Assembly (NCBI GenBank): GCA_037190965.1
Contig: JBBCKI010000049.1
Coordinates: forward strand, 1 to 64,000
Source of the DNA: Chthoniobacteraceae bacterium
GTDB taxonomy: Bacteria > Verrucomicrobiota > Verrucomicrobiia > Chthoniobacterales > Chthoniobacteraceae
Length of the DNA stretch: 64,000 bases
Direction of reading: 5' to 3'
Every line of letters begins with the position of its first letter. Within the stretch, counting starts at the first letter, position 1. The notes below the pieces were generated by a model. It was not told the origin of the DNA. It did not search any database and saw only the letters and a program-made list of their open reading frames with translations. The translations under genes and the position numbers were made by a program. Of this stretch, positions 1 to 64,000 are shown in pieces.

Positions 1-200
1 GACACGCGACATGGTCTCAATACTTTGTGGTAATCGAGGGAACCGGGACACTTCATCTCGGTGGCCAGAGCTACCCTATCACAAAGGAGATGATTGTCGA
101 AATCCCCAAAGGCGTGCTTCACTATACCCAATGCAAAGAGGGCGAATGCCTGAAATATTTTTTTATCAACATTCATGATCCCAAGATCAATGAAGGGTGA
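1..200 (+). CDS. Cupin-domain protein, 3' partial (truncated by window start)
   Basis: Hand translation from position 3 gives HATWSQYFVVIEGTGTLHLGGQSYPITKEMIVEIPKGVLHYTQ...EG-stop (TGA 198-200), matching the cupin pattern (V-I-E-G-x-G ... I-P-x-G-x-x-H). Not in the ORF track. Confidence 0.75.
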   Translation, partial: HATWSQYFVVIEGTGTLHLGGQSYPITKEMIVEIPKGVLHYTQCKEGECLKYFFINIHDPKINEG

Positions 201-324
201 TTTATGTAAATGATTGAGACGACATAAAGGTTCACTTCAAATCACACCGGGAGTCGGGAGGCCCAAGGCGCCATCCGACGATAACACCTTGAGCTGATGG
301 CCTAGCCCTGGGCCATAACGATAA

Positions 325-1062
325 CTAAACGCACTGGGTAAAGCCGTACTTCCCAGTGAGTTCCCCGACCCGTTTCCGCTTTTCTGCAGGAGCGATATCC
401 GTTCGTCGCATCACACAGTGCGCCTCATGCTCAAAGGCCCGCATCCGCGTGGCGTTGGCCGCCAACGTTGGGAGAGATCCTTGGGGAATCTTGATGACAC
501 CTTCCCCACTCGCATGCACCACATCTCCGGGAGAAATTGTGATACCCCCTACTTCCACCGGCCGATTGATCGCGGTCACCCTCAACGCCGTATGATGAAT
601 GGTGATCCCACGGCAGTACGCAGCAAATGGAACACTCGCCATTCCGCTGGCGTCCCGCACGCCGCCGTCCGTCACCACGCCGATGCATCCGGCGGCGAAG
701 AGTGTCTTGGCCATTCCATCCCCAAGGATGCATTCGTGATCAGGGCGTGCCCCAACTGCTTTGACTACCCACACCGTCGGCACCTTCATCGCGGTCATCT
801 CCTCCACCTGCTGCCAGAACCCTTCGGTATCAGCCGGACCCGCCGGGGTGCTCGTGTCCATTTCGCAGGTGACCGCCACGCCCACCGTTGGACCAAGCCC
901 GGGAGTGACGCTTTGAATCGTCCCAGCCATGTAATACTCATGCGCCGGAGTGGGATCAATATACCCGATGGTATTAGCCAGCAGCGCCGTGTCAAAATCG
1001 CGAAGCTCTTCGAGCGTTGTGAAAAGGGAGGACGTTATCATAGATAGGTTAATTGGAAACAT
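325..1062 (-). CDS. RraA family / HMG (4-hydroxy-4-methyl-2-oxoglutarate) aldolase-like protein
   Basis: Motifs GDGMAKT, GVVTDGGVRD and VEVGGITISPGDVVHASGEGVI. Start may be ATG 1041. Confidence 0.8.
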   Translation of the reverse strand: MFPINLSMITSSLFTTLEELRDFDTALLANTIGYIDPTPAHEYYMAGTIQSVTPGLGPTVGVAVTCEMDTSTPAGPADTEGFWQQVEEMTAMKVPTVWVVKAVGARPDHECILGDGMAKTLFAAGCIGVVTDGGVRDASGMASVPFAAYCRGITIHHTALRVTAINRPVEVGGITISPGDVVHASGEGVIKIPQGSLPTLAANATRMRAFEHEAHCVMRRTDIAPAEKRKRVGELTGKYGFTQCV

Positions 1063-1102
1063 TAGAAACCGCAGGATTTAAGCCTAGTGTATCAATCTTC
1101 AA

Positions 1103-2335
1103 TCAAAGCCACTGCTGGAACCACCGCAGAGCCCGTTCCTGCATGATCGGATTGAACTCATGGGGCGCATCGAAAATCAAACTTCCAAGAGAATTGCTAC
1201 GCCCCATTTTTTCATAGGTAGCCCGGAGACGGCGATGGGCGTCCGACATTCCGAAAGGCGTCATTACGTCGTCCCGCCATCCGGAAATGCCGAGAAAGGG
1301 CCTGGGGCAGATCAAAGTAGGTAAATCGCAAATATCGAATTCCGGCTGCATCCCGGGAAGAACGGCAAACTGACCGATTGCGCCGCCAACGTTGTATCCC
1401 ACCACTCCGCGTAAACTCGACAACCAGCAAACACTCACCGCGCATCTTATCCGCTCGTCGAGACCGGCGAGATAATGGGTGCGGTACGCTCCGAATGAAA
1501 GACCGAAGCATCCGATTCTTTCCGCATCCACATCGACACGTTGAATGAGGTAATCGATGCATGCCATGTCGTCCTCGACAACGGCGGCCAGAAGGCTGCG
1601 CCCGGTCAAGACTTCGGTGGATGCGGCAATTTGCTCTTCCAGAACAGTCTTCCGTTTTGCATCCAGGACTTCCTCCATCGTCCATCGACGACGGGCATCA
1701 GCAAATTCGTCTCCGAGTTTGCGCGCGACTTCGGTTCGCTCGCCAAACATCATGGCGTCGATCGCCAGGACAACATACCCCGCTTGCACGAGGTAAGGAA
1801 TGGGACTTTGCCCGCCATAGGCAATTTTACGATAATCATTCAGATATCCCGGGTCATCCTTGCCCTGTCCAAAAAGGCGTTCCCTTCCGTAGGCACGCAG
1901 TCCACCCATGCAATGGAGTGCGACGATCGCGGGTGCGGGGCTTGGCAAATGAGCGAGCTTGAACAATGAGGCGGAGAGTCGACGGCCGTTCGAGCACTGC
2001 AGTGCGAGCTCCTCACGGATCACCCCATCTTCGACTATGCATTCCCGCAGAGTGGCATTCTTAACAAAGACTCCGGGCTCCAACCCGATGGTGGAGATGA
2101 TCCGAGATTTGGTTTTGTCGCGCCATGTCGGGAAATCCGGCTCGGAAGAATGAATGTAGCCGGCAGTGCCAGCCCGAGCCGCAATCCGGGCGTGCGCGCT
2201 TTCAAGCAGTTCGGTAGCCGGATCCCATCCCTTGCGGGTTTCGCCTTCCCGAAGACATAACTCACCTTCAGGGGTCCACCATTCGACAGGAACGTGAGCA
2301 ACACCCGGATTAGGCAGTCCGTTTGAAACTATCAT
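1103..2335 (-). CDS. Alpha/beta hydrolase (dienelactone hydrolase / Abhydrolase_7-like esterase)
   Basis: GYVVLAIDAMMFGER, nucleophile elbow GCFGLSFGA, C-terminal DD...PHEF catalytic Asp/His. Confidence 0.8.
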   Translation of the reverse strand: MIVSNGLPNPGVAHVPVEWWTPEGELCLREGETRKGWDPATELLESAHARIAARAGTAGYIHSSEPDFPTWRDKTKSRIISTIGLEPGVFVKNATLRECIVEDGVIREELALQCSNGRRLSASLFKLAHLPSPAPAIVALHCMGGLRAYGRERLFGQGKDDPGYLNDYRKIAYGGQSPIPYLVQAGYVVLAIDAMMFGERTEVARKLGDEFADARRRWTMEEVLDAKRKTVLEEQIAASTEVLTGRSLLAAVVEDDMACIDYLIQRVDVDAERIGCFGLSFGAYRTHYLAGLDERIRCAVSVCWLSSLRGVVGYNVGGAIGQFAVLPGMQPEFDICDLPTLICPRPFLGISGWRDDVMTPFGMSDAHRRLRATYEKMGRSNSLGSLIFDAPHEFNPIMQERALRWFQQWL

Positions 2336-2423
2336 ATCAAACTTATAGAAGATACAAACTCGGCGTTTTTGCTTTCCTTCTTCACGATGCGCACTTTCAC
2401 CTCAGCGTACCATTGTCGTCTTC

Positions 2424-4034
2424 TCAAACTTCCCCGCAAACGGCAACTTCCAGCCCCAGTTCTTCAAAAGCGGCCACTTTTACAAACAAACCATTCCGAG
2501 CCGAAGTTCTGTCTGGCGCGTACACCACCTGGATGTGATTGCTTTTGTGGCGTCCCATCATCTGGTCCCGTGAGATCCCTTGCAACACCGCATGCATGAT
2601 TGGCCATTGCGAGGTTGTCAGGCACCACCGCTCCTGTGTTTCTTTCTGGGGAAGCTTCACGACTTCAGCCAGTCCGAGATCCGCCTTCAGCTTGCCATCT
2701 TCGATAAAGATTCGACTCCAGACTATCCAGCCGGGTTTGCTGATCCCTTTGCAAGTTCCTCCGCCCAATCGGAAATACATGGGTGGTTGCCGTTCGCTGG
2801 AGGCGCCTTTGAGGCCTCCGATGAAATGCTCGGGCGGCGCACCGCCGGAAATAAGAAATACCCAGACATACGCATCCAAGGTTTTGTCTTTGTACTGGCG
2901 CCCCCATCGCAAATCGTGCAGGGTATTTTCAGGCGCGTAGCCAAGCTCCCTCCAGAGTTTATAGGTGATGACGCCGTCCAGGCCTGCGCATTCGTCGACT
3001 TCATTAAAGTGTGGCACCGCCTCCCCTTTGAAGAGCTCCTCTCCGGTGGTTTCATCGTAAACTGGCGGACGCTTTACGTTGTTAAGCAAACCCTCCACGA
3101 GATCCGATGCAGGGGCGAGATCCTTGAGACCCTGCTGGTACTGGATGCCAATCGTCTCCGCTCCAAACTCAGCCGCCAGACGAACGGCGGCGATATACAT
3201 CTTGCACTGCTTAAGCACTTGCGCTTTGGTCAGATCAGTCACTTCGCGAGAGCCAAGATCGAAAGTCATCCCCTTTTCAAGAAGCCATTCGAATGCGAGC
3301 TGCGCTTCAGCCGTTTTGACCCTTTGCATCCTGGCATAAAGCGTCGATTGGCTGAGGCGCTCCTTGTAGACGCCGGTGGGGTGCAAGAGTTCATCAGGGA
3401 TGATGGCATTGAACATCCCCATGCATCCTTCGTCGAAGACTCCCATGATAAGTTTGTTCTGGCGAAGTCGTTTGGCGAAGTCACGCCCCTTCTTCGCCGC
3501 GGGTGCCGGAATTTTCACCTCGCTCAAAGTTTTCACATGGGAAGCGTCATGTTTAACTTCTTCGCCACGCAACCACCCCCGAAGGCCTTTCAGAAAATAC
3601 TCGTCCTTGAAGTCCTCGCTCCAGAGCGTGCTGTAGCGCACCCCCGCTTTCGTCAAACATCCATTCAGATTCAACATCCCAACCAATCCGGGCCAAGTGC
3701 CGCTCCAGTTGGCCACCGTCAAGATCGGCCCTCTATGGGTAATCAAGCCGGCCAGAATATGATGACTATATTGCCAGACTGCTTCGGGCACAATGAGAGG
3801 AGCGTCAGGCGGAATGGTCCGAAAGACTTCCATGCCGTACTTCTGGCTGTCGATGAACCCATGCCGCTTGACCGGATCATAAGGGTGGGCACGCTGGACC
3901 TTTCCTCCCTCCCTCTCGATTATGAGCGTAAGATTCTTTTCCAGATCGGCTTGTGCGTCATGGCACTTCTGGTTGGCCGACAGGCGCAGATCGCCATTGC
4001 TGACGAGATAGATCGTTTTGGATTTGGCGGGCAT
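2424..4034 (-). CDS. L-fucose/L-arabinose isomerase-like protein
   Basis: NWSGTWPGLVGMLN, GCMGMFN, HFNEVDEC, TLHDLRWG and NHIQVVY resemble the uncharacterised fucose-isomerase-like family. Start set to ATG 4034 to avoid overlapping the upstream gene. Confidence 0.7.
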   Translation of the reverse strand: MPAKSKTIYLVSNGDLRLSANQKCHDAQADLEKNLTLIIEREGGKVQRAHPYDPVKRHGFIDSQKYGMEVFRTIPPDAPLIVPEAVWQYSHHILAGLITHRGPILTVANWSGTWPGLVGMLNLNGCLTKAGVRYSTLWSEDFKDEYFLKGLRGWLRGEEVKHDASHVKTLSEVKIPAPAAKKGRDFAKRLRQNKLIMGVFDEGCMGMFNAIIPDELLHPTGVYKERLSQSTLYARMQRVKTAEAQLAFEWLLEKGMTFDLGSREVTDLTKAQVLKQCKMYIAAVRLAAEFGAETIGIQYQQGLKDLAPASDLVEGLLNNVKRPPVYDETTGEELFKGEAVPHFNEVDECAGLDGVITYKLWRELGYAPENTLHDLRWGRQYKDKTLDAYVWVFLISGGAPPEHFIGGLKGASSERQPPMYFRLGGGTCKGISKPGWIVWSRIFIEDGKLKADLGLAEVVKLPQKETQERWCLTTSQWPIMHAVLQGISRDQMMGRHKSNHIQVVYAPDRTSARNGLFVKVAAFEELGLEVAVCGEV

Positions 4035-4057
4035 ATGATTTGAATCGGGGAGTGCGA

Positions 4058-5059
4058 TTACTTGCGTTGGGAGCGGGAAAGAATGGATTCGCGCATCCAA
4101 CGTGAAACCTGGGTGGCGTCACCGCAACCAATCAGGTTGCGCAACTCTTCAGTCCGCGTTTCGTCGAGAAAGCTTTCAACAAACCTCAGAAAGAGAACAC
4201 TCTCCCGCACCGCAGCCTGTCCATCTTCGCGATACGGATATTGATCCATCGAATACCAGCCGGCATAGCCGCTCTCTCTAAGCCAGTATTGCAGTTCGAT
4301 ATATTCAACCAAGTGGATCGACCCGACAATCATATCGTCGTCCCAAGTCCGGTAGTTATCATTGAAATGCATGTGAAACAGCCGCTCTCCGTAGTGCTGC
4401 AGGATCACAGCCGCTTCCGAGACATTTTCATGGGCCATCAGCGAGTGCCCTACGTCGATACAGACGCCGACATTCTTCCGCCCCGTCTCCTGGACCATGA
4501 GCAGGGTGTCCGCCGCACGCGCCTGGAAGGAATGCGTGCGCGGTTCCATCATTTTGTATTCGAGGGCAAATTTGATATCCGGAAATTCCTCGGCGACGGC
4601 GCGGATCCCTTCCACCAACCAGAGGCGCTCCTGCCGGTAATCGCTCTGCAAGGGATAGTCATAACCGTCCTGTCCGAGCCACAGATTCAGCAACGGACAG
4701 CCAAGCCGCCGTGCAATCAGAGCGGCGCTCCGCGTCTCCTTATGGGCCTGACGCCGTATTTCCTTGTCCTTGGAGGAGAAGCTCCCCTTCCCCCAGCGCT
4801 TTTGCGAAAACAAATCGGGAATGATTGAGACGCACTCCAGGTTATGCATTTTTAGTGAACGCTCGATCTCGTTGACATTCTCCTCGGCCACATCCCAGGA
4901 GCCAACCAGTTCCAGCCCTTCGATTCCCTCGATCTCTGCCGCCTGACGAATCATCTCTTCTCTGGATAATCGATCTTTATACCCCGTGGGGAGAAAACGG
5001 TCGCACGTGTTGCCCAAGTTGCCGAGGATTACGGAATACCTGTTTTTCATTGATTTCAT
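4058..5059 (-). CDS. Xylose-isomerase-like TIM-barrel sugar isomerase (D-apiose isomerase / rhamnose isomerase-like clade)
   Basis: [37 protein letters not shown] and MDQYPYRE metal-binding motifs. Confidence 0.8.
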
Positions 5060-6084
5060 CGACTATTCAGTATGACGTGAATTTTGGTGATTTGAGAGGG
5101 TCGATTCGACCAGTCCTCCAGGGCCCTCGCGGCTTCCGAAAGCGAAACGGTCCGGGTGACCATTTCATTGACGGGAAAGGTTTTGTCCCGAAGCATGGAT
5201 ATTACCTCGACGAATTCCTCACGAGTTGCATTGCGGGAGCCATAGATCCCAAGCTCTTTCTGAACAAAGAGTTTCGTCTCGTAGCTCACGGGTTCCTTGA
5301 CGTAGCCGATATAGACCACTCTTCCCGCATAAGAGACTTCGTCGACGGCGGCGCGGAAAGTTTTCGGCGTCCCAACGGCCTCAATCACGCCACTGGGCCC
5401 TTCGCCTTCCGTCAGGTTTTTTAGGGCATCGTGCAGATTCACCCTTGCTGAATTGATGGTATCCAAAGCCCCTGCCTTCCTTGCAGTTTCGAGCTTTACA
5501 TCATCCACATCGACCGCGATAACCCTCGCTCCGCGTCTCGCGGTTCCCGCAATTGAGCCCAGTCCGATGGCGCCGCATCCCAGAACGGCCACGGTATCCG
5601 CAGGAGAGAATCCCCCGCGCGCAGCAGCGTGAAACCCAATGGAAAGCGGCTCGACCAATGCCATCTCAGCCTGGGTCAATCCGGGCGCTGCAATAATCTT
5701 CTCTGCAGGTATCGCCATCGTTTCGCAAAAGCCTCCGTCGCGCTGGACTCCCAAAGTCTGGTTATTCCTGCAGCAGTTTGACCGTCCCATTCTGCACGCC
5801 GCACAGACGCCGCAGCTTGTATAAGGAAACACAAGAACCGCCTCTCCAGCCCGGGGAATATGGTCGCTGCTATTCCTCGGCCCACTCAAAACAGTGGCGG
5901 CAATCTCATGGCCCGGAATTCGGGGATAAGTGACCAAAGGGTTCAGACCCCGAAAGCTATTCAAATCCGAACCGCAAAACCCAACCCGCTCCACGCGCAG
6001 AAGGACCTCGCCAGCCAAAGGCTGCGGCGAAAGGATATCTGAAATTTCTGCCCGCCGTGGTTCGATGATGCGTAATGCCTTCAT
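5056..6084 (-). CDS. Zinc-binding alcohol dehydrogenase, L-galactonate 5-dehydrogenase (LgoD/YjjN)-like
   Basis: GFCGSD, GHE, structural Zn CGVCAAC...NCC, GCGAIG Rossmann motif, KEL...GSRNA. Confidence 0.85.
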
Positions 6085-6728
6085 TCCGAGATCTCAATAG
6101 CGGGGCGGCAGAATGCCCCAGAATGTCCGCGGAAGTTGATCGGGAGCGACCAGAACTTCACGGTTTGGCAAAAGGAAAAGACCTCCTCAGGAAAGAACAG
6201 GTCTTCGACAATCCACACTCCGGAGCCAAGCAGTATTTCATGGGTCTGCGCATTCCAAGGTTCCTGGATGCCTCCGATGGAAAAGTGATCAATGCCAACG
6301 CCTCGCGCTCCGGATTCGACGAGATGTCGGGCCCCGTCAGGATGAAGCCAGGGAGATTGACAAAGCCACTCCTCGGATTTCGCTCGTTTTGCCCCCCATC
6401 CGGTGGCAATCAAAACAATCTGATCTGGCTTCAGGCGAAAATTCAGATACTCGGGGCCGATGGGAGTTCCCGCTGAAATTCCACGCAAATCGACAATGAT
6501 TGCGTCTCCCACATATCGTTCCAGGGGAATGGCATCTACTGGGTCACCTCCCATGAGTTTATGAAGAGGTGAATCCACATGGCTGCCCGTATGACTCGCC
6601 AGCGTGAGCAGCTCCATCCGCCAGGCTCCCCGGTCATGATCGTCGATCACTTCGGAGCGGACGGGCGGATGCGCCGGGCAGTTGGGCGCTCCGTCAAAAA
6701 CCGGCTGGGAAAGGTCGATCAATCTCAT
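6081..6728 (-). CDS. Cyclase family (kynurenine formamidase-like) metallohydrolase
   Basis: IDLSQP N-terminus, [11 protein letters not shown] metal motif, VGID, HEILLG...IVEDL. Confidence 0.85.
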
Positions 6729-7114
6729 GCCGAAACCAGGATCATGTTGGAATACGGGATGGTATCCGCCGTGCGAATCAGACCAATGGCTGTCGGCACC
6801 CGTTTCTTGAGTTGAACGTGAGGTTCGATCAAAAGCTTGCAGCCTTTGATCGCTTCTCCGTATCGCTCTCGGACAGGAGGCGGATTCTCGCGGAAAAATT
6901 CCTCGGCCATATGAGCTTCTCCGATTTCGAAGTTTGACCTGATGGCGGCCAGAACATCGAGCACCGTCGGAATATCGTCAGTTAACGTAAGGTCGACAGT
7001 TTCGATCTCAGGCCAGAATGGAAACCCACGGTCGGCAAGAACCAGAGCGTTGGTATGCCGGATGCGTGCCAGAAGTCGCAAAATTGCGGGATTGAGGATG
7101 CCGGTTTTAAGCAT
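6725..7114 (-). CDS. RbsD/FucU family sugar mutarotase/pyranase
   Basis: MLKTGILN...RHTNALVLADRGFP and IRTADTIPYSN. Confidence 0.85.
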   Translation of the reverse strand: MLKTGILNPAILRLLARIRHTNALVLADRGFPFWPEIETVDLTLTDDIPTVLDVLAAIRSNFEIGEAHMAEEFFRENPPPVRERYGEAIKGCKLLIEPHVQLKKRVPTAIGLIRTADTIPYSNMILVSA

Positions 7115-7117
7115 AGC

Positions 7118-8071
7118 TCAGGCAATCAGAGGATCACGATTCTCCAACCGCCCACGGACAAAGTTGAAATTTCGGATCGGTAAAAGAATCCCCTGTACCT
7201 GGCGAAGATGTTCGGCATCTATCGGCTTCAGGGCGGCCGCGATATTACTACGAATGTTATCCGGATTTGCCGAACCGACGAGGGTCGTGGCGATTTGCGG
7301 ATTGGCCACGGCGAATTGAACAGCCAACTCAACAATATCGATTCCCTGCTCCCGGCAGAAATCGACCGCTTTGCGGCAACCCGCCTTGATGGTCGTCGAT
7401 GCCGGATGCCACTTCGGCACTTCCCGCTCGGTAAGAAGCCCCATCCCAGTCGGGGAAGCGTTGATGACTCCCACGCCTTTTTGGGCGAAGTACGGGAGCC
7501 ATTCCTCCAGCGACGTGTCATTCAATTCATAATGACAAAAGGAGAGAATGCTCTCCACGGTCCCAGGCTCTGTTGCATCAATGATTGCAGGGAAGATTCT
7601 TAAGGGGAGGCCCGTAATTCCAACATGCCCGACTTTGCCTGCGGCCTTCAGGCAATGCAAGGCCGGCAGCGTTTCGTCGGTGATCTGTTTTAAGTCGGCA
7701 AATTCAATGTCATGACACTGAATCAGATCAATATAGTCAACCCCCAGGCGTCGCATGCTTTCCTCCACGCTGCGAGCGACACGTTCCTTGGAAAAGTCGA
7801 ACTTCCCCTCGCCATATTGACCGACCTTGGTTGCAAGATAGAAGCGATCCCGACCCACTTCACGGAGCGCCTTTCCAAGAACCGATTCTGCCTTTGTTGC
7901 GCCGTAATAAGGCGAGACATCGATAAAGTTGACCCCGGCATCGAGGGCGACATGCACGGTTCGGATTCCTTCCGCCTCCGAAATATCGCGAAAGACCCCG
8001 CCCAGGGAGGATGCGCCAAAACTGATGATCGAAACCTCCAATCCCGTTTGACCTAGTGATCGATACTTCAT
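7118..8071 (-). CDS. Aldo/keto reductase, L-galactose dehydrogenase-like
   Basis: FGASSLGGVF, DVSPYYG, ATKVG, QCHDIEF, GITGLPL, LSFCHY and WHPAS match the L-galactose dehydrogenase subfamily as I recall it. Confidence 0.85.
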   Translation of the reverse strand: MKYRSLGQTGLEVSIISFGASSLGGVFRDISEAEGIRTVHVALDAGVNFIDVSPYYGATKAESVLGKALREVGRDRFYLATKVGQYGEGKFDFSKERVARSVEESMRRLGVDYIDLIQCHDIEFADLKQITDETLPALHCLKAAGKVGHVGITGLPLRIFPAIIDATEPGTVESILSFCHYELNDTSLEEWLPYFAQKGVGVINASPTGMGLLTEREVPKWHPASTTIKAGCRKAVDFCREQGIDIVELAVQFAVANPQIATTLVGSANPDNIRSNIAAALKPIDAEHLRQVQGILLPIRNFNFVRGRLENRDPLIA

Positions 8072-8088
8072 TTATTGATTCGATTCCG

Positions 8089-8156
8089 AATGATCGCACG
8101 GTGATATCAAAGGGAGAATGGCGATCATTGACAAAATAATGCCAATTATTGATATT
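8089..8156 (+). promoter_or_regulatory. Divergent control region: 9-bp inverted repeat and candidate sigma70 promoter for the AraC gene
   Basis: AATGATCGC (8089-8097) / GCGATCATT (8121-8129); TTGACA (8128-8133)-N17-GATATT (8151-8156). Confidence 0.45.
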
Positions 8157-8169
8157 TCCTCTTCCCTCC

Positions 8170-9042
8170 ATGAAACCGAAGCCTCCTCCCTTCCTTTCAA
8201 AGCAGGTATCCAGCTCGCGACGCTTCTATTTTCGCATCCCAACCAGCAGATCCTCCGGTCTTTCAGTCTATTGCGGAGGCCTGGAAAATTGCCTACCCTA
8301 TTACGTGGATGATCGGAAAACCTTTCCGTATTTTTCCGTGGAGCTTGTTGTCGCAGGAAAAGGGACGCTCACCCTGGACTCGCAGCACTATACCCTTGGC
8401 GCGGGATCCGTCTTTATATACGGGCCGCAGATTCCCCATCGGATTGCTTCCTCTCCGGAAAGCCCTCTCGTCAAATATTTTGTCACCATGAGCGGAGATG
8501 CGACGGAAAGGCTTCTGCGCGAACTTCAACTGAGCCCCGGGACATTTCTATCCGTCGAGGCCATGACGGAGGTTCGGGACATTATTGATATCCTGTTATC
8601 TGAAGGAAACAGCGGGCGCCGTCATTCCCTCCGGATTTGCAATCTGCTGTGCGAATCGTTGTTGCTGAAGATCGCCGAAAATCGGGTTCGCCATAATGAC
8701 AAACTCTCGGAAGGGTACCTGACCTACCTGCGGTGCCGGGAAATATTGGCGAACGAATATTTGAGGCTGTCAAATCTTTCGGAATTCGCCAAACGGTGTG
8801 GAATCAGCTCTCCGTACCTCTGCCGTTTGTTTCAATCGTACGATCATCAGACCCCCTATTATCACCTTCAGCGGCTTCGAATGACGCATGCGGCGAATTT
8901 GCTCACCCATCCAGGAACGCTTGTAAAGGATGTCGCTGACGCGCTGGGAATGCAGGATGTCTATCATTTTTCCCGCAGCTTCAAACGCGTTCACGGAGTC
9001 AGCCCGAAAGTCCATAAAAGCGTCGCATCAGGGCGGTCATAA
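8170..9042 (+). CDS. AraC family transcriptional regulator
   Basis: N-terminal cupin-like AraC-binding domain; C-terminal HTH (YLCRLF...VKDVADALGMQDVYHFSRSFKRVHGVSP). ATG at 8170. Confidence 0.9.
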   Translation: MKPKPPPFLSKQVSSSRRFYFRIPTSRSSGLSVYCGGLENCLPYYVDDRKTFPYFSVELVVAGKGTLTLDSQHYTLGAGSVFIYGPQIPHRIASSPESPLVKYFVTMSGDATERLLRELQLSPGTFLSVEAMTEVRDIIDILLSEGNSGRRHSLRICNLLCESLLLKIAENRVRHNDKLSEGYLTYLRCREILANEYLRLSNLSEFAKRCGISSPYLCRLFQSYDHQTPYYHLQRLRMTHAANLLTHPGTLVKDVADALGMQDVYHFSRSFKRVHGVSPKVHKSVASGRS

Positions 9043-9068
9043 TTCCACGAAAACGGCGTTGCTCTCCA

Positions 9069-10925
9069 TTACAAGCCAATGCAGGGAAGCGCGATCGCCT
9101 CTCCATGTAACAGACGTGCAGGGATGCCGAGCCGTTCGATGCAGAGGCTAATCCCCCATGCTTCGCCATAGTTTGATCCCAGTGCAACCATGATCTCATA
9201 CTGGCCGGGCCCAGGGTTCCATGGAATTCTTCGCCGGTCCAGCGTAAGGGGTGGTGTTCCATCGGGATCATGCAGCACCTCCCTGCCGTCGATCCATAGT
9301 TTCACCGGTCCATCGTAGCCGAAGATGAGACACAATTTCATCCCTTTGGAAACCTCAACGCTGCACCGGAGGAACATCAGTTTGTCGCTTCCATTCTCGG
9401 CCTGAAACTCGCCATGGACATTGCAGATATGGGTCGGGAAATGGATGATCCTCCAGGGTAACCCATTTCGATCCTCAGGGAACCGAAGATCACGCAATTG
9501 GCCCGCCCCGGGCAGCATGCGCGTCACCTGCCAAAGACGGGCATATGGAGTAACCGTGGATCTTTGAATCAGAAGCGGACCCAAGACCGGGAGCGCGCCG
9601 TCTGCGTCATCCCGTATATTGCAATACGGATCATTTCCGTAGCCATAATATAGAAAGAGTCCCCTCAAAGCCATCAGGGGGACATGAGATTGAAGGATAA
9701 CCTTGCTTCCTTCCAATCGAGTCGAAAATAGATAAGGCAGAACGCCGGTTGAATCCGCGATGGCAAAGCCCGCAGGCCGCCCATCGGCCCGTAGCGTGCC
9801 CCTGACATGATCAAATTGAACAGTGATCGTTGTCCGCCCGTAACCCAAATCATATTCAGCGTTGACCGAATGGAGATCAATGGAGCCGTTGCCCGTCCAT
9901 TTTGGAGACATAAGGTCCTGCATGGCCCCCGCCAGTCGTCGACCGAGGCGTCGACTAGCCTCACCGCCAATATGGATGGCATCTTCCAACTCCAGATCGA
10001 TGGCGGAGACGACCGCGAGCTTCGCAATGGAACGCGGCAACAAGCGCTGCTGCTCTTGAATCGATTTCCATAAGACCGGATTGATGTTGCCATTTGTGAC
10101 GCGGCCAAGCTGCACCATGCAAAATGGAAGGCGCGGGGCGCGGGCGTCACGGCGCAGTGCGCGAACCAGGACTTTCATCCTTTGGCTATAACATGTTGAG
10201 GACTCCAAAGAGGACGCATCGCATTCTCCCTGATACCAGATGACACCAGCAACTCTGCCGCCATTCTTGAAAAGACGGCGAAGGGTCGCGCCATAAAAAC
10301 TTTTGCCTCCCATTCTTTTAAGGGAGGGACTCCAATCCGCCATGCTTGTTCCACCATGAGAACAGGCAATAAGACCTTGCGGAACGCCTGTCCGCAGAGC
10401 CATTTCCTGTCCAAATGCCACTGCGGGGCCGACGCCAGTCAGCGTATCCACCGGGGGACGGACACCCCGGAAGTCAATATGGATCTGATCAACACAATCC
10501 CATAGGTTATGAATCGGATCTTTCGCGACGCGCCAGCAGTCATCCATATAAAAGGCACGGACCGAAGCCATTGGTTTTTCCGCCCATCTTCTATGGCCGC
10601 AACCTTGCATATTGGACTGTCCCGCACAGAGCCAGACATCGCCCACCATGACGTCAACGACCTGAAGCGTCTCTATCACTTTCCGCCCCTGACGCAGTTG
10701 AAACTCAAGTCGATAGGGCCCGCCTGCAGGAAGTCCCGTGAGTCGGAATTTGAAAGCTCCTTTTCTTAAACGGGCTACTTCCTTCCACGTCCGGACTCCC
10801 TTGCTTATCCGGATGAACAGCTCGCCGTTTACCGCATCGCACTCTCCCGAAACAGGAGAATCACTCCGCCCCCGGCGATTGCGTTGGAGGACCATGTGGT
10901 CAAAGAGGCCGGAAATGATTTTCAT
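9069..10925 (-). CDS. Sialate O-acetylesterase (SASA)-family carbohydrate esterase with C-terminal beta-sandwich
   Basis: LFDHMVLQR, VGDVWLCAGQSNM, VIWYQGE, DAIH. No obvious signal peptide. Confidence 0.85.
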   Translation of the reverse strand: MKIISGLFDHMVLQRNRRGRSDSPVSGECDAVNGELFIRISKGVRTWKEVARLRKGAFKFRLTGLPAGGPYRLEFQLRQGRKVIETLQVVDVMVGDVWLCAGQSNMQGCGHRRWAEKPMASVRAFYMDDCWRVAKDPIHNLWDCVDQIHIDFRGVRPPVDTLTGVGPAVAFGQEMALRTGVPQGLIACSHGGTSMADWSPSLKRMGGKSFYGATLRRLFKNGGRVAGVIWYQGECDASSLESSTCYSQRMKVLVRALRRDARAPRLPFCMVQLGRVTNGNINPVLWKSIQEQQRLLPRSIAKLAVVSAIDLELEDAIHIGGEASRRLGRRLAGAMQDLMSPKWTGNGSIDLHSVNAEYDLGYGRTTITVQFDHVRGTLRADGRPAGFAIADSTGVLPYLFSTRLEGSKVILQSHVPLMALRGLFLYYGYGNDPYCNIRDDADGALPVLGPLLIQRSTVTPYARLWQVTRMLPGAGQLRDLRFPEDRNGLPWRIIHFPTHICNVHGEFQAENGSDKLMFLRCSVEVSKGMKLCLIFGYDGPVKLWIDGREVLHDPDGTPPLTLDRRRIPWNPGPGQYEIMVALGSNYGEAWGISLCIERLGIPARLLHGEAIALPCIGL

Positions 10926-10954
10926 ATAAAAATCGAAGTGAAAACCTACCCGTA

Positions 10955-12133
10955 CTACCGACCCGGTGACTCTACGACCACACGCTGTTGAGTGCGCCTG
11001 TCGAGTTCATCGAGATCAATATCAATGCCAAGCCCCGGCCCTGTGGGGACCGGCACAAGACCCTCATGAACAGTGAGTGGCTTGCGGAGGAGGGAGGTCT
11101 CCATCAACCAGGGGCCGATCTGATCCCCCGCCAATTGCGCATTCCGGGCAGAAGCCATCAAATGAAGCTGAAGTGCAGTGGCGATCCCCAGGTCGAGACC
11201 GCTGCCGTGCCAGACGGGGAGATTGGCCGAAGCGGCGGCGGCGGCTTGTTCGAGCCAACCGAAGATGCCGCAGGCCGCAACATCGAGATTAAGTCCCCCA
11301 GCCGCACCCGAGGCGATCACGGTCCCAATCGTTTCGGGGGGATCAATATGGACTACCATCCGCGCTCGAATGCGCGAACGTAGCGCAACGAAATCCTGCA
11401 GGAAATGCCGGGGAAACGGATCTTCGAGGATGTCGAGATTGCCCACGGCATCCATGTCGAGAACCTGCCGCAGCGCATCGTCGTATCGGTTGAAGCGGCC
11501 ATTTGGATCGACCGTGACAGGCCAATCCACTCCCACTGCATCGCGAATCGCCTCGAGCCGCTCCACGTTGGGGTCGTTTAATGCAGCCTTGAGTTTCACA
11601 CCGCGAAAACCCAACTCACGTCCATAGCGGACAGCTTCTGCCGCTTTCTCGGGAGTCACTCGGCTCATCCAAAAATGAACAGGAATCTGATCGCGCCAGG
11701 GTCCACCAAGGAGGAAGCAGATCGGCACCCCGGCGCGGCGGCCCAAAAGGTCGAACAGCGCCGATTCGAACATCACTTGCAATGGGGTGCGAAGGCGATG
11801 AATCAGATCGGGCACCACGGGTTGATAGGGCGAGGGAGCGGGAGGTTGCAACCAATGCTCTCCGCTCCAGAATCGACGAGGAAAGGAAAGGAAAGAAGTC
11901 GCACTCGAATCGCGGAGAAACCGTCGTAACGCGGATTCGATATCCAAGCCTCCGGGCAGGACGGCCTCGCCCCAGCCTTCAAAGCCCTCATCATCCTCGA
12001 GGCGCAGGATGAGGCGCGGGACCGGAGTCCATTTCTCGCCGAACTCCTCGCTGGTAACCCGATCCTTTACAAGGGGGATTCGGACCACGAAGGCCTCCGC
12101 TTTGCGAATGGAAAACATTCGGGAAGACATCAA
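10955..12133 (-). CDS. Enolase superfamily (mandelate racemase / muconate lactonizing enzyme) protein
   Basis: EGWGE, ALFDLLGR..GVP...LLGG, KLK, DPN, EDP, PTGPGLGI. Confidence 0.85.
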   Translation of the reverse strand: MMSSRMFSIRKAEAFVVRIPLVKDRVTSEEFGEKWTPVPRLILRLEDDEGFEGWGEAVLPGGLDIESALRRFLRDSSATSFLSFPRRFWSGEHWLQPPAPSPYQPVVPDLIHRLRTPLQVMFESALFDLLGRRAGVPICFLLGGPWRDQIPVHFWMSRVTPEKAAEAVRYGRELGFRGVKLKAALNDPNVERLEAIRDAVGVDWPVTVDPNGRFNRYDDALRQVLDMDAVGNLDILEDPFPRHFLQDFVALRSRIRARMVVHIDPPETIGTVIASGAAGGLNLDVAACGIFGWLEQAAAAASANLPVWHGSGLDLGIATALQLHLMASARNAQLAGDQIGPWLMETSLLRKPLTVHEGLVPVPTGPGLGIDIDLDELDRRTQQRVVVESPGR

Positions 12134-14583
12134 ACTTCGGATCTTAAAATGTGTCGGCCCGGATTCTCGAGACGTACACTGAGTTGCTTGAACTCTACCT
12201 CCTCCGGCTTTTGATAGGCGTGCGCCTTGTAGTTAGGCCAGCCATCCAACTCCGATACCAAATTACCGTTGTGCCAGAGACGTTGATTGCCCCAGCCGAG
12301 CCTTGGAAGAACAAGCTCAGCTTGAACTCCAACAGGCAGACCTATCTCAATGTTCCATGTAAGATCCTCGCGCTGCCATTGCACCTCAATCTCGCCATGG
12401 GGTGTCGGCACCCGGCCTCCCGCGCTCGAAAGTCCAAGCGCTCGCGGCGCAATACGGACCTGCGACCATCCTGGTTTGAGCGACTGAATCCCCAGAACAC
12501 AGGAAGGCAGCACATAGGCAGCTCCCGCACCGTAAGGGTGGCATCGCGACAAATCATTCCAATAACCGACGCCATTGACGCCAGGCGACCAGAACTCAGG
12601 CAGCGTCTTCTCTCCGCTCCGCACGATCCCACCGAAATACGATTCCAACAGGTCGCGGACATGAAGATCGAGGTCGAGCCTGGCAAACGCTTCCAGTACG
12701 AGTGAAGCGTCGTGAGGAGAGACCGGGGGCATGACGCTCGGATCACGGCGAAGAAAGTCGGCCCATGCGCCCCGGACACCGGGATCAACGGCACCGGCCC
12801 AAGCTGCCCAAGCGTTCGTTGTGATCGAAACCGCGCGGCTCGGAATGCCCTCGATCTCTCCATCCACGAAAACACAACGCTTTGAATCCCAAAAGGCAGC
12901 TATGACGGCCGCGCGCACCCTGGCTGCCTTGGCAGACCAGGCCTCGAAAAGATCGTTGTTCCCCACCGCGCGCGCCAACTCGGCAGCCGCTTGAAGCGAA
13001 ACGATATAATGAAGATTGAAGACAGCACTCGTCCCTTCCTTTTGCATGAATCCCCAGCCACAAAAAACCACCAATTTTGGGAGGCCCTCCCGCTCGGAAC
13101 TCAACAGACTCCGCGCGTCTTCATAACGGGCGAAATGTGCGTAAAGCCTAATCAGCTTCGGCATCGCCATTTCAATGAGATCAACCTTGCCGGAATATTC
13201 ATAGAGGTTGCGCAGAATCACACTCAGAGCAAGCGGCTGTTCCGACCATGGCAGTTCCTCCTTTGTAACATCATAATTGAGGCCGACAGGACCCGGAACG
13301 GGCATGATCCCGTCATCCGAAAGCGTCCGGAACGCCTGTTTCATCGCCTTCTCGATGGGTGCAAGATCGCCAAAGCAAAAAGCGAGCGCTTTGCTGTGGA
13401 CGTATAAATCCGAAATCCAGGTCGCCTGTTCGCGAAAGCAGCAATCGACCGGGTGGTCCTTGATGCCGATACGCGCTGTTTCCCGGCTGATCCGCCAAAG
13501 GCTTCCCAGCATGGGATCGGCGCAACGGAAGTCCCCACGCTCCACAAAAGGGTACTCCATTTCGTTGAAGGCGGCCTGATGAATGGTCACCGGCCCAACC
13601 AGATCGCGAAACTGCAGAGCGATGTAACGGCCCCCTCTCCAATCGAGAGACTCGTACTTGGCGCGGCCCTGCTTTGGCAAGATGATCAAATCCTCAAGCA
13701 GCCAATTGGGGGATTCACCCGCATACAAATTAACACGTCCGCCACCTTCGCACTCAAATTCGAATATAGGAAAACCGCCCATGGTACGTCCGAAATCGTA
13801 GACTATCCAGGACCCATCCGGATCGGGCTTCACAACGGTCCTCTCGGACCAAAAGGAAGTACCGCTCCGTGCATCGGCAAACACCGCAGCTTCCATCCGG
13901 GTACGAATACTGCTGCTGTAGGTGGGCAAACGAAGCCTGGAGACGAGCGGCTGGCTCTCACGTGGAATCGGCGGGGGCAACAATTCCCCGGGGGCGCCCA
14001 GATGGTTCGATGGACGCTCCCAACCAGAATCGTCAAAGCCGGGTAGGAGCGCCTCCACAATCTGCTCTCCTTTATTCAGGTCGACCGACTGCACTGGCCC
14101 ACGAAACAGCGATCCGCGTTGGGTCGTCGAGAGCCACGCCTCTGCCTTGACCATTCGCCAACTCGCATTCGTTTCCAGAATCGCTCCATCCATCTCGAGC
14201 TGAACGGCGACTCCCCCCGGACCATCATAAAGAGCCCAGGTCCGCAACGCCGCTTTGCAATGATAGACGAGCGTCACAATAACGTTGCTCCCCGGGCGCA
14301 GGCAATCGGTCACGTTGTAGGTATCGAAATAGGGAAATCGGGGATCAGCCCGATCCGGCCCACGCCCGAGGAGCACGCCGTTGCAATAGAGGCGGTAAAT
14401 ATGATTCGCCGAAATCGAAAGACTGGCTACCGTGGGCGCCGAATCGAGATGGAATTCTTTGCGAGCAAGAAGGGCCACTGAATCGGCGTCGCGGTATCTA
14501 TCGAGCCAGATCCAGGGAGCGGTCCAGGAGCGTGAATCAACGTGAGTCATAGTCGGGGTCTCAAATGCAATGCCCGCAGACAA
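12130..14583 (-). CDS. Alpha-L-rhamnosidase-like glycoside hydrolase (GH78)
   Basis: YRLYCNG N-domain, YDFGR, DCCFREQATWISD, SRCHPYGA, PGWSQVRIAP, VPTPHGEIEVQW. Start may be ATG 14550. Confidence 0.85.
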   Translation of the reverse strand: MSAGIAFETPTMTHVDSRSWTAPWIWLDRYRDADSVALLARKEFHLDSAPTVASLSISANHIYRLYCNGVLLGRGPDRADPRFPYFDTYNVTDCLRPGSNVIVTLVYHCKAALRTWALYDGPGGVAVQLEMDGAILETNASWRMVKAEAWLSTTQRGSLFRGPVQSVDLNKGEQIVEALLPGFDDSGWERPSNHLGAPGELLPPPIPRESQPLVSRLRLPTYSSSIRTRMEAAVFADARSGTSFWSERTVVKPDPDGSWIVYDFGRTMGGFPIFEFECEGGGRVNLYAGESPNWLLEDLIILPKQGRAKYESLDWRGGRYIALQFRDLVGPVTIHQAAFNEMEYPFVERGDFRCADPMLGSLWRISRETARIGIKDHPVDCCFREQATWISDLYVHSKALAFCFGDLAPIEKAMKQAFRTLSDDGIMPVPGPVGLNYDVTKEELPWSEQPLALSVILRNLYEYSGKVDLIEMAMPKLIRLYAHFARYEDARSLLSSEREGLPKLVVFCGWGFMQKEGTSAVFNLHYIVSLQAAAELARAVGNNDLFEAWSAKAARVRAAVIAAFWDSKRCVFVDGEIEGIPSRAVSITTNAWAAWAGAVDPGVRGAWADFLRRDPSVMPPVSPHDASLVLEAFARLDLDLHVRDLLESYFGGIVRSGEKTLPEFWSPGVNGVGYWNDLSRCHPYGAGAAYVLPSCVLGIQSLKPGWSQVRIAPRALGLSSAGGRVPTPHGEIEVQWQREDLTWNIEIGLPVGVQAELVLPRLGWGNQRLWHNGNLVSELDGWPNYKAHAYQKPEEVEFKQLSVRLENPGRHILRSEV

Positions 14584-14648
14584 TGGGGAAACGAAGCATC
14601 CCGGAAGTCTTACACCTTTTGCCAGATCTGGGTCTCAGCATGGTTGAA

Positions 14649-16058
14649 TCAAAAAATCCATTCGGGACGCGGAGCGCCGGTGGAGAAAACCTCCTCAATG
14701 CGTAATCCACTATAAGGAGTTGGCAGGATACCGCCCTGGACTTCAGCCTGGGCAACGAGACGGTAGCAAAGCAAACTGTGCCATCGTCCATCCGCAAGGC
14801 GCACCGTCATCGCGCTGGGATGGTCGCAAGTCCAATCCCGGCCTTTGATGGCGGCGCCGGGGTCTGTTGTAACCTCGGCAGGTTTGCAGGAGGGCCTTGC
14901 GGAGTGGTCATAACTCGGCGGTGGTCCATAAACATAGCGGGGGAACGCGACAACGTGCGGCGAATTCAATCCATTCCGTTCTTCATTCAGCGAATAGAGC
15001 GTCAAGACCTCGCGGCAGGTCGTGCGTGCGCTTCCATCCATGAATTCTCCTTCATAATCCATGAGGGCCGAGATCCATTGGTTGCAGACAATAAACGGCC
15101 TTCCATCAGCCGCCTGGTTCAGGCTGATGGGACTTTGATAACGCACGTTCCTGGCATGAATGATCTTTTCCCAGCTTTCGCCATGATCACGAGATCTCCA
15201 GATCAGAATGTCGTGCTTTTCCGCGCTATCGTACCCCGGACGGACGGTAAATAGCAGCGAATCATCCCGATCGCGAATCAGGGTGGGCTCCATCCCGGAA
15301 AAGTCGGTCGTGACCGCCTTAAATAAAATCGGACGCCAGCCTTGCGAACCCTTCTGCCAGCGAATCATGCCGTTGACGGATTTCCCGGCGGAATCCGGAT
15401 CATTGGATTCTCCTTGAATGGATCCGGCGACTAATAAATCATTTCCATCGGGAATCGCCATTCGCAGCCCATCGCATAGCAGACGACACCCCGGAAGCAA
15501 CTCGTCGATGGGAACCCGATCGGTCTTGGTAATGCTGAAATCTATCCCGTCGAATTTGAACTGATGGAGTTCGTGATAACAATGCGCCTCGTGACCCCGG
15601 AAGCATCCGCGGTATGGCTTGGAAAGCTCATCATGGTCGGCGGCGTAAGCCATGGCATACCCGACCCCGAAGCCAGTTCCCGCATGCGGATGCGGCGTCC
15701 CGTCGGGACTTTTCGCACCAAACGGAACAAATCCCCCCTGTGGGATATGTTTCACCATTTCCGCCATCTCGTTGGCCTTAGGATTCAATTCGCGATGGTT
15801 ACGCGCCACTGCAACAGCATTGTCTGGGATAAGATGTCGCAGGTCATCGAAAACGACAACATCCGCACCCGCCTCAAAATCTTCCGTCCTCGCCAGTTTG
15901 CGATGAATATTGACGACAAAAGCGGCGTGTGTAGAAGAGACCTGAAAAGGGAAGCCCAGACCATAACGCCATATCTCTCCTTCCGCCGCGTCTGGCGGAG
16001 TCTGCAAATGACCAAGGCCGCGGCTCACTCCGGAAATGGAATTCTGACCCGACGTCAT
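14649..16058 (-). CDS. Hypothetical sialidase-like beta-propeller protein
   Basis: EPTL and Asp-box WRSRDHGESW; otherwise unrecognised. No signal peptide. Confidence 0.55.
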   Translation of the reverse strand: MTSGQNSISGVSRGLGHLQTPPDAAEGEIWRYGLGFPFQVSSTHAAFVVNIHRKLARTEDFEAGADVVVFDDLRHLIPDNAVAVARNHRELNPKANEMAEMVKHIPQGGFVPFGAKSPDGTPHPHAGTGFGVGYAMAYAADHDELSKPYRGCFRGHEAHCYHELHQFKFDGIDFSITKTDRVPIDELLPGCRLLCDGLRMAIPDGNDLLVAGSIQGESNDPDSAGKSVNGMIRWQKGSQGWRPILFKAVTTDFSGMEPTLIRDRDDSLLFTVRPGYDSAEKHDILIWRSRDHGESWEKIIHARNVRYQSPISLNQAADGRPFIVCNQWISALMDYEGEFMDGSARTTCREVLTLYSLNEERNGLNSPHVVAFPRYVYGPPPSYDHSARPSCKPAEVTTDPGAAIKGRDWTCDHPSAMTVRLADGRWHSLLCYRLVAQAEVQGGILPTPYSGLRIEEVFSTGAPRPEWIF

Positions 16059-18214
16059 TCTCGACTGGGACTTTTGAAGTTCTCCGCCAGCACCTTGCGC
16101 TGCGCCGGATTCTTAAAAACCACCCGCTGTCTTTCAGGAAGCCCCTGAACCAGCGCCGCCGTTCCGTAGTATTGAAATCCATCAAAGCCAGCGTCCCTGA
16201 CTGCGCGAATCTCCCGTTCGAGAGCGTTTTCACACCCCGGTTGCTTCCATTGTCTGGAGAAAAGAAATATGGAGATTACCGCATCAATTCCCTTCTCCCT
16301 CGCTAGAGAGAGAACCTCCTGAGCAAAACAGGTACCCACCGGCTCATGCTTTAATAAGATATAATCCGCAAGCCCCTCTTTGATCCACGTCCGCCAATCC
16401 CAGTGAATTTCCATGCATGCACCTTCTTCAGGTTCCATATTCATCCCGGAATCAACATGTAACCCGATGGTTTTTCCTGCGCGGCGGGTAATCTCACGAG
16501 CATCCCGGCAAAACTGTGTATATCCCTCTCCACGAACCCGACGCCACAACGCCCTGTCAAAATCATCGGTCTTCCAAATGTCGACTCCGGTGCGTTTGAG
16601 GAATTCGTCGCGAACCGGCTGCTCAAACCCGAATTCCCCATAAGTGAAGCTGCTTGCGTGGCCCACGCGTCGGATCTCAACCCCGTCGGCTCCGGCTTCG
16701 AGAATCGCACGGACCCAGGACAGCCACCATTCCCTGACTTCGGGGTGAGAGGGCGAACCGATATATTCGTAATACTGATCTTTATGGCGATCAAATCCAA
16801 GAAAGCCTTGACCTGCGTCCAAGACAAAAGGTTCACGGACCGGATCATAACCCGCGAATACGCCGGAGGGTGTGCCGGTGGCATTCCCAAAAATAATTCC
16901 CGTCTCGATGCCTCCTTCCAGAAGGAAGCGGTCCCGCGTATTGGAAGCCGTGCCATAGGTGAAAATCCGTTCCTCACCCTTCTCCCCGAATAAATGCACG
17001 AGATTGACCAATTCATTGACAAATGACCTCTCGCGGGCTCCCACTAGGAGCGCAAGATAACGATGGGGAATGTTCAGCCCGCTCAGGCGCATCACGCGGG
17101 AGCGCCGTGTTTGTCCCGTCTTTCGCCGCCCCGACGCGGTCGCTTCATACACTGGATACTCTTCAATGATTTCCTCACATTGGATCGGACCCGAGTACGG
17201 ATAGTACTTCTGATTGTCATCACTAACGTGAAGGAGGACATCCTCGACGGTAAAGGCGCATGCCCGGTCGTCTTCTTTGACGATATCGATTCGCTGGATG
17301 ATTTCATTCTCCCCTTTTCCCCATGCGCCGGGCTTCCGTGCCATAAGAAACCCTGGCTGTGCCTTATTGTAGCGGGCGAAGTATTCCACCTCGAATGGCT
17401 TGATGGTGCCAAAGATTTGCAACCCATGCTTGTGCGCCATCTCCACGGCAAGTTTGAAATTATCTCCGATATTCTTCTCATCCGTGATGATCATCCCCTC
17501 CCCTGCGATCAAATCGTGGTAATTCCAAGGCACGCGCTTCACTCCGGCTTCCGCCAACCGCGCAAAGAACTCGTCATACATCGCCCGGCTGTATTTGATG
17601 GGATCGGGGCTGGTGCGAGAGCAATCGTCGGGGCTCCAGTCATCATAAAAATCCACCTCCATATCGAGAAAGAAATCTCCCCTCCTCGGGAGAATGGGAG
17701 CCGAGACCTTCACCGGTTGCTCCTCAAAGACTCGGATTCTATGAACAACACACTGATTCCAGAGAGAGATCGTAACCCATCCCGCGCTCGGTTTCGAAAA
17801 TTCATCACATCCGTCAATGTAGAGTTCCCCGTCCACCCAGGCGCTTGCGCGACCATTCTGGAACTCAAAGATAATCTTACGAATTCCTGACTGATGAGGA
17901 ACGCTCTTCACTACCTCCGCAACGGAGCTATGTGAATGTTTCAATATCCGATGGCGCGTGTAAGGAGAATCACTGATTGCCAAGACAACAAGAAGCGTTC
18001 CGCCGCAACAATCGATCGCGGAACTCCGGGGAGCTTCGGCATCAATCTCGACCCGAAGGTGATTCCATGCCACTCCGGAGAGAGGAATCATCATCTCCGT
18101 TACTTTCCCACAATGGAGGCTCCCGCGTTCATAGGTATGATTCAAGGTTTGAACCCGCCAAGTGGGAGGGATGTTTTCCAGTTCAAAGGAATGATTGATA
18201 ATTGGTTTTCTCAT
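16055..18214 (-). CDS. Hypothetical glycoside hydrolase-like protein (GHL10/DUF187-like TIM barrel with N-terminal beta domain)
   Basis: PSHPEVREWW...ILEAGADGVEI, DWRTWIKEGLAD and AGFDGF resemble GHL-type barrels. Confidence 0.55.
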   Translation of the reverse strand: MRKPIINHSFELENIPPTWRVQTLNHTYERGSLHCGKVTEMMIPLSGVAWNHLRVEIDAEAPRSSAIDCCGGTLLVVLAISDSPYTRHRILKHSHSSVAEVVKSVPHQSGIRKIIFEFQNGRASAWVDGELYIDGCDEFSKPSAGWVTISLWNQCVVHRIRVFEEQPVKVSAPILPRRGDFFLDMEVDFYDDWSPDDCSRTSPDPIKYSRAMYDEFFARLAEAGVKRVPWNYHDLIAGEGMIITDEKNIGDNFKLAVEMAHKHGLQIFGTIKPFEVEYFARYNKAQPGFLMARKPGAWGKGENEIIQRIDIVKEDDRACAFTVEDVLLHVSDDNQKYYPYSGPIQCEEIIEEYPVYEATASGRRKTGQTRRSRVMRLSGLNIPHRYLALLVGARERSFVNELVNLVHLFGEKGEERIFTYGTASNTRDRFLLEGGIETGIIFGNATGTPSGVFAGYDPVREPFVLDAGQGFLGFDRHKDQYYEYIGSPSHPEVREWWLSWVRAILEAGADGVEIRRVGHASSFTYGEFGFEQPVRDEFLKRTGVDIWKTDDFDRALWRRVRGEGYTQFCRDAREITRRAGKTIGLHVDSGMNMEPEEGACMEIHWDWRTWIKEGLADYILLKHEPVGTCFAQEVLSLAREKGIDAVISIFLFSRQWKQPGCENALEREIRAVRDAGFDGFQYYGTAALVQGLPERQRVVFKNPAQRKVLAENFKSPSRE

Positions 18215-18253
18215 CGAAGGTTGTATCTACTGTATGGAGATTTGATATAACGA

Positions 18254-19033
18254 TTAGTCAATAGATCGCCGGATCGTTCCATCACCTGAAGGGTTATCCT
18301 CACGATCGCGTCGCCGAACCTCTGCGCTGGAGAGCGTTTCAGCGTGTCCGTCAGCGAAAAGGAAATTCGCAACCCCTCCGTGCCATTGATAGCCGACACT
18401 TCTGGCAGGTTCGCTTCCGTCTGGATTCGGAATCAATCCGCCATGTAACGAGCGGTGGCATAGCCAGCGAGGACGATTATTCACATCACCAAACCCTTCG
18501 CCCCTATCCACCCATACGGACGCATCCGCGAGAATGACCAGCTCATTTGGCCGTTGAACCTTGGCCAATGGTCTATAATTTTGAATTTTTTCGGTATCAC
18601 CCGGGATATCGGCGTAATCTCCCAGATTCCCGTTATATCCATAATTGGGTCCATACCAATTTTCGCCGAGACGGCAAGGATTCGCCGGACATTGATAGAC
18701 CGTCAAAACGTTTCGCTGATTATGAGTATTTGTGTTAGGAATCACGGAAAAGAGCAGACCATTCCAGTCAAGGGTTCCATCGGAAATCTGAAGCATCCGG
18801 CCATTATTCTCCTGCGCGTATACCGCCCATCCAATATAGAGCTGGCGCTGGTTTGCCACGCACTTGGTCAAAAGACTCCTTTGCCTTACCCTGTTAAGCA
18901 CGGGCATCAATATTGTGGCAAGGAAGAGTATGACGAACACTACAACCAGAACTTCGACCAGGGTGAATCCGCGCATTTTCACATGCATCTTGCCTGGATT
19001 GGCCTTCTTTCGAAAGGTCATCGGATTGACCAT
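18254..19033 (-). CDS. Prepilin-type N-terminal cleavage/methylation protein with C-terminal H-X9-DG motif
   Basis: KMRG|FTLVEVLVVVFVILFLATILMPVL, C..NQRQL, YQCP, HGGVANFLFADGH. ATG 19033 lies 1 nt after the upstream stop; alternative downstream ATGs exist. Confidence 0.9.
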   Translation of the reverse strand: MVNPMTFRKKANPGKMHVKMRGFTLVEVLVVVFVILFLATILMPVLNRVRQRSLLTKCVANQRQLYIGWAVYAQENNGRMLQISDGTLDWNGLLFSVIPNTNTHNQRNVLTVYQCPANPCRLGENWYGPNYGYNGNLGDYADIPGDTEKIQNYRPLAKVQRPNELVILADASVWVDRGEGFGDVNNRPRWLCHRSLHGGLIPNPDGSEPARSVGYQWHGGVANFLFADGHAETLSSAEVRRRDREDNPSGDGTIRRSID

Positions 19034-19034
19034 C

Positions 19035-22000
19035 TTATTTCGCGATCCATTTCTCCCAACGCGGGCCGATGTCCTCGCCATTTTCACCCGCTTTTCGCGC
19101 CGGCGAGTCCCCTGGCAATAGAACTTCTTCAGTGGTAAACGGAGTCTTGTCCGGATAGTCCTTCCACTCTTTCTTTGCTTTGGGCCCAAAGCCGAACTTA
19201 ACCAGCAGCGGCATCAACCCGCCGGTATCATCCATCTCACGACTATTCTTGTCTCGATCTGCAGTCTCCCGCCACGGCTTCAAACCACCTTTCAGATCCT
19301 TGGTAATAAAACGTGATGGATTTTCGAGATCCCAGACGTAAATGTTGTAGTCCGAATCAATGCGTGCTCCGCTGTACCACAATGGAAAGCTCGGCGCCTT
19401 GTTGACTATCTGGTTCGTGATGATGTTATAGCGGAGAATCAGATTGGATTGATCCCCCACTTCGGTAATCAAACCGGTCAATGGACGGACGAGTAGACTA
19501 TTGCGAACTTCACATGGACGAACTGCCGAATATCCCAAAGAACGCCATCCGTAAGCAAGGAGGCTATCTGTGACGATGAATCCCCTTGCATCCTGAGGGG
19601 CGCCCGGCATCTCCCCTGCATAGTTTGTCCAGATACATGGCATCCAGCGCTCGCGACCGTCCATCACGCAATCCTTGATTTCAATCCCCACCGAACCAGA
19701 GATACCAAAAAGACCGGCATACCCCCTCGCACTCAAGTATCCCCCGTTTCCGTGCATCTGGACTCGCTCACAAACAAGATTCTGAAAGGTCAGAAACGCC
19801 TTGCTTTGGATCTGAACGCAATAGGAACGTCCATCACGCTGGAACTTGACCAACCCGCCGTCAAGAAATACGGATAGGGGCCTTTCGGCGCGGAATGTAA
19901 TGCGCCTCTCCTCGGAAACTCCCGTCTGCAAAGGCCGCAATAGCTCCATGTATCGTCCCGGAGAAATTGTCACCGTATCCCCGGCCCGGGCTTCACGGGC
20001 TGCTTTATGAAGCGTCTGCCACGCCGTGGCGGAGCTCAAGCCGTTGTTGCTGTCACTCCCTTCGAGAGAAACGTAAAGCTGACGCGGCTCGGGATCCTCA
20101 TTTGCGGTCTTGAAGGTCATGTCTTCTGACCAAATCACCTCACCGTCCACGTGGCGTCGCCATCCCAGTCGGTAGTGGTATTGCGTAGCGGGCTTCAAAC
20201 CCACCAAGCTCACCGTGTGAAAGGTTTCGTACTCACCCTGAAGTTCGTCTGCGAGATCAAGCTTCTTCGTATATTTTGGAGTTTCGCCCCACTGGATCAT
20301 GGTGCCCACGCGGCGCCCTGGCGTCCAATACGTGATATTCGAGCTCGTCCTTGTAACTGATATCACTTCCACCCTTTCAAAACTTTTGCGTTCGATCTTC
20401 CCGGAAACAAACGTCCCACTGGGACCCACGGGCCTTGAGTAGCGCCCGCCGACGGCCAATGCCTGCCCGGCGCGAACCCGAAAGTCGTCATTGGCGCGCC
20501 CGGAAAACTCCTCCTTTGCAATCGCAATAGAGTCCATATCCTGCCCATATTTGCGCTGGGCATCCTCCAATCCGGATTCAAAAGCGTTGAAGTTACTGTA
20601 AAAGCCAACGCTCTCCACGGGAACGTCGACGTCGGCCTTCTTGTTTTGCTTCAGGATCGTACTGATCAACGCGATATCCGAACTGCCTGCGTCGGCCCTG
20701 AGCCCGTCTTCCGTATTGCCAGCCAAAGCGCCTTGATCAAATACAATCTCTTTGGAATTTCTTATCTCCAGTCCGGAATGTTCGCTATTCATACTGATGC
20801 AACGAAGAAACTCGATATTGCTGGAGTCGCCCACCCGAATTCCCTTTGCGACTGCGGACAAATCCTGCAGCTTCACATTGTCGCATCCATTGATGTATAT
20901 TGACGGAAACTGAACCTTGGCTCGCTGGTGCGCCCGGATGATGACCGGCTTGCTCGCAGTAGCCTTGATTCCCGAAAGATGAAGTGATTCGTTCCATCTT
21001 CCGCCTTCGATATAAAGAGTCTGGCCCGGTTGAATCTTTTTGAGCGCATGGCTCAGAGTCCTCCATGCCTCCATCTCGCTGGTTCCTGAGTTCTGGTCAT
21101 CCCCGCTCAGTCTCACATAAACTACCGAACCGTCGTATTGAAACGCACCCAGATCGCTGCCGTCAGGAGCCCTCTTCCGCGCTGGACTATCGCTTTGAAG
21201 TCGGTAGTCGCGGTAGGCAACGTCAGCGAACCCGGGGGCTGCTCCCAATGTCGAGACATCCAGATCGGTGTCTCCCTTAGGGCCGGTGGTCATCACTTGA
21301 TAAGACGAATATGTGTTGTGCCGCATGACCTGCCCCTCGACTGAACCGCCCGTGTTGTCGAAAGCAACATTGTTTTCGGCTCCCATCTTTCCATCATTCG
21401 CTATAACCTTATAAAAGAATCCGTCGGCGTTCCCATAGACCAGATTGCCTCGCGCCATGCAGTCATGGACGCTATCAGCGTAAAAACGAATGCCGAATTT
21501 GCTGGAGGTATGGGCCTTGTTGTCCTCAATCAGAACCCCTGTGGGATTTCCGGTAATCATGATCTGCGCGTCCTCGCTATAGTTGGAACGGTTCGACCAT
21601 ACCTCGTTCCCGCGAACGATGCTCTCCTTCATATTTCCGGCGAGGGAAATGGCAATGCCGTTTAGATAGCCTGTCGCATTTTGAACAATCACTTTCGCCG
21701 CATCCGATGCCTTCACGCCTGAACCGCCAAATCCTGCGAGGGCAAAGCCGTCCAGAACGGAATTTGAAGCCATCGTGACTCCAATCTGGTCCTGCCGAAC
21801 CGAAGCATAAAGATGGTGACTGGGGCTCCCGCTGTCGCTGGGATGAATATAGGCTTTCGCGGCAGCTTCATCGAAAAAATAGCCGCCCGCCAGTTCCTCG
21901 ACATCGATGACGCTCGCCACCGATCGAAAACCGACCCCTGTATCCACCTCGATCAAAGTGGGCAATTTCTCCGAACAGGGTGCCACATAAGTATACTCCA

Positions 22001-22346
22001 TCCCGGGCGCCCTTTCAAAGCCGGAAACAACCACTGGCCGCCCTATGAAAGCTCTTCCCCGCTTAGCCTCACGGAGAATGGTGGGAGATTCATCCGATCC
22101 CGCCTTTAGAACGATCCCCCCCTCGTACCAACCCGGCAGGACCGTAATGATGGAACCCGCATCGACCTTCTGCGCGGCGGCTTTGATCGTCTTGAAAGGT
22201 TGCTCCGCAGTGCCGGGAGCGGCGTCGTCTCCCATATCAGCGGAAACAAAATACTCCCTCGCCGCCCCTTCTGCGTGAGGAACGGCCCACGGTGACAGGA
22301 CACCGGACAAGACCAAGAGTCCAAAGATTCTTTTGAACGTTCTCAT
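19035..22346 (-). CDS. Large secreted right-handed parallel beta-helix protein (three DUF1565-like modules plus FN3-like domain)
   Basis: Signal peptide MRTFKRIFGLLVLSGVL...AEG; three cap motifs of form YVS..G.D...G....(P/A)(F/W).T; FN3-like HTVSLVGLKPATQYHYRL. Confidence 0.8.
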   Translation of the reverse strand: MRTFKRIFGLLVLSGVLSPWAVPHAEGAAREYFVSADMGDDAAPGTAEQPFKTIKAAAQKVDAGSIITVLPGWYEGGIVLKAGSDESPTILREAKRGRAFIGRPVVVSGFERAPGMEYTYVAPCSEKLPTLIEVDTGVGFRSVASVIDVEELAGGYFFDEAAAKAYIHPSDSGSPSHHLYASVRQDQIGVTMASNSVLDGFALAGFGGSGVKASDAAKVIVQNATGYLNGIAISLAGNMKESIVRGNEVWSNRSNYSEDAQIMITGNPTGVLIEDNKAHTSSKFGIRFYADSVHDCMARGNLVYGNADGFFYKVIANDGKMGAENNVAFDNTGGSVEGQVMRHNTYSSYQVMTTGPKGDTDLDVSTLGAAPGFADVAYRDYRLQSDSPARKRAPDGSDLGAFQYDGSVVYVRLSGDDQNSGTSEMEAWRTLSHALKKIQPGQTLYIEGGRWNESLHLSGIKATASKPVIIRAHQRAKVQFPSIYINGCDNVKLQDLSAVAKGIRVGDSSNIEFLRCISMNSEHSGLEIRNSKEIVFDQGALAGNTEDGLRADAGSSDIALISTILKQNKKADVDVPVESVGFYSNFNAFESGLEDAQRKYGQDMDSIAIAKEEFSGRANDDFRVRAGQALAVGGRYSRPVGPSGTFVSGKIERKSFERVEVISVTRTSSNITYWTPGRRVGTMIQWGETPKYTKKLDLADELQGEYETFHTVSLVGLKPATQYHYRLGWRRHVDGEVIWSEDMTFKTANEDPEPRQLYVSLEGSDSNNGLSSATAWQTLHKAAREARAGDTVTISPGRYMELLRPLQTGVSEERRITFRAERPLSVFLDGGLVKFQRDGRSYCVQIQSKAFLTFQNLVCERVQMHGNGGYLSARGYAGLFGISGSVGIEIKDCVMDGRERWMPCIWTNYAGEMPGAPQDARGFIVTDSLLAYGWRSLGYSAVRPCEVRNSLLVRPLTGLITEVGDQSNLILRYNIITNQIVNKAPSFPLWYSGARIDSDYNIYVWDLENPSRFITKDLKGGLKPWRETADRDKNSREMDDTGGLMPLLVKFGFGPKAKKEWKDYPDKTPFTTEEVLLPGDSPARKAGENGEDIGPRWEKWIAK

Positions 22347-22368
22347 GAGATGACAGGGTTGTTCGACC

Positions 22369-23043
22369 TTACGGCATTTGGTCGTAGAGCCTGACTTCCT
22401 GGATGTAGAGTTTGGCTCCGTAAAGGCGAAGGTCCAGGGTCGTATAATTTCCGTTGAGCTCTCTCCGTGCCAACCCGATAGTCCCCTCGCCATCCACCAC
22501 ATAAACCCTCCCCCTGCCATCCCCGTCGAAGACAAATCGCAATGTTTGCACCGTCGCCGTGTCCAAGTTGAGACGCTCCTCGCCCGAAGCAATGATTTTA
22601 TTTCCTCGAATTGAAGCGACGGTGATCTTGCTATCGGCACATAGGTTGAGTTCAACGCTGCCGTCCGATTCCATCTCTGTCCGGAATTTGATATCGAACG
22701 TAAACGGAAAGTGAACCTTTGGTGTGATCGGCAAAATGGCACTTCTCAGAATGTTCATTTCCGTAGGCTCCACAACCAGCTCATTTTCGACGATCTGGGA
22801 TATGACTGGGTTGGCGGGCGAAGCCTTGCTCAGAGAATCGAAGAACTCCGTCTCCTTTACCCCGCCCTCCGCACTCCCATAAGTCTCCCTAAAGCGCAAG
22901 GCATCGTCGGACATCGTTTTCGTCGCCTCTGCGCGATCAATCTCAGCGAGCGCGACATCCGAATCTTCGGCATTAAGTTGCGGCGTAACCAGCAGCAGAG
23001 ATAACGCGAACGATAGGATGCTCAGTTTGTGATATAGGAACAT
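22369..23043 (-). CDS. Hypothetical secreted protein (possible lectin-like beta-sandwich)
   Basis: Sec signal peptide MFLYHKLSILSFALSLLLVTPQLNA, beta-rich, in operon position. Confidence 0.65.
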   Translation of the reverse strand: MFLYHKLSILSFALSLLLVTPQLNAEDSDVALAEIDRAEATKTMSDDALRFRETYGSAEGGVKETEFFDSLSKASPANPVISQIVENELVVEPTEMNILRSAILPITPKVHFPFTFDIKFRTEMESDGSVELNLCADSKITVASIRGNKIIASGEERLNLDTATVQTLRFVFDGDGRGRVYVVDGEGTIGLARRELNGNYTTLDLRLYGAKLYIQEVRLYDQMP

Positions 23044-23096
23044 ACAAGCTTAAGGGGAACTTAGAAAAAAATCTGTTTAAAGAAGGCACTGACCGA

Positions 23097-24632
23097 CTAA
23101 CGCCGACGCCGAATGCACGCGAGCCCGCATCCGAACAATAGCAGCAGTCCGATGGACGGCTCCGGTATGGCGCTGGTCACATAAATACTGTTTGCACCAT
23201 AAAAAATTGAACCGCTTGCACCAATCCATGTCACACTATTAAAGGTGCCGCTCGTTGCTCCTGTGGTCGAGAACAGGGTGTATTGCGTCAGGTTTGCTCC
23301 ACCACTGAAATTCGTGAAGTCCAGAACCAGGTCCCCAAGGTTTATCGTCTGGGAGAGTGTTCCGAAAATCGTGATCCGGTCGTAATCCGTAGCACTGTTA
23401 AAATCAAAAGTGAACGCACTATTATCTGAGAGCTTGACGACAGCCGATTGAGCGGCGGACCCGAGCGTCAAAGTACCCACTCCTTTGCCACTCAGCGAAT
23501 CGCCAGGTTTCACGATGCCGTAAAGATTGATATTATGGGCGCCAGCCGCGGTCATTTCCAACGCTCCCGATCCGATCAATGTGGCGGTTTTTTCAAGCGC
23601 GGCATTGCTCTGGTTCAGATAGAAATTCTGGCTAGTGATTTTGCTGGTTGCGCCCACGTCGATCACTGCGTGACGGCTGGCGGTTAGATTGCCATTGATC
23701 ATGATCTCCCCGCCCGAACGCGTTTTCAACGTCGCCGAGACCGTTCCGGATGGGTAAGCGTCCACAAGCATCGCGGTCGCCGTGAGTTTCGAATTAGCTC
23801 CTTCAACGATCAGCGTCCCGCTCGAACCGATATTATTTCCAAGATAGAAATTCGCAATCCCCTTGATTTCGCCTCCTCCGTCTATACGTACCGTCCCTGA
23901 ACTATTCACTCCATTGCCGACCATGATGTTGCTGTTCTGCAGGTCCGCCACACTTCCCGCACCATTCACATTCAACGTCGCAGTGCTGGAATTATGTGAG
24001 CCTACGTGAACAGTTTTTGAGTTCAGTTTCGCTCCATTATCAATCGTCAGTGTGGTCGTCGAGACGTCGGTTCCGCTTTTTACGTAGGCGCCAATTCTCA
24101 AAAACCCATTCCCCGAGTTGAAAGTGGCTGCGGGACCGGTGATACGTACAGCGACAGGCGACGTTTGGGGATTATTTGCGCCGATGAGCATATCGTAGCT
24201 GCTCATCATTTGCAGTGTGCCGTTCTGCCAGGTCATCGATCCTCGAAACGAGCTCCTGAAGAGCTCGTTGGAATCGTCATTTGCGATCTGGAGCGTATTT
24301 CCGTTGTAGTCGAAACTGACATTTCCACCTTCCGCCAGGTACATTGAAGAGAGCGAATAGACAGAGGATGTACCCGTCGAAGTGATCGTCTTGGCACCGG
24401 CAACCGTCAGCCTATCAGCCACGCCGGGAAGGGAGCCGGGAACGCTCCCGCCCACACGGTAGTTTCCCAGAGTTTCATAATTCGTATCGACGGAACCCAA
24501 CCAGTCATAATTCACCGCCCACGAGGCGGTTGCGAATGAAAAGAAGACAACCAGAAGAAGACCGAACCTCCGCGATCTTCCGCACATGACGGCAGCATCG
24601 GAGAAGGTGTTTTTCCTATTAATAATTTTCAT
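23097..24632 (-). CDS. PEP-CTERM sorting domain protein with T5SS/PEP-CTERM-associated Gly/Asn-rich repeats
   Basis: C-terminus AIPEPSIGLLLLFGCGLACIRRRR; N-terminal signal; repeats such as TLTIDNGA...VG.....ATLNVNGAGS. Confidence 0.9.
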   Translation of the reverse strand: MKIINRKNTFSDAAVMCGRSRRFGLLLVVFFSFATASWAVNYDWLGSVDTNYETLGNYRVGGSVPGSLPGVADRLTVAGAKTITSTGTSSVYSLSSMYLAEGGNVSFDYNGNTLQIANDDSNELFRSSFRGSMTWQNGTLQMMSSYDMLIGANNPQTSPVAVRITGPAATFNSGNGFLRIGAYVKSGTDVSTTTLTIDNGAKLNSKTVHVGSHNSSTATLNVNGAGSVADLQNSNIMVGNGVNSSGTVRIDGGGEIKGIANFYLGNNIGSSGTLIVEGANSKLTATAMLVDAYPSGTVSATLKTRSGGEIMINGNLTASRHAVIDVGATSKITSQNFYLNQSNAALEKTATLIGSGALEMTAAGAHNINLYGIVKPGDSLSGKGVGTLTLGSAAQSAVVKLSDNSAFTFDFNSATDYDRITIFGTLSQTINLGDLVLDFTNFSGGANLTQYTLFSTTGATSGTFNSVTWIGASGSIFYGANSIYVTSAIPEPSIGLLLLFGCGLACIRRRR

Positions 24633-24676
24633 ATTGGGGGAGTGATGGCGTCTGAGTAAGCAGTTATTCACTACTT

Positions 24677-24748
24677 ACATAGGCAAGAATTATCCCGGAG
24701 CCGCAGCCTCCCGCAAGAGCTACCGTGGTAGCTTTTTTTTGCCTATGT
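24677..24748 (-). promoter_or_regulatory. Candidate promoter/operator upstream of the PEP-CTERM operon
   Basis: Outer inverted repeat ACATAGGCAA (24677-24686) / TTGCCTATGT (24739-24748); inner palindrome AGCTACC-GT-GGTAGCT (24718-24733); minus-strand TTGCGG-N16-GATAAT between them. Confidence 0.55.
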
Positions 24749-24767
24749 TTTCGGCGCCGGCCAGTTC

Positions 24768-25967
24768 TCACTCCTCCGTGGGAGGAGCCACCGTTTGGGG
24801 ATTATTGATCTTGATCCAATTCGGTCGGGGTAGTACCCAGTTCGGTTTCAGCGAAAGCGAGCCGGTCTTGGCGAGTTGGATCACCAAACGAGAAAGAGAG
24901 ATCGCATACGCGTCATGATCAATCCAATAGGAAGCAATCTTCGGGCGGAAGGCATGCAGCACGAGTTCGAAATCCGTGCTGATCACCGACACGTCCCGGG
25001 GAACATGGACCCCTGAATAGATCAAATGGCTAACGGCCGTCACCGCATGCCAGGCGTCCGCGACAATGAGCCCCGTCGGGCGGGAAGTTTTTTGAAAAGC
25101 CGAATCCAGCACGCTATCAATATGATATCCGGCAGTCTTGTGGTGCCTCAGGACAATCCCTGTGGCGTTTCGGCCAAAAGATGCAATTTCATCCCGAAAT
25201 CCCTGCTCCCTGGCCAGCATGTCCGCTCCATCTATGTCAGGCAATAGAAGCGCCAGGCGACGATGCTTCGCCCCCAGCAACCGCCGGGTCGCGTGCCGGC
25301 AAATCGAGTTGAAATCGAGGTCCAGGAAGGGCAGCTTTACGTTAGGATAGCGGTGCCCGACGATAAATGCAGGCAGAGCCCGATCGGAAAAATAAAGTTG
25401 CTGGGCGTGGTTCGAATCGAAAAGAACCCAGCAGGCGGCATCGATTTGATGGACGATTCGATCCACAAACTTGGTCTTAATCTCATTTGCAAACCGGTAA
25501 TCGTTAATCTCACGGACCTCAAATCCCGCCAGATGAAAATCATGCTCCAGCTCCGACCGGGCAAACGCGATCAGGCGACTGACCTCCCATGGAGGAGCCG
25601 CCACCAAAAATACCACGACTTTTGACCTCTGCCGCGACAACTTCCGCTTTTCCCGACAGTCCGGCAGAATCCGAGTCAGATGCCCACGGCTTTGAGCGAT
25701 CAATCCTTCGTCACTCAGGATCTTAAGCGCTTTTTTCAAGGTTGTATGACTAACCTGCAATCGACGCGCCAGATCCTCTGCCCCGGGCAAAAAGTCATGC
25801 CATTCTCCGCCCCGGATCGCATCGCGAAGGCTATCCGCCGTCCTCGACGCCAGGGGAATGCGTTGCGGAATACGAATTAAAGACTCCATCGTTTTCTGCT
25901 TCCCGCCCCGGCTAGAAGATCTGCCTGGGGATTTCGAGCCTGGGGAATGGATCGGAGCCTTGCTCAT
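24768..25967 (-). CDS. GntR-type wHTH / LacI-type sugar-binding domain transcriptional regulator
   Basis: ADSLRDAIRGGEW..FLPGAEDLARRLQVSHTTLKKAL HTH plus periplasmic-binding-like C-domain (GHR...RPTGL...GVHVPRDVSVIS). Confidence 0.85.
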   Translation of the reverse strand: MSKAPIHSPGSKSPGRSSSRGGKQKTMESLIRIPQRIPLASRTADSLRDAIRGGEWHDFLPGAEDLARRLQVSHTTLKKALKILSDEGLIAQSRGHLTRILPDCREKRKLSRQRSKVVVFLVAAPPWEVSRLIAFARSELEHDFHLAGFEVREINDYRFANEIKTKFVDRIVHQIDAACWVLFDSNHAQQLYFSDRALPAFIVGHRYPNVKLPFLDLDFNSICRHATRRLLGAKHRRLALLLPDIDGADMLAREQGFRDEIASFGRNATGIVLRHHKTAGYHIDSVLDSAFQKTSRPTGLIVADAWHAVTAVSHLIYSGVHVPRDVSVISTDFELVLHAFRPKIASYWIDHDAYAISLSRLVIQLAKTGSLSLKPNWVLPRPNWIKINNPQTVAPPTEE

Positions 25968-26242
25968 ATCGGAACTTAGTAGATCACGTCAATATCTCTG
26001 CCGGGGGATCATTCGCTATCCCCTCATTGACTACGTCAATAGCCCTTCACATGGCAAGCTTTTGAAAAGTTCCACCGTGCGTACGCTCCCGCGACGTGGT
26101 CCAATTCATTCTCTCACACCAAATAGCGCATCCGATTTACGCGCCACGTCCGCGCTCAGTATTGACAAGATGGCAGATGGGGCAATGCCTGGCGTTAGAC
26201 GAGTTCTCCAGTTTTGCGCATGGGGGTCATGACACACCCGCG

Positions 26243-26689
26243 CTACCTCGTCGCCTTCCGAGTCCGAGCCGCCTTCTTTGCGGCAGCTGATCTCTCCGCG
26301 TGCGTCCGTTTACTCGCAGCCACACCCGCTTGCCGGGAAAGCGCCTTTTTTGAAGTCGGCGACTGACTCTCGCGCTTGAGCGCCTTGGTCGTGGCCCGCG
26401 AACGTTTTGCCGAAGGCTTCTTTGCCTCACGCCCCTTTTCGAGATCGCGTTCCGCCTTCCGCCGCGTTGCCTCTGAAGTCTTCCCTTTCTTGGGCGGCGG
26501 CAACTCAATCCCCGCGCGGCGAGCCTTCGAAAGGCCGATGGCGATGGCCTGCTTGGTCGACCGAACTCCATGTTTGCCTTCGCGCACGTGTTCAATCTCT
26601 TCGCGCACGAACTCGCCCGCTTGAGTGGAAGGCGCTTTGCCTTCCCGTTTATCTCTCCGGGCACGTTCAATGGTCTTCTTTTCGGGCAT
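26243..26689 (-). CDS. Small basic protein (DUF6496-like, putative nucleic-acid-binding)
   Basis: GKAPSTQAGEFVREEI...KQAIAIGLSKARRAG plus a K/R/A-rich tail. ATG at 26689. Confidence 0.8.
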   Translation of the reverse strand: MPEKKTIERARRDKREGKAPSTQAGEFVREEIEHVREGKHGVRSTKQAIAIGLSKARRAGIELPPPKKGKTSEATRRKAERDLEKGREAKKPSAKRSRATTKALKRESQSPTSKKALSRQAGVAASKRTHAERSAAAKKAARTRKATR

Positions 26690-26785
26690 CGTATGGTGGT
26701 TTCGAAGGCCCGAATGCAAGTGGCCTTAAGAAGTTGCCCCTATACCCCGGCGAGGTCATGGCAACATCACCCTGGCAATTTCAAT

Positions 26786-29700
26786 TTAACGTTTACCCTT
26801 TGGTCTTCCAAGAAGCCATGCGGCGGTCGCAGCGGCGAGGACTCCCCCAATCCCCGCCGCCACGATTAAAGCTTTCCTGGTGTCGAAGGAAGGCTCCGGG
26901 TAGAGATCGAACAGGGCGCCCTCCGGCTCATTGCCCGCCGGGCCATGGCCTCCGGTTTGCAAAGCCAAGTCCAGCAGTTCAGCGAGGTGCAACGCCCTAC
27001 GGTCCGTAAGCTGCTCAATCTGTTCGCGGCAGCTAAAGCCGTCAGTAACAATGAAGGTGTCCCGGTTGGCCTCCTGTACTGAGGGAATCAGAACGCGTTC
27101 TCCGCATTTTACAGAGATGTCATAATGCTCGCGCTCGAATCCGAAGGAGCCAGCCATCCCGCAGCAACCAGATTCGAGTTGGTGGTAATCGATGCCCATT
27201 TTCGTCAGAATCGACTCCTCAGCCGCCATTCCAATCACTGACTTTTGATGGCAGTGGCCATGAAGAATCGCCTTCCGGTAGAACTTAGGAAGCTTCATTT
27301 CGGAGGCATGCTTGTCGAGGAACTCTCCCAGGGTAAAGACCTGTTTGGAAAGCCGCTGTGCCTGCTCATCTCTTGGGAAAAGCGAAATCAGTTCGTCGCG
27401 AAAGACGGCAACGCAACTCGGTTCCAGCCCAACGATGGGAGTTCCTGCCTCAATTTCTGGAGCGAGGGTGTCCATGATATTACGTAGGAAATGCCGGGCC
27501 ATCGTAAGCATCCCAAAATCGTAGAGGGGACGGCCGCAACATAGCTTGGCTTGTGGCACGATGACCTCGAATCCGGTGGACTCCAGAACATTCACGGCCG
27601 CTTTTGCGGTGCGTGGCAGCAGGTAGTTGTTGAAGGTATCGGGCCAGAGAATGACGCGTCGAACCCCGGGTGTGTTGCGGGCAGGGAGATTGCGTCGCGC
27701 AAACCAATCCTGAAAGCTTTCCGATGCAAATAAGGGAATGCGCCGCGCCTGTGAAATGCCGCCAAGCCACTTGGCCGCCGCTCGAACGCCAGGCGTCTGC
27801 GTCGCGAAGTTTGCCACAGCGGGCATCTTGGAGGCAATCCGCGCCCACCATGGAATAAGGCCCATCGAATAGGCAGCCCGTGGCCGGAGCCGTCCTGCAT
27901 AGTAGTGAGACAGGAATTCGGCCTTGTAGGTGGCCATATCAACATTCACCGGGCAATCCGATTTGCATCCTTTGCAGGCAAGGCATAGGTCGAGCGCGTC
28001 GTGGACAGCCTTGTCACGCCATCCGTTTTTGCCAATCACCTGACCTTCCAACATTTCGAGGAGAAGCCGGGCGCGCCCACGGGTGGAGTGCTTCTCCTCG
28101 CGGGTGACCATGAAACTCGGGCACATCGTCCCGCCCTCGGTACGCCGGCACTTCCCGACGCCAACGCAGCGTTCGAGCGCATAGGAAAAACTCCCCTTGT
28201 CATCGGCAAACGGGAAATGCGTATCCGGTTGGCGGGGGTGGTAGGAGTTTGGCGGATCCGGGCTGAACCGGATATTCTGATCGCGCCGATACGGACGCAC
28301 GACTTTCCCCGGATTCATCTTCCATTCAGGATCCCAGATCGTCTTGTACTCTTCGAAGGCATCGACAAGCTGCTCGCCGAACATGATGGAAAGAAGCTCC
28401 CCGCGCGACTGGCCATCGCCGTGCTCTCCCGAAAGGGAACCGCCATAGCGAACGACCAATTGAGCCGCATCGTATCCGAAGCGCTCGTAGGCCGCGATTC
28501 CTTCCCGGGTTTTAAGGCCAAAATCGATGCGGGTATGAACGACCCCCTGGCCAAAGTGACCATAGAGCGTGCAGTGGTAGTTATACCGCTCCAGGAGACT
28601 CCGAAATTCGCGCAGGTAGTCGCCCAAATTATCGGTAGGAACGGTGGCATCCTCCCAGCCTTCCCATGTGTCGGCTTCACGCGGGACACGAGCTGAAGCG
28701 CCCAGCCCCGCGTCGCGTATTTCCCAGATGATTTTTTCATGGAGAGGATCGTCGTACAGGCGAGTCGTCGGCGCATTGGACATTCCTTCGACCGCCTTGA
28801 TCAATTTGCGCCCTCGTTCATCGGATTCCGCCCGGGTTTCGCCGCCAAACTCCGCGATCAGCCAACCCTTTCCTGGCGGCAGGAGAGCGATCTCCCGGGG
28901 ATGAATTCCTTTGATCTTCATTGCATCGATGAGGATGTTATCCATCCCCTCCAAACCCACCGGATAGTGTTCCAGGACCTTCGGCACAAAATCCCCTGCG
29001 GAGTAGACATCGGGAAATCCAAGGACAACCAGCGAGCGGGCCGGAAAATCATCCATGAGTTGCACCGTCGCTTCCAGAATGGTGACGCAGGTTCCTTCGG
29101 TGCCGGACAGCGCACGGGCGACATTGAATCCTTTCTCCGGCAAAAGGTCATCGAGGGTGTACCCGGAGACGCGGCGCGGAATTTTTGGATAGCGGGTCCG
29201 GATCAGATCGCCATAACGATTCCGAAGCGTGTTGAGTTGCGAATAGATTTCCGCACGCCGCCCGCCCGTCGAGATGATGCGGGCAAGTTCCTGTTCCTCG
29301 GTGGCTCCCACGCGCATCCGCAACCCATCGTAAGCAAGAATCTCCAATGCGATGACATTGTCGGAAGTTCGTGCGCCCGGCCCGTAGAACTGCGCCATAA
29401 CGGAATGGACGCCTCCGGAGTTGTTGCCGATCATGCCGCCAATGGTGCAATGATCATGAGTTGCCGGGTCGGGCCCAAAAATGAGCCCTTTTGCTTTTGC
29501 TGCGCGATTGAGATGATCGAGAATCAATCCCGGTTGGACCCTTGCTATCTTTCGGGTGGTGTCGATCTCCACCACCTCATTCATATTTTTGGAAAAATCG
29601 AGAATGACAGCGGCATTACAACACTGGCCTGCAAGACTGGTGCCAGCACCGCGCCCCGTAATTGGCGCTCCATAGCGCCGGCAAATCGCCACGGTTTCCA

Positions 29701-29992
29701 CCACATCGTCGGCATCACGCGGAATCACGACGCCGATGGGCACCTGCCGATAGTTGGAGCTGTCTACCGCATACAGAGCCCTCGAGCCCTCGTCGAAGCG
29801 CACCTCTCCACGGATGCTCCGCCGAAGCTGCCTGAAAATCTCATGCGCGGCAGAGGCAGGGAACGGCGCTTCATGTTTTGGAGGCTTTGGATGGGTACGT
29901 TGTTCGACGCGGGGAGGTTCTGTCGAGGGGCGAGGAGGCAGAGGGGGCGCTGCAGGATGATCGGCGGTCTTTGGATTAACGTGCTCTTGCAT
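26786..29992 (-). CDS. FAD-linked oxidase / (Fe-S)-binding oxidoreductase (GlcD/GlcF fusion, YdiJ-like)
   Basis: RGAGTSLAGQ, GGMIGNN, SGEHGDG, CVGVGKC, CLACKGCKSDCP, CCG domains. Confidence 0.9.
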   Translation of the reverse strand: MQEHVNPKTADHPAAPPLPPRPSTEPPRVEQRTHPKPPKHEAPFPASAAHEIFRQLRRSIRGEVRFDEGSRALYAVDSSNYRQVPIGVVIPRDADDVVETVAICRRYGAPITGRGAGTSLAGQCCNAAVILDFSKNMNEVVEIDTTRKIARVQPGLILDHLNRAAKAKGLIFGPDPATHDHCTIGGMIGNNSGGVHSVMAQFYGPGARTSDNVIALEILAYDGLRMRVGATEEQELARIISTGGRRAEIYSQLNTLRNRYGDLIRTRYPKIPRRVSGYTLDDLLPEKGFNVARALSGTEGTCVTILEATVQLMDDFPARSLVVLGFPDVYSAGDFVPKVLEHYPVGLEGMDNILIDAMKIKGIHPREIALLPPGKGWLIAEFGGETRAESDERGRKLIKAVEGMSNAPTTRLYDDPLHEKIIWEIRDAGLGASARVPREADTWEGWEDATVPTDNLGDYLREFRSLLERYNYHCTLYGHFGQGVVHTRIDFGLKTREGIAAYERFGYDAAQLVVRYGGSLSGEHGDGQSRGELLSIMFGEQLVDAFEEYKTIWDPEWKMNPGKVVRPYRRDQNIRFSPDPPNSYHPRQPDTHFPFADDKGSFSYALERCVGVGKCRRTEGGTMCPSFMVTREEKHSTRGRARLLLEMLEGQVIGKNGWRDKAVHDALDLCLACKGCKSDCPVNVDMATYKAEFLSHYYAGRLRPRAAYSMGLIPWWARIASKMPAVANFATQTPGVRAAAKWLGGISQARRIPLFASESFQDWFARRNLPARNTPGVRRVILWPDTFNNYLLPRTAKAAVNVLESTGFEVIVPQAKLCCGRPLYDFGMLTMARHFLRNIMDTLAPEIEAGTPIVGLEPSCVAVFRDELISLFPRDEQAQRLSKQVFTLGEFLDKHASEMKLPKFYRKAILHGHCHQKSVIGMAAEESILTKMGIDYHQLESGCCGMAGSFGFEREHYDISVKCGERVLIPSVQEANRDTFIVTDGFSCREQIEQLTDRRALHLAELLDLALQTGGHGPAGNEPEGALFDLYPEPSFDTRKALIVAAGIGGVLAAATAAWLLGRPKGKR

Positions 29993-30059
29993 CTCAGTAC
30001 GAGTTCGGAAATCGGATTCATGTTGTCCCCTCCCCCGCCTTACGCTGCTTTATGCTGAT

Positions 30060-31130
30060 TTATGCCACTCGGAACGGCTCCATATCGGTACGTTTCAGGA
30101 GAATTCCGAGTCCGGGACGATTCGCGCTTGGGATAAGAGCGCCCCCTTCAGGTTCGATAAAGCCTTCGAAAAAGAGCCGTTCAATCCGAACATGGTCGTG
30201 AAACCATTCCAGGTGGCGAAAATTTCCGACGGAAGCGCCAAGGTGCATGTGGATCGTCGGCGCGCAATGAGAGGAGATCGGCACCTGTCTTTCGAGCGCG
30301 AGATCTGCCGCTTTCAGAAAACCGGTAATGCCTTGGCAGCGGGTTGCATCCGCCTGAATGACGTCGACCACAGGAAAGAGTTCCTGGAAGTCACGCAACT
30401 CGAAACCGTACTCTCCAGCGGCGACTTCCATTCGAACCCGATCCCGAACCACCAGGAGCCCGGCGGGATCGTCGTAAGGCACCGGCTCTTCAAACCAGAC
30501 GACCGCAGAATCGAAGAAGCTGTGCGCAAGCTCGATTGCAAGTTTCGGGGAGTAGGCCCCGTTGGCATCGACCATCAGGTCGGCTTTCGGTCCAATCGCA
30601 GCGCGAGCTTGCTGAACCCGTAAAGGATCAGTGGAAGGCTCCCTGCCAACTTTCATTTTGACGCTTGGAATGCCCTGTGCAACCCATCCCGCGAGCTGAG
30701 CCTCAAGCTGGGACATCGAATAGGAGGTAAAACCTCCGCTGCCATAAATCGGAACCGCCGTGCGCGAGCGACCGAGCAAATCAGCAAGCGAAAGCCCGAG
30801 CTGTTTTGCCCTTAAATCCCATAGCGCCACATCGACAGCAGAAAGCGCCATCGAGGCAATGCCAGGCCGCCCGATATTACGAAGCGCGACTCGCATCGTG
30901 TGAAAAGCAGCGGGAATATGCGCTTCACCAATGACTACCCTGGCCAATGGATCGCGAATTACATTAACCGCCGCTGGCGAAGCATAGCTATACCCGATAC
31001 CGATATATCTGCCGGCGTGAAGCTCCACGACAACCATCGTCGTACTGCTCCACTCCAGCGTTCCATCGGATTCGGGGAGATCCGTGGGCACGGTGTAGGC
31101 GGACACCTCCAGTTTCTCAATCGGAATCAC
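30060..31130 (-). CDS. Mandelate racemase-subgroup enolase family protein
   Basis: SAVDVALWDL, YGSGGF, KMK, DANG, EEP, GEY, SSH. GTG start. Confidence 0.85.
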   Translation of the reverse strand: MIPIEKLEVSAYTVPTDLPESDGTLEWSSTTMVVVELHAGRYIGIGYSYASPAAVNVIRDPLARVVIGEAHIPAAFHTMRVALRNIGRPGIASMALSAVDVALWDLRAKQLGLSLADLLGRSRTAVPIYGSGGFTSYSMSQLEAQLAGWVAQGIPSVKMKVGREPSTDPLRVQQARAAIGPKADLMVDANGAYSPKLAIELAHSFFDSAVVWFEEPVPYDDPAGLLVVRDRVRMEVAAGEYGFELRDFQELFPVVDVIQADATRCQGITGFLKAADLALERQVPISSHCAPTIHMHLGASVGNFRHLEWFHDHVRIERLFFEGFIEPEGGALIPSANRPGLGILLKRTDMEPFRVA

Positions 31131-31136
31131 GAGCGC

Positions 31137-32927
31137 TCAATGACGGTGCGGGAGGACTCCCTGAAGAGCGTCTCTGAACGCGCCACGAATCATGGACTCA
31201 CGGCCGGTATCGCCCTCCACGATTGCCGACATGAAGTTCTTTGCCTGCTTCAGACTGATATGCGGCGGAAGGTTCGGAACTTCCGGATCGCACAAGGCAT
31301 CGATCACCGTGGGCCGGTCCGCGGCGAAGGCGTGATCCCAAGCTTTGCCGATTTTATCGGGCGTATCGACGAAAATTCCGTTGAGTCCAATGAGATCGGC
31401 ATAGCGGGCGAACGAGAACTCGGGAACCCGCTGTGAGATGTCAAACTTGGGATCGCCTGTCATCACCCGTTGCTCCCAAGTCACCTGATTGAGATCGCGA
31501 TTGGCGAGAACCAGGACGATCAGCCGGGGATCGGTCCATTCCTTCCAATGTTCGGCAACGGTATTTAGCTCGTTAATGCCATTCATTAGCATGGCGCCAT
31601 CGCCAACCAGCGCAACGGCAGGGCGGTCAGGAAAAGCAAACTTCGCCGCGATGGCATATGGAACGCCCGGCCCCATGGTGGCCAGATTGCCCGATAGCGA
31701 AGCCATCATTCCCCTGCGGATCTTGAGATCGCGGGCAAACCAATTGGCCGAAGAGCCTGAGTCGGCTGAAATGATGACATTATCCGGCAACCGGGGAGAA
31801 AGTTCCCAAAAAAGACGTTGTGGGTTGATCGGGTTGGCGGGAACCATCGCCCGCGCTTCAAGTACCTTCCACCAGTTGCTGACTTGTGCCTCAATCTTCT
31901 CGCGCCAGTGGCGGTCTTCCTTTCGCCTAAGGAATGGGATCAGCGCGCGCAGGGTTTCAGCGGTGTCGCCGACCAGCGGAACCTCCATCGGGTAGCGCAT
32001 GCTGAGGTTCTTGGGGTCGATATCGATCTGCACGCCACGCGCGGCGCCTTCCGGCGGAAGAAATTCGGTGTAAGGAAAGGTTGAGCCGATCATCAGGAAT
32101 GTATCGCAATGTTGCATCATCTCCCAACTCGGCTCAGTGCCGAGAAGCCCGATGGCTCCCGTGCAATAAGGGAGCGCATCCGGGATAACCGCTTTCCCCA
32201 GAAGCGCCTTCGCAACCCCGGCACCAAGCAGATCCGCTACCGCGATCACCTCGTCCGTCGCTTGAAGCGCGCCCGCCCCCACGAGCATGGCCACTTTCCG
32301 GCCGCTATTGAGCACCTCTGCTGCGTGCCTCAGGTCTGCTTCCTTCGGGACAATGTGCGGTGCAGAATAACCGATGCCCGAGAGCACCGCGCCGTGAGAA
32401 CGGGGCGGATGCGGCACGGCAGCGCATTCCTGCACGTCGTTTGGGATAATCAGCGTGGTCACCGTCCGTTCGGCTACGGCGATTCGCACGGCGCGGTCAA
32501 CGAGATGGCGGATCTGCGTGGGAGATGAGGCCATCTGCACATACTCGCGCGACACGTCCTTGAAGAGATTGGGTAGATCGACCTCTTGCTGGTAGTCGCT
32601 CCCGAGACCACACCGTGTCTGCTGACCCACAATCGCGAGGACTGGCTGATGGTCCATCCGCGCGTCGTAGAGACCATTGAGAAGATGAATCGCCCCCGGC
32701 CCGGAGGTGGCAAGGCAGACGCCGATCTGTCCTGTGAATTTTGCGTGCGCACAGGCCATGAAGGCAGCCATCTCTTCATGCCGCACCTCGATGTACTGGA
32801 TCCGGTTTCCTGCTCGGCGAATCGCACCGATGATTCCATTGATCCCGTCGCCAGGAAAACCATAGATGCGGCGGATCCCCCAGTTCAGGAGGCGTTGAAT
32901 GAGATAATCACTTACGTTTCGGCTCAT
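31137..32927 (-). CDS. Thiamine pyrophosphate-requiring protein (pyruvate oxidase/dehydrogenase family)
   Basis: GFPGDGING, RHEEMAAF, TSGPGAIHLLNGLYDA, TPP motif GDGAM...N. Confidence 0.9.
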   Translation of the reverse strand: MSRNVSDYLIQRLLNWGIRRIYGFPGDGINGIIGAIRRAGNRIQYIEVRHEEMAAFMACAHAKFTGQIGVCLATSGPGAIHLLNGLYDARMDHQPVLAIVGQQTRCGLGSDYQQEVDLPNLFKDVSREYVQMASSPTQIRHLVDRAVRIAVAERTVTTLIIPNDVQECAAVPHPPRSHGAVLSGIGYSAPHIVPKEADLRHAAEVLNSGRKVAMLVGAGALQATDEVIAVADLLGAGVAKALLGKAVIPDALPYCTGAIGLLGTEPSWEMMQHCDTFLMIGSTFPYTEFLPPEGAARGVQIDIDPKNLSMRYPMEVPLVGDTAETLRALIPFLRRKEDRHWREKIEAQVSNWWKVLEARAMVPANPINPQRLFWELSPRLPDNVIISADSGSSANWFARDLKIRRGMMASLSGNLATMGPGVPYAIAAKFAFPDRPAVALVGDGAMLMNGINELNTVAEHWKEWTDPRLIVLVLANRDLNQVTWEQRVMTGDPKFDISQRVPEFSFARYADLIGLNGIFVDTPDKIGKAWDHAFAADRPTVIDALCDPEVPNLPPHISLKQAKNFMSAIVEGDTGRESMIRGAFRDALQGVLPHRH

Positions 32928-33083
32928 AGGCTCTCAACCCGAATCGGCCTGGCAAGTGGCTATGGTCTGATTGCTGGGCTAGTGAGCAAGACAGCAACCG
33001 CGGTACTGAAGGTTTGAATAGGAGCCAGGGCCAGGCCATCAGAAAATCAAGCGAATTGATCGTTGCAAAACGTTTCCATCTAT

Positions 33084-33962
33084 ATGACGTCCTCAAAAAA
33101 TCCCCAAGAACGCCACCCTCAGCCGCCCTATCCTGCGCGGCAGCAGCATCCGCCAGGGTACGAGCACGAGATGGAGCCGAAGGTGGACCACGGAGAAGAG
33201 AGTTACAAAGGTTGCAACCGCCTGAAGGGACGGCGAGCGCTCATCACGGGCGCGGATAGCGGCATCGGTCGTGCGGTTGCAATTGCCTTTGCTCGTGAGG
33301 GTGCCGACGTGGCGATTTCCTACCTCTCCGAGGAGGGAGATGCCAGAGAAACGGAAAGGCTGGTCAAAGAGGCGGGGAGAAAGGCCGTTCTTCTTCCGGG
33401 AGACATCGGTTCAAAGGAGGTTTGTCGCCAGGTGGCCGACGAGGCCTATTCCCACCTGGGCGGGATCGACATTCTCGTCAATAATGCCGCCCTTCAGCGG
33501 ACCTACGAATCGCTCGAGGCGATCCCTGATGACGAATTTGAGGCGACCTTCCGGGTCAATGTATTCGCGATGTTCTGGCTTTCCAAAGCCATCCTCCCAA
33601 GGATGTCCGAAGGTGCCTCAATCATTAATACGGCCTCCATCCAATCCTTCGATCCCACTGCCCAGCTCATTGCGTACGCCGCAACAAAGGCAGCCATCGC
33701 CAGTTTTACACGTTCGCTCGCCAATCTCGCTATCGAAGATGGAGTTCGGGTCAATGCTGTGGCCCCCGGGCCGGTCTGGACTCCGCTGATCCCATCAACA
33801 ATGCCAAAAGAGAAAGTGAAGCAGTTCGGAAAACATACCGCCTTCAGAAGAGCGGCCCAACCTGCCGAAATGGCGCCCATTTACGTTTTCCTCGCAAGCG
33901 ATGAGGCGAGCTACGTGACGGGTGAAATCTATGGCGCCACGGGCGGCCAAACGCCACTCTGA
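33084..33962 (+). CDS. SDR family oxidoreductase (YghA / general stress protein type)
   Basis: DHGEESYKG, TGADSGIG, NNA, YAATK, PGPVWTPL. ATG at 33084. Confidence 0.9.
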   Translation: MTSSKNPQERHPQPPYPARQQHPPGYEHEMEPKVDHGEESYKGCNRLKGRRALITGADSGIGRAVAIAFAREGADVAISYLSEEGDARETERLVKEAGRKAVLLPGDIGSKEVCRQVADEAYSHLGGIDILVNNAALQRTYESLEAIPDDEFEATFRVNVFAMFWLSKAILPRMSEGASIINTASIQSFDPTAQLIAYAATKAAIASFTRSLANLAIEDGVRVNAVAPGPVWTPLIPSTMPKEKVKQFGKHTAFRRAAQPAEMAPIYVFLASDEASYVTGEIYGATGGQTPL

Positions 33963-33972
33963 CAGGCGAACG

Positions 33973-34521
33973 CTATTTCAATCTTTCCACATTCGAGATA
34001 CCCTCCCTCACTCTCTCTATGGCGCGCTGAGGGCCAAAACGCCCCAATGGGAAGAACTGCTTCCCCATCACCTGGTTATAGGAGATAAAAAAGTGTTCAA
34101 TTTCCGACAATAATTCTTCGGAAAGCGAGTGAAGCGACTGAATATTCCGATGGCGTCGCGATTCAACAGCCACACCGATCAACCTGTCATTACGCACTAC
34201 TTTACCGTCGACCTCCTTCTGCTCCGCGTCGATGACTCCCAGTAACCGGGCTTTCACCAGGCAGCCTACAAAAGTCGGCGCATCAATCAAGATCAGTAGA
34301 TCCACAGGATCTCCATCTCCCCCTAAGGTCCCTGGAACGAAGCCGAATTCGAACGGAAACGTCACTCCGATCGGCATCGGCTTGTCGAGTTCAAATAAAC
34401 CGTTCTCGAGATTGAACGCGAACTTGTTGCGGCTGCCCTGCGGTGTCTCTACGATTGCGTTTACATCACCTTCTCTGTTCGAAAAGGGAGAGATCTTCCA
34501 AAAGACTGAGTTGGCATCCAT
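33973..34521 (-). CDS. ppa: Inorganic pyrophosphatase (family I)
   Basis: VETPQGSRNK, FGFVPGTLGGDGDPVD, IEHFFISYN. Confidence 0.85.
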   Translation of the reverse strand: MDANSVFWKISPFSNREGDVNAIVETPQGSRNKFAFNLENGLFELDKPMPIGVTFPFEFGFVPGTLGGDGDPVDLLILIDAPTFVGCLVKARLLGVIDAEQKEVDGKVVRNDRLIGVAVESRRHRNIQSLHSLSEELLSEIEHFFISYNQVMGKQFFPLGRFGPQRAIERVREGISNVERLK

Positions 34522-34948
34522 CCCTCGTATAATCGAAAACCATACGATCTTGACGGGTGTGAAAGAGAAAGCCTTCAGATCGAATCGTGATCAGTTTGAT
34601 AAAGCATCTCTCAAAATGGTTCTTAAGACCATGGCCGCGACGTGCCCGCTTTCCGTTCTGGATCCCGACATTCCAAGTGTTACGGATAGAAAAACGCAAA
34701 GCGTGATACTCTGCGACAGGCCGAGCGTATCGTCGCCCCTTTCAGAATCCAGGCCGCTCGCCCCATATCGGAAGCCGTGCATCAGCTGGCTCTACCTCAT
34801 CAAACAAAAGGCCCGAACTTCGTTAGCTACAGAGATACCGATTCCTAATTTCCAAAAATTTGGAACATACTCCGAGAGGGCCATCAGGGATACACCGTCT
34901 TGAGGCTTATTCCAAACGCGCTATTTTTAATTAGCAAAAGGGGGATAT

Positions 34949-35629
34949 ATGCCAGGACAAACACAAACATTTCAAGAGGGCTTCCACGATCCGGAGAGAA
35001 CGAAGAAAACGCTTCAAACGGCAATGGGAGGCTTTGGGCTGGAAGCTCTGGGCGGAGTCGGTGCGGTGGTACTGGGAATCCTTGGCCTGGCCGGAATACT
35101 TCCACATCACCTCGCAGCGATCGCGGTCATCGTCCTGGGAGCTGCCACCTTGAGCGAGGGAGGTGCGATCGCGGCGAAGTATTCAGAGATGCTAAGAGAC
35201 ATCGGGGGCGGAACCGTTAATGCGGTCGAACTAGGCAGCGGCGTCACAACGGAGTTTATTGGGGGAGTCGGAGCGATTGTGCTCGGAATCCTCGCCCTGC
35301 TGGGAATGGCCCCAACAACCCTGGTTGCAGTCGCAATTATTGCGCTGGGCGCGACATTGCTCCTTAGCAGCGGAGAAACCAGCCGTTTGGCGGCACTCGG
35401 ATGGGAGCGTGGCGCTCCAACGGCCCGTGCCATGCACCTTGCCACCTCAAGCGCTTCCGGTGGACAAGTATTGCTAGGACTGGCGGCGATTATCCTTGGA
35501 ATCCTGTCACTAGTCATGGGTGGACCGCATGAACTGCTGTTGGCTCTCATCGGAATTATCTGCATCGGCGCAGCCCTACTCTTCAGTGGAACCGCGATAG
35601 CAGGAAGGCTGATGTCTCAACTTAGGTAA
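34949..35629 (+). CDS. Hypothetical Gly/Ala/Leu-rich membrane protein (about 6 TM, threefold internal repeat)
   Basis: Three G.GA(V/I)VLGIL.L-type hairpins; purine-rich RBS (AAGGGGG) before the ATG. Confidence 0.75.
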   Translation: MPGQTQTFQEGFHDPERTKKTLQTAMGGFGLEALGGVGAVVLGILGLAGILPHHLAAIAVIVLGAATLSEGGAIAAKYSEMLRDIGGGTVNAVELGSGVTTEFIGGVGAIVLGILALLGMAPTTLVAVAIIALGATLLLSSGETSRLAALGWERGAPTARAMHLATSSASGGQVLLGLAAIILGILSLVMGGPHELLLALIGIICIGAALLFSGTAIAGRLMSQLR

Positions 35630-35997
35630 ATAATTACAAACGATTCAGAAGGAAGGACACGACAGCAGCATATAACAATCCCAAGTGATAGCCAGTTAGA
35701 TAAAACCTCCGACCTGGCCAACCTTCGTGGTAGGCCAGGTTCTCCAATTTTAATTGGGAAGACCTCTACCGGCATCGACCAGAGGCAATTTTTCACCAGC
35801 AACAATCAACGGCAGGAGTTAACCGTCAATAGGATCCCGCCAGTTGAGCCTGGGCGGGCAAAATGACAGGTCATCGGTTGGAGTATTTGCGTTCAAGGAA
35901 CCAGGGAGCCAAGAGGAGGCCGCCGTCGGATGCCTGCGACTCTAAAATCCCGAAGAAAAATTTGATCGGCTCTCAGAAAGGTTCACGCCAACAAAGG

Positions 35998-38139
35998 CTA
36001 GTCCCTCTTGAGATAACGATTTGCCGTCTGAGCCGGCATGTCAAAAACCCGGTTATCCCGAATCGAACGGCGCAGCTTCAGGTATTCTGCATGCGCCCAG
36101 ACAAGCGGCATTGCGGAACCGGTGGGGCGGCCCAAGAAGAGATTCCGGTCCGGAATGTCAGCAGCGTCCCAGATTTGTTCGGGGAGAAACCCGGAAGAAT
36201 TGGCAAACGCTTCCATGGCTTTCATTAAGCGAATTGCTTCGTCACGGTTGCCGGCTGCCAGCTCATAATGGGCTCTTTCGCCTGTGAGAAGCGGCCAGGC
36301 TCGCCCGACCCCATTTTCTCCTCCAGTGTAGGGCGAGCCGTCTGCGCCTTCTCCATACCGGTCGCCGTTGTAACGTTTCCAGCATGGTCCGAACGGCGTC
36401 TCAACCTTTAGAAGCGAGTCGATCACTTTCAACGTGTTCAAAATCCGGGGGTCGTGAGGCGATCGAAGCCCAAAGCGCACCAAAGCAAGTGCATCCGGAC
36501 TGACAATTTCCCCCGCCATGGACTTTGCCCCCTTCCAACCAGGGACAGAAATCGGACGATCTGCAATTGGCGTTGCGGCCGGTTCCGATGGAACCAGAAA
36601 CGCGTAGTAGCCTTCGACACCGGTCCTTTTGGCGAGGTCGGTGCCTGAAACGTAGGTCCATTCCTCGATTCTTGAATTCCATGCGTCGGCTACCGTCCGC
36701 GCTTTCTCCGCAAAGAACGTATTTCCAATTCGCTCTCCATATTCTGCTGCGGCAAGGAGCGCGCTCACCATGACGGCAAGAGTGTAGGTCGAATACCCGG
36801 CCAATTCCTCCCAACGACCTTGTCGCGTTACCGGCCCGTTTTGGATAAGATATTCCACTGATTTTTGGACCGTCGGCCAAAAGGTGGAAAATTGTTCCTG
36901 GTCGAGCGTAGGCTCACGCGAACCGAGAAATGCCGCCAGGATCGGTAAGGCAACTTCGTCGAGTTGAATTCCACTCCAGTGGGGCGCTCCGTCCACCCAC
37001 ATGTTCTGGGGCCAGTGGCCATCGCATTCCTGAGTGGCGTGCAAGTAAGTAAGTACCCGGCGGGCTGGCTCATGGGCTCCCGCGGCAACCAACCCGCCGA
37101 ACGATTCGATAAGGTCTCGCGTCCAGACCATGTGATAACCCGCTTCGCCATCGCCGCGAGCTTCCCCCCAAGGTGTGCTCAGGCTCGCCACCATAGCCCC
37201 CGAGAAATCCTTGCTTTCGTGCATCTTGAGCACCTCGGCGCTGATGCGGTGCATCCGGTTATCGCCAAGATCGTGGTAACCCGAAAGATCCAATGAATTC
37301 TGCCAGGCCCGCCATTGCTGCGTGTACTCTTGTAAGGCAGCGTTGAAACCCGCGATCAAACCCGCCCGGGCATTAAGAGCGGCTCCTGCTGGCATTGATC
37401 CGAATCCCAGCGCGAGTTCGAAACATACCGGGGCATCATTGACATCGATTTCGGCTACCAACGCCACATTCCCATCCGGCGCGGACTCAAACTCCCACTG
37501 CATCTCCCCGTGCTGATGCACATCCTGCCAACCATCTGAAAAGCCGACATACCCGGCTGACATTCTCCGAAACGAGCGGGAGCACGCAAGCGCGAGCGAC
37601 GCCGATCCCTCATCTCCCGCAGCTTGCGCGAAAAGCATCGGGGTTGATTTGAAATCTCCTATCCAGGCATCGTTCCCCCATCCATGATTTCCCAAATGGG
37701 GCGCAAGAAGGACGAAAAGACGCGCCTCAATCTGAAGCGGTTCAAACCGGACACGAATCAAAAATGCATCGCGGGCGGGATCGGCAACGATCTCCTGTTC
37801 GAGAATGTAATGCCCCTGCTTGCAGGTATTTTTCAACCGGTAAGCTGGAACGCCGGATTCAAGCTCGATCACTTCGGAAACAGTGTCGCGCCGTTGTTCG
37901 GAAAAGAATCCCCGACCGTCCGCTACCATGAATTGAAGGTCACGTGTCGCCGCAATATCCAGGCGCGGATAAAAGGTTTCCGTCACGATTCCTTCGGCCA
38001 AGGTAAACCAGACTCTGCTGCGCGGTGAATTTGCGGTTCCCACTCCGCTTTTGGAGGCACTGCTCCAGGCTGGCGCCAGGCCCGGGTGCCCGGGCGCGAC
38101 CTTGAACTTCTTTTGCACGTCAGCTTCTGCGACATTCAT
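35998..38139 (-). CDS. Glucan 1,4-alpha-glucosidase / glucodextranase (GH15)
   Basis: APGHPG...KSGVGTA glucodextranase-N domain, GYHMVWTRD, IQLDEV, RWEE, WPLLTGER, LPEQIWD, PLVWAHAEY. Confidence 0.9.
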   Translation of the reverse strand: MNVAEADVQKKFKVAPGHPGLAPAWSSASKSGVGTANSPRSRVWFTLAEGIVTETFYPRLDIAATRDLQFMVADGRGFFSEQRRDTVSEVIELESGVPAYRLKNTCKQGHYILEQEIVADPARDAFLIRVRFEPLQIEARLFVLLAPHLGNHGWGNDAWIGDFKSTPMLFAQAAGDEGSASLALACSRSFRRMSAGYVGFSDGWQDVHQHGEMQWEFESAPDGNVALVAEIDVNDAPVCFELALGFGSMPAGAALNARAGLIAGFNAALQEYTQQWRAWQNSLDLSGYHDLGDNRMHRISAEVLKMHESKDFSGAMVASLSTPWGEARGDGEAGYHMVWTRDLIESFGGLVAAGAHEPARRVLTYLHATQECDGHWPQNMWVDGAPHWSGIQLDEVALPILAAFLGSREPTLDQEQFSTFWPTVQKSVEYLIQNGPVTRQGRWEELAGYSTYTLAVMVSALLAAAEYGERIGNTFFAEKARTVADAWNSRIEEWTYVSGTDLAKRTGVEGYYAFLVPSEPAATPIADRPISVPGWKGAKSMAGEIVSPDALALVRFGLRSPHDPRILNTLKVIDSLLKVETPFGPCWKRYNGDRYGEGADGSPYTGGENGVGRAWPLLTGERAHYELAAGNRDEAIRLMKAMEAFANSSGFLPEQIWDAADIPDRNLFLGRPTGSAMPLVWAHAEYLKLRRSIRDNRVFDMPAQTANRYLKRD

Positions 38140-38211
38140 AGCCTATTGGTACTGGTATTCGCGACAGAACCCCGGTTGCGCTCATTATCTTCAAATGTTC
38201 GGTCGACGTGT

Positions 38212-39255
38212 TCAGCCGAGCCGAAGCGAACCAGAACGCCGACTCCTTCCGAGCCTCGGCTTTCCGGATGAAGCAAACCATCCTGCAAGGGCCGCTCCGA
38301 GGCCCAGGGCCGCCATCATGAGAACATTCCGATGCAAATCGACCCAAAGCTGCGGACTGAACCGATGCTCGCGGGAGCGGAATACGCCCTCCGTGGCATG
38401 CATCCCTTCCACGGGTCGCCAAAGGTTGTCGGGACGATTCGGATCCTCCTTTCCATCATACTGTTGTGAGCTATAGCCGTGCGTCGCGAGATAGTGATCG
38501 AGAAACGCCGGAAAAAGCTTGTTGCCGATAATGGCGGCAACGGTCGGCATTCCAACCCAGATTTCACGGCGGCGATGATGGGAGGCCCAGACGATCGCAC
38601 GTGCAGCAACTTCCGGAGAATAGATGGGAGGGACGGGCTGTGCCTTGCGCGGAAGTCGACTTCTTACCCAGCCGAACTGCGGCGTGTTCAGAGCCGGCAT
38701 CTGCACCATCGTCAGCCGAATACGGCTGCGGTCATGGATCAGCTCACAGCGCAGAGAATCGCAGAAGCCTTCGATGGCGTGTTTGGCCGCACAATAGGCG
38801 CTCTGAAGGGGGATCCCCCGATAGGCCAAGGTGCTCCCGACCTGAATGATATGGCCCCGGTTGAGGGGCCGCATCCGCTTCAACGCGGAAAGCGTCCCGT
38901 AAACATAACCAAGGTAAGTCACTTCAGTGACACGCTTGAACTCCTCCGGAGTCATCTCGACGATGGGAGAAAAGACCGAAGCCATTGCATTATTGACCCA
39001 GACGTCGATTGCCCCAAAGTGCGCTTCAACGGCAGCGGCAGCCGCTTCCAACTGTTCGGGATCAGCAACATCGGCTTGGCAGACAATGGCGTCTCCTCCA
39101 AGTTCCGTCACTTCCCGTTTGGTCTCCTCCAGCGCCTTTGAACTCCGGGCAACCAACCCGATCCGCGCACCTTCCCGCGCAAACGCATGGGCAGTCGCAC
39201 GGCCGACGCCCGCCGAGGCACCGGTAATCACAACCACGCGAGCTTCCCTATTCAT
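38212..39255 (-). CDS. SDR family oxidoreductase with C-terminal hydrophobic tail
   Basis: TGASAGVG, WVNNA, YCAAK, PALNTPQF. Confidence 0.9.
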   Translation of the reverse strand: MNREARVVVITGASAGVGRATAHAFAREGARIGLVARSSKALEETKREVTELGGDAIVCQADVADPEQLEAAAAAVEAHFGAIDVWVNNAMASVFSPIVEMTPEEFKRVTEVTYLGYVYGTLSALKRMRPLNRGHIIQVGSTLAYRGIPLQSAYCAAKHAIEGFCDSLRCELIHDRSRIRLTMVQMPALNTPQFGWVRSRLPRKAQPVPPIYSPEVAARAIVWASHHRRREIWVGMPTVAAIIGNKLFPAFLDHYLATHGYSSQQYDGKEDPNRPDNLWRPVEGMHATEGVFRSREHRFSPQLWVDLHRNVLMMAALGLGAALAGWFASSGKPRLGRSRRSGSLRLG

Positions 39256-39334
39256 CGATTGTCAATCGCAGGGAACCCTCGGGATGGCGGTTACGAAGTG
39301 ATGCGCTGAAACACCCCCCCGGCAACTTCGTCAA

Positions 39335-39715
39335 CTAGCGGAGAGGCAGACCCGCATATAAAATCAGCGCGCCTAAAATCACGCCCACCAGCGCCCAGAG
39401 TCGCATGAAAGTCGAGGTGCGCCGGAGCCACCATTGGATCATGGCATCGACCTTGGTCCGCCCTAGAAAGAACAAAACGAAGGCGACGGCGATGATGATG
39501 ATTCCGACAATGGAGATGAACGCCGGGAAACGCGTTTGAGAAGCTCCAATAAGAAAAACAATCCCCAACAGAAGGCGAATTCCGATTGTGACCGAGAAAC
39601 GAACGGCGGTCCACCGCGATATAACCGCGACAAAACTCTGGGGCGCGAGCATTGCCAGCACGCTCATCACCATCACAATCAGCCCACCCAATGCCACGAG
39701 CCAATTCATATCCAC
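39335..39715 (-). CDS. Hypothetical small membrane protein (4 TM)
   Basis: Four hydrophobic segments; co-oriented between recognisable genes. Confidence 0.65.
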   Translation of the reverse strand: MDMNWLVALGGLIVMVMSVLAMLAPQSFVAVISRWTAVRFSVTIGIRLLLGIVFLIGASQTRFPAFISIVGIIIIAVAFVLFFLGRTKVDAMIQWWLRRTSTFMRLWALVGVILGALILYAGLPLR

Positions 39716-39824
39716 TCCCCTTCAAAATACACCCGTTTTGAGGATACGAAACGCCATCTTTCGCGACTCAAATACCCCAGGCAGTCCGGCTGGGCCATCG
39801 CTTCCCCCGCTTTCGCCAAGTCTG

Positions 39825-40364
39825 TTAACCTAACGCGGTTCGTCCACGCCTGAAGTCGAGGGTCTGGACGAAGATCCCGACTACTACAAGCGCGATTCCG
39901 ATAATCCATTTTAAAGTGGGCGAAATAGTCAGCGCATCACAGATCAGAACCGCCCCGCTGAAGGTGGTGAGGAGGATCAGAGCCCAGTCAAAAAGAAGTG
40001 AAACGACAATTGCGGCAATGATCGCGCCGACAATGGACGCAAGCCAAAGGACGGACGGATCACTCCACCCGAACGCAATCATTAACCGGGCGGCAAGGGC
40101 GCCTCCGGCAAACCATCCCGCCACCGCGACGGCCACTCGCTGGAGCACAATCGCCAGAATGGCACCGACGATGGCGAGGGTCACGGCGACCAGGAAAATA
40201 AGGAGCTGCGATTGCCCGGGAATTAGCGTCGGCGCAAGGTTCAGGCCCGTAAAAAAGCCGACGCCGCCCACAAAGATCCAGAAAACGCGCCGCCCCACCA
40301 GAAGCAGCAAAAGGCCGATAATGATCGACAACGCGTCGGCAGTCGGATGATGCAGCATTTCCAT
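39825..40364 (-). CDS. DUF4203/TMEM198-like membrane protein
   Basis: GLLLLLVGRRVFWIFVGGVGF...ILLTTFSGAVLI. Start uncertain (40358-40388). Confidence 0.7.
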   Translation of the reverse strand: MEMLHHPTADALSIIIGLLLLLVGRRVFWIFVGGVGFFTGLNLAPTLIPGQSQLLIFLVAVTLAIVGAILAIVLQRVAVAVAGWFAGGALAARLMIAFGWSDPSVLWLASIVGAIIAAIVVSLLFDWALILLTTFSGAVLICDALTISPTLKWIIGIALVVVGIFVQTLDFRRGRTALG

Positions 40365-40510
40365 CGTTCTTGGATAATCCCCGCTCAAACTTTCGCGCGA
40401 GCGAAACCGCGGAAGTTATTGCCCCCTCGATAGAAGATTCGGCCAGCAGAATCGCTCCGAATGGATCAAGTGCCGAGATTATCGACCCATTCAGTGGTGG
40501 AAAAAACTTC

Positions 40511-42307
40511 TCAATCCCCGGCCGCGCCCATCCGGTTCGTCCCTGCCTGCGTTTGCTCTCCGGCTTCGTTGTTTACGTTGGCCTCGAGACATCCGTCGAA
40601 GCGATTGCCGTGGTACCAGGTTCCCTTGGCGCCCGCCGCAATATCAATTCCGAAACGTGCCGTGCTGCCGCCTCGATTTGGACTACCGGGGGGCTCGTTG
40701 CCGATCTTGCAATTGATCACATCGCCACCTACGGACGTCGCACCGACCTTGATCGCGGAATACTTACCCTTGTGCGCCTCCCGGTTCTTTCCGTCAAGGG
40801 ATGGCCGGTAGATCTGCACCCCGCTGATGTGCCAGCGCTTGCCATTCATCTCCAGGCCGTTCTTGTAGGCGCCGATGACCTGCCCGCCGTAGATGCTCAT
40901 ATCCTTCGACTCCGGCCCCATATAAACGCAATTGCCCTGATACGATCTCATAAAGTGGGGGTTGTAGATCGCAACGCCGCTTCCCTCGTCGTTGTAAACG
41001 TACTCGCCGCCCAAATAATCGCCGCCGAGATAGAAAAGCGTGAGATCCTGGAAGCGCCCGTTCAAATTAGGCACGGTGCCAGGCTCGACGGGGTATTCCT
41101 TCGAACCATAGGCATAGGTTTTTCTGGCCGGCCCCTTGGTTCCCGCTGAGTCGGTCCACGTCGCCGGTACCATGCGGTAGCCTTCCGGCACCATGAGCCT
41201 GTCGGAAGGGTCCACATTTTTGGCGCGGCTGATGTAAACCCCATACCGCACGTTCTGATTTTTCAGCGTGGCCCCATTAACCGAGGCGGCATTTTCCGTG
41301 CACCAGAGGCCGACGGTCCAATTCGTGGGGTCGGTCTCGAGCTTTGCGCTGCCAAAGCTCAGGTTTTCCACATAGAGCACGTGCGTATCGCGTTTAACCT
41401 TGTTGCTGGTCCCCATCTCGTAAAGCTCAGGAGCGCCGCCAAATTTGATGCCATATCCAATCTCCGTCGGTCCATCCGCCGTACCGTCCCCCGCGCGGAT
41501 GCGGCTCATCACCACATCGCGGATCATGAAACCGAGCCCGCGAAACAGACGAATGCCATTGTAGGGATTATTGATGCGCAGCTCCTCGATCACCAACTGG
41601 AAATTGAAGAACGCAAAAATGGCATTCCCTCCAGTTCGGGCCTTGGCGTCGATGGTCAACCGGGACAACTTGCCCCACCGGAGCTGGTTCACGCCGTCAC
41701 CGAATTGGATGCAGTCCCCCTCACCCGGTCCGAAAAACAATTCGCTGCCCCCGGTGTTGTTGCCTCCCGGGCCCGTGCCATACAACACCGTCGCATCCTC
41801 ACGGGCCAGGATCGTCCCCTGAATTTCATAACGGCCCCGTGGAACAAACGCCCCCTTGCCATAGGCCAGTGCATCATTGAAAGACTGCGTGTTGTCAAAA
41901 CCCGGTTCCGGCTTCGCCCCGAACTGCAAAACATCGGGCCTCTCCTCCGCCAAAAGGTAGTACCGCCTGTCCTGGCCGTTGGCCTTTCCTACCAGATAGT
42001 GCGAAGTGGGACGATCCTGCATCTTCTCACCCCGCGGCTGATATTGCGGAATGGCGGTGCCGGAAAATACATAAAGCGCGCCGCCCTTCCCCGCCTCTGT
42101 ATAACCCGTGGTGCGCACCGACTCAACCTCCGGTCCCAGGATCATGCCTTCCGCTTCCGCCCGCGTGCCCGCCGCCACTTCCTTACCAAAAGCAGAGAAG
42201 CCGAAGCACGAAACGGTGACGCAGATGCATGCCAACCGGTAGAGCAAAAGAAACATCCTGTGCGAAATAGCGCGCCTTGTTAGGAAGAAGCCAGTGTCCT
42301 GGGTCAT
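40511..42307 (-). CDS. Secreted beta-helix protein (Pectate_lyase_3 / tailspike-like polysaccharide depolymerase)
   Basis: Signal-like N-terminus, VRTTGY...GKGGALY, DVLQFGAKP...DNTQSFNDAL...VPRGRY, beta-helix repeats. Confidence 0.7.
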   Translation of the reverse strand: MTQDTGFFLTRRAISHRMFLLLYRLACICVTVSCFGFSAFGKEVAAGTRAEAEGMILGPEVESVRTTGYTEAGKGGALYVFSGTAIPQYQPRGEKMQDRPTSHYLVGKANGQDRRYYLLAEERPDVLQFGAKPEPGFDNTQSFNDALAYGKGAFVPRGRYEIQGTILAREDATVLYGTGPGGNNTGGSELFFGPGEGDCIQFGDGVNQLRWGKLSRLTIDAKARTGGNAIFAFFNFQLVIEELRINNPYNGIRLFRGLGFMIRDVVMSRIRAGDGTADGPTEIGYGIKFGGAPELYEMGTSNKVKRDTHVLYVENLSFGSAKLETDPTNWTVGLWCTENAASVNGATLKNQNVRYGVYISRAKNVDPSDRLMVPEGYRMVPATWTDSAGTKGPARKTYAYGSKEYPVEPGTVPNLNGRFQDLTLFYLGGDYLGGEYVYNDEGSGVAIYNPHFMRSYQGNCVYMGPESKDMSIYGGQVIGAYKNGLEMNGKRWHISGVQIYRPSLDGKNREAHKGKYSAIKVGATSVGGDVINCKIGNEPPGSPNRGGSTARFGIDIAAGAKGTWYHGNRFDGCLEANVNNEAGEQTQAGTNRMGAAGD

Positions 42308-42349
42308 TGAATATTTAAAGAATGAATTTCCTCGTTTCCTCGTGGCTCA

Positions 42350-43165
42350 TCAAGGCCGGAGGCCAGCGGACGCCTCGCTCTCAACATCAGTACCCGCAAT
42401 TTTCTGCCGGGTCGTCACGGCATGAAAGCGCTTTTCGTAATCGGGATGGTTGGTGCCCATCATCCGGTCCCAGATATTGAAATAGAGACCGTAATTTCCA
42501 CGAAAATACTGGTGATGCATCGTATGGTTGGTCGGCGTGTTCAAAAATTTGCCCAGCCACGATTTGAGAAACCAGAAGGGATAGATTTCGAACCCCGCGT
42601 GACCCACGACGTTAAACGAAAGCTGCCACAGCATGAACAGGAGGAACGCCTGACCACAAATTGGATAAAGAAAAATCACCAGCGGAAAAATGGCCGCCTG
42701 AACCAAGGCCTCCAATGGATCGAAGGCATAAGCCGCCCACGGCGTGGGATTCGTCGACCGATGATGCGCTTTATGCATCAGCGGAAAGAGACGGGGGTGA
42801 TGCATTATCCGGTGAGTCCAATAAAAGTAGGCATCGTGCAGAAAAATCGTGATGACGATGCTGAGCCAGAACCAATCCCATCCGTACTTATCCATCCCTG
42901 AATAATAATGCGTCCAGCCTTGGCGGATCGCAAGCACGGTCGCCAACCCCACGATTCCGTAAATGAAGCTTGTAAGCACCGAGAGCGCGAGCTCCCTGCG
43001 GACGTCTTGCCCCTTCGGAAATCTATCGATGATCTTGCGGTGCAACCAATGTCTCCGTCGGATCACGTAAAAGAAAACCCATAGCAGCCCCGCCGCCACC
43101 GCATAGCGGAAGAACTCGACGGAACCGATACCGATCACTTTTTTGAAGTCAAAGAGGTTCATCAT
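42350..43165 (-). CDS. Sterol desaturase / fatty acid hydroxylase family protein
   Basis: His boxes HDAYFYWTHRIMHH, HKAHH, GH, HTMHH; NYGLYFNIWDRMMGT. Confidence 0.9.
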   Translation of the reverse strand: MMNLFDFKKVIGIGSVEFFRYAVAAGLLWVFFYVIRRRHWLHRKIIDRFPKGQDVRRELALSVLTSFIYGIVGLATVLAIRQGWTHYYSGMDKYGWDWFWLSIVITIFLHDAYFYWTHRIMHHPRLFPLMHKAHHRSTNPTPWAAYAFDPLEALVQAAIFPLVIFLYPICGQAFLLFMLWQLSFNVVGHAGFEIYPFWFLKSWLGKFLNTPTNHTMHHQYFRGNYGLYFNIWDRMMGTNHPDYEKRFHAVTTRQKIAGTDVESEASAGLRP

Positions 43166-43249
43166 CGTTGAATTCAAGTCAATTCAGGAGCCGATGGTTT
43201 CCTCGTCCTGTTCAGGAAACGCTCGGACCGAAACCGAAAGGCGTCCTGC

Positions 43250-45409
43250 TCAGGCGGCCTTCCTTGCTCCTTTGCGCCGGAAGAAGATTGCGGCCGCAGC
43301 AGCCGCTCCAGCCAGCAAGGCGTAGGTCTGGGGTTCGGGAACGACCTGAAGGGAGACGATTCCGTTGGAGTAATCGAGCGAATAGGAATATCCTCCAAGG
43401 CCCGAGATGCTCAGGTTCGAAAGGTTCACATCTCCCGTATAAGCGCTCGTGCCCGCGTCACTATAGAAGGCGAACAAATCGAATGTCCCCAACTGAGCGT
43501 TTGAAATCGAAAGATTGACGTTGCTTCCAAGGACCAGGTCGCCGTCGGTGAAATTATAAAACCGGACCGAGTCGCTCGTGTTGGTAGCTCCAAGCTTGAA
43601 TACGAAGGAAGAACCGTCGAGCATCGAGAGGCCGCCGGTCGTCCCTCCGAAATCGAAGGTCAAAGTGCCAATGTTTGCCGTTCCCGCGGCGATGCGCCCC
43701 CCTGATTCGACCGTGATGGCATTGGCCGACCCGAGGGCGACATAACCCAGCCCTCCCAAAGTTGCCCCGCTGTTAACCGTGACGGCTCCCACCCCAACCC
43801 CTGACCCGGTTGTATTGTTGACCAGCAAGGTTCCTCCACGGATCACCGTCCCTCCGCTATAGGTATTGCTGCCGGTAAGGCGCTGGGCTCCCGTGCCGAT
43901 CTTTTCCAAGCCGCCCAAACCGCTGAGGACGCCCGTGTAACTGTTGGGAAGGTTCGAATTGTTATTTCCAACCCGCAGTGTGACAGCGGAAGAGGCAGTA
44001 TCGTTAAGGGCGATATTTCCGCTCCCGATAAGAGTTCCCACAGTATAAGTGCTGCTCGTGGTCGAAAACCGAAGGCCGTCCGCCACACGCACGTTGACCG
44101 TGCTGTTTTGAAGGGCATTGGCGTGGCCCAAGGTAATGTTATTGTTGGGCGTTCCAGGGGCCACCTCGGTAGTGCCGCTGAAGGTGCTCGCGGCGGTCAA
44201 AGTCCAGGTTCCGCTGTTTTGCTTGGTGACCGTCCCGTTCGAGCCCGAAATGACACCGCCGTAAGTGAAGCTACCGGTACGGGCAACAACGAACGCCCCG
44301 CCGTTATCCAAGCTCACGTCTCCGGTGATCGAGCCCAGGGAACCGCCGTTGCCAACCTGCAATGTCCCGGAACTGATCGTCGTCAGTCCCGTGTAGGTAT
44401 TGGCGCCGGTCAACACCGTCGTGCCCGCTCCGATCTGCGAGACGCTGCCCGTGCCGGAAATCACGTTGCTGTGGATCGCGACATCGGAACGGTTGAAGCT
44501 CAACTGCGCATTGTTCACAATCGCTCCGGCCAGGGAACCGGAAGTGCCTCCGTCGCCCAGTTGAAGAACCCCTCCGGAGATCGTCGTACCCCCTGTGAAC
44601 GTATTCGTTCCGGTCAAAATTTGAACACCGGTACCCGTCTTCGTAAAATCAAGAGTATTGCCCGATCCGCCATTGGCAATGGTCCCGCCGTAGGTGGAAG
44701 TGCCGCTACCCGCGACAATCAGGTGACCAAGAGAACTCCCGCTTGAGGACTGGGTCTGAATGACACCGCCCGTTCCGGAGAGGCTCGTCGCCGACAAACC
44801 GCCGGTCCCCGAGGTAGTTCCCACGATATTGATCACCCCACCGTTCACCGTCAGGTCATTGAATGTGGCTGTTCCCGAGTTGGCCAGGATAAAACTCGCC
44901 GTACCGCCGGTTACCAGCGCGCTTCCCGTCGAAGAAAAGGCTTGGAGATACTGGGTTGCGCTTGAGCCAAACCTAACCGCCCCCCCGCTCAAAGTGATAT
45001 TCGCGACGCTCAACGACAGCAAACTTGAAGAACTTCCACGGAAGGTCAAAGTCCTGGACGAATTGATGTTCAAAGTACCGCCGATTGTCAGCGTGGAATC
45101 CGAACTGCTCGTTGCGTTGATGATATCGACGTCACGTACGGTACTGTTGAAGGTGATGTTATTAATCGCACGGCTTCCCTGAATCTGCAGAGCGCCGGTT
45201 CCGGCGTCATTAAAGCCCACAATATTGTCGGTCGAGGAAGGCACTGCGGCCGGAGTAGTTCCATCCACGCGCCAGTTCGAGGCGGTTCCCCAGTTGGCAT
45301 TGGCAGTTGCGTTCCAGGAATAATCCGCAGCCTGGAGACTCGGCAGGAAAGAGGCTCCAGCCAATATCACGGCACCAACGAAAGGGAGGTATTTGGGGGG
45401 AGTGTACAT
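43250..45409 (-). CDS. Autotransporter-associated beta-strand repeat protein with PEP-CTERM sorting signal
   Basis: Four K.G.G...LTG.NT(F/Y)(T/S)G.T.I..G.L-type repeats; C-terminus VVPEPQTYALLAG...FFRRK. Confidence 0.92.
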   Translation of the reverse strand: MYTPPKYLPFVGAVILAGASFLPSLQAADYSWNATANANWGTASNWRVDGTTPAAVPSSTDNIVGFNDAGTGALQIQGSRAINNITFNSTVRDVDIINATSSSDSTLTIGGTLNINSSRTLTFRGSSSSLLSLSVANITLSGGAVRFGSSATQYLQAFSSTGSALVTGGTASFILANSGTATFNDLTVNGGVINIVGTTSGTGGLSATSLSGTGGVIQTQSSSGSSLGHLIVAGSGTSTYGGTIANGGSGNTLDFTKTGTGVQILTGTNTFTGGTTISGGVLQLGDGGTSGSLAGAIVNNAQLSFNRSDVAIHSNVISGTGSVSQIGAGTTVLTGANTYTGLTTISSGTLQVGNGGSLGSITGDVSLDNGGAFVVARTGSFTYGGVISGSNGTVTKQNSGTWTLTAASTFSGTTEVAPGTPNNNITLGHANALQNSTVNVRVADGLRFSTTSSTYTVGTLIGSGNIALNDTASSAVTLRVGNNNSNLPNSYTGVLSGLGGLEKIGTGAQRLTGSNTYSGGTVIRGGTLLVNNTTGSGVGVGAVTVNSGATLGGLGYVALGSANAITVESGGRIAAGTANIGTLTFDFGGTTGGLSMLDGSSFVFKLGATNTSDSVRFYNFTDGDLVLGSNVNLSISNAQLGTFDLFAFYSDAGTSAYTGDVNLSNLSISGLGGYSYSLDYSNGIVSLQVVPEPQTYALLAGAAAAAAIFFRRKGARKAA

Positions 45410-45491
45410 GATTACTTAGGGGGGTAATTGTTGGAATGATTAAAACTGCGGACGGTTATTCTAGTTAGTCCAAAAATGTGCGCTTTTTAGT

Positions 45492-46352
45492 TTATTCCCA
45501 CATTCCGGCTTCCTTCAGGCTTTTGTCAGGAGTTCTTGAAAAATGTTTGCTTACGAAATCCAAAACCGGCCCCAACCCGGCCTGAACGCTCGGAAAAGAG
45601 TGCCCCCCGGGCAGCCTGACCACCTCGTGGGAAATCTTTTCGTCGGTCAGGATCGCCGAAAGACGGTTGTTCATGGCGGCGTCAGAGGCCTTTTCCCCGA
45701 TGACCAGAAGAATGTTGAGGTTCTTCAATTCCCTTGCCCGATTGATCGGGTTGAACCCGGGCCATCGGGCAGGATCATCGCCGAATGTAGCCGGAGTGAG
45801 CGGGAAGCGAACCCCTTCGGCCGGAAAGTCCACCACCGCAATGATGGTCGCCAAGGTCGAAAACGATTCAGGATGCCGGAGGCAGGCCCAAACCGAGCCA
45901 AAGCCCCCCGCCGACCAACCGCCGATGGCGCGCTGTGAGCGCTCCGGGCTGATCTTCAGAACCTTGCCAGCCAAAGCAGTGACTTCGTCCAGATAGCTGG
46001 CGAACTGTCGCGCGGGATCGAAGGGCGAATTGAAATACCAACCATTCTCCCCCTTGGGCAATACGATGACATAAGGCTGCCCGAGCAGTCGTTCCCGGCT
46101 CGCAGGATCATCAATGAGCGTCTTTTCGTTGCGTCCCAGCCCGTGCAGGAAAAACAAGACCGGCCAAGGGCCTGGCTTCGACGAATAGTCTTTTGGAAAC
46201 ACTACACTGAATGCCATCGGTTTCCTGAGGGCTTCGCTCCTGAAAGCATAGTGTCCGATACGGTCGTCCACTTGCGTCTCCATCACGCCCTCCGGCAGGG
46301 GAGCCGCAATCGCCCGTTGCAACAACGCCAGCAGTAAAATCCACTTCTTCAT
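45492..46352 (-). CDS. Secreted esterase (alpha/beta hydrolase, CE1-like)
   Basis: Signal peptide, WPVLFFLHG, GGWSAGG, PGGH. Confidence 0.85.
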   Translation of the reverse strand: MKKWILLLALLQRAIAAPLPEGVMETQVDDRIGHYAFRSEALRKPMAFSVVFPKDYSSKPGPWPVLFFLHGLGRNEKTLIDDPASRERLLGQPYVIVLPKGENGWYFNSPFDPARQFASYLDEVTALAGKVLKISPERSQRAIGGWSAGGFGSVWACLRHPESFSTLATIIAVVDFPAEGVRFPLTPATFGDDPARWPGFNPINRARELKNLNILLVIGEKASDAAMNNRLSAILTDEKISHEVVRLPGGHSFPSVQAGLGPVLDFVSKHFSRTPDKSLKEAGMWE

Positions 46353-46385
46353 TGGTTCGAAAACAGTCAGTCCTTCCGGCTCTTT

Positions 46386-47147
46386 TTATTGCGCTCCCTT
46401 TTCCACAAGAGCCTCCGTGATACTGGCGGCAACCTGCCGGGCCAGAATCACCGATCCATCCTTGCTGAAGTGCACACCATCGGCGGCCTGAATGGTCGCG
46501 ATCTTTGGCAAGGCAAACGCATGCAGGTCGTCCACCCGCACCCCGTTTTCCTCCATGACTCTCTTTGCGGCCTCGTTATAGAGGATTTCCGCCCGGGCAT
46601 CGCGACGGAACCTCCCCTGCGTCTCATGCACCAGGGGCGTCGTTGTCGCAAAGACCAATACTGCCCCCGTCTCTTTCAGGCGGGCGACAAGAGTACGCAG
46701 GTTCTTCTCATACTGTTCAACGGTGACGTTCTGCTTGCCGCTGTCCAGATACTTCAGATCGTGCATCCCCCAGTTGAAGTGAATGACGTCCCACTTCTCC
46801 TTGCCAAGCCATGAGGCAAGATTCCGAAGGCCGGAACGGGTCGATCCGCAGTTGGTCGGCGGCCGATGGACATTCGCCTTTCCCTCCAGGGCCTTACGGG
46901 TTGGGATGGTGTAGCCCATGGAAATAGAGTCGCCGATCAGAAGCACCCTGGGCAGGCCGGGCGTATCCTGGATGGGAACCAGGGATGGCGAACTATATTC
47001 GATTTCCGTCGCTTCATCCACGGCGGGTGATTCGACGGGCGGTGTTTTCCCACCACAAACACCGATGCCGAGGGCGGCAACTGCAAGGAAGCAAACCCAT
47101 TTTCTTGTGCGAAAAAAGAAGCTCTGCGTATTGAGATTCATATTCAA
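46386..47147 (-). CDS. SGNH/GDSL hydrolase (putative carbohydrate esterase)
   Basis: LIGDSIS, FNWGMHD, DGVHF; N-terminal signal (possible lipoprotein, GIGVC). Confidence 0.9.
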   Translation of the reverse strand: MNMNLNTQSFFFRTRKWVCFLAVAALGIGVCGGKTPPVESPAVDEATEIEYSSPSLVPIQDTPGLPRVLLIGDSISMGYTIPTRKALEGKANVHRPPTNCGSTRSGLRNLASWLGKEKWDVIHFNWGMHDLKYLDSGKQNVTVEQYEKNLRTLVARLKETGAVLVFATTTPLVHETQGRFRRDARAEILYNEAAKRVMEENGVRVDDLHAFALPKIATIQAADGVHFSKDGSVILARQVAASITEALVEKGAQ

Positions 47148-47165
47148 TTATCTATTGATCGAAGA

Positions 47166-47753
47166 CTAGGGTTTTGCGGCCGCTGGCTCCCCGGCCACAG
47201 CGGGCAGAACCAATCCAGGCAACTGTTTAACGGCGCGAGGAAAGAGCACGGTCACCTTCTGCAAAGGCCTTTTACCATCCTCTCCGGTCGGCAGGGGCGG
47301 AGGCGCTTTGAAACAAACCGCCATCTGAATCCACCCGCCTGGTCCGAGAGTGGTCATCATCGCGTTCGGCCCAAAATACGGTTTTGAAGGAAGAGTGGAC
47401 AGGGCAGCAAATTCCTGGCGGGTGGCTTCATCGACCAGGCGCGCCGATGCCAGGCTGAATGCCCGGGGGAGTTCCTCATCGTCTTCCATCATCCCCTTGG
47501 CGGACTTCGAGGTCCTGACGTGGCGGCGACGCTTGGTCTCTTTTGGAAGATCGCCAATCATTACCGGCTCGGTCAATGTCTCGTCCGACTTCAGGCGAAT
47601 CACCATCAGAACATGGGAATCATCCAGCCGCTTGATGTCAAAGACCTGAAGTTTGACGCCAGGCCAGGTCGTCGGCACTTCCCTACTCTCCTCGGCAAGC
47701 AGGGAAACGCTCAGGAGAACCGAGAGCAAAATTGGGAGCAATGAAGACTTCAT
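47166..47753 (-). CDS. Hypothetical secreted protein following the pilin cassette
   Basis: Signal peptide MKSSLLPILLSVLLSVSLLA; starts 2 nt after the cassette A stop. Confidence 0.7.
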   Translation of the reverse strand: MKSSLLPILLSVLLSVSLLAEESREVPTTWPGVKLQVFDIKRLDDSHVLMVIRLKSDETLTEPVMIGDLPKETKRRRHVRTSKSAKGMMEDDEELPRAFSLASARLVDEATRQEFAALSTLPSKPYFGPNAMMTTLGPGGWIQMAVCFKAPPPLPTGEDGKRPLQKVTVLFPRAVKQLPGLVLPAVAGEPAAAKP

Positions 47754-47755
47754 AT

Positions 47756-50700
47756 TCAGTTAGTAAGCTCTTTCATGAAAACAACCCGGTACTTGTGGGG
47801 CAGCGGGTAAGTCATCGTCGGTGGAACGCCGGAACCGGTCCCCTTATCGAGATAGCGTTCCACCAGGAACTGCATCCGCGACTCGCCGACGATGAAATCG
47901 CTCGCCTCGACCTGATTGTAATTGGTGTTGCTCGGTTTCTTCTTCACTGTCTGGCCCACCGCCCACACCGTGAACGTATTGCTCCGCGTGGTCGTGTTCC
48001 CCACAACCCGCCGGACAAGGTCATTGCGCGACTGCGCCGAAGCGTCAACCCCCTTGTAAAGAAAGTCGGCCACCTCCGGAACGTTGCAGATCTCGCCCGG
48101 CATCATGAGCGGCCGGTTCAGGCCGGAAATATATTGATGAATGGCCGCCGCAATCGCCGCCTCATCGACGGATGTCGTTCCCGGATTGTCGGACTTTTCC
48201 GTGGAGACTTCCTGGCCCTTCAACAACCCCTCCATCGGCCTCGTGCGCGCGATTGAACCCGTAGGAAGCACCGGCGGGTTCGGGTTGACGCGGCCCGAGG
48301 TCGCTCCATCAAAGGTCAGGTTGACATAAGGAGGAGCGGGACTACCCAGCGGCTGCAACGTCGCGGGCACTGTAAAGAGATCGAGCATCGCCCAATCCGG
48401 ATAGCTAACTCCTCCATCGGTCTTTTGGCTGGAATGCGTCGAAGGGGCAAAGTTGAGCATCCGGAACGGAGTCCCCTTCTGCTCCGCCAGAGGCTTGCTG
48501 TCGTAGGTCTTGTCGGGCATCATCCCCGTGCGGATATATTGAAGATATCCTGCCGATGGAAACCGCTGATTTTTCGGGATGGTGGCATCCTGCTGAGGCC
48601 ACCAGATTGAGAGCGGATCGGCGCCATTTGACGCCTGGGAAGCGGTATTCCGCCCCCCGGTCTCATCCTTATAATACGTTGGTGCCGCCCCAACGGTGGC
48701 AGGGGGAGAAGGACGCGTCATCGTGATCTCCGAACCTCCGACTTTGGCAATCCAATCCCCCGGCATGCTGTTGACCCAAGGATCGGCAACCTGAAAGTGC
48801 ACGGTCACGCTGCCCGGAACCGGCACGACAAGCCCCTTGGGCATCGGAATTACCGCCTGGAGAAGTTCCCCCTTGATGTCGCTGATCGACTCTCCCGTAT
48901 AGAATGGCCCCCGAATGCTGTCCAAAGGCACGGGCTCGATGTTGTAGCCTTTATCCGGGCCCGTGCCCCTCGTTGCCCAGACGGTAAGTCCCCCGGAAAT
49001 CCGGAACTCCGTAACACCGGGTTTGGAGGGATAGAAGGACGTCGAATACTGATTGGTCTGGCAGTGATACTCCCCCAAACCCCAGAGCGGGTTCGCCGTG
49101 GAATTCACCAGGTTCCAGCACATCTTGAACGGCGAAGCAGGACTGCCCGACAGGGGACCCGCACCCATATATTTTCCCGCGTTAGAGCCCGTGGTTTGCA
49201 GGGTCCAGGGGTGATAGGCAGCCGCCTTTACCTGATCGGGATCGGGGCTATTCTTAGGATTTCCGAAAAGGTCAACCCCCGCGGGCGTATCGTTCTGGTC
49301 CTGAATCACCAAAAGGTTGTCCATCCAATAGCCGCCAAGCGGGGCCTCTTTGATCTCCCAGGTACCGGTGCCTGAATTTTTCTCCAGCGGGACATCCATA
49401 TAGTTCAGATGAGAATTGGTCGATTCGGCTCCGAATCGAAACAGGCCGGCTCCGCCATTTTCATAAGGGTCCGCGAGCGGATATCCTTTGTATTCCTTGG
49501 GAAAATACCATTCCGCGTCGATCCGGATACTGATCTGCGCCGCCTCGATTCCGGGTTTCGGGGAAAAAGGGGCGGCGGTGAATTCGACAACAATTTCAGT
49601 GAGCCGAGGCCCCCTGGCCAAGCCCCTCACCGGCTTGCCGCTCAGCCATCCCTTGCCTAGAACCATGGGAAGCGTCGTCGCCCGGTACTGGTCGCCAAAA
49701 GTGCCCCGCTTCATCAACGAGAGGATCTGCAACGCGATGGAATCGATCTGGCGGTCGGTGTACTTACCCGCAAATCCATTGGAGCCGGCGCCCGGAAAAA
49801 CCGGCCATGCGAGGGCGTTGCCCTGGCTGTCGAATCCCTTCAGGTACTGGCAAATCCGATACCCGAGGTCGTAATCCGTATCGCCCGCCTTAAAGTTCTG
49901 GTTATCCAGTCCCCTCTGAAAAGTAAACGTCTGCGGCAGCGGGGCGTTTGTTTTATCGAACTTCGGCAGTTGGGAGCTTGCGGGGTAAACCTGCGCCAGC
50001 GGAAGGCCCTTCGGTTCCCCGGGAGGGACCCCGACGCCCTTGTAGTCATAGTCACCTAGAGCCGCGTTGTAGATAATTCCATCCGAAGTCCCCGTCCTCA
50101 CCGTCGCCAGATAGATCTTCGGCTCGCCGAAGAAATTCAGTTCCGGCGAACGATTGTAGTGAGTGACGGCGAAATTATTGTCGTCGTAGAGCGAAGTCGC
50201 CGCCCCCGGCAGTTGAAGCAGTTCCCCGGGGCTGTTGAACTGCCGGGGTTCGGAAACCGCCGGGTCGTAGTGGATTCGGGTGCGGGAGGCGATCGCCTTT
50301 GCCAGTGTGGCTGAAATCGCGGACGCACCCTCTCTCAGGACTTCGAGACTGACGTCGGCGGGAGTGCCGCTGCCATATGAGTCCGGGGTCGATTTGTCGG
50401 TCCCATTGGCGGTATTGACGTTGATCTTGGCCGTCTCATCGTCCACCCAAAATGCATAGCGTCCGACCACTTTGTTTGTGGCGCTGGCTGCCGCAGACGG
50501 CGTTTCCAGCACATTGTTCCACTGCACCGCCATCTGGGGGGCGCTTCCGCCGACCGACTGGCCGGAGGCAATCGGATATCTCCCTCCGAAGGAGATCTGG
50601 TTGAGATCCACCGTCGTCGCTCCGACATTGGTGCTGGTGGTATACAGAATCCGGCTCGAACTCGTATCGACACTCCCGTCGGAAGCATTGAAAACGGTGA

Positions 50701-50956
50701 TCTTCCCCGGCTGGGACGACCAGAACTTGCCATTGGCGCTCCCATTCTCCGTCGCCTCCCGGATCAGCCCGATGGCATGATCGGCGGCCATTTCGGCAAA
50801 GGAACGAGCCTGCAACGACTCGAAGTTGTTGCGGGCGGATGCGCGTTCCAACCGCATCACCGCGACAAATCCCACCGCAAGAATAGTGACGATGACTAGC
50901 ACGGCGAGCGTGATGATCAGGGCCACGCCTTTTCTGGGAGTCGGAAGCGGTTTCAT
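47756..50956 (-). CDS. Verru_Chthon cassette protein A (large PilX/GspK-like pilin)
   Basis: RKG|VALIITL (no Glu5), W.SQPG, GRYAFWVDDETAKINVNTA, DWAMLDLF, TTRSNTFTVW, FLVERYLD. ATG 50956 overlaps the stop of C. Confidence 0.9.
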   Translation of the reverse strand: MKPLPTPRKGVALIITLAVLVIVTILAVGFVAVMRLERASARNNFESLQARSFAEMAADHAIGLIREATENGSANGKFWSSQPGKITVFNASDGSVDTSSSRILYTTSTNVGATTVDLNQISFGGRYPIASGQSVGGSAPQMAVQWNNVLETPSAAASATNKVVGRYAFWVDDETAKINVNTANGTDKSTPDSYGSGTPADVSLEVLREGASAISATLAKAIASRTRIHYDPAVSEPRQFNSPGELLQLPGAATSLYDDNNFAVTHYNRSPELNFFGEPKIYLATVRTGTSDGIIYNAALGDYDYKGVGVPPGEPKGLPLAQVYPASSQLPKFDKTNAPLPQTFTFQRGLDNQNFKAGDTDYDLGYRICQYLKGFDSQGNALAWPVFPGAGSNGFAGKYTDRQIDSIALQILSLMKRGTFGDQYRATTLPMVLGKGWLSGKPVRGLARGPRLTEIVVEFTAAPFSPKPGIEAAQISIRIDAEWYFPKEYKGYPLADPYENGGAGLFRFGAESTNSHLNYMDVPLEKNSGTGTWEIKEAPLGGYWMDNLLVIQDQNDTPAGVDLFGNPKNSPDPDQVKAAAYHPWTLQTTGSNAGKYMGAGPLSGSPASPFKMCWNLVNSTANPLWGLGEYHCQTNQYSTSFYPSKPGVTEFRISGGLTVWATRGTGPDKGYNIEPVPLDSIRGPFYTGESISDIKGELLQAVIPMPKGLVVPVPGSVTVHFQVADPWVNSMPGDWIAKVGGSEITMTRPSPPATVGAAPTYYKDETGGRNTASQASNGADPLSIWWPQQDATIPKNQRFPSAGYLQYIRTGMMPDKTYDSKPLAEQKGTPFRMLNFAPSTHSSQKTDGGVSYPDWAMLDLFTVPATLQPLGSPAPPYVNLTFDGATSGRVNPNPPVLPTGSIARTRPMEGLLKGQEVSTEKSDNPGTTSVDEAAIAAAIHQYISGLNRPLMMPGEICNVPEVADFLYKGVDASAQSRNDLVRRVVGNTTTRSNTFTVWAVGQTVKKKPSNTNYNQVEASDFIVGESRMQFLVERYLDKGTGSGVPPTMTYPLPHKYRVVFMKELTN

Positions 50957-51909
50957 GGGACGGAGGTTTGCAGATAAACTTTCGTGGAATAGCACTGAGC
51001 TCCTCGCCTGATTCCTTCGGGAAGGCCCGAGATGAAACTCTGGATATCCTGGTAAAATGTCTCGGGACCGGCGGCCGAAGCGACGATGGGAGCGGCAATC
51101 TGCTGGGCCGCGGCGGTTTCGATGGTGACCAACGCGATCTCCACAACGGGGGGTAACGCCGGCGCGGAGTGGATGATGCCGTTCGAATCGGTGAAGCCGA
51201 GCCTCGAATCGAACCCATACCCACCGTTGATCTTCTGGCCTCCAGCCGTTGTGGTGATCGGGTTGCCGCTCGCATCGAGCACACGGACCCAAAGAGCGAT
51301 CACGTTATCGGCGAACCATCCCTTGTAATTCCCGGGGGAACCGGGAGCGACGGTCGAAATGTTTGAAAGCCAGTTCACCGGCTTTCCTGAATCATTCTCA
51401 TAAATCAGATAGTTGGCGGCGTCGGTGGAATCAACATAGTACCGGCAGAGTTCGGGTTGGGCCACGCCCGGCTTTGGGCTGTTCCAGCGCACGAAATAGC
51501 CGACGCAAGCGATATCCCCCTTCCCTCCCTCCCGGCCCGTGGGCGCCTGCCAGAAGATGCCGTGCGGATTGAGCAACCCCGTGGGAACAACCGTGTCTCC
51601 GCCCGAATTTTCCGGGAGGTTGGCGATCATCTGAAGATTGGCGGGCGCGACCGTTGCCCCGGCGGAAATTAGTTGTGAAGAACCGGCCGGTACTGCCGAC
51701 ATTCGTAATTCGCGGGCAATGAACTGCAGGAGCGCGCGGCCGTTGGAACGCCGCTGGTTCTGGCTGTCGCCTTCACGCCATAGCCTTCCGGTCTGGCTGC
51801 TTAGGCTCACCAGCATCACCATGAGGCCGACGAGTGTCGCCATCGAAACCAGCAGCTCCACGAGTGTGAACCCGCGACCCGCGATTATTCTTGAACGATA
51901 TCTATTCAC
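50953..51909 (-). CDS. Verru_Chthon cassette protein C (PilW/GspJ-like prepilin)
   Basis: RG|FTLVELLVSM, HGIFWQAP, VGYFV, ADNVIAL, LPPVVEIALVTI. Confidence 0.88.
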   Translation of the reverse strand: MNRYRSRIIAGRGFTLVELLVSMATLVGLMVMLVSLSSQTGRLWREGDSQNQRRSNGRALLQFIARELRMSAVPAGSSQLISAGATVAPANLQMIANLPENSGGDTVVPTGLLNPHGIFWQAPTGREGGKGDIACVGYFVRWNSPKPGVAQPELCRYYVDSTDAANYLIYENDSGKPVNWLSNISTVAPGSPGNYKGWFADNVIALWVRVLDASGNPITTTAGGQKINGGYGFDSRLGFTDSNGIIHSAPALPPVVEIALVTIETAAAQQIAAPIVASAAGPETFYQDIQSFISGLPEGIRRGAQCYSTKVYLQTSVP

Positions 51910-52381
51910 GGTTTGAAAGACTAAGCTGGACCGTACGCTTCTGCCGGTTGGCTTCGGGAGCGGCGAGAGGCCACGAAATCTGGAGCTTCAAAAAGAGGAC
52001 GTTCGACGCAGGCAGCGCAGCCGGAGAGGAGCGGATCACCGTACAGGCGTACAGGGTGTTGGCATCCGCGGTTCCCGCCCCATTGGCCGAGCCCGCCCCC
52101 GTGGCGTCGTAATAGAAATCAGGAGTCGTGTTTGCGGGGGCGTAATTGGTGTTGGCGTTGACCTTCGTGAACCCTTCCATCCGGAGCGATGTCGAGACGT
52201 GCTGGACTATCAGGCCGACGGCGATGTCGTCGGCGGATTCCCGGTTTGCTTTGATCCCCACGGACATGAGGCCGAGAATGGAGATCAACACGAAAGCGAC
52301 GATGCCGACCGCCAGCACGACTTCGACAAGGCTGAACGCCTTGTCTTTCCGACGCAACTTGCGGTTCACCGGTGTTCTCAT
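51902..52381 (-). CDS. Verru_Chthon cassette protein B (PilV/GspI-like prepilin)
   Basis: KA|FSLVEVVLAVGIVAFVLISILGLM, YYDATG, ISWP. Confidence 0.88.
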   Translation of the reverse strand: MRTPVNRKLRRKDKAFSLVEVVLAVGIVAFVLISILGLMSVGIKANRESADDIAVGLIVQHVSTSLRMEGFTKVNANTNYAPANTTPDFYYDATGAGSANGAGTADANTLYACTVIRSSPAALPASNVLFLKLQISWPLAAPEANRQKRTVQLSLSNRE

Positions 52382-53025
52382 GGCCTCACGACTTTGACGC
52401 GTCCCGTCGCGTCGTTGATGATGATTTTCAAATAGTTGGCCCCGTTGCCAATGTAGGAAACACCCGAGCTCTCCGCGACCCCCGCAACCAGTTTCACCGA
52501 GCAGCCGGGGCTTTGATAGAGGCTCCCGCTCGGAAGAAAAACGAGGTAGCCGTAATCGGTTTTCGGGGCATAGGCCTTTGCCTTGTAGGTCAGCGATGGC
52601 AACGCCGGGGAGACGGCGGGAGTGGTTCCCGGCGAAAAGGCGCGGGGCAAGTTAACGTCGTAATCGGCATCGTCGAGCTTGGATACCACGCCGTTGGGAA
52701 GGAGTTCCCAGCTTGATACCGGCTTCCAGGTGGCGGCCGTGCTTCCGCTGGCGGGAATGTATTGCAACGAGATGAATACCCTGCCTGCGGCTTCCCCATT
52801 GGCCGAGAGCATCGCCACGGCCGTCGGTTGCCGTTTGAGGACGGCGTTCTCCCGGGCGGATTCCAGGAAGCCCGCGAGGCGGCTGCCGCCCGTCGAAATC
52901 GAAGCGGCCGACGTACTGCCGCCGATGCTCACCGTCACAACGCTGGCAATGACTCCGATGATCGCGATGACCATCAAGAGTTCCACCAAAGTGAATGCGC
53001 GATGAATGCGGAAGGAATGGTTCAT
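52378..53025 (-). CDS. Verru_Chthon cassette protein D (FimT/FimU/GspH-like prepilin)
   Basis: RA|FTLVELLMVIAII, LESARENA, FLPSGS, C-terminal IIINDATGRVKVVRP. Confidence 0.88.
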   Translation of the reverse strand: MNHSFRIHRAFTLVELLMVIAIIGVIASVVTVSIGGSTSAASISTGGSRLAGFLESARENAVLKRQPTAVAMLSANGEAAGRVFISLQYIPASGSTAATWKPVSSWELLPNGVVSKLDDADYDVNLPRAFSPGTTPAVSPALPSLTYKAKAYAPKTDYGYLVFLPSGSLYQSPGCSVKLVAGVAESSGVSYIGNGANYLKIIINDATGRVKVVRP

Positions 53026-54341
53026 GATTCTACCCTTTGATTGGCGGCTTTACCCAGCCACGGCCGAAGCAGCAGGAACAGCGAGAGCGCTGCGAGAGGA
53101 TGAAGGACCGCCGCAAGGCCAAACGCAGAGGAATACCCAAACGCGGCAATCGTGAAGCCGAGGAGTTGAGCGAAAAGCATTCCCCCCAGCCCTCCCGCAG
53201 TGCCCATCATCCCCATGACGGTGCCGGTCGCGGAACGATCTGAAAGATCGGCTGCCAGCGTGGCTATATTGGTCGCCCATGCCTGGCAAAGAAACGTAAT
53301 CAGGCAGGTGATCGCGATGGCGCCCGCTGTGCTCTGGATCGTCCCGACCAGCGCGCCGAAAGGTGCCAGCACCCCAACCATGGCCAGGACGGCGAACCGT
53401 GCGCGAGGGGTGGCCCAACCGCGACGGATCAGCGCGTCCGACATGGCGCCGCCCGCGATATTCCCCAAGTCGGCGAAAAGAAACGGAATCCAGCCGTAAA
53501 TACCGATCTCGACGAGGCTAAGATGGCGGATGCGCTGGAAATAGTCGGGAAGCCAGAATAGATAGAAGTACCAAACCGGATCGCTGGCAAACCGGGGCAA
53601 GACCAGCCCCCAGACTTTTCGTTGCCGCAAGAGCACCTTCCACGGCTGGCGCTCCCCTGCGGGCGCTTCCTCCGCAAGCATTGCCCGCTCCTCCTGCGTA
53701 AGCGCAGGATGCTTCTCGGGGCTGCGGTAAATCCAAAGCCACAAAGGCACCCAAACCAAGCCGATCAAACCCGGGAGGATAAACGCCACCCGCCATCCCC
53801 ATTTCAGCGCGAGCCAGGCTACCAATGGGGTGGCCACGATGGCGCCAATCGAAACACCCGAGGAGAATATCCCCGTCGCGAGGGCTCGCATGCGGCGGGG
53901 GAACCACTCTCCGCAAACTTTCAGCCCCGCCGGAAAAATTCCGGGCTCCCCGATCCCGAGCAAAAATCGGAACGCACCAAGGCTGAACGGCCCTCTCGCC
54001 ACGGCCGTCAACATGGTCGCCACAGACCACCAGAGAACGCAGGCCGTCGCCCCGAACCGGGCGCCGAACCGGTCAATCATCCGTCCCGACACGGTGTACA
54101 TCACCAGATACGACAGGAGAAAGGCCGAGACGATGTTGGAGTAGTCGGATTCACTCAAACCGAACTCCTCCCGCAAGATCGGGCTTAATACAGACAAGGT
54201 CTGCCGGTCGATGTAGTTGATGGCGGTAGCCAAAAACAAAAGCCCGACAATGACCCAGCGGACACGCCCATAGGTCATCCAACCTCTCTGCGAACCAGAC
54301 GGCTGGTCCTTCAATGCATCAACTGATTGGGGGGAGGACAT
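53022..54341 (-). CDS. MFS transporter (ExuT/hexuronate-like, ACS family)
   Basis: NYIDRQTLS, GRMIDRFG, RFLLGIGE, EWFP, DPVWYFYLFWLP; about 12 TM. Confidence 0.9.
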   Translation of the reverse strand: MSSPQSVDALKDQPSGSQRGWMTYGRVRWVIVGLLFLATAINYIDRQTLSVLSPILREEFGLSESDYSNIVSAFLLSYLVMYTVSGRMIDRFGARFGATACVLWWSVATMLTAVARGPFSLGAFRFLLGIGEPGIFPAGLKVCGEWFPRRMRALATGIFSSGVSIGAIVATPLVAWLALKWGWRVAFILPGLIGLVWVPLWLWIYRSPEKHPALTQEERAMLAEEAPAGERQPWKVLLRQRKVWGLVLPRFASDPVWYFYLFWLPDYFQRIRHLSLVEIGIYGWIPFLFADLGNIAGGAMSDALIRRGWATPRARFAVLAMVGVLAPFGALVGTIQSTAGAIAITCLITFLCQAWATNIATLAADLSDRSATGTVMGMMGTAGGLGGMLFAQLLGFTIAAFGYSSAFGLAAVLHPLAALSLFLLLRPWLGKAANQRVES

Positions 54342-54342
54342 G

Positions 54343-55644
54343 CTAAAGAACCTGGGCGGATTTCAAGCAAGGCGCAGAGACGATCGCCCCCTGCGATTGC
54401 AATATCTTCCTTAATTCGACGATGTCCAATACTCTCAACGAGATGCCTTTACGACTGGCGAGTGCAGCCGCCACCCCGGCCGCCTGACCCGTTGCCAACG
54501 AGGTCCCCGGCACACGAGTCGAGCCGTGCGCCCTGTGCGTCGTAGAGATCGGCTTGCCTGCGACAAGGAGCCCTTCCAACCCGGAAGGCAATAGACATCG
54601 GAAGGGAATTTCGTACGGTTCAGGCGGACTTTCTTTGTGAGGATGCACCCCGACGAATCCATTGCTGGGGTGGATATCGACAGGCCACGCGCCGACCGCG
54701 ATCGAATCGGCGAAGCTCTTCCGACTCCAGATATCTTCCTCAGTCAGCGTGTAGTCGCCGACGATCTTGCGACTTTCACGGATATGCACCTGCGAAGCTC
54801 CCGAAAGGATATAGCTTTGGGACAGCTCCGGAACCCGCCCGCGCAGAATCTGCCAGGTTTTTAGCATCCCTTCGCGGCCTTGAATCTCGGCGGCCGTGAT
54901 ATCCTCGGGGTTCACGGGATTGCCATAGAGCCGCGTCGTATTGGCGGAGATTTCACCATTGGCGAGGCGAATAATCCAGGGGCCGCCATAGATACCGATC
55001 TCACCCTCCTCATGGGCCCGCTTCATGGCTTTCCCGCAGATCTCCTCCCATTGGTCCCAGGTATGATCCCCCGCCACATTGCCGAGGCGGAAATGGTAGG
55101 TCATCGGCTGGAGGTCGGGGGCCACCTCGAAGGGAGCACCGGCGTAGTAAGCAATCTCGGCATCCCCCGTTCCATCAATCACCACGGAACCGTAAAACCG
55201 CGCCCGGCCATCCCGCAGGCTGGCTTCGACGCCGGTGACTCTCCCCTCGCTCGTCAGGGCGTTGCAAACCGTGGCGTAATAGACCACGGTCACGCCAACC
55301 CGCGCGAGCAGGCGGTCGATGGCGATTTTGTGCATCTCAGGATGAACCGTGAGTGCCTCCGGGGGATTATCCCCAACCGCCAGTCCGCCGATGTCGGCGA
55401 TCTCCGCAAGAAGATCCTGGGCGAAACCGCCCGCGACAATATCATCGTAGTTACTACAGCTTTTGATGGCGTCGAAGGTATGGATCATCGCCGCGGTCAT
55501 GATCCCTCCGCAGAATCCATACCGTTCCAGGAGCAGAGTCGAGGCTCCGGCCTTTGCCGCGCCGTAAGCCGCGGCTGTGCCCGCGCTCCCGCCGCCGCAA
55601 ACCACCACATCGTAACACTTTCCGTCAAGTTTACTTAACTTCAT
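54343..55644 (-). CDS. FAD-dependent oxidoreductase (FAD_oxidored family)
   Basis: DVVVCGGGSAG, IDGTGDA, RESRKIVG, YEIPFRCL, LLVAGK, GQAAG. Confidence 0.9.
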   Translation of the reverse strand: MKLSKLDGKCYDVVVCGGGSAGTAAAYGAAKAGASTLLLERYGFCGGIMTAAMIHTFDAIKSCSNYDDIVAGGFAQDLLAEIADIGGLAVGDNPPEALTVHPEMHKIAIDRLLARVGVTVVYYATVCNALTSEGRVTGVEASLRDGRARFYGSVVIDGTGDAEIAYYAGAPFEVAPDLQPMTYHFRLGNVAGDHTWDQWEEICGKAMKRAHEEGEIGIYGGPWIIRLANGEISANTTRLYGNPVNPEDITAAEIQGREGMLKTWQILRGRVPELSQSYILSGASQVHIRESRKIVGDYTLTEEDIWSRKSFADSIAVGAWPVDIHPSNGFVGVHPHKESPPEPYEIPFRCLLPSGLEGLLVAGKPISTTHRAHGSTRVPGTSLATGQAAGVAAALASRKGISLRVLDIVELRKILQSQGAIVSAPCLKSAQVL

Positions 55645-55645
55645 A

Positions 55646-58600
55646 TCAAAGAGGATTCAGATCATCGGCGGCCTTCACGGAGGCCTCATTTCCCGCGGCG
55701 GGTGTTGTCGCGGACGTCTCCGGAGAAACGCTCTGCCGGTTACCCGCCCAATCTTCCGCGAAGACCCGGTAGTAATAGGTTGTTTCAGCCTTCAGTCCGG
55801 TATCGCCATAGGTTTGAAGGAAGAACTTCGTCGGTTCCACGGTAGCGAGAAAATTCTCCTCGGAAGCTTCGACTCCCGGATTGAGGCTCCGATAAACATC
55901 ATAACGGGCGACATCGGGGTCCTGGCTCTTGAGCCAGTAGAGCTTCAATTCTGCGGATGGATAGCGAACCACTCCCAGGTCCTCGACAGGGCGCGGAGGA
56001 GTCGTATTCTTCCGGTCGGTACGAGCCTCCTTTCGCTGTGAAACCGGCCCTTGCTGGTTGAACGCGGAGAGAGGCGCGACATGATAGTAATACCGAGTAT
56101 CGATCTTCAGGTCATTGTCGATGAACTCCGGTGTCACCGTCCGGTTGATGGCGCTATAGGCCGTCGGCGGCGCGTCGGGATCCTCCGACCGGTAAACCTG
56201 GTAGGCGGCTGCCCCCGGCACTGCTTTCCAGTTCAACTCAACGACGCTATCGGAAACCGGCTTCGCCTGGAGCGACTCGATCGCGGAGAGCGCCTTGGCG
56301 GGCCCGGCAAAGCGGACAGTCGTGAACGAGAACGGCTCGACGGGCACCTTCACCTTTCCGTTAACAACCGGCAGCGGTTGGCCGTCGTTTTCGACGAGAT
56401 CGCAGAGGAAGGCTTTTTCCGCGGAGAAGGTCGAGAGATCGACAGTGATCTCGCCTTTTTTCCCTTCCGTCTCCACGAGGCGCGCCACCCATCCCCTGCC
56501 CGGCTGCGACGACGGTTTAAGAGTCGCCAGCTGGACGTTGGACGCGTCGGCGGAAAGAAAGCTCTTCGCGGTTTCAGGCAAATTCCCCTTCTGGCCTGGC
56601 GGCAACAAGCGGGCTTCGGCAGGGCTGGCAACCGACCAGCCGAACTGAGTCACCGCCCCTTGGTTCCAATCTCCCGGGTGGGAGGTGAACGAATACCCGA
56701 GCGTGGTGTTCCATTCATTGGGCCCCAACTCGATCAGGCCCGACATCCGGTTGGACCATGCATAGCTGTAGAGATACGGCTTCTGTGGCTTGTAATCGAT
56801 GGAGAACTGGTTGTAGCGGATCTCGCCGAAGTTGACCGTCGTCGCATTCCACGGAGCCATGGTGATTCCGTACTGGGGGTTGCTGACATCGACCCACCAG
56901 TTGACGTTGAGATAGTCATGTGAACCCCAGCGAAGCTGGTCGTCATAGGGACGCACTACACCCCCGGGATATTCCACCCTCGGGGTGAAACCCTCTACCG
57001 CAACCGGGAAGGCATAATAGAGGTTCTTCCGGTAGCGTTCACGGCGGTCACCATGCAAAGCCTTCACATGGCGAAGATCATTGACGATATCGATTCTCTT
57101 CAAACCGGCATAAAGAATGGCCCTTTGGGAAACGGCGGCTCCCGTGAGAGGATCTTCAATTTCCACCGTCATCTCCCCCTTGACCGCACCAGCGGAGGAA
57201 TTCAGCTTCGCCTTCGCCGTGAGAGGCGTTTGGCTCATTTCCTTGCTGTCGCGGGTTTTCGATTCAACCCAGATCATCTGGTTGAACTGATGTTTCGCCG
57301 CGGAATCAACCAGCTCGCGTTTCAGTTCCTTGTCGAAAACGCTAACGATGGTTCCCGTTTCACGGTCGAAGCGAAGGGTATAAAATTCGTTCGACAAAGT
57401 GTCGGACGTCGTGCTGACGGAAGCTTTTTCCGGAGCCACCGAAGTGCTCGAAGCCCCTTGTGGGACATAGACTTTGTACCCGTAGGCAGGGAGATCCCGG
57501 GCGACGAAGATCACCTTGTTGGGCCCGACCTTCTGGGTGGCAACGGTTTCCCCCGTCGCCTTGTCGGCGAGCGCCCGGAAGTCGCCTTCCACTTCAACCA
57601 GCCCCGTGCGCGAATGCAGTAGCGGATTGAAGACGGCAACCGCGCCGGTTGGCCCGGTGGGGATTTGTTTGAACAGCGCGGAGAGGCTGGAATCGGCTAG
57701 TTGCTCCGCCGCGTCGAGCGCGCGGCGTCCTTCCAGGTGCTTGACCCACTGCGCGTTGAAGAGGTGGTGCCCGATGGGAGGCGGCGAAGTCGGCCAGCTA
57801 TGTTCGGTGAAGTCGAAGAGCCGCGTGTAGGTCCGTTCAATCCCGTCGGCCGGTGGGTTGAAAGAAGGATCGAGCAGATTCGCCAGCGACGCCGCGCCTT
57901 CGGCAAGCGGAAGGAGACGGGAGGCCCGCCGTTTCCATCCCTGGGAGTTCGGGTCGATCGCCGCATAGTCTCCCGAGAAGTTGTTCAACTCTCCGCTGAG
58001 GAGCGGAAGTGTGTCGCTATATTTTCTTTCGACGTACTCGAAGAAATCATTAACCCCGGCGATTCGGATCTCCGGATACCGATAGAGGTTCTGCCAGCGG
58101 CGCAGCGCCCGGTTGTCCCATTTCGGCGTCTCATGATCTTCATAGGAAGGGACGATCATCGCGTCGTATGGGTACGGCCCAAGAAGCTCGCCCGACTCCA
58201 CCTTCTTCATCTCGGCGTTGATATGACGTTTGGCGAGGTGCGAGAGATCCGCGCCCCCGCCATCCGGCTCACCATACCAGAACCCTTCTCCATAATGCGA
58301 CCGCCAGGCATACAGAACGCGGCTCTTCCCATTGGGCCCCTGCCACCAAAAGAGGGCGGGAACTTTGGTCGTCTTGAAATTGTTGTTGCCGCCCGTCCGC
58401 CACGGCTGGCCCAGCCTCAGAATATAGCGGAATCCGGCATCGGCCGCCGCCTGGGCGGCGGACCATGAAACGCTCGGGTTGTCGACGAGAATGAACGTCT
58501 TGAGATCGAGACCGAAACGATCCTTCGCTTCCCGACGCCCCGGATAGGTCATCCGCGCCATTTCTTCGTAATCCATCCATTGCGGGTGAATTCCGCTCGG

Positions 58601-59245
58601 CGCGCCGCCCAGGTCCATTTTCCCCGGTTTGATTTGCTCTTCCACCAGACGACGCCATTCGGCCTCGGAGCGTTCGTCGATATAGTTCCGTTGGAAAAGG
58701 ATCGTCTCCAGAGTGAAATGAAATCCTCGCTGCGACGGCTTTCCGGATGCGTCGGGCGCAATCTCTCGCGGCCCGGTCAACTCCTTCGCCATGTCGATAA
58801 AGTTGGCGATCGCCTGCTGCTTTTTATAGATATAGCTTTCGTAACCGAGATCCTCGTGGCTGGACTTGATGATGTAGACGATCCACTTCCGCTGCGGTTC
58901 CCAACGCTGTTTGTGCTCCGCGAGGAGGTGGCCCTTATCAGCCTTGATCTCCACGACCAGATCCGCTGGTTTATCGATCTCGGCAATCAGCAGATCCTGC
59001 ACGGAAGAGCCGGGAGGGACCTCCAGCTTGAGGGGTGATCCTTGTGCTTTCCCGTTGAGCTTGACGACCGCAGAGCAGGAAACCGTGCCGGTTCCGGAAT
59101 TCACCAGCGAGAGCCAGCCGACCTGCTTTGACGGCGTTTTACTGGGGAAAAGAACCGTCGGCTCCAGCCCGGTGATCGAAATCTCCGAAGCCCCCGCCAG
59201 TGCAAGGGGTGAAATAAGGAAAGCAATTAAAAGGTTTCTTATCAT
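55646..59245 (-). CDS. Secreted GH38-like (alpha-mannosidase family) glycoside hydrolase with C-terminal FN3 domains
   Basis: Signal peptide, SHEDLGY, P.LFWWQGPNG, LPLLSGE, EHSW, VFNPL, two FN3 repeats. Confidence 0.8.
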   Translation of the reverse strand: MIRNLLIAFLISPLALAGASEISITGLEPTVLFPSKTPSKQVGWLSLVNSGTGTVSCSAVVKLNGKAQGSPLKLEVPPGSSVQDLLIAEIDKPADLVVEIKADKGHLLAEHKQRWEPQRKWIVYIIKSSHEDLGYESYIYKKQQAIANFIDMAKELTGPREIAPDASGKPSQRGFHFTLETILFQRNYIDERSEAEWRRLVEEQIKPGKMDLGGAPSGIHPQWMDYEEMARMTYPGRREAKDRFGLDLKTFILVDNPSVSWSAAQAAADAGFRYILRLGQPWRTGGNNNFKTTKVPALFWWQGPNGKSRVLYAWRSHYGEGFWYGEPDGGGADLSHLAKRHINAEMKKVESGELLGPYPYDAMIVPSYEDHETPKWDNRALRRWQNLYRYPEIRIAGVNDFFEYVERKYSDTLPLLSGELNNFSGDYAAIDPNSQGWKRRASRLLPLAEGAASLANLLDPSFNPPADGIERTYTRLFDFTEHSWPTSPPPIGHHLFNAQWVKHLEGRRALDAAEQLADSSLSALFKQIPTGPTGAVAVFNPLLHSRTGLVEVEGDFRALADKATGETVATQKVGPNKVIFVARDLPAYGYKVYVPQGASSTSVAPEKASVSTTSDTLSNEFYTLRFDRETGTIVSVFDKELKRELVDSAAKHQFNQMIWVESKTRDSKEMSQTPLTAKAKLNSSAGAVKGEMTVEIEDPLTGAAVSQRAILYAGLKRIDIVNDLRHVKALHGDRRERYRKNLYYAFPVAVEGFTPRVEYPGGVVRPYDDQLRWGSHDYLNVNWWVDVSNPQYGITMAPWNATTVNFGEIRYNQFSIDYKPQKPYLYSYAWSNRMSGLIELGPNEWNTTLGYSFTSHPGDWNQGAVTQFGWSVASPAEARLLPPGQKGNLPETAKSFLSADASNVQLATLKPSSQPGRGWVARLVETEGKKGEITVDLSTFSAEKAFLCDLVENDGQPLPVVNGKVKVPVEPFSFTTVRFAGPAKALSAIESLQAKPVSDSVVELNWKAVPGAAAYQVYRSEDPDAPPTAYSAINRTVTPEFIDNDLKIDTRYYYHVAPLSAFNQQGPVSQRKEARTDRKNTTPPRPVEDLGVVRYPSAELKLYWLKSQDPDVARYDVYRSLNPGVEASEENFLATVEPTKFFLQTYGDTGLKAETTYYYRVFAEDWAGNRQSVSPETSATTPAAGNEASVKAADDLNPL

Positions 59246-59338
59246 GGTCTAAGCGATTTCATTGATTCGGCAGCCTCTTTCTCGATCTCGGCTCCGACGA
59301 ATGGTTAACTTCTGATGAGGGGATGAGAAAAAGCGCAT

Positions 59339-61159
59339 TCAGTGGCCCAATTCGGCGATTACCTTTTTGGTTTCCTCAGGGTTATGCTTCATCCGGATAC
59401 GCCACGCCATCTCCTCTGGGGAAACGATGCGAATCGTATCGGGCAGCCGTTCGGCGCACCAAACTGCCGGAAGGTAGCCCCGCACGCCGCCCAGGTCTTC
59501 GAACTTTTCTTTACCGGAAAGACTCCTCTTCGGCGGCAGTTCTTCGGCGAGTTCGTCCATCCCAGGCGCTTCCTTGAAGTAAGACCAGGCGTGAACCATG
59601 GCCCAGTCATTCCGGGGAAGCTCCTCTGACGTGGCCTGGGCGATCGAATCCCGGATGAACCGCGCCGCTTTGGCCGGAGTTCCCGCGTTCTTGCGATTCT
59701 TCAACTGCCACCAGATCTGGTAGCGCAAGGTGATAACCGGGATCTCCCGCCCCCGGGCATCCTTGACCCAGTAAACCTTTCCGGCTCCCGCATTGTAAGG
59801 AGAGTATTCGAAGGCGAGAATCGCTAGCATCCCGTCCATCTGGCTGGCAATGACTTCGTAAGCCTTTTGGGCATCGGGCGAATCGAGATGCCGCACATTG
59901 AAGCCGATCATGTTCGTCCCCGCCTTCTTCATCATTTCCCAGGTATCGCGGGCGTGGCCGGCAAGCAGTTCCCAGCGGTTGGGCCGCTCCGAGGCGAAGA
60001 GATCAGGATAGTAATACCCCCCGTGCCATTCCACGAACCAGTCGTTCGGAGTGCGCGTTTGAAGCGCATACTCAAGCGGCTGCGGCCCGAGTTGGACGAG
60101 ATGCGCCAAAGGCATGCCCCAGCCGAAGGAAATCTTGCCGCACGCCGGGCAATTCCAATAGTAGGGCGTGCCGCGATAAAACGCGTTCATCGCCCAGGTA
60201 ACGTTGTCTCCGTCGGAACAGAAGAAGCTAATCGTGCTGCGGTTATCGTTCCAATCGATCTGCTTCGGGTCGAGATGCGGAACCTTCGGGATCTCCGCCT
60301 CGTGAGTTCCTGCGGAAAGGACCGTCAGGTTTGGAATCAGGCTGGAAGCGGTCTGGAAATGCCCGTAGATGGTGGCAAGGCGGGTCGCCTTGAATTCGTC
60401 GCCTGCGATCCATCCCAGAATCGGCGCCGAAGGCTCCGCCCAAGCCATCGCTGAAGTCGCGGGTTCCTCGGTGCCGTAAAAGGTAAAGGTGTTGTGCGTG
60501 ATGGCGTAGTCGCGGGAACCGACGATTTTCGGGTCAAGCGAAGTCAGCATCCGCCGATTGAACCGGTCCTTGTATTGATCGAAGCACCATTGCTGGCTCT
60601 TGTCGCGGGCGTCGAAAAGCAGCTTCAGCCCCCGTTTCTTTGCTTCTTTTTCGAGCCTTTCTTCGAGAACGATGCCACCGAAAATCCCCGCGAGACTCGT
60701 GGCGATATTGACCGAATTGTCGATCCCTGGCCGCTCCTTCGTTTTGGGCTCCTCCTTCGAGGCGTCCGCTTTGTAAAGGATATAGCCATTGACGATCTTC
60801 TTGTCGGCAAACCTTTCGACAAGCTCCCACGGCCCGAATGTCCCGCGATCCTTGATCTCCGGGTGATTCGCGGAAAACGTCTTGCCCCACGCTTCCACGT
60901 CGGCATTATCCATAGTCACCCAGACCAGCTCATCGCCTTTGCCCTCGTTGACGGACTTTCCCGCAAGACCGGCGACGGACTGAACCATGATGCGGAGCGA
61001 ATTCGAAGAAGACGGCCATTGGCGCATCTCAGCGGTGCGAACCAGTCCCGTCGGCAGACGCTGTATGGGAAACCAGCGATGGCTTCCCTCTCCCGCCAAG
61101 ACGGCGAGTGGAAGAAGGAAAGACAAAGCAAGCGCAAGGCTCCGGGGGGAAAGCGTCAT
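59339..61159 (-). CDS. Secreted GxGYxYP-family putative glycoside hydrolase
   Basis: GYILY, SDGDN, GGYYYP, VHAWS; signal peptide from ATG 61159. Confidence 0.8.
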   Translation of the reverse strand: MTLSPRSLALALSFLLPLAVLAGEGSHRWFPIQRLPTGLVRTAEMRQWPSSSNSLRIMVQSVAGLAGKSVNEGKGDELVWVTMDNADVEAWGKTFSANHPEIKDRGTFGPWELVERFADKKIVNGYILYKADASKEEPKTKERPGIDNSVNIATSLAGIFGGIVLEERLEKEAKKRGLKLLFDARDKSQQWCFDQYKDRFNRRMLTSLDPKIVGSRDYAITHNTFTFYGTEEPATSAMAWAEPSAPILGWIAGDEFKATRLATIYGHFQTASSLIPNLTVLSAGTHEAEIPKVPHLDPKQIDWNDNRSTISFFCSDGDNVTWAMNAFYRGTPYYWNCPACGKISFGWGMPLAHLVQLGPQPLEYALQTRTPNDWFVEWHGGYYYPDLFASERPNRWELLAGHARDTWEMMKKAGTNMIGFNVRHLDSPDAQKAYEVIASQMDGMLAILAFEYSPYNAGAGKVYWVKDARGREIPVITLRYQIWWQLKNRKNAGTPAKAARFIRDSIAQATSEELPRNDWAMVHAWSYFKEAPGMDELAEELPPKRSLSGKEKFEDLGGVRGYLPAVWCAERLPDTIRIVSPEEMAWRIRMKHNPEETKKVIAELGH

Positions 61160-61236
61160 ACGTAGGAATAGATTAGTTGCAGTCGAACGCAACTGTTAGT
61201 ATGTAAATAGCTTGATTTTGGTCTATTCGTGCACCC

Positions 61237-62253
61237 ATGTCCAAGAAGCCATCCCCCCAATCGAAAGCCCCGGCTTTGCAGGAACGCTCCCCTTCGCTTT
61301 TGGCCCAGCTCATCGCCGAGATAGAAAGTATCGGTCCGCTCCGCCTGAATTTTGAAGATCTTACCGGCGTCACCCTCGACGTTCCGGAACTAAATCTACC
61401 TCCCGAAAACCGGTTCCACGTCTGTGATTTCTGCATGCTGGCCAAGCGCCACCGTCAGGGGCACTTCCAGTGCAACCGGAACAAGGACACCGTCAACCGC
61501 CTCGCCCGACGCCGGGGGACAGGTTTCATCGGCCAATGCCACCTCGGCATGACCGACATCGTCGAGCCGTTGCTTTTTCATGGCCGCACACTCGGGGTCT
61601 TTTATTACGGTTCCGTGCTGGTCGAAGGAACCCGCGAAAAGGCCGAGGAGCGAATCCGGCGCTCCTGCAAGCGGACCGGAATGGCTCCCGGGCTCCTCCT
61701 GAGACAGCTCAACAAAGCGCCGGTTATCACGGCGGACGAGCTCGCCCGCTACAGCAAACGTCTTTTGCTGATCCGCGATCTTGCCATCAAAATCATCGAG
61801 GCATGCAGCGTGCCGGTGGAACGGTATTCCACGCTGCTCAACTTCGGCTTCACCTCAAACCGCCGCCTGCTCCCGCCGCTGACGCAGACGGCGATGGGGT
61901 ATGTGCACCGCCGTTATCAGGACCCGCTCGAAGTCCTCACCATCGCCAAGGCGCTCAAGTGCCAGCCCAGCCATTTGAGCCGTGTGTTCAAGAAAAGCGC
62001 GGGGTATTCCCTGTCGGATTATATCAAACGGGTCCGCATCGACCACGCCATGCGCCTGCTCAGTTCCAGCGAATACAGCGTCGGAGAAATCAGCTATATG
62101 GTCGGCTTTCAGGACCAAAGCCATTTCGGCAAAGTCTTCCGTTCGTTCTTGAAAATGACGCCGCTGGATTACCGGCAGCAATACCGCCAGGGGGACATCT
62201 CCGGCAAGGCGGATTCGGAAAGCATCGCCTTCAGCAACTTCCAGTCGCTTTGA
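61237..62253 (+). CDS. PocR sensor domain + AraC HTH transcriptional regulator
   Basis: FC...C...CHLGMTDIVEP PocR motif; HLSRVFKK...VGFQDQSHFGKVF...TPLDYR. Confidence 0.9.
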   Translation: MSKKPSPQSKAPALQERSPSLLAQLIAEIESIGPLRLNFEDLTGVTLDVPELNLPPENRFHVCDFCMLAKRHRQGHFQCNRNKDTVNRLARRRGTGFIGQCHLGMTDIVEPLLFHGRTLGVFYYGSVLVEGTREKAEERIRRSCKRTGMAPGLLLRQLNKAPVITADELARYSKRLLLIRDLAIKIIEACSVPVERYSTLLNFGFTSNRRLLPPLTQTAMGYVHRRYQDPLEVLTIAKALKCQPSHLSRVFKKSAGYSLSDYIKRVRIDHAMRLLSSSEYSVGEISYMVGFQDQSHFGKVFRSFLKMTPLDYRQQYRQGDISGKADSESIAFSNFQSL

Positions 62254-63190
62254 GCGATGTAAAAAGGCACGGCGCGATTGCTGAAAGATCCTGCAGCCGC
62301 TCTCCCAGGCCAGAGGGGACGATCCGCCCATGTGCGCTGTTTAACGGGAGCGCCTCCTTCAGCGTCTCCTCACGAATCGCCTCCAGCCACCAGGGCGGAA
62401 GATAACGCGCGAGCGACCCGATGATGATCACCTCGGGGCTGAAAAGGTCCGCCAGCATCGCGCAGACCCGTCCCGTCCATTGCGCGGATTTCATCAGGAC
62501 ATCCCGCGCGGCGGCGCACCCTTCTTCGGCCCGCGCCACCACCTCCCGGCTCGTCGTCGTGGCATCAAAAATTGCCGGAAACATCTCCTGCGCCAGCAGC
62601 GCCAGGCCGGTGCCCGAGCAGAACGACTCGACGCAGCCCGATTTTCCGTAAAGACGCGGGCCGCTCTCCGCCAGGCGAATATGGCCGATCTCCGTCGTCT
62701 GACCAGATGGGCCGCGCACGATCCTGCCATCCAGAAGAATACCCGCGCCGAACCCGGTGCCCGCAGTGAGATAAACCGCATGCGACGCCTCACGAGCGTT
62801 GCCCCACAGGGCTTCAGCCAGCAGGCAGGCCGCTGCATCGTGCTCCACATTCACCGGCAGCCCGAGCTCCTTCTCCATTATCTCCTTCAATGGAATCCGG
62901 TCCCATCCGGGAAGGTGAGGCGGCGAATAAAGAATCCCCTTACGGGGATCGAGCGGCCCGCCGACGCTGACACCAAGCGCCGACACACCGGAAAATCGCT
63001 CCAGCAACCGCCGGGCATGAACCAGAAAATCTTCAATCATGGCGGAGGGTCCGCGGCTCGCAAGCGAAGGCCATGTCTGCTTTTCCAAAATCTCTCCGGA
63101 AGAGGAGCCGACGACCGCCGAGGATTTAGTTCCCCCTATGTCCCAACCGAGAACGCACGAGTCCGATGGTTTCATCAAATTTTCAATCAC
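62231..63190 (-). CDS. ROK family sugar kinase
   Basis: DIGGTK, EHDAAAC..AE, GTGFGAG, EIGH, GCVES. Start may be ATG 63175. Confidence 0.9.
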   Translation of the reverse strand: MIENLMKPSDSCVLGWDIGGTKSSAVVGSSSGEILEKQTWPSLASRGPSAMIEDFLVHARRLLERFSGVSALGVSVGGPLDPRKGILYSPPHLPGWDRIPLKEIMEKELGLPVNVEHDAAACLLAEALWGNAREASHAVYLTAGTGFGAGILLDGRIVRGPSGQTTEIGHIRLAESGPRLYGKSGCVESFCSGTGLALLAQEMFPAIFDATTTSREVVARAEEGCAAARDVLMKSAQWTGRVCAMLADLFSPEVIIIGSLARYLPPWWLEAIREETLKEALPLNSAHGRIVPSGLGERLQDLSAIAPCLFTSLKATGSC

Positions 63191-63372
63191 TAGTCAGGGC
63201 GGCGTCCGCTTTTGTCAACGCCATACTGGCAAACCCGATTTTCATGGTGACTTCAGCGAAAATCCGGCCTAATGAAACACGGATCAACTCGGAACAGACG
63301 TGCGCCTCAAGTCACCCTGATGATTCCATGAAGAGGGATTGCCCCCCCTTGACAATGAAAGCTTCCAAAAAC

Positions 63373-63990
63373 ATGAATATTCACCTTGAAAACCTGATCC
63401 GCCGGGCGCCGGCCTTGGCCTGTTGCACCGCCGAAATCGAGCAAGTCTTTCTCTCTCTTAGCCAGGCATTCCGGCAGCAGAACAAGCTTCTCCTTTGCGG
63501 CAATGGCGGAAGCGCGGCCGACGCGGAACACTGGGCTGGTGAACTATTGAAAGGTTTTTGCAGCAAACGTCCGCTCGTCGATTCCGAGAAGCAACTCCTC
63601 CCTCCTGAACTGGCTGGAAAACTGCAAGGTGCATTGCCAGTGATTCCATTGACCGGATTTCCCGCCCTGAGCACCGCCTTCGCCAACGACGTCGCGCCGG
63701 AGTTGATCTTCGCCCAGCTTGCCTGGGGCCTGGGAAAACCGGGCGACATTTTTATTGGAATCAGCACTTCCGGCAATGCGGCGAATGTCTGCGCAGCGGC
63801 CCAGGCCGCACGCGCCAGGCAGATGACGACCATCGCGCTCACGGGCCAGAGCGGCGGAAAACTGGCGCCGCTTTGCGACCTCGCCATTCGCGTTCCGGCG
63901 AATGAAACTTACTTGATCCAGGAATATCACCTCCCCATCTATCATTGTCTTTGCCTTATGCTGGAGGACGAGCTCTTTCCTCCGGCGTAA
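63373..63990 (+). CDS. gmhA: SIS-domain phosphosugar isomerase (phosphoheptose isomerase GmhA-like)
   Basis: CGNGGSAADAEH, TAFAND, GISTSGN, LTG, IQEYH...YH. May be a catabolic paralogue. Confidence 0.8.
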   Translation: MNIHLENLIRRAPALACCTAEIEQVFLSLSQAFRQQNKLLLCGNGGSAADAEHWAGELLKGFCSKRPLVDSEKQLLPPELAGKLQGALPVIPLTGFPALSTAFANDVAPELIFAQLAWGLGKPGDIFIGISTSGNAANVCAAAQAARARQMTTIALTGQSGGKLAPLCDLAIRVPANETYLIQEYHLPIYHCLCLMLEDELFPPA

Positions 63991-64000
63991 GCATCCAACC

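Follow-up and report, generated by a model that had tools for sequence, protein, structure and literature searches.

The window, by which we mean the whole 64,000-nucleotide stretch analysed, comes from a Chthoniobacter-like bacterium and carries a minus-strand run of genes for putative glycan degradation and sugar transport together with a set of four pilin-like genes (Table 1). The gaps from the GH38-like gene to the FAD oxidoreductase gene and from there to the MFS gene are 1 nt each. The MFS gene overlaps D by 4 nt, D overlaps B by 4 nt, B overlaps C by 8 nt and C overlaps A by 4 nt, and a 2-nt gap separates A from the gene of protein E. An earlier note on this DNA had described these seven junctions, and all of them hold when the coordinates are rechecked, as do its family calls for the genes of the run in profile searches. 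Of the 2364 pairs of neighbouring genes on one strand in this genome, only 545 allow a start within −8 to +2 nt of the upstream stop; seven such junctions in succession would have a probability of about 3.5e-5 if they were independent, which operon junctions are not.

Table 1. Features of the locus, with positions in the window
Feature	Position	Strand	Basis and remarks
PocR-sensor AraC-family regulator	61237..62253	+	Pfam PocR and HTH_18; divergent from the glycan/pilin run
GxGYxYP putative glycoside hydrolase, signal peptide	59339..61192	-	Pfam, 3 domains; start possibly ATG at 61156
Divergent GH38-like hydrolase, signal peptide, fn3-like C-terminus	55646..59245	-	GH38N, GH38C and GH38C2 above cut-off
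FAD-dependent oxidoreductase	54343..55644	-	PF12831
MFS transporter, nearest sugar-acid (DgoT/ExuT-type) models	53022..54341	-	TIGR00893, 6.9e-79, below cut-off
Pilin D, GspH/FimU-like	52378..53025	-	TIGR02596, 51.5 bits (<70); GspH, 3.7e-11; A↓FTLVE motif
Pilin B, probable I/PilV position	51902..52381	-	TIGR02598, 61.4 bits (>51.4); A↓FSLVE motif
Pilin C, probable J/PilW position	50953..51909	-	TIGR02599, 64.4 bits (<256.5); G↓FTLVE motif
Pilin A, 1066 aa, K-type (no Glu5)	47756..50956	-	Start at ATG of MKPLPT; TIGR02600, 199.6 (<332.3)
Protein E, 195-aa secreted beta-sandwich	47166..47753	-	Fifth gene of the cassette clade
SGNH/GDSL esterase	46386..47147	-	GDSL/SGNH profile match
CE1-like esterase	45492..46352	-	PF00756
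PATR beta-repeat protein, PEP-CTERM-like tail	43250..45409	-	PATR repeats; PEP-CTERM motif 20.0 against cut-off 20.7
598-aa protein, part of conserved unit	40511..42307	-	Homolog in G556 locus
ROK-family sugar kinase, part of conserved unit	62231..63190	-	Profile match; homolog in G556 run
GmhA-like SIS sugar-phosphate isomerase, part of conserved unit	63355..63990	+	Profile match; homolog in G556 run

Beyond its GH38 N and C domains, the GH38-like protein has a weak fn3 match in Pfam, and the GH38 middle domain (PF09261) was not detected in the same search. It shows almost no similarity to the canonical GH38 of this genome and has at least 120 homologs at 47–87%, among them ones at 50–55% in Acidobacteria and Opitutaceae; a 64% homolog retains the motifs SHED, DNP, SYEDHE and EHSW. 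The GxGYxYP protein matches the structure 3SGG (E 4.7e-19). The transporter belongs to Pfam MFS_1, and its best NCBIfam model is the D-galactonate transporter TIGR00893 (score 265.6, below the cut-off of 395). The 598-aa protein has no match in Pfam, NCBIfam or PDB.

The four adjacent genes D, B, C and A each find their best match in one of the four Verru_Chthon models (TIGR02596, TIGR02598, TIGR02599 and TIGR02600), as first proposed, and only B reaches its TIGRFAM cut-off. Judged from sequence, the set is a divergent Verru_Chthon-like clade, since three of the four proteins score below the curated cut-offs. It resembles the Verru_Chthon A-D cassettes in its adjacency and in being multi-copy, and differs from them in that A falls in a separate clade, a fifth gene is present and the set lies between the MFS and esterase genes. 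We know of no function assigned to the Verru_Chthon cassette family, and a literature search found no publication on Verru_Chthon-like cassettes. According to the TIGRFAM comment these cassettes presumably stand near PEP-CTERM or autotransporter-repeat proteins, and such a neighbour is found here, a PATR protein with a VPEP tail 2.3 kb downstream. The class III signal peptides of D, B and C have the form G/A↓F-x-L-V-E with Glu5, and the motif of A, G↓VALII, lacks Glu5; a prepilin peptidase gene was found in the genome. The product that follows A, originally listed simply as a secreted protein, is present as described and is in fact encoded by a conserved fifth cassette gene, located after A in 44 of the 47 related loci with room for it. 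Compared by Foldseek, its predicted model (pLDDT 88) weakly resembles Ig folds of the YjhA/YcdA type (E 1.9e-3).

In the predicted model of A, a pilin fold spanning residues 39–1066 is split by an insertion that comprises a putative HhH unit (175–269) and a variable beta-rich domain (446–768). The top structural matches include GspK, ComZ, XcpX and other minor pilins, with GspK of the type II secretion system (T2SS) the best over the full length. On this model A resembles tip pilins of the GspK/PilX type but carries a large variable insert, so that D-B-C-A may be read as an H-I-J-K tip set. The GspH-I-J-K and FimU-PilV-PilW-PilX sets (ETEC GspK, 3CI0; P. aeruginosa XcpX, 5VTM) likewise consist of four pilins in the order H-I-J-K with the largest lacking Glu5, and the pilin fold of GspK and XcpX is broken by an HhH-containing insertion, as may also be the case in the predicted fold of A. 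Unlike GspK, A is about 3.5 times longer and has an extra beta domain, and unlike GspH-I-J-K sets the present one stands far from any assembly operon and has 15 divergent copies. The insert is the most variable region of A (34% versus 41–55% among 70 homologs; 8–15% among 14 paralogs). Searches with A, including its predicted model, found no lectin or solute-binding fold, a probable difference from the modular tip pilins S. sanguinis PilC (a lectin) and T. thermophilus ComZ and from the Sulfolobus bindosome; unlike these cassettes, those systems are single-copy and not part of many catabolic operons. The signal motifs, the profile matches and the model of A are all in line with the pilus or pseudopilus tip that the earlier note had envisaged, and point to a minor-pilin tip set.

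The arrangement is kept in a relative of another family (G556; family f8, against f1 here), where the order regulator-hydrolase-FAD-MFS-D-B-C-A-E-SGNH is the same. The pilins there are 40–56% identical to those of this locus (A 56%), and the regulator (71% homolog) is likewise divergent from the run. Homologs of the FAD oxidoreductase (74%) and MFS transporter (79%) occur in G556/L081, and those of the SGNH/GDSL esterase (70%) and PF00756 esterase (83%) in G556. The close association of cassette and glycan genes claimed at the outset is supported by tight packing and by conservation in a second family. The run was confirmed over the proposed extent of 43250–62253, and the conserved unit proved wider than this: in the G556 locus a 67–70% homolog of the 598-aa protein lies directly upstream of the GH38-like gene, and homologs of the ROK kinase (59%) and GmhA-like isomerase (66%) lie within the run. 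The GxGYxYP hydrolase was not found at the G556 locus, and the PATR-PEP protein, the least conserved member, has no tblastn match in G556, whose locus holds its own, non-matching PATR-PEP protein. For two more cassette paralogs, relatives likewise retain the enzyme set that belongs to each (C10 with L162, C50 with L160).

Cassettes are multi-copy, as had been asserted, and this genome has 15 A-type genes in addition to about 32 single pilins. Strict glycan enzymes account for 17 of 198 genes in the flanks of its other cassettes, whereas control windows have 1–2 among 146 genes (p 0.0009–0.003, Fisher test), and LacI-type genes number nine versus none. Genome-wide, 13/16 DUF4838, 25/46 LacI-type and 8/12 BNR genes have a cassette or a single pilin no more than 10 kb away, compared with 18% of all genes. 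The expected enrichment therefore stands for this genome; it does not for 20 cassettes from 11 relatives outside the genus, where it is not significant (11/157 vs 4–6/119), so that the glycan claim is not extended to the whole family. The glycan link is shown for this genome, for its genus and for part of the clade, rather than for Verru_Chthon cassettes in general. In a tree of A proteins, the A of this locus falls in a clade apart from most high-scoring Verru_Chthon members, and sugar-linked and unlinked cassettes are intermixed. A cobalamin riboswitch precedes a pair of PEP-CTERM and single-pilin genes, for which nutrient uptake fits better than export.

Like a Bacteroidota PUL, the locus clusters a regulator, hydrolases, esterases, an inner-membrane transporter and a surface protein; unlike one, it has no SusC/SusD in the window, and the pilin set fills the middle of the run. 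None of the 43 window proteins scanned is an outer-membrane beta-barrel transporter, in agreement with the earlier note. The genome, 97% complete, has no match to SusD_RagB and only two TonB receptors, neither glycan-linked; both look linked to metals or cofactors. With 0–10 barrel matches in each of 40 relatives, scarcity of TonB receptors is lineage-wide, so the predicted depletion at cassettes, true of this locus, is not specific to it and says little about it. The shared secretin machine that had been postulated has a counterpart in the genome: an operon of the Akkermansia muciniphila MUL2 type (Amuc_1098-1102; G000:C18, 14.5–21.5 kb) with 5/5 genes in order and above cut-off, which matches the structures 7DSZ and 6KNY, along with four PilT/U ATPases. 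This operon, complete from Amuc_1102 to Amuc_1098, contains no pilin genes. Two T2SS operons are also present, each with its own H-I-J-K genes. MUL2 is reported to be important for mucin acquisition (PMC13174399; bioRxiv 10.64898/2025.12.30.696933), and Verrucomicrobiota are major glycan degraders that take polymer into the periplasm (PMC13174399). MUL2 has all five of its genes in this genome and a published link to glycan acquisition, and differs from the cassette in being a machine rather than a tip; the accessible text of both sources draws no link between MUL2 and Verru_Chthon-like cassettes.

Our best reading, to which we give a probability of roughly 0.45, is that the cassette encodes a locus-specific capture tip carried by a shared retractile machine. 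D-B-C-A and E likely form a substrate-grabbing pilus tip that would replace the missing importer. The cassette and glycan genes would be co-transcribed under the PocR-AraC regulator, and the predicted H-I-J-K-type set packed among them would probably be assembled in trans by the cell's MUL2/PilB-PilC/PilT machine, because the MUL2 operon is without pilin genes. The tip would bind the locus's glycan, with the variable insert of A (446–768) as a candidate binding module and protein E as a possible tip accessory, and retraction would draw the glycan to or through the secretin. In the periplasm the esterases and the GH38-like and GxGYxYP hydrolases would break it down, and the products would be imported by the MFS transporter. 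More tentatively, and with some doubt on our part, Chthoniobacterales may have swapped TonB-dependent uptake for a library of interchangeable tips on one shared retractile importing MUL2 secretin. The library would consist of about 15 cassettes of four to five genes together with about 32 single pilins, every one of them regulated jointly with a single nutrient module (for glycans, B12 or possibly metals). If true, this would amount to a new principle of import across the outer membrane and would identify the specificity factor still missing from the Akkermansia MUL2 system. Chthoniobacterales have few TonB receptors and this genome no SusD match, yet the phylum takes up polymer (PMC13174399). 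The locus, kept in two families, offers a concrete test case in which a single regulator, a single set of hydrolases and a single tip set are combined with a shared machine, and a family of no known function gains a predicted structural role (a K-type tip with a variable insert) and a fifth subunit.

We consider it rather unlikely that the cassette is instead an export adaptor, whose tip would recognise the locus's own PEP-CTERM surface proteins or hydrolases and push them out through a secretin like a T2SS pseudopilus tip, the glycan being cut outside and small products entering by porins and the MFS transporter. GlyGly-CTERM and MYXO-CTERM proteins depend on the T2SS for their display at the surface, and GspK is the best full-length match of the modelled A. 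T2SS substrates touch the tip (PMC4471445). Of the 87 PEP-CTERM-like proteins, 12 have a cassette within 10 kb (vs 6.4%) and 32 have a single pilin within that distance (vs 12.4%), and several cassettes in relatives (L147, L149, L155) abut 2000-aa proteins, not hydrolases. However, both T2SS operons already have their own H-I-J-K genes, 44 of the 87 PEP-CTERM-like proteins have no pilin inside 10 kb, and the PATR-PEP protein is the poorly conserved member of the locus.

Slightly less probable still is that the tip serves adhesion only, holding the bacterium to a glycan-bearing particle or cell with no transport through the secretin. MUL2 has been modelled as an attachment pilus (PMC13174399), many of the relatives' cassettes lack catabolic neighbours, and A, at over 1000 aa, may or may not be able to pass or plug a secretin with cargo. 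Adhesion would nevertheless leave the outer-membrane step unfilled, given that the hydrolases have signal peptides but no surface anchors and that no TonB receptor is linked to glycans, and it hardly explains the pilin gene under B12-riboswitch control, though that gene is of the single-pilin class. If export or adhesion were true in place of a capture tip, the cassettes would still represent large-scale, substrate-matched swapping of filament tips. Co-location without joint function, with the cassettes as mobile and variable surface modules gathering in the same flexible regions as glycan genes, would suit the absence of significant enrichment outside the genus, the mixed A tree, the housekeeping context of some cassettes (C4:111-116 kb, C30) and the integrase gene adjoining one (L002), but is improbable, as the end of the MFS gene overlaps the beginning of D, the full order and regulator survive in another family at the pilin identities given above, and other cassettes run straight into SSF, ABC or hydrolase genes.

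The eight minus-strand genes that run from a GH38-like hydrolase through a FAD oxidoreductase, an MFS transporter and the pilins D, B, C and A to E, a secreted protein and the fifth gene of the cassette, are joined by seven tight junctions, and the gaps (1, 1 and 2 nt), overlaps (4, 4, 8 and 4 nt) and coordinates reported for them in the earlier note were all correct. Junctions this tight are permitted in only 545 of the 2364 same-strand gene pairs of the genome, and seven of them in succession thus mark what is, from spacing, a predicted operon-like run. The family assignments were borne out by profile matches; as to the Verru_Chthon identity, the four models are the best matches of the four pilins, but B alone passes the cut-off of its model.

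The locus is real and conserved. The sole close homolog of the hydrolase among 400 genomes of the order lies in a genome of another family (G556; stretch L081 comes from the same genome, and the two count as one), where a divergent AraC gene (71%), a 598-aa protein, the GH38-like hydrolase (64%), FAD oxidoreductase (74%) and MFS transporter (79%) are followed by D, B, C and A (40–56%), E and SGNH, and then by a pectate-lyase-like protein, an esterase, a different PATR-PEP protein, a ROK kinase and a GmhA-like isomerase. Portions of the same order recur on two metagenome contigs, L082 and L083, with 91–92% identity in A. Together these gene orders indicate that the conserved unit reaches past the interval 43250..62253 first proposed, and that its GxGYxYP gene is replaceable. 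The ROK kinase and isomerase travel with the locus, and with the GH38-like enzyme they might, speculatively, serve manno-heptose salvage from bacterial polysaccharide. For the 598-aa protein, 67–70% conserved in G556 and placed there upstream of the hydrolase, no family or structure match was found. The neighboring sterol desaturase family gene, which has an 82% paralog on contig C27, is present in L082 and absent from the G556 locus.

Features in the window and elsewhere in the genome (L, fetched stretch; C, contig)
Feature	Location	Strand	Content
598-aa protein	window 40511-42307	minus	
Fatty acid hydroxylase / sterol desaturase family gene	window 42350-43177	minus	
ROK kinase, GmhA-like isomerase	window 62231-63990		
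Second Sus-less glycan locus, part 1	window 9069-25967	minus	GntR/LacI-type regulator, PEP-CTERM-like protein, beta-helix protein, single prepilin (18254-18997)
Second Sus-less glycan locus, part 2	window 9069-25967	minus	BNR protein, GH78-like rhamnosidase, enolase-family enzyme, SASA esterase
Complete Akkermansia-type MUL2 operon	L075:546-7546 = C18 14.5-21.5 kb		Amuc_1102 to 1098
Cobalamin riboswitch and following pair	L057:5641-7488 = C18 63.6-65.5 kb		PEP-CTERM-like protein, single prepilin
Operon ending in second TonB receptor	L192:8408-13420 (C45)		NikR-CbiM-PDGLE-CbiQ-CbiO, TonB receptor
Another tip-like set	C60 9428-12695		two prepilins, 605-aa PilX-like gene; no A profile match

The genome (4.21 Mb, 97% complete) carries 15 A-type genes and about 32 single prepilin genes, mostly with a C-terminal H-x9-DG-like motif. 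Genes were called with a simple codon model, and the 198 genes of 28 stretches reaching about 10 kb to either side of the remaining cassettes, leaving aside the C60 pair and one C38 fragment, were compared with random windows placed away from known pilins (146 of 197 genes, 18 of 24 windows) by profile scans at E<=1e-7 with long proteins shortened. Strict glycan enzymes (GH, BNR, SASA, CBM), tallied by hand, make up 17/198 flank genes vs 1–2/146 control genes (Fisher p 0.0009–0.003), the broad glycan set 27 vs 2 (p 2e-5) and LacI-type genes 9 vs 0 (p 0.012); counted per flank, the figures are 12/29 vs 1–2/18. The gene categories were set only after the flanks had been inspected, and no control window came from a pilin region; both choices favor the contrast. 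Since genes cluster, the p-values overstate the significance. The count from marker to pilin, which takes all LacI-type, DUF4838 and BNR genes, runs in an independent direction: 9/46, 5/16 and 3/12 respectively have a cassette no more than 10 kb away, as do 6.4% of all genes, and 25/46, 13/16 and 8/12 have either a cassette or a single pilin at that distance (18.4% of all genes). Six of ten pilins found later adjoined markers earlier taken as pilin-free. Three of the 16 DUF4838 proteins lack a nearby pilin, two of them at contig ends. The cassettes at C4:111-116 kb and on C30 stand in mostly housekeeping context.

Among relatives, 20 cassettes from 11 genomes, chosen mostly by top TIGR02600 scores, were set against 20 hand-placed windows (119 genes) from eight of those genomes. 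Strict enzymes were not significantly enriched (11/157 vs 4–6/119 genes; 6/20 loci vs 3–5/20 windows): loci of the same genus were glycan-type in 3/3 cases, those outside it in 4/17 vs 3/17. Of the related loci of this A clade, 16 of 64 were scanned (91 proteins, no control set); six had a glycoside hydrolase, three only a GDSL esterase, three only sugar transport or catabolism and four nothing. None of the 16 had a TonB receptor nearby, as the proposed depletion would have it, but such receptors are sparse in every one of 40 relatives (0–10 each). A quick tree intermixes sugar-linked and unlinked cassettes. The link to glycan genes expected for cassettes in general is therefore strong in this genome and its genus, and present counts do not support it for the family. 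Two relatives' stretches, L157 and L164, each hold two A-type genes within 20 kb; the L157 pair is tandem and adjoins GH5, a XylR-type regulator, SSF and GH95.

As to machinery, the genome has two T2SS operons, each with its own minor pilins, a PilB-PilB-PilC locus with one pilin, another PilB, four PilT/U, one prepilin peptidase, and, outside Akkermansia, a complete MUL2 operon that contains no pilin gene. Assembly of the cassette in trans would follow mainly from this coexistence of a retractile machine without a tip set and many tip sets without a machine. SusD had no match in the genome, and the TonB search gave one barrel and two plug matches: one receptor has PqqU/siderophore models as its nearest, and the other, at the end of the NikR-CbiMQO operon, was missed by the barrel model. 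MUL2 is conserved in Akkermansiaceae and less so in Chthoniobacterales, and has been modeled as a pilus for attachment; accumulation of glycan in the periplasm depends on mul genes (PMC13174399). In Akkermansia, MUL2 has been linked to the acquisition of glycans (PMC13174399; bioRxiv 10.64898/2025.12.30.696933).

We tentatively favor, at a probability of about 0.45, a cassette that would act as a locus-specific capture tip carried by a shared retractile machine, because the outer-membrane step is otherwise unfilled and because of this link of MUL2 to glycans. A cassette serving as an export adaptor is unlikely, and that both T2SSs own their tips argues for capture instead. Pure adhesion, to which the attachment-pilus model of MUL2 is akin, is less likely still, and mere co-location with glycan genes is improbable. 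A further ground for the capture tip is the one cobalamin riboswitch found in ten single-pilin stretches, which scores 40.5 bits against a cut-off of 31.5. It lies immediately ahead of the PEP-CTERM and single-pilin pair on C18 and bears on single pilins, not on the cassette.

With a predicted type IV filament tip set lodged among the genes of a Sus-less glycan locus, the arrangement is a variation on known kinds; no paper linking pilin cassettes to glycan loci was found under cassette names, accessions and verrucomicrobial/planctomycete loci, in searches that left subscription journals mostly uncovered. Added here are the K-type model of A, the fifth cassette gene, conservation across families including the regulator, the MUL2 machine without pilins, and the negative test of generality. 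At window 1-34000, as nearly throughout the whole window, GC skew is negative, and GC around the first glycan locus there is 0.51–0.55, below the genome average near 0.59.
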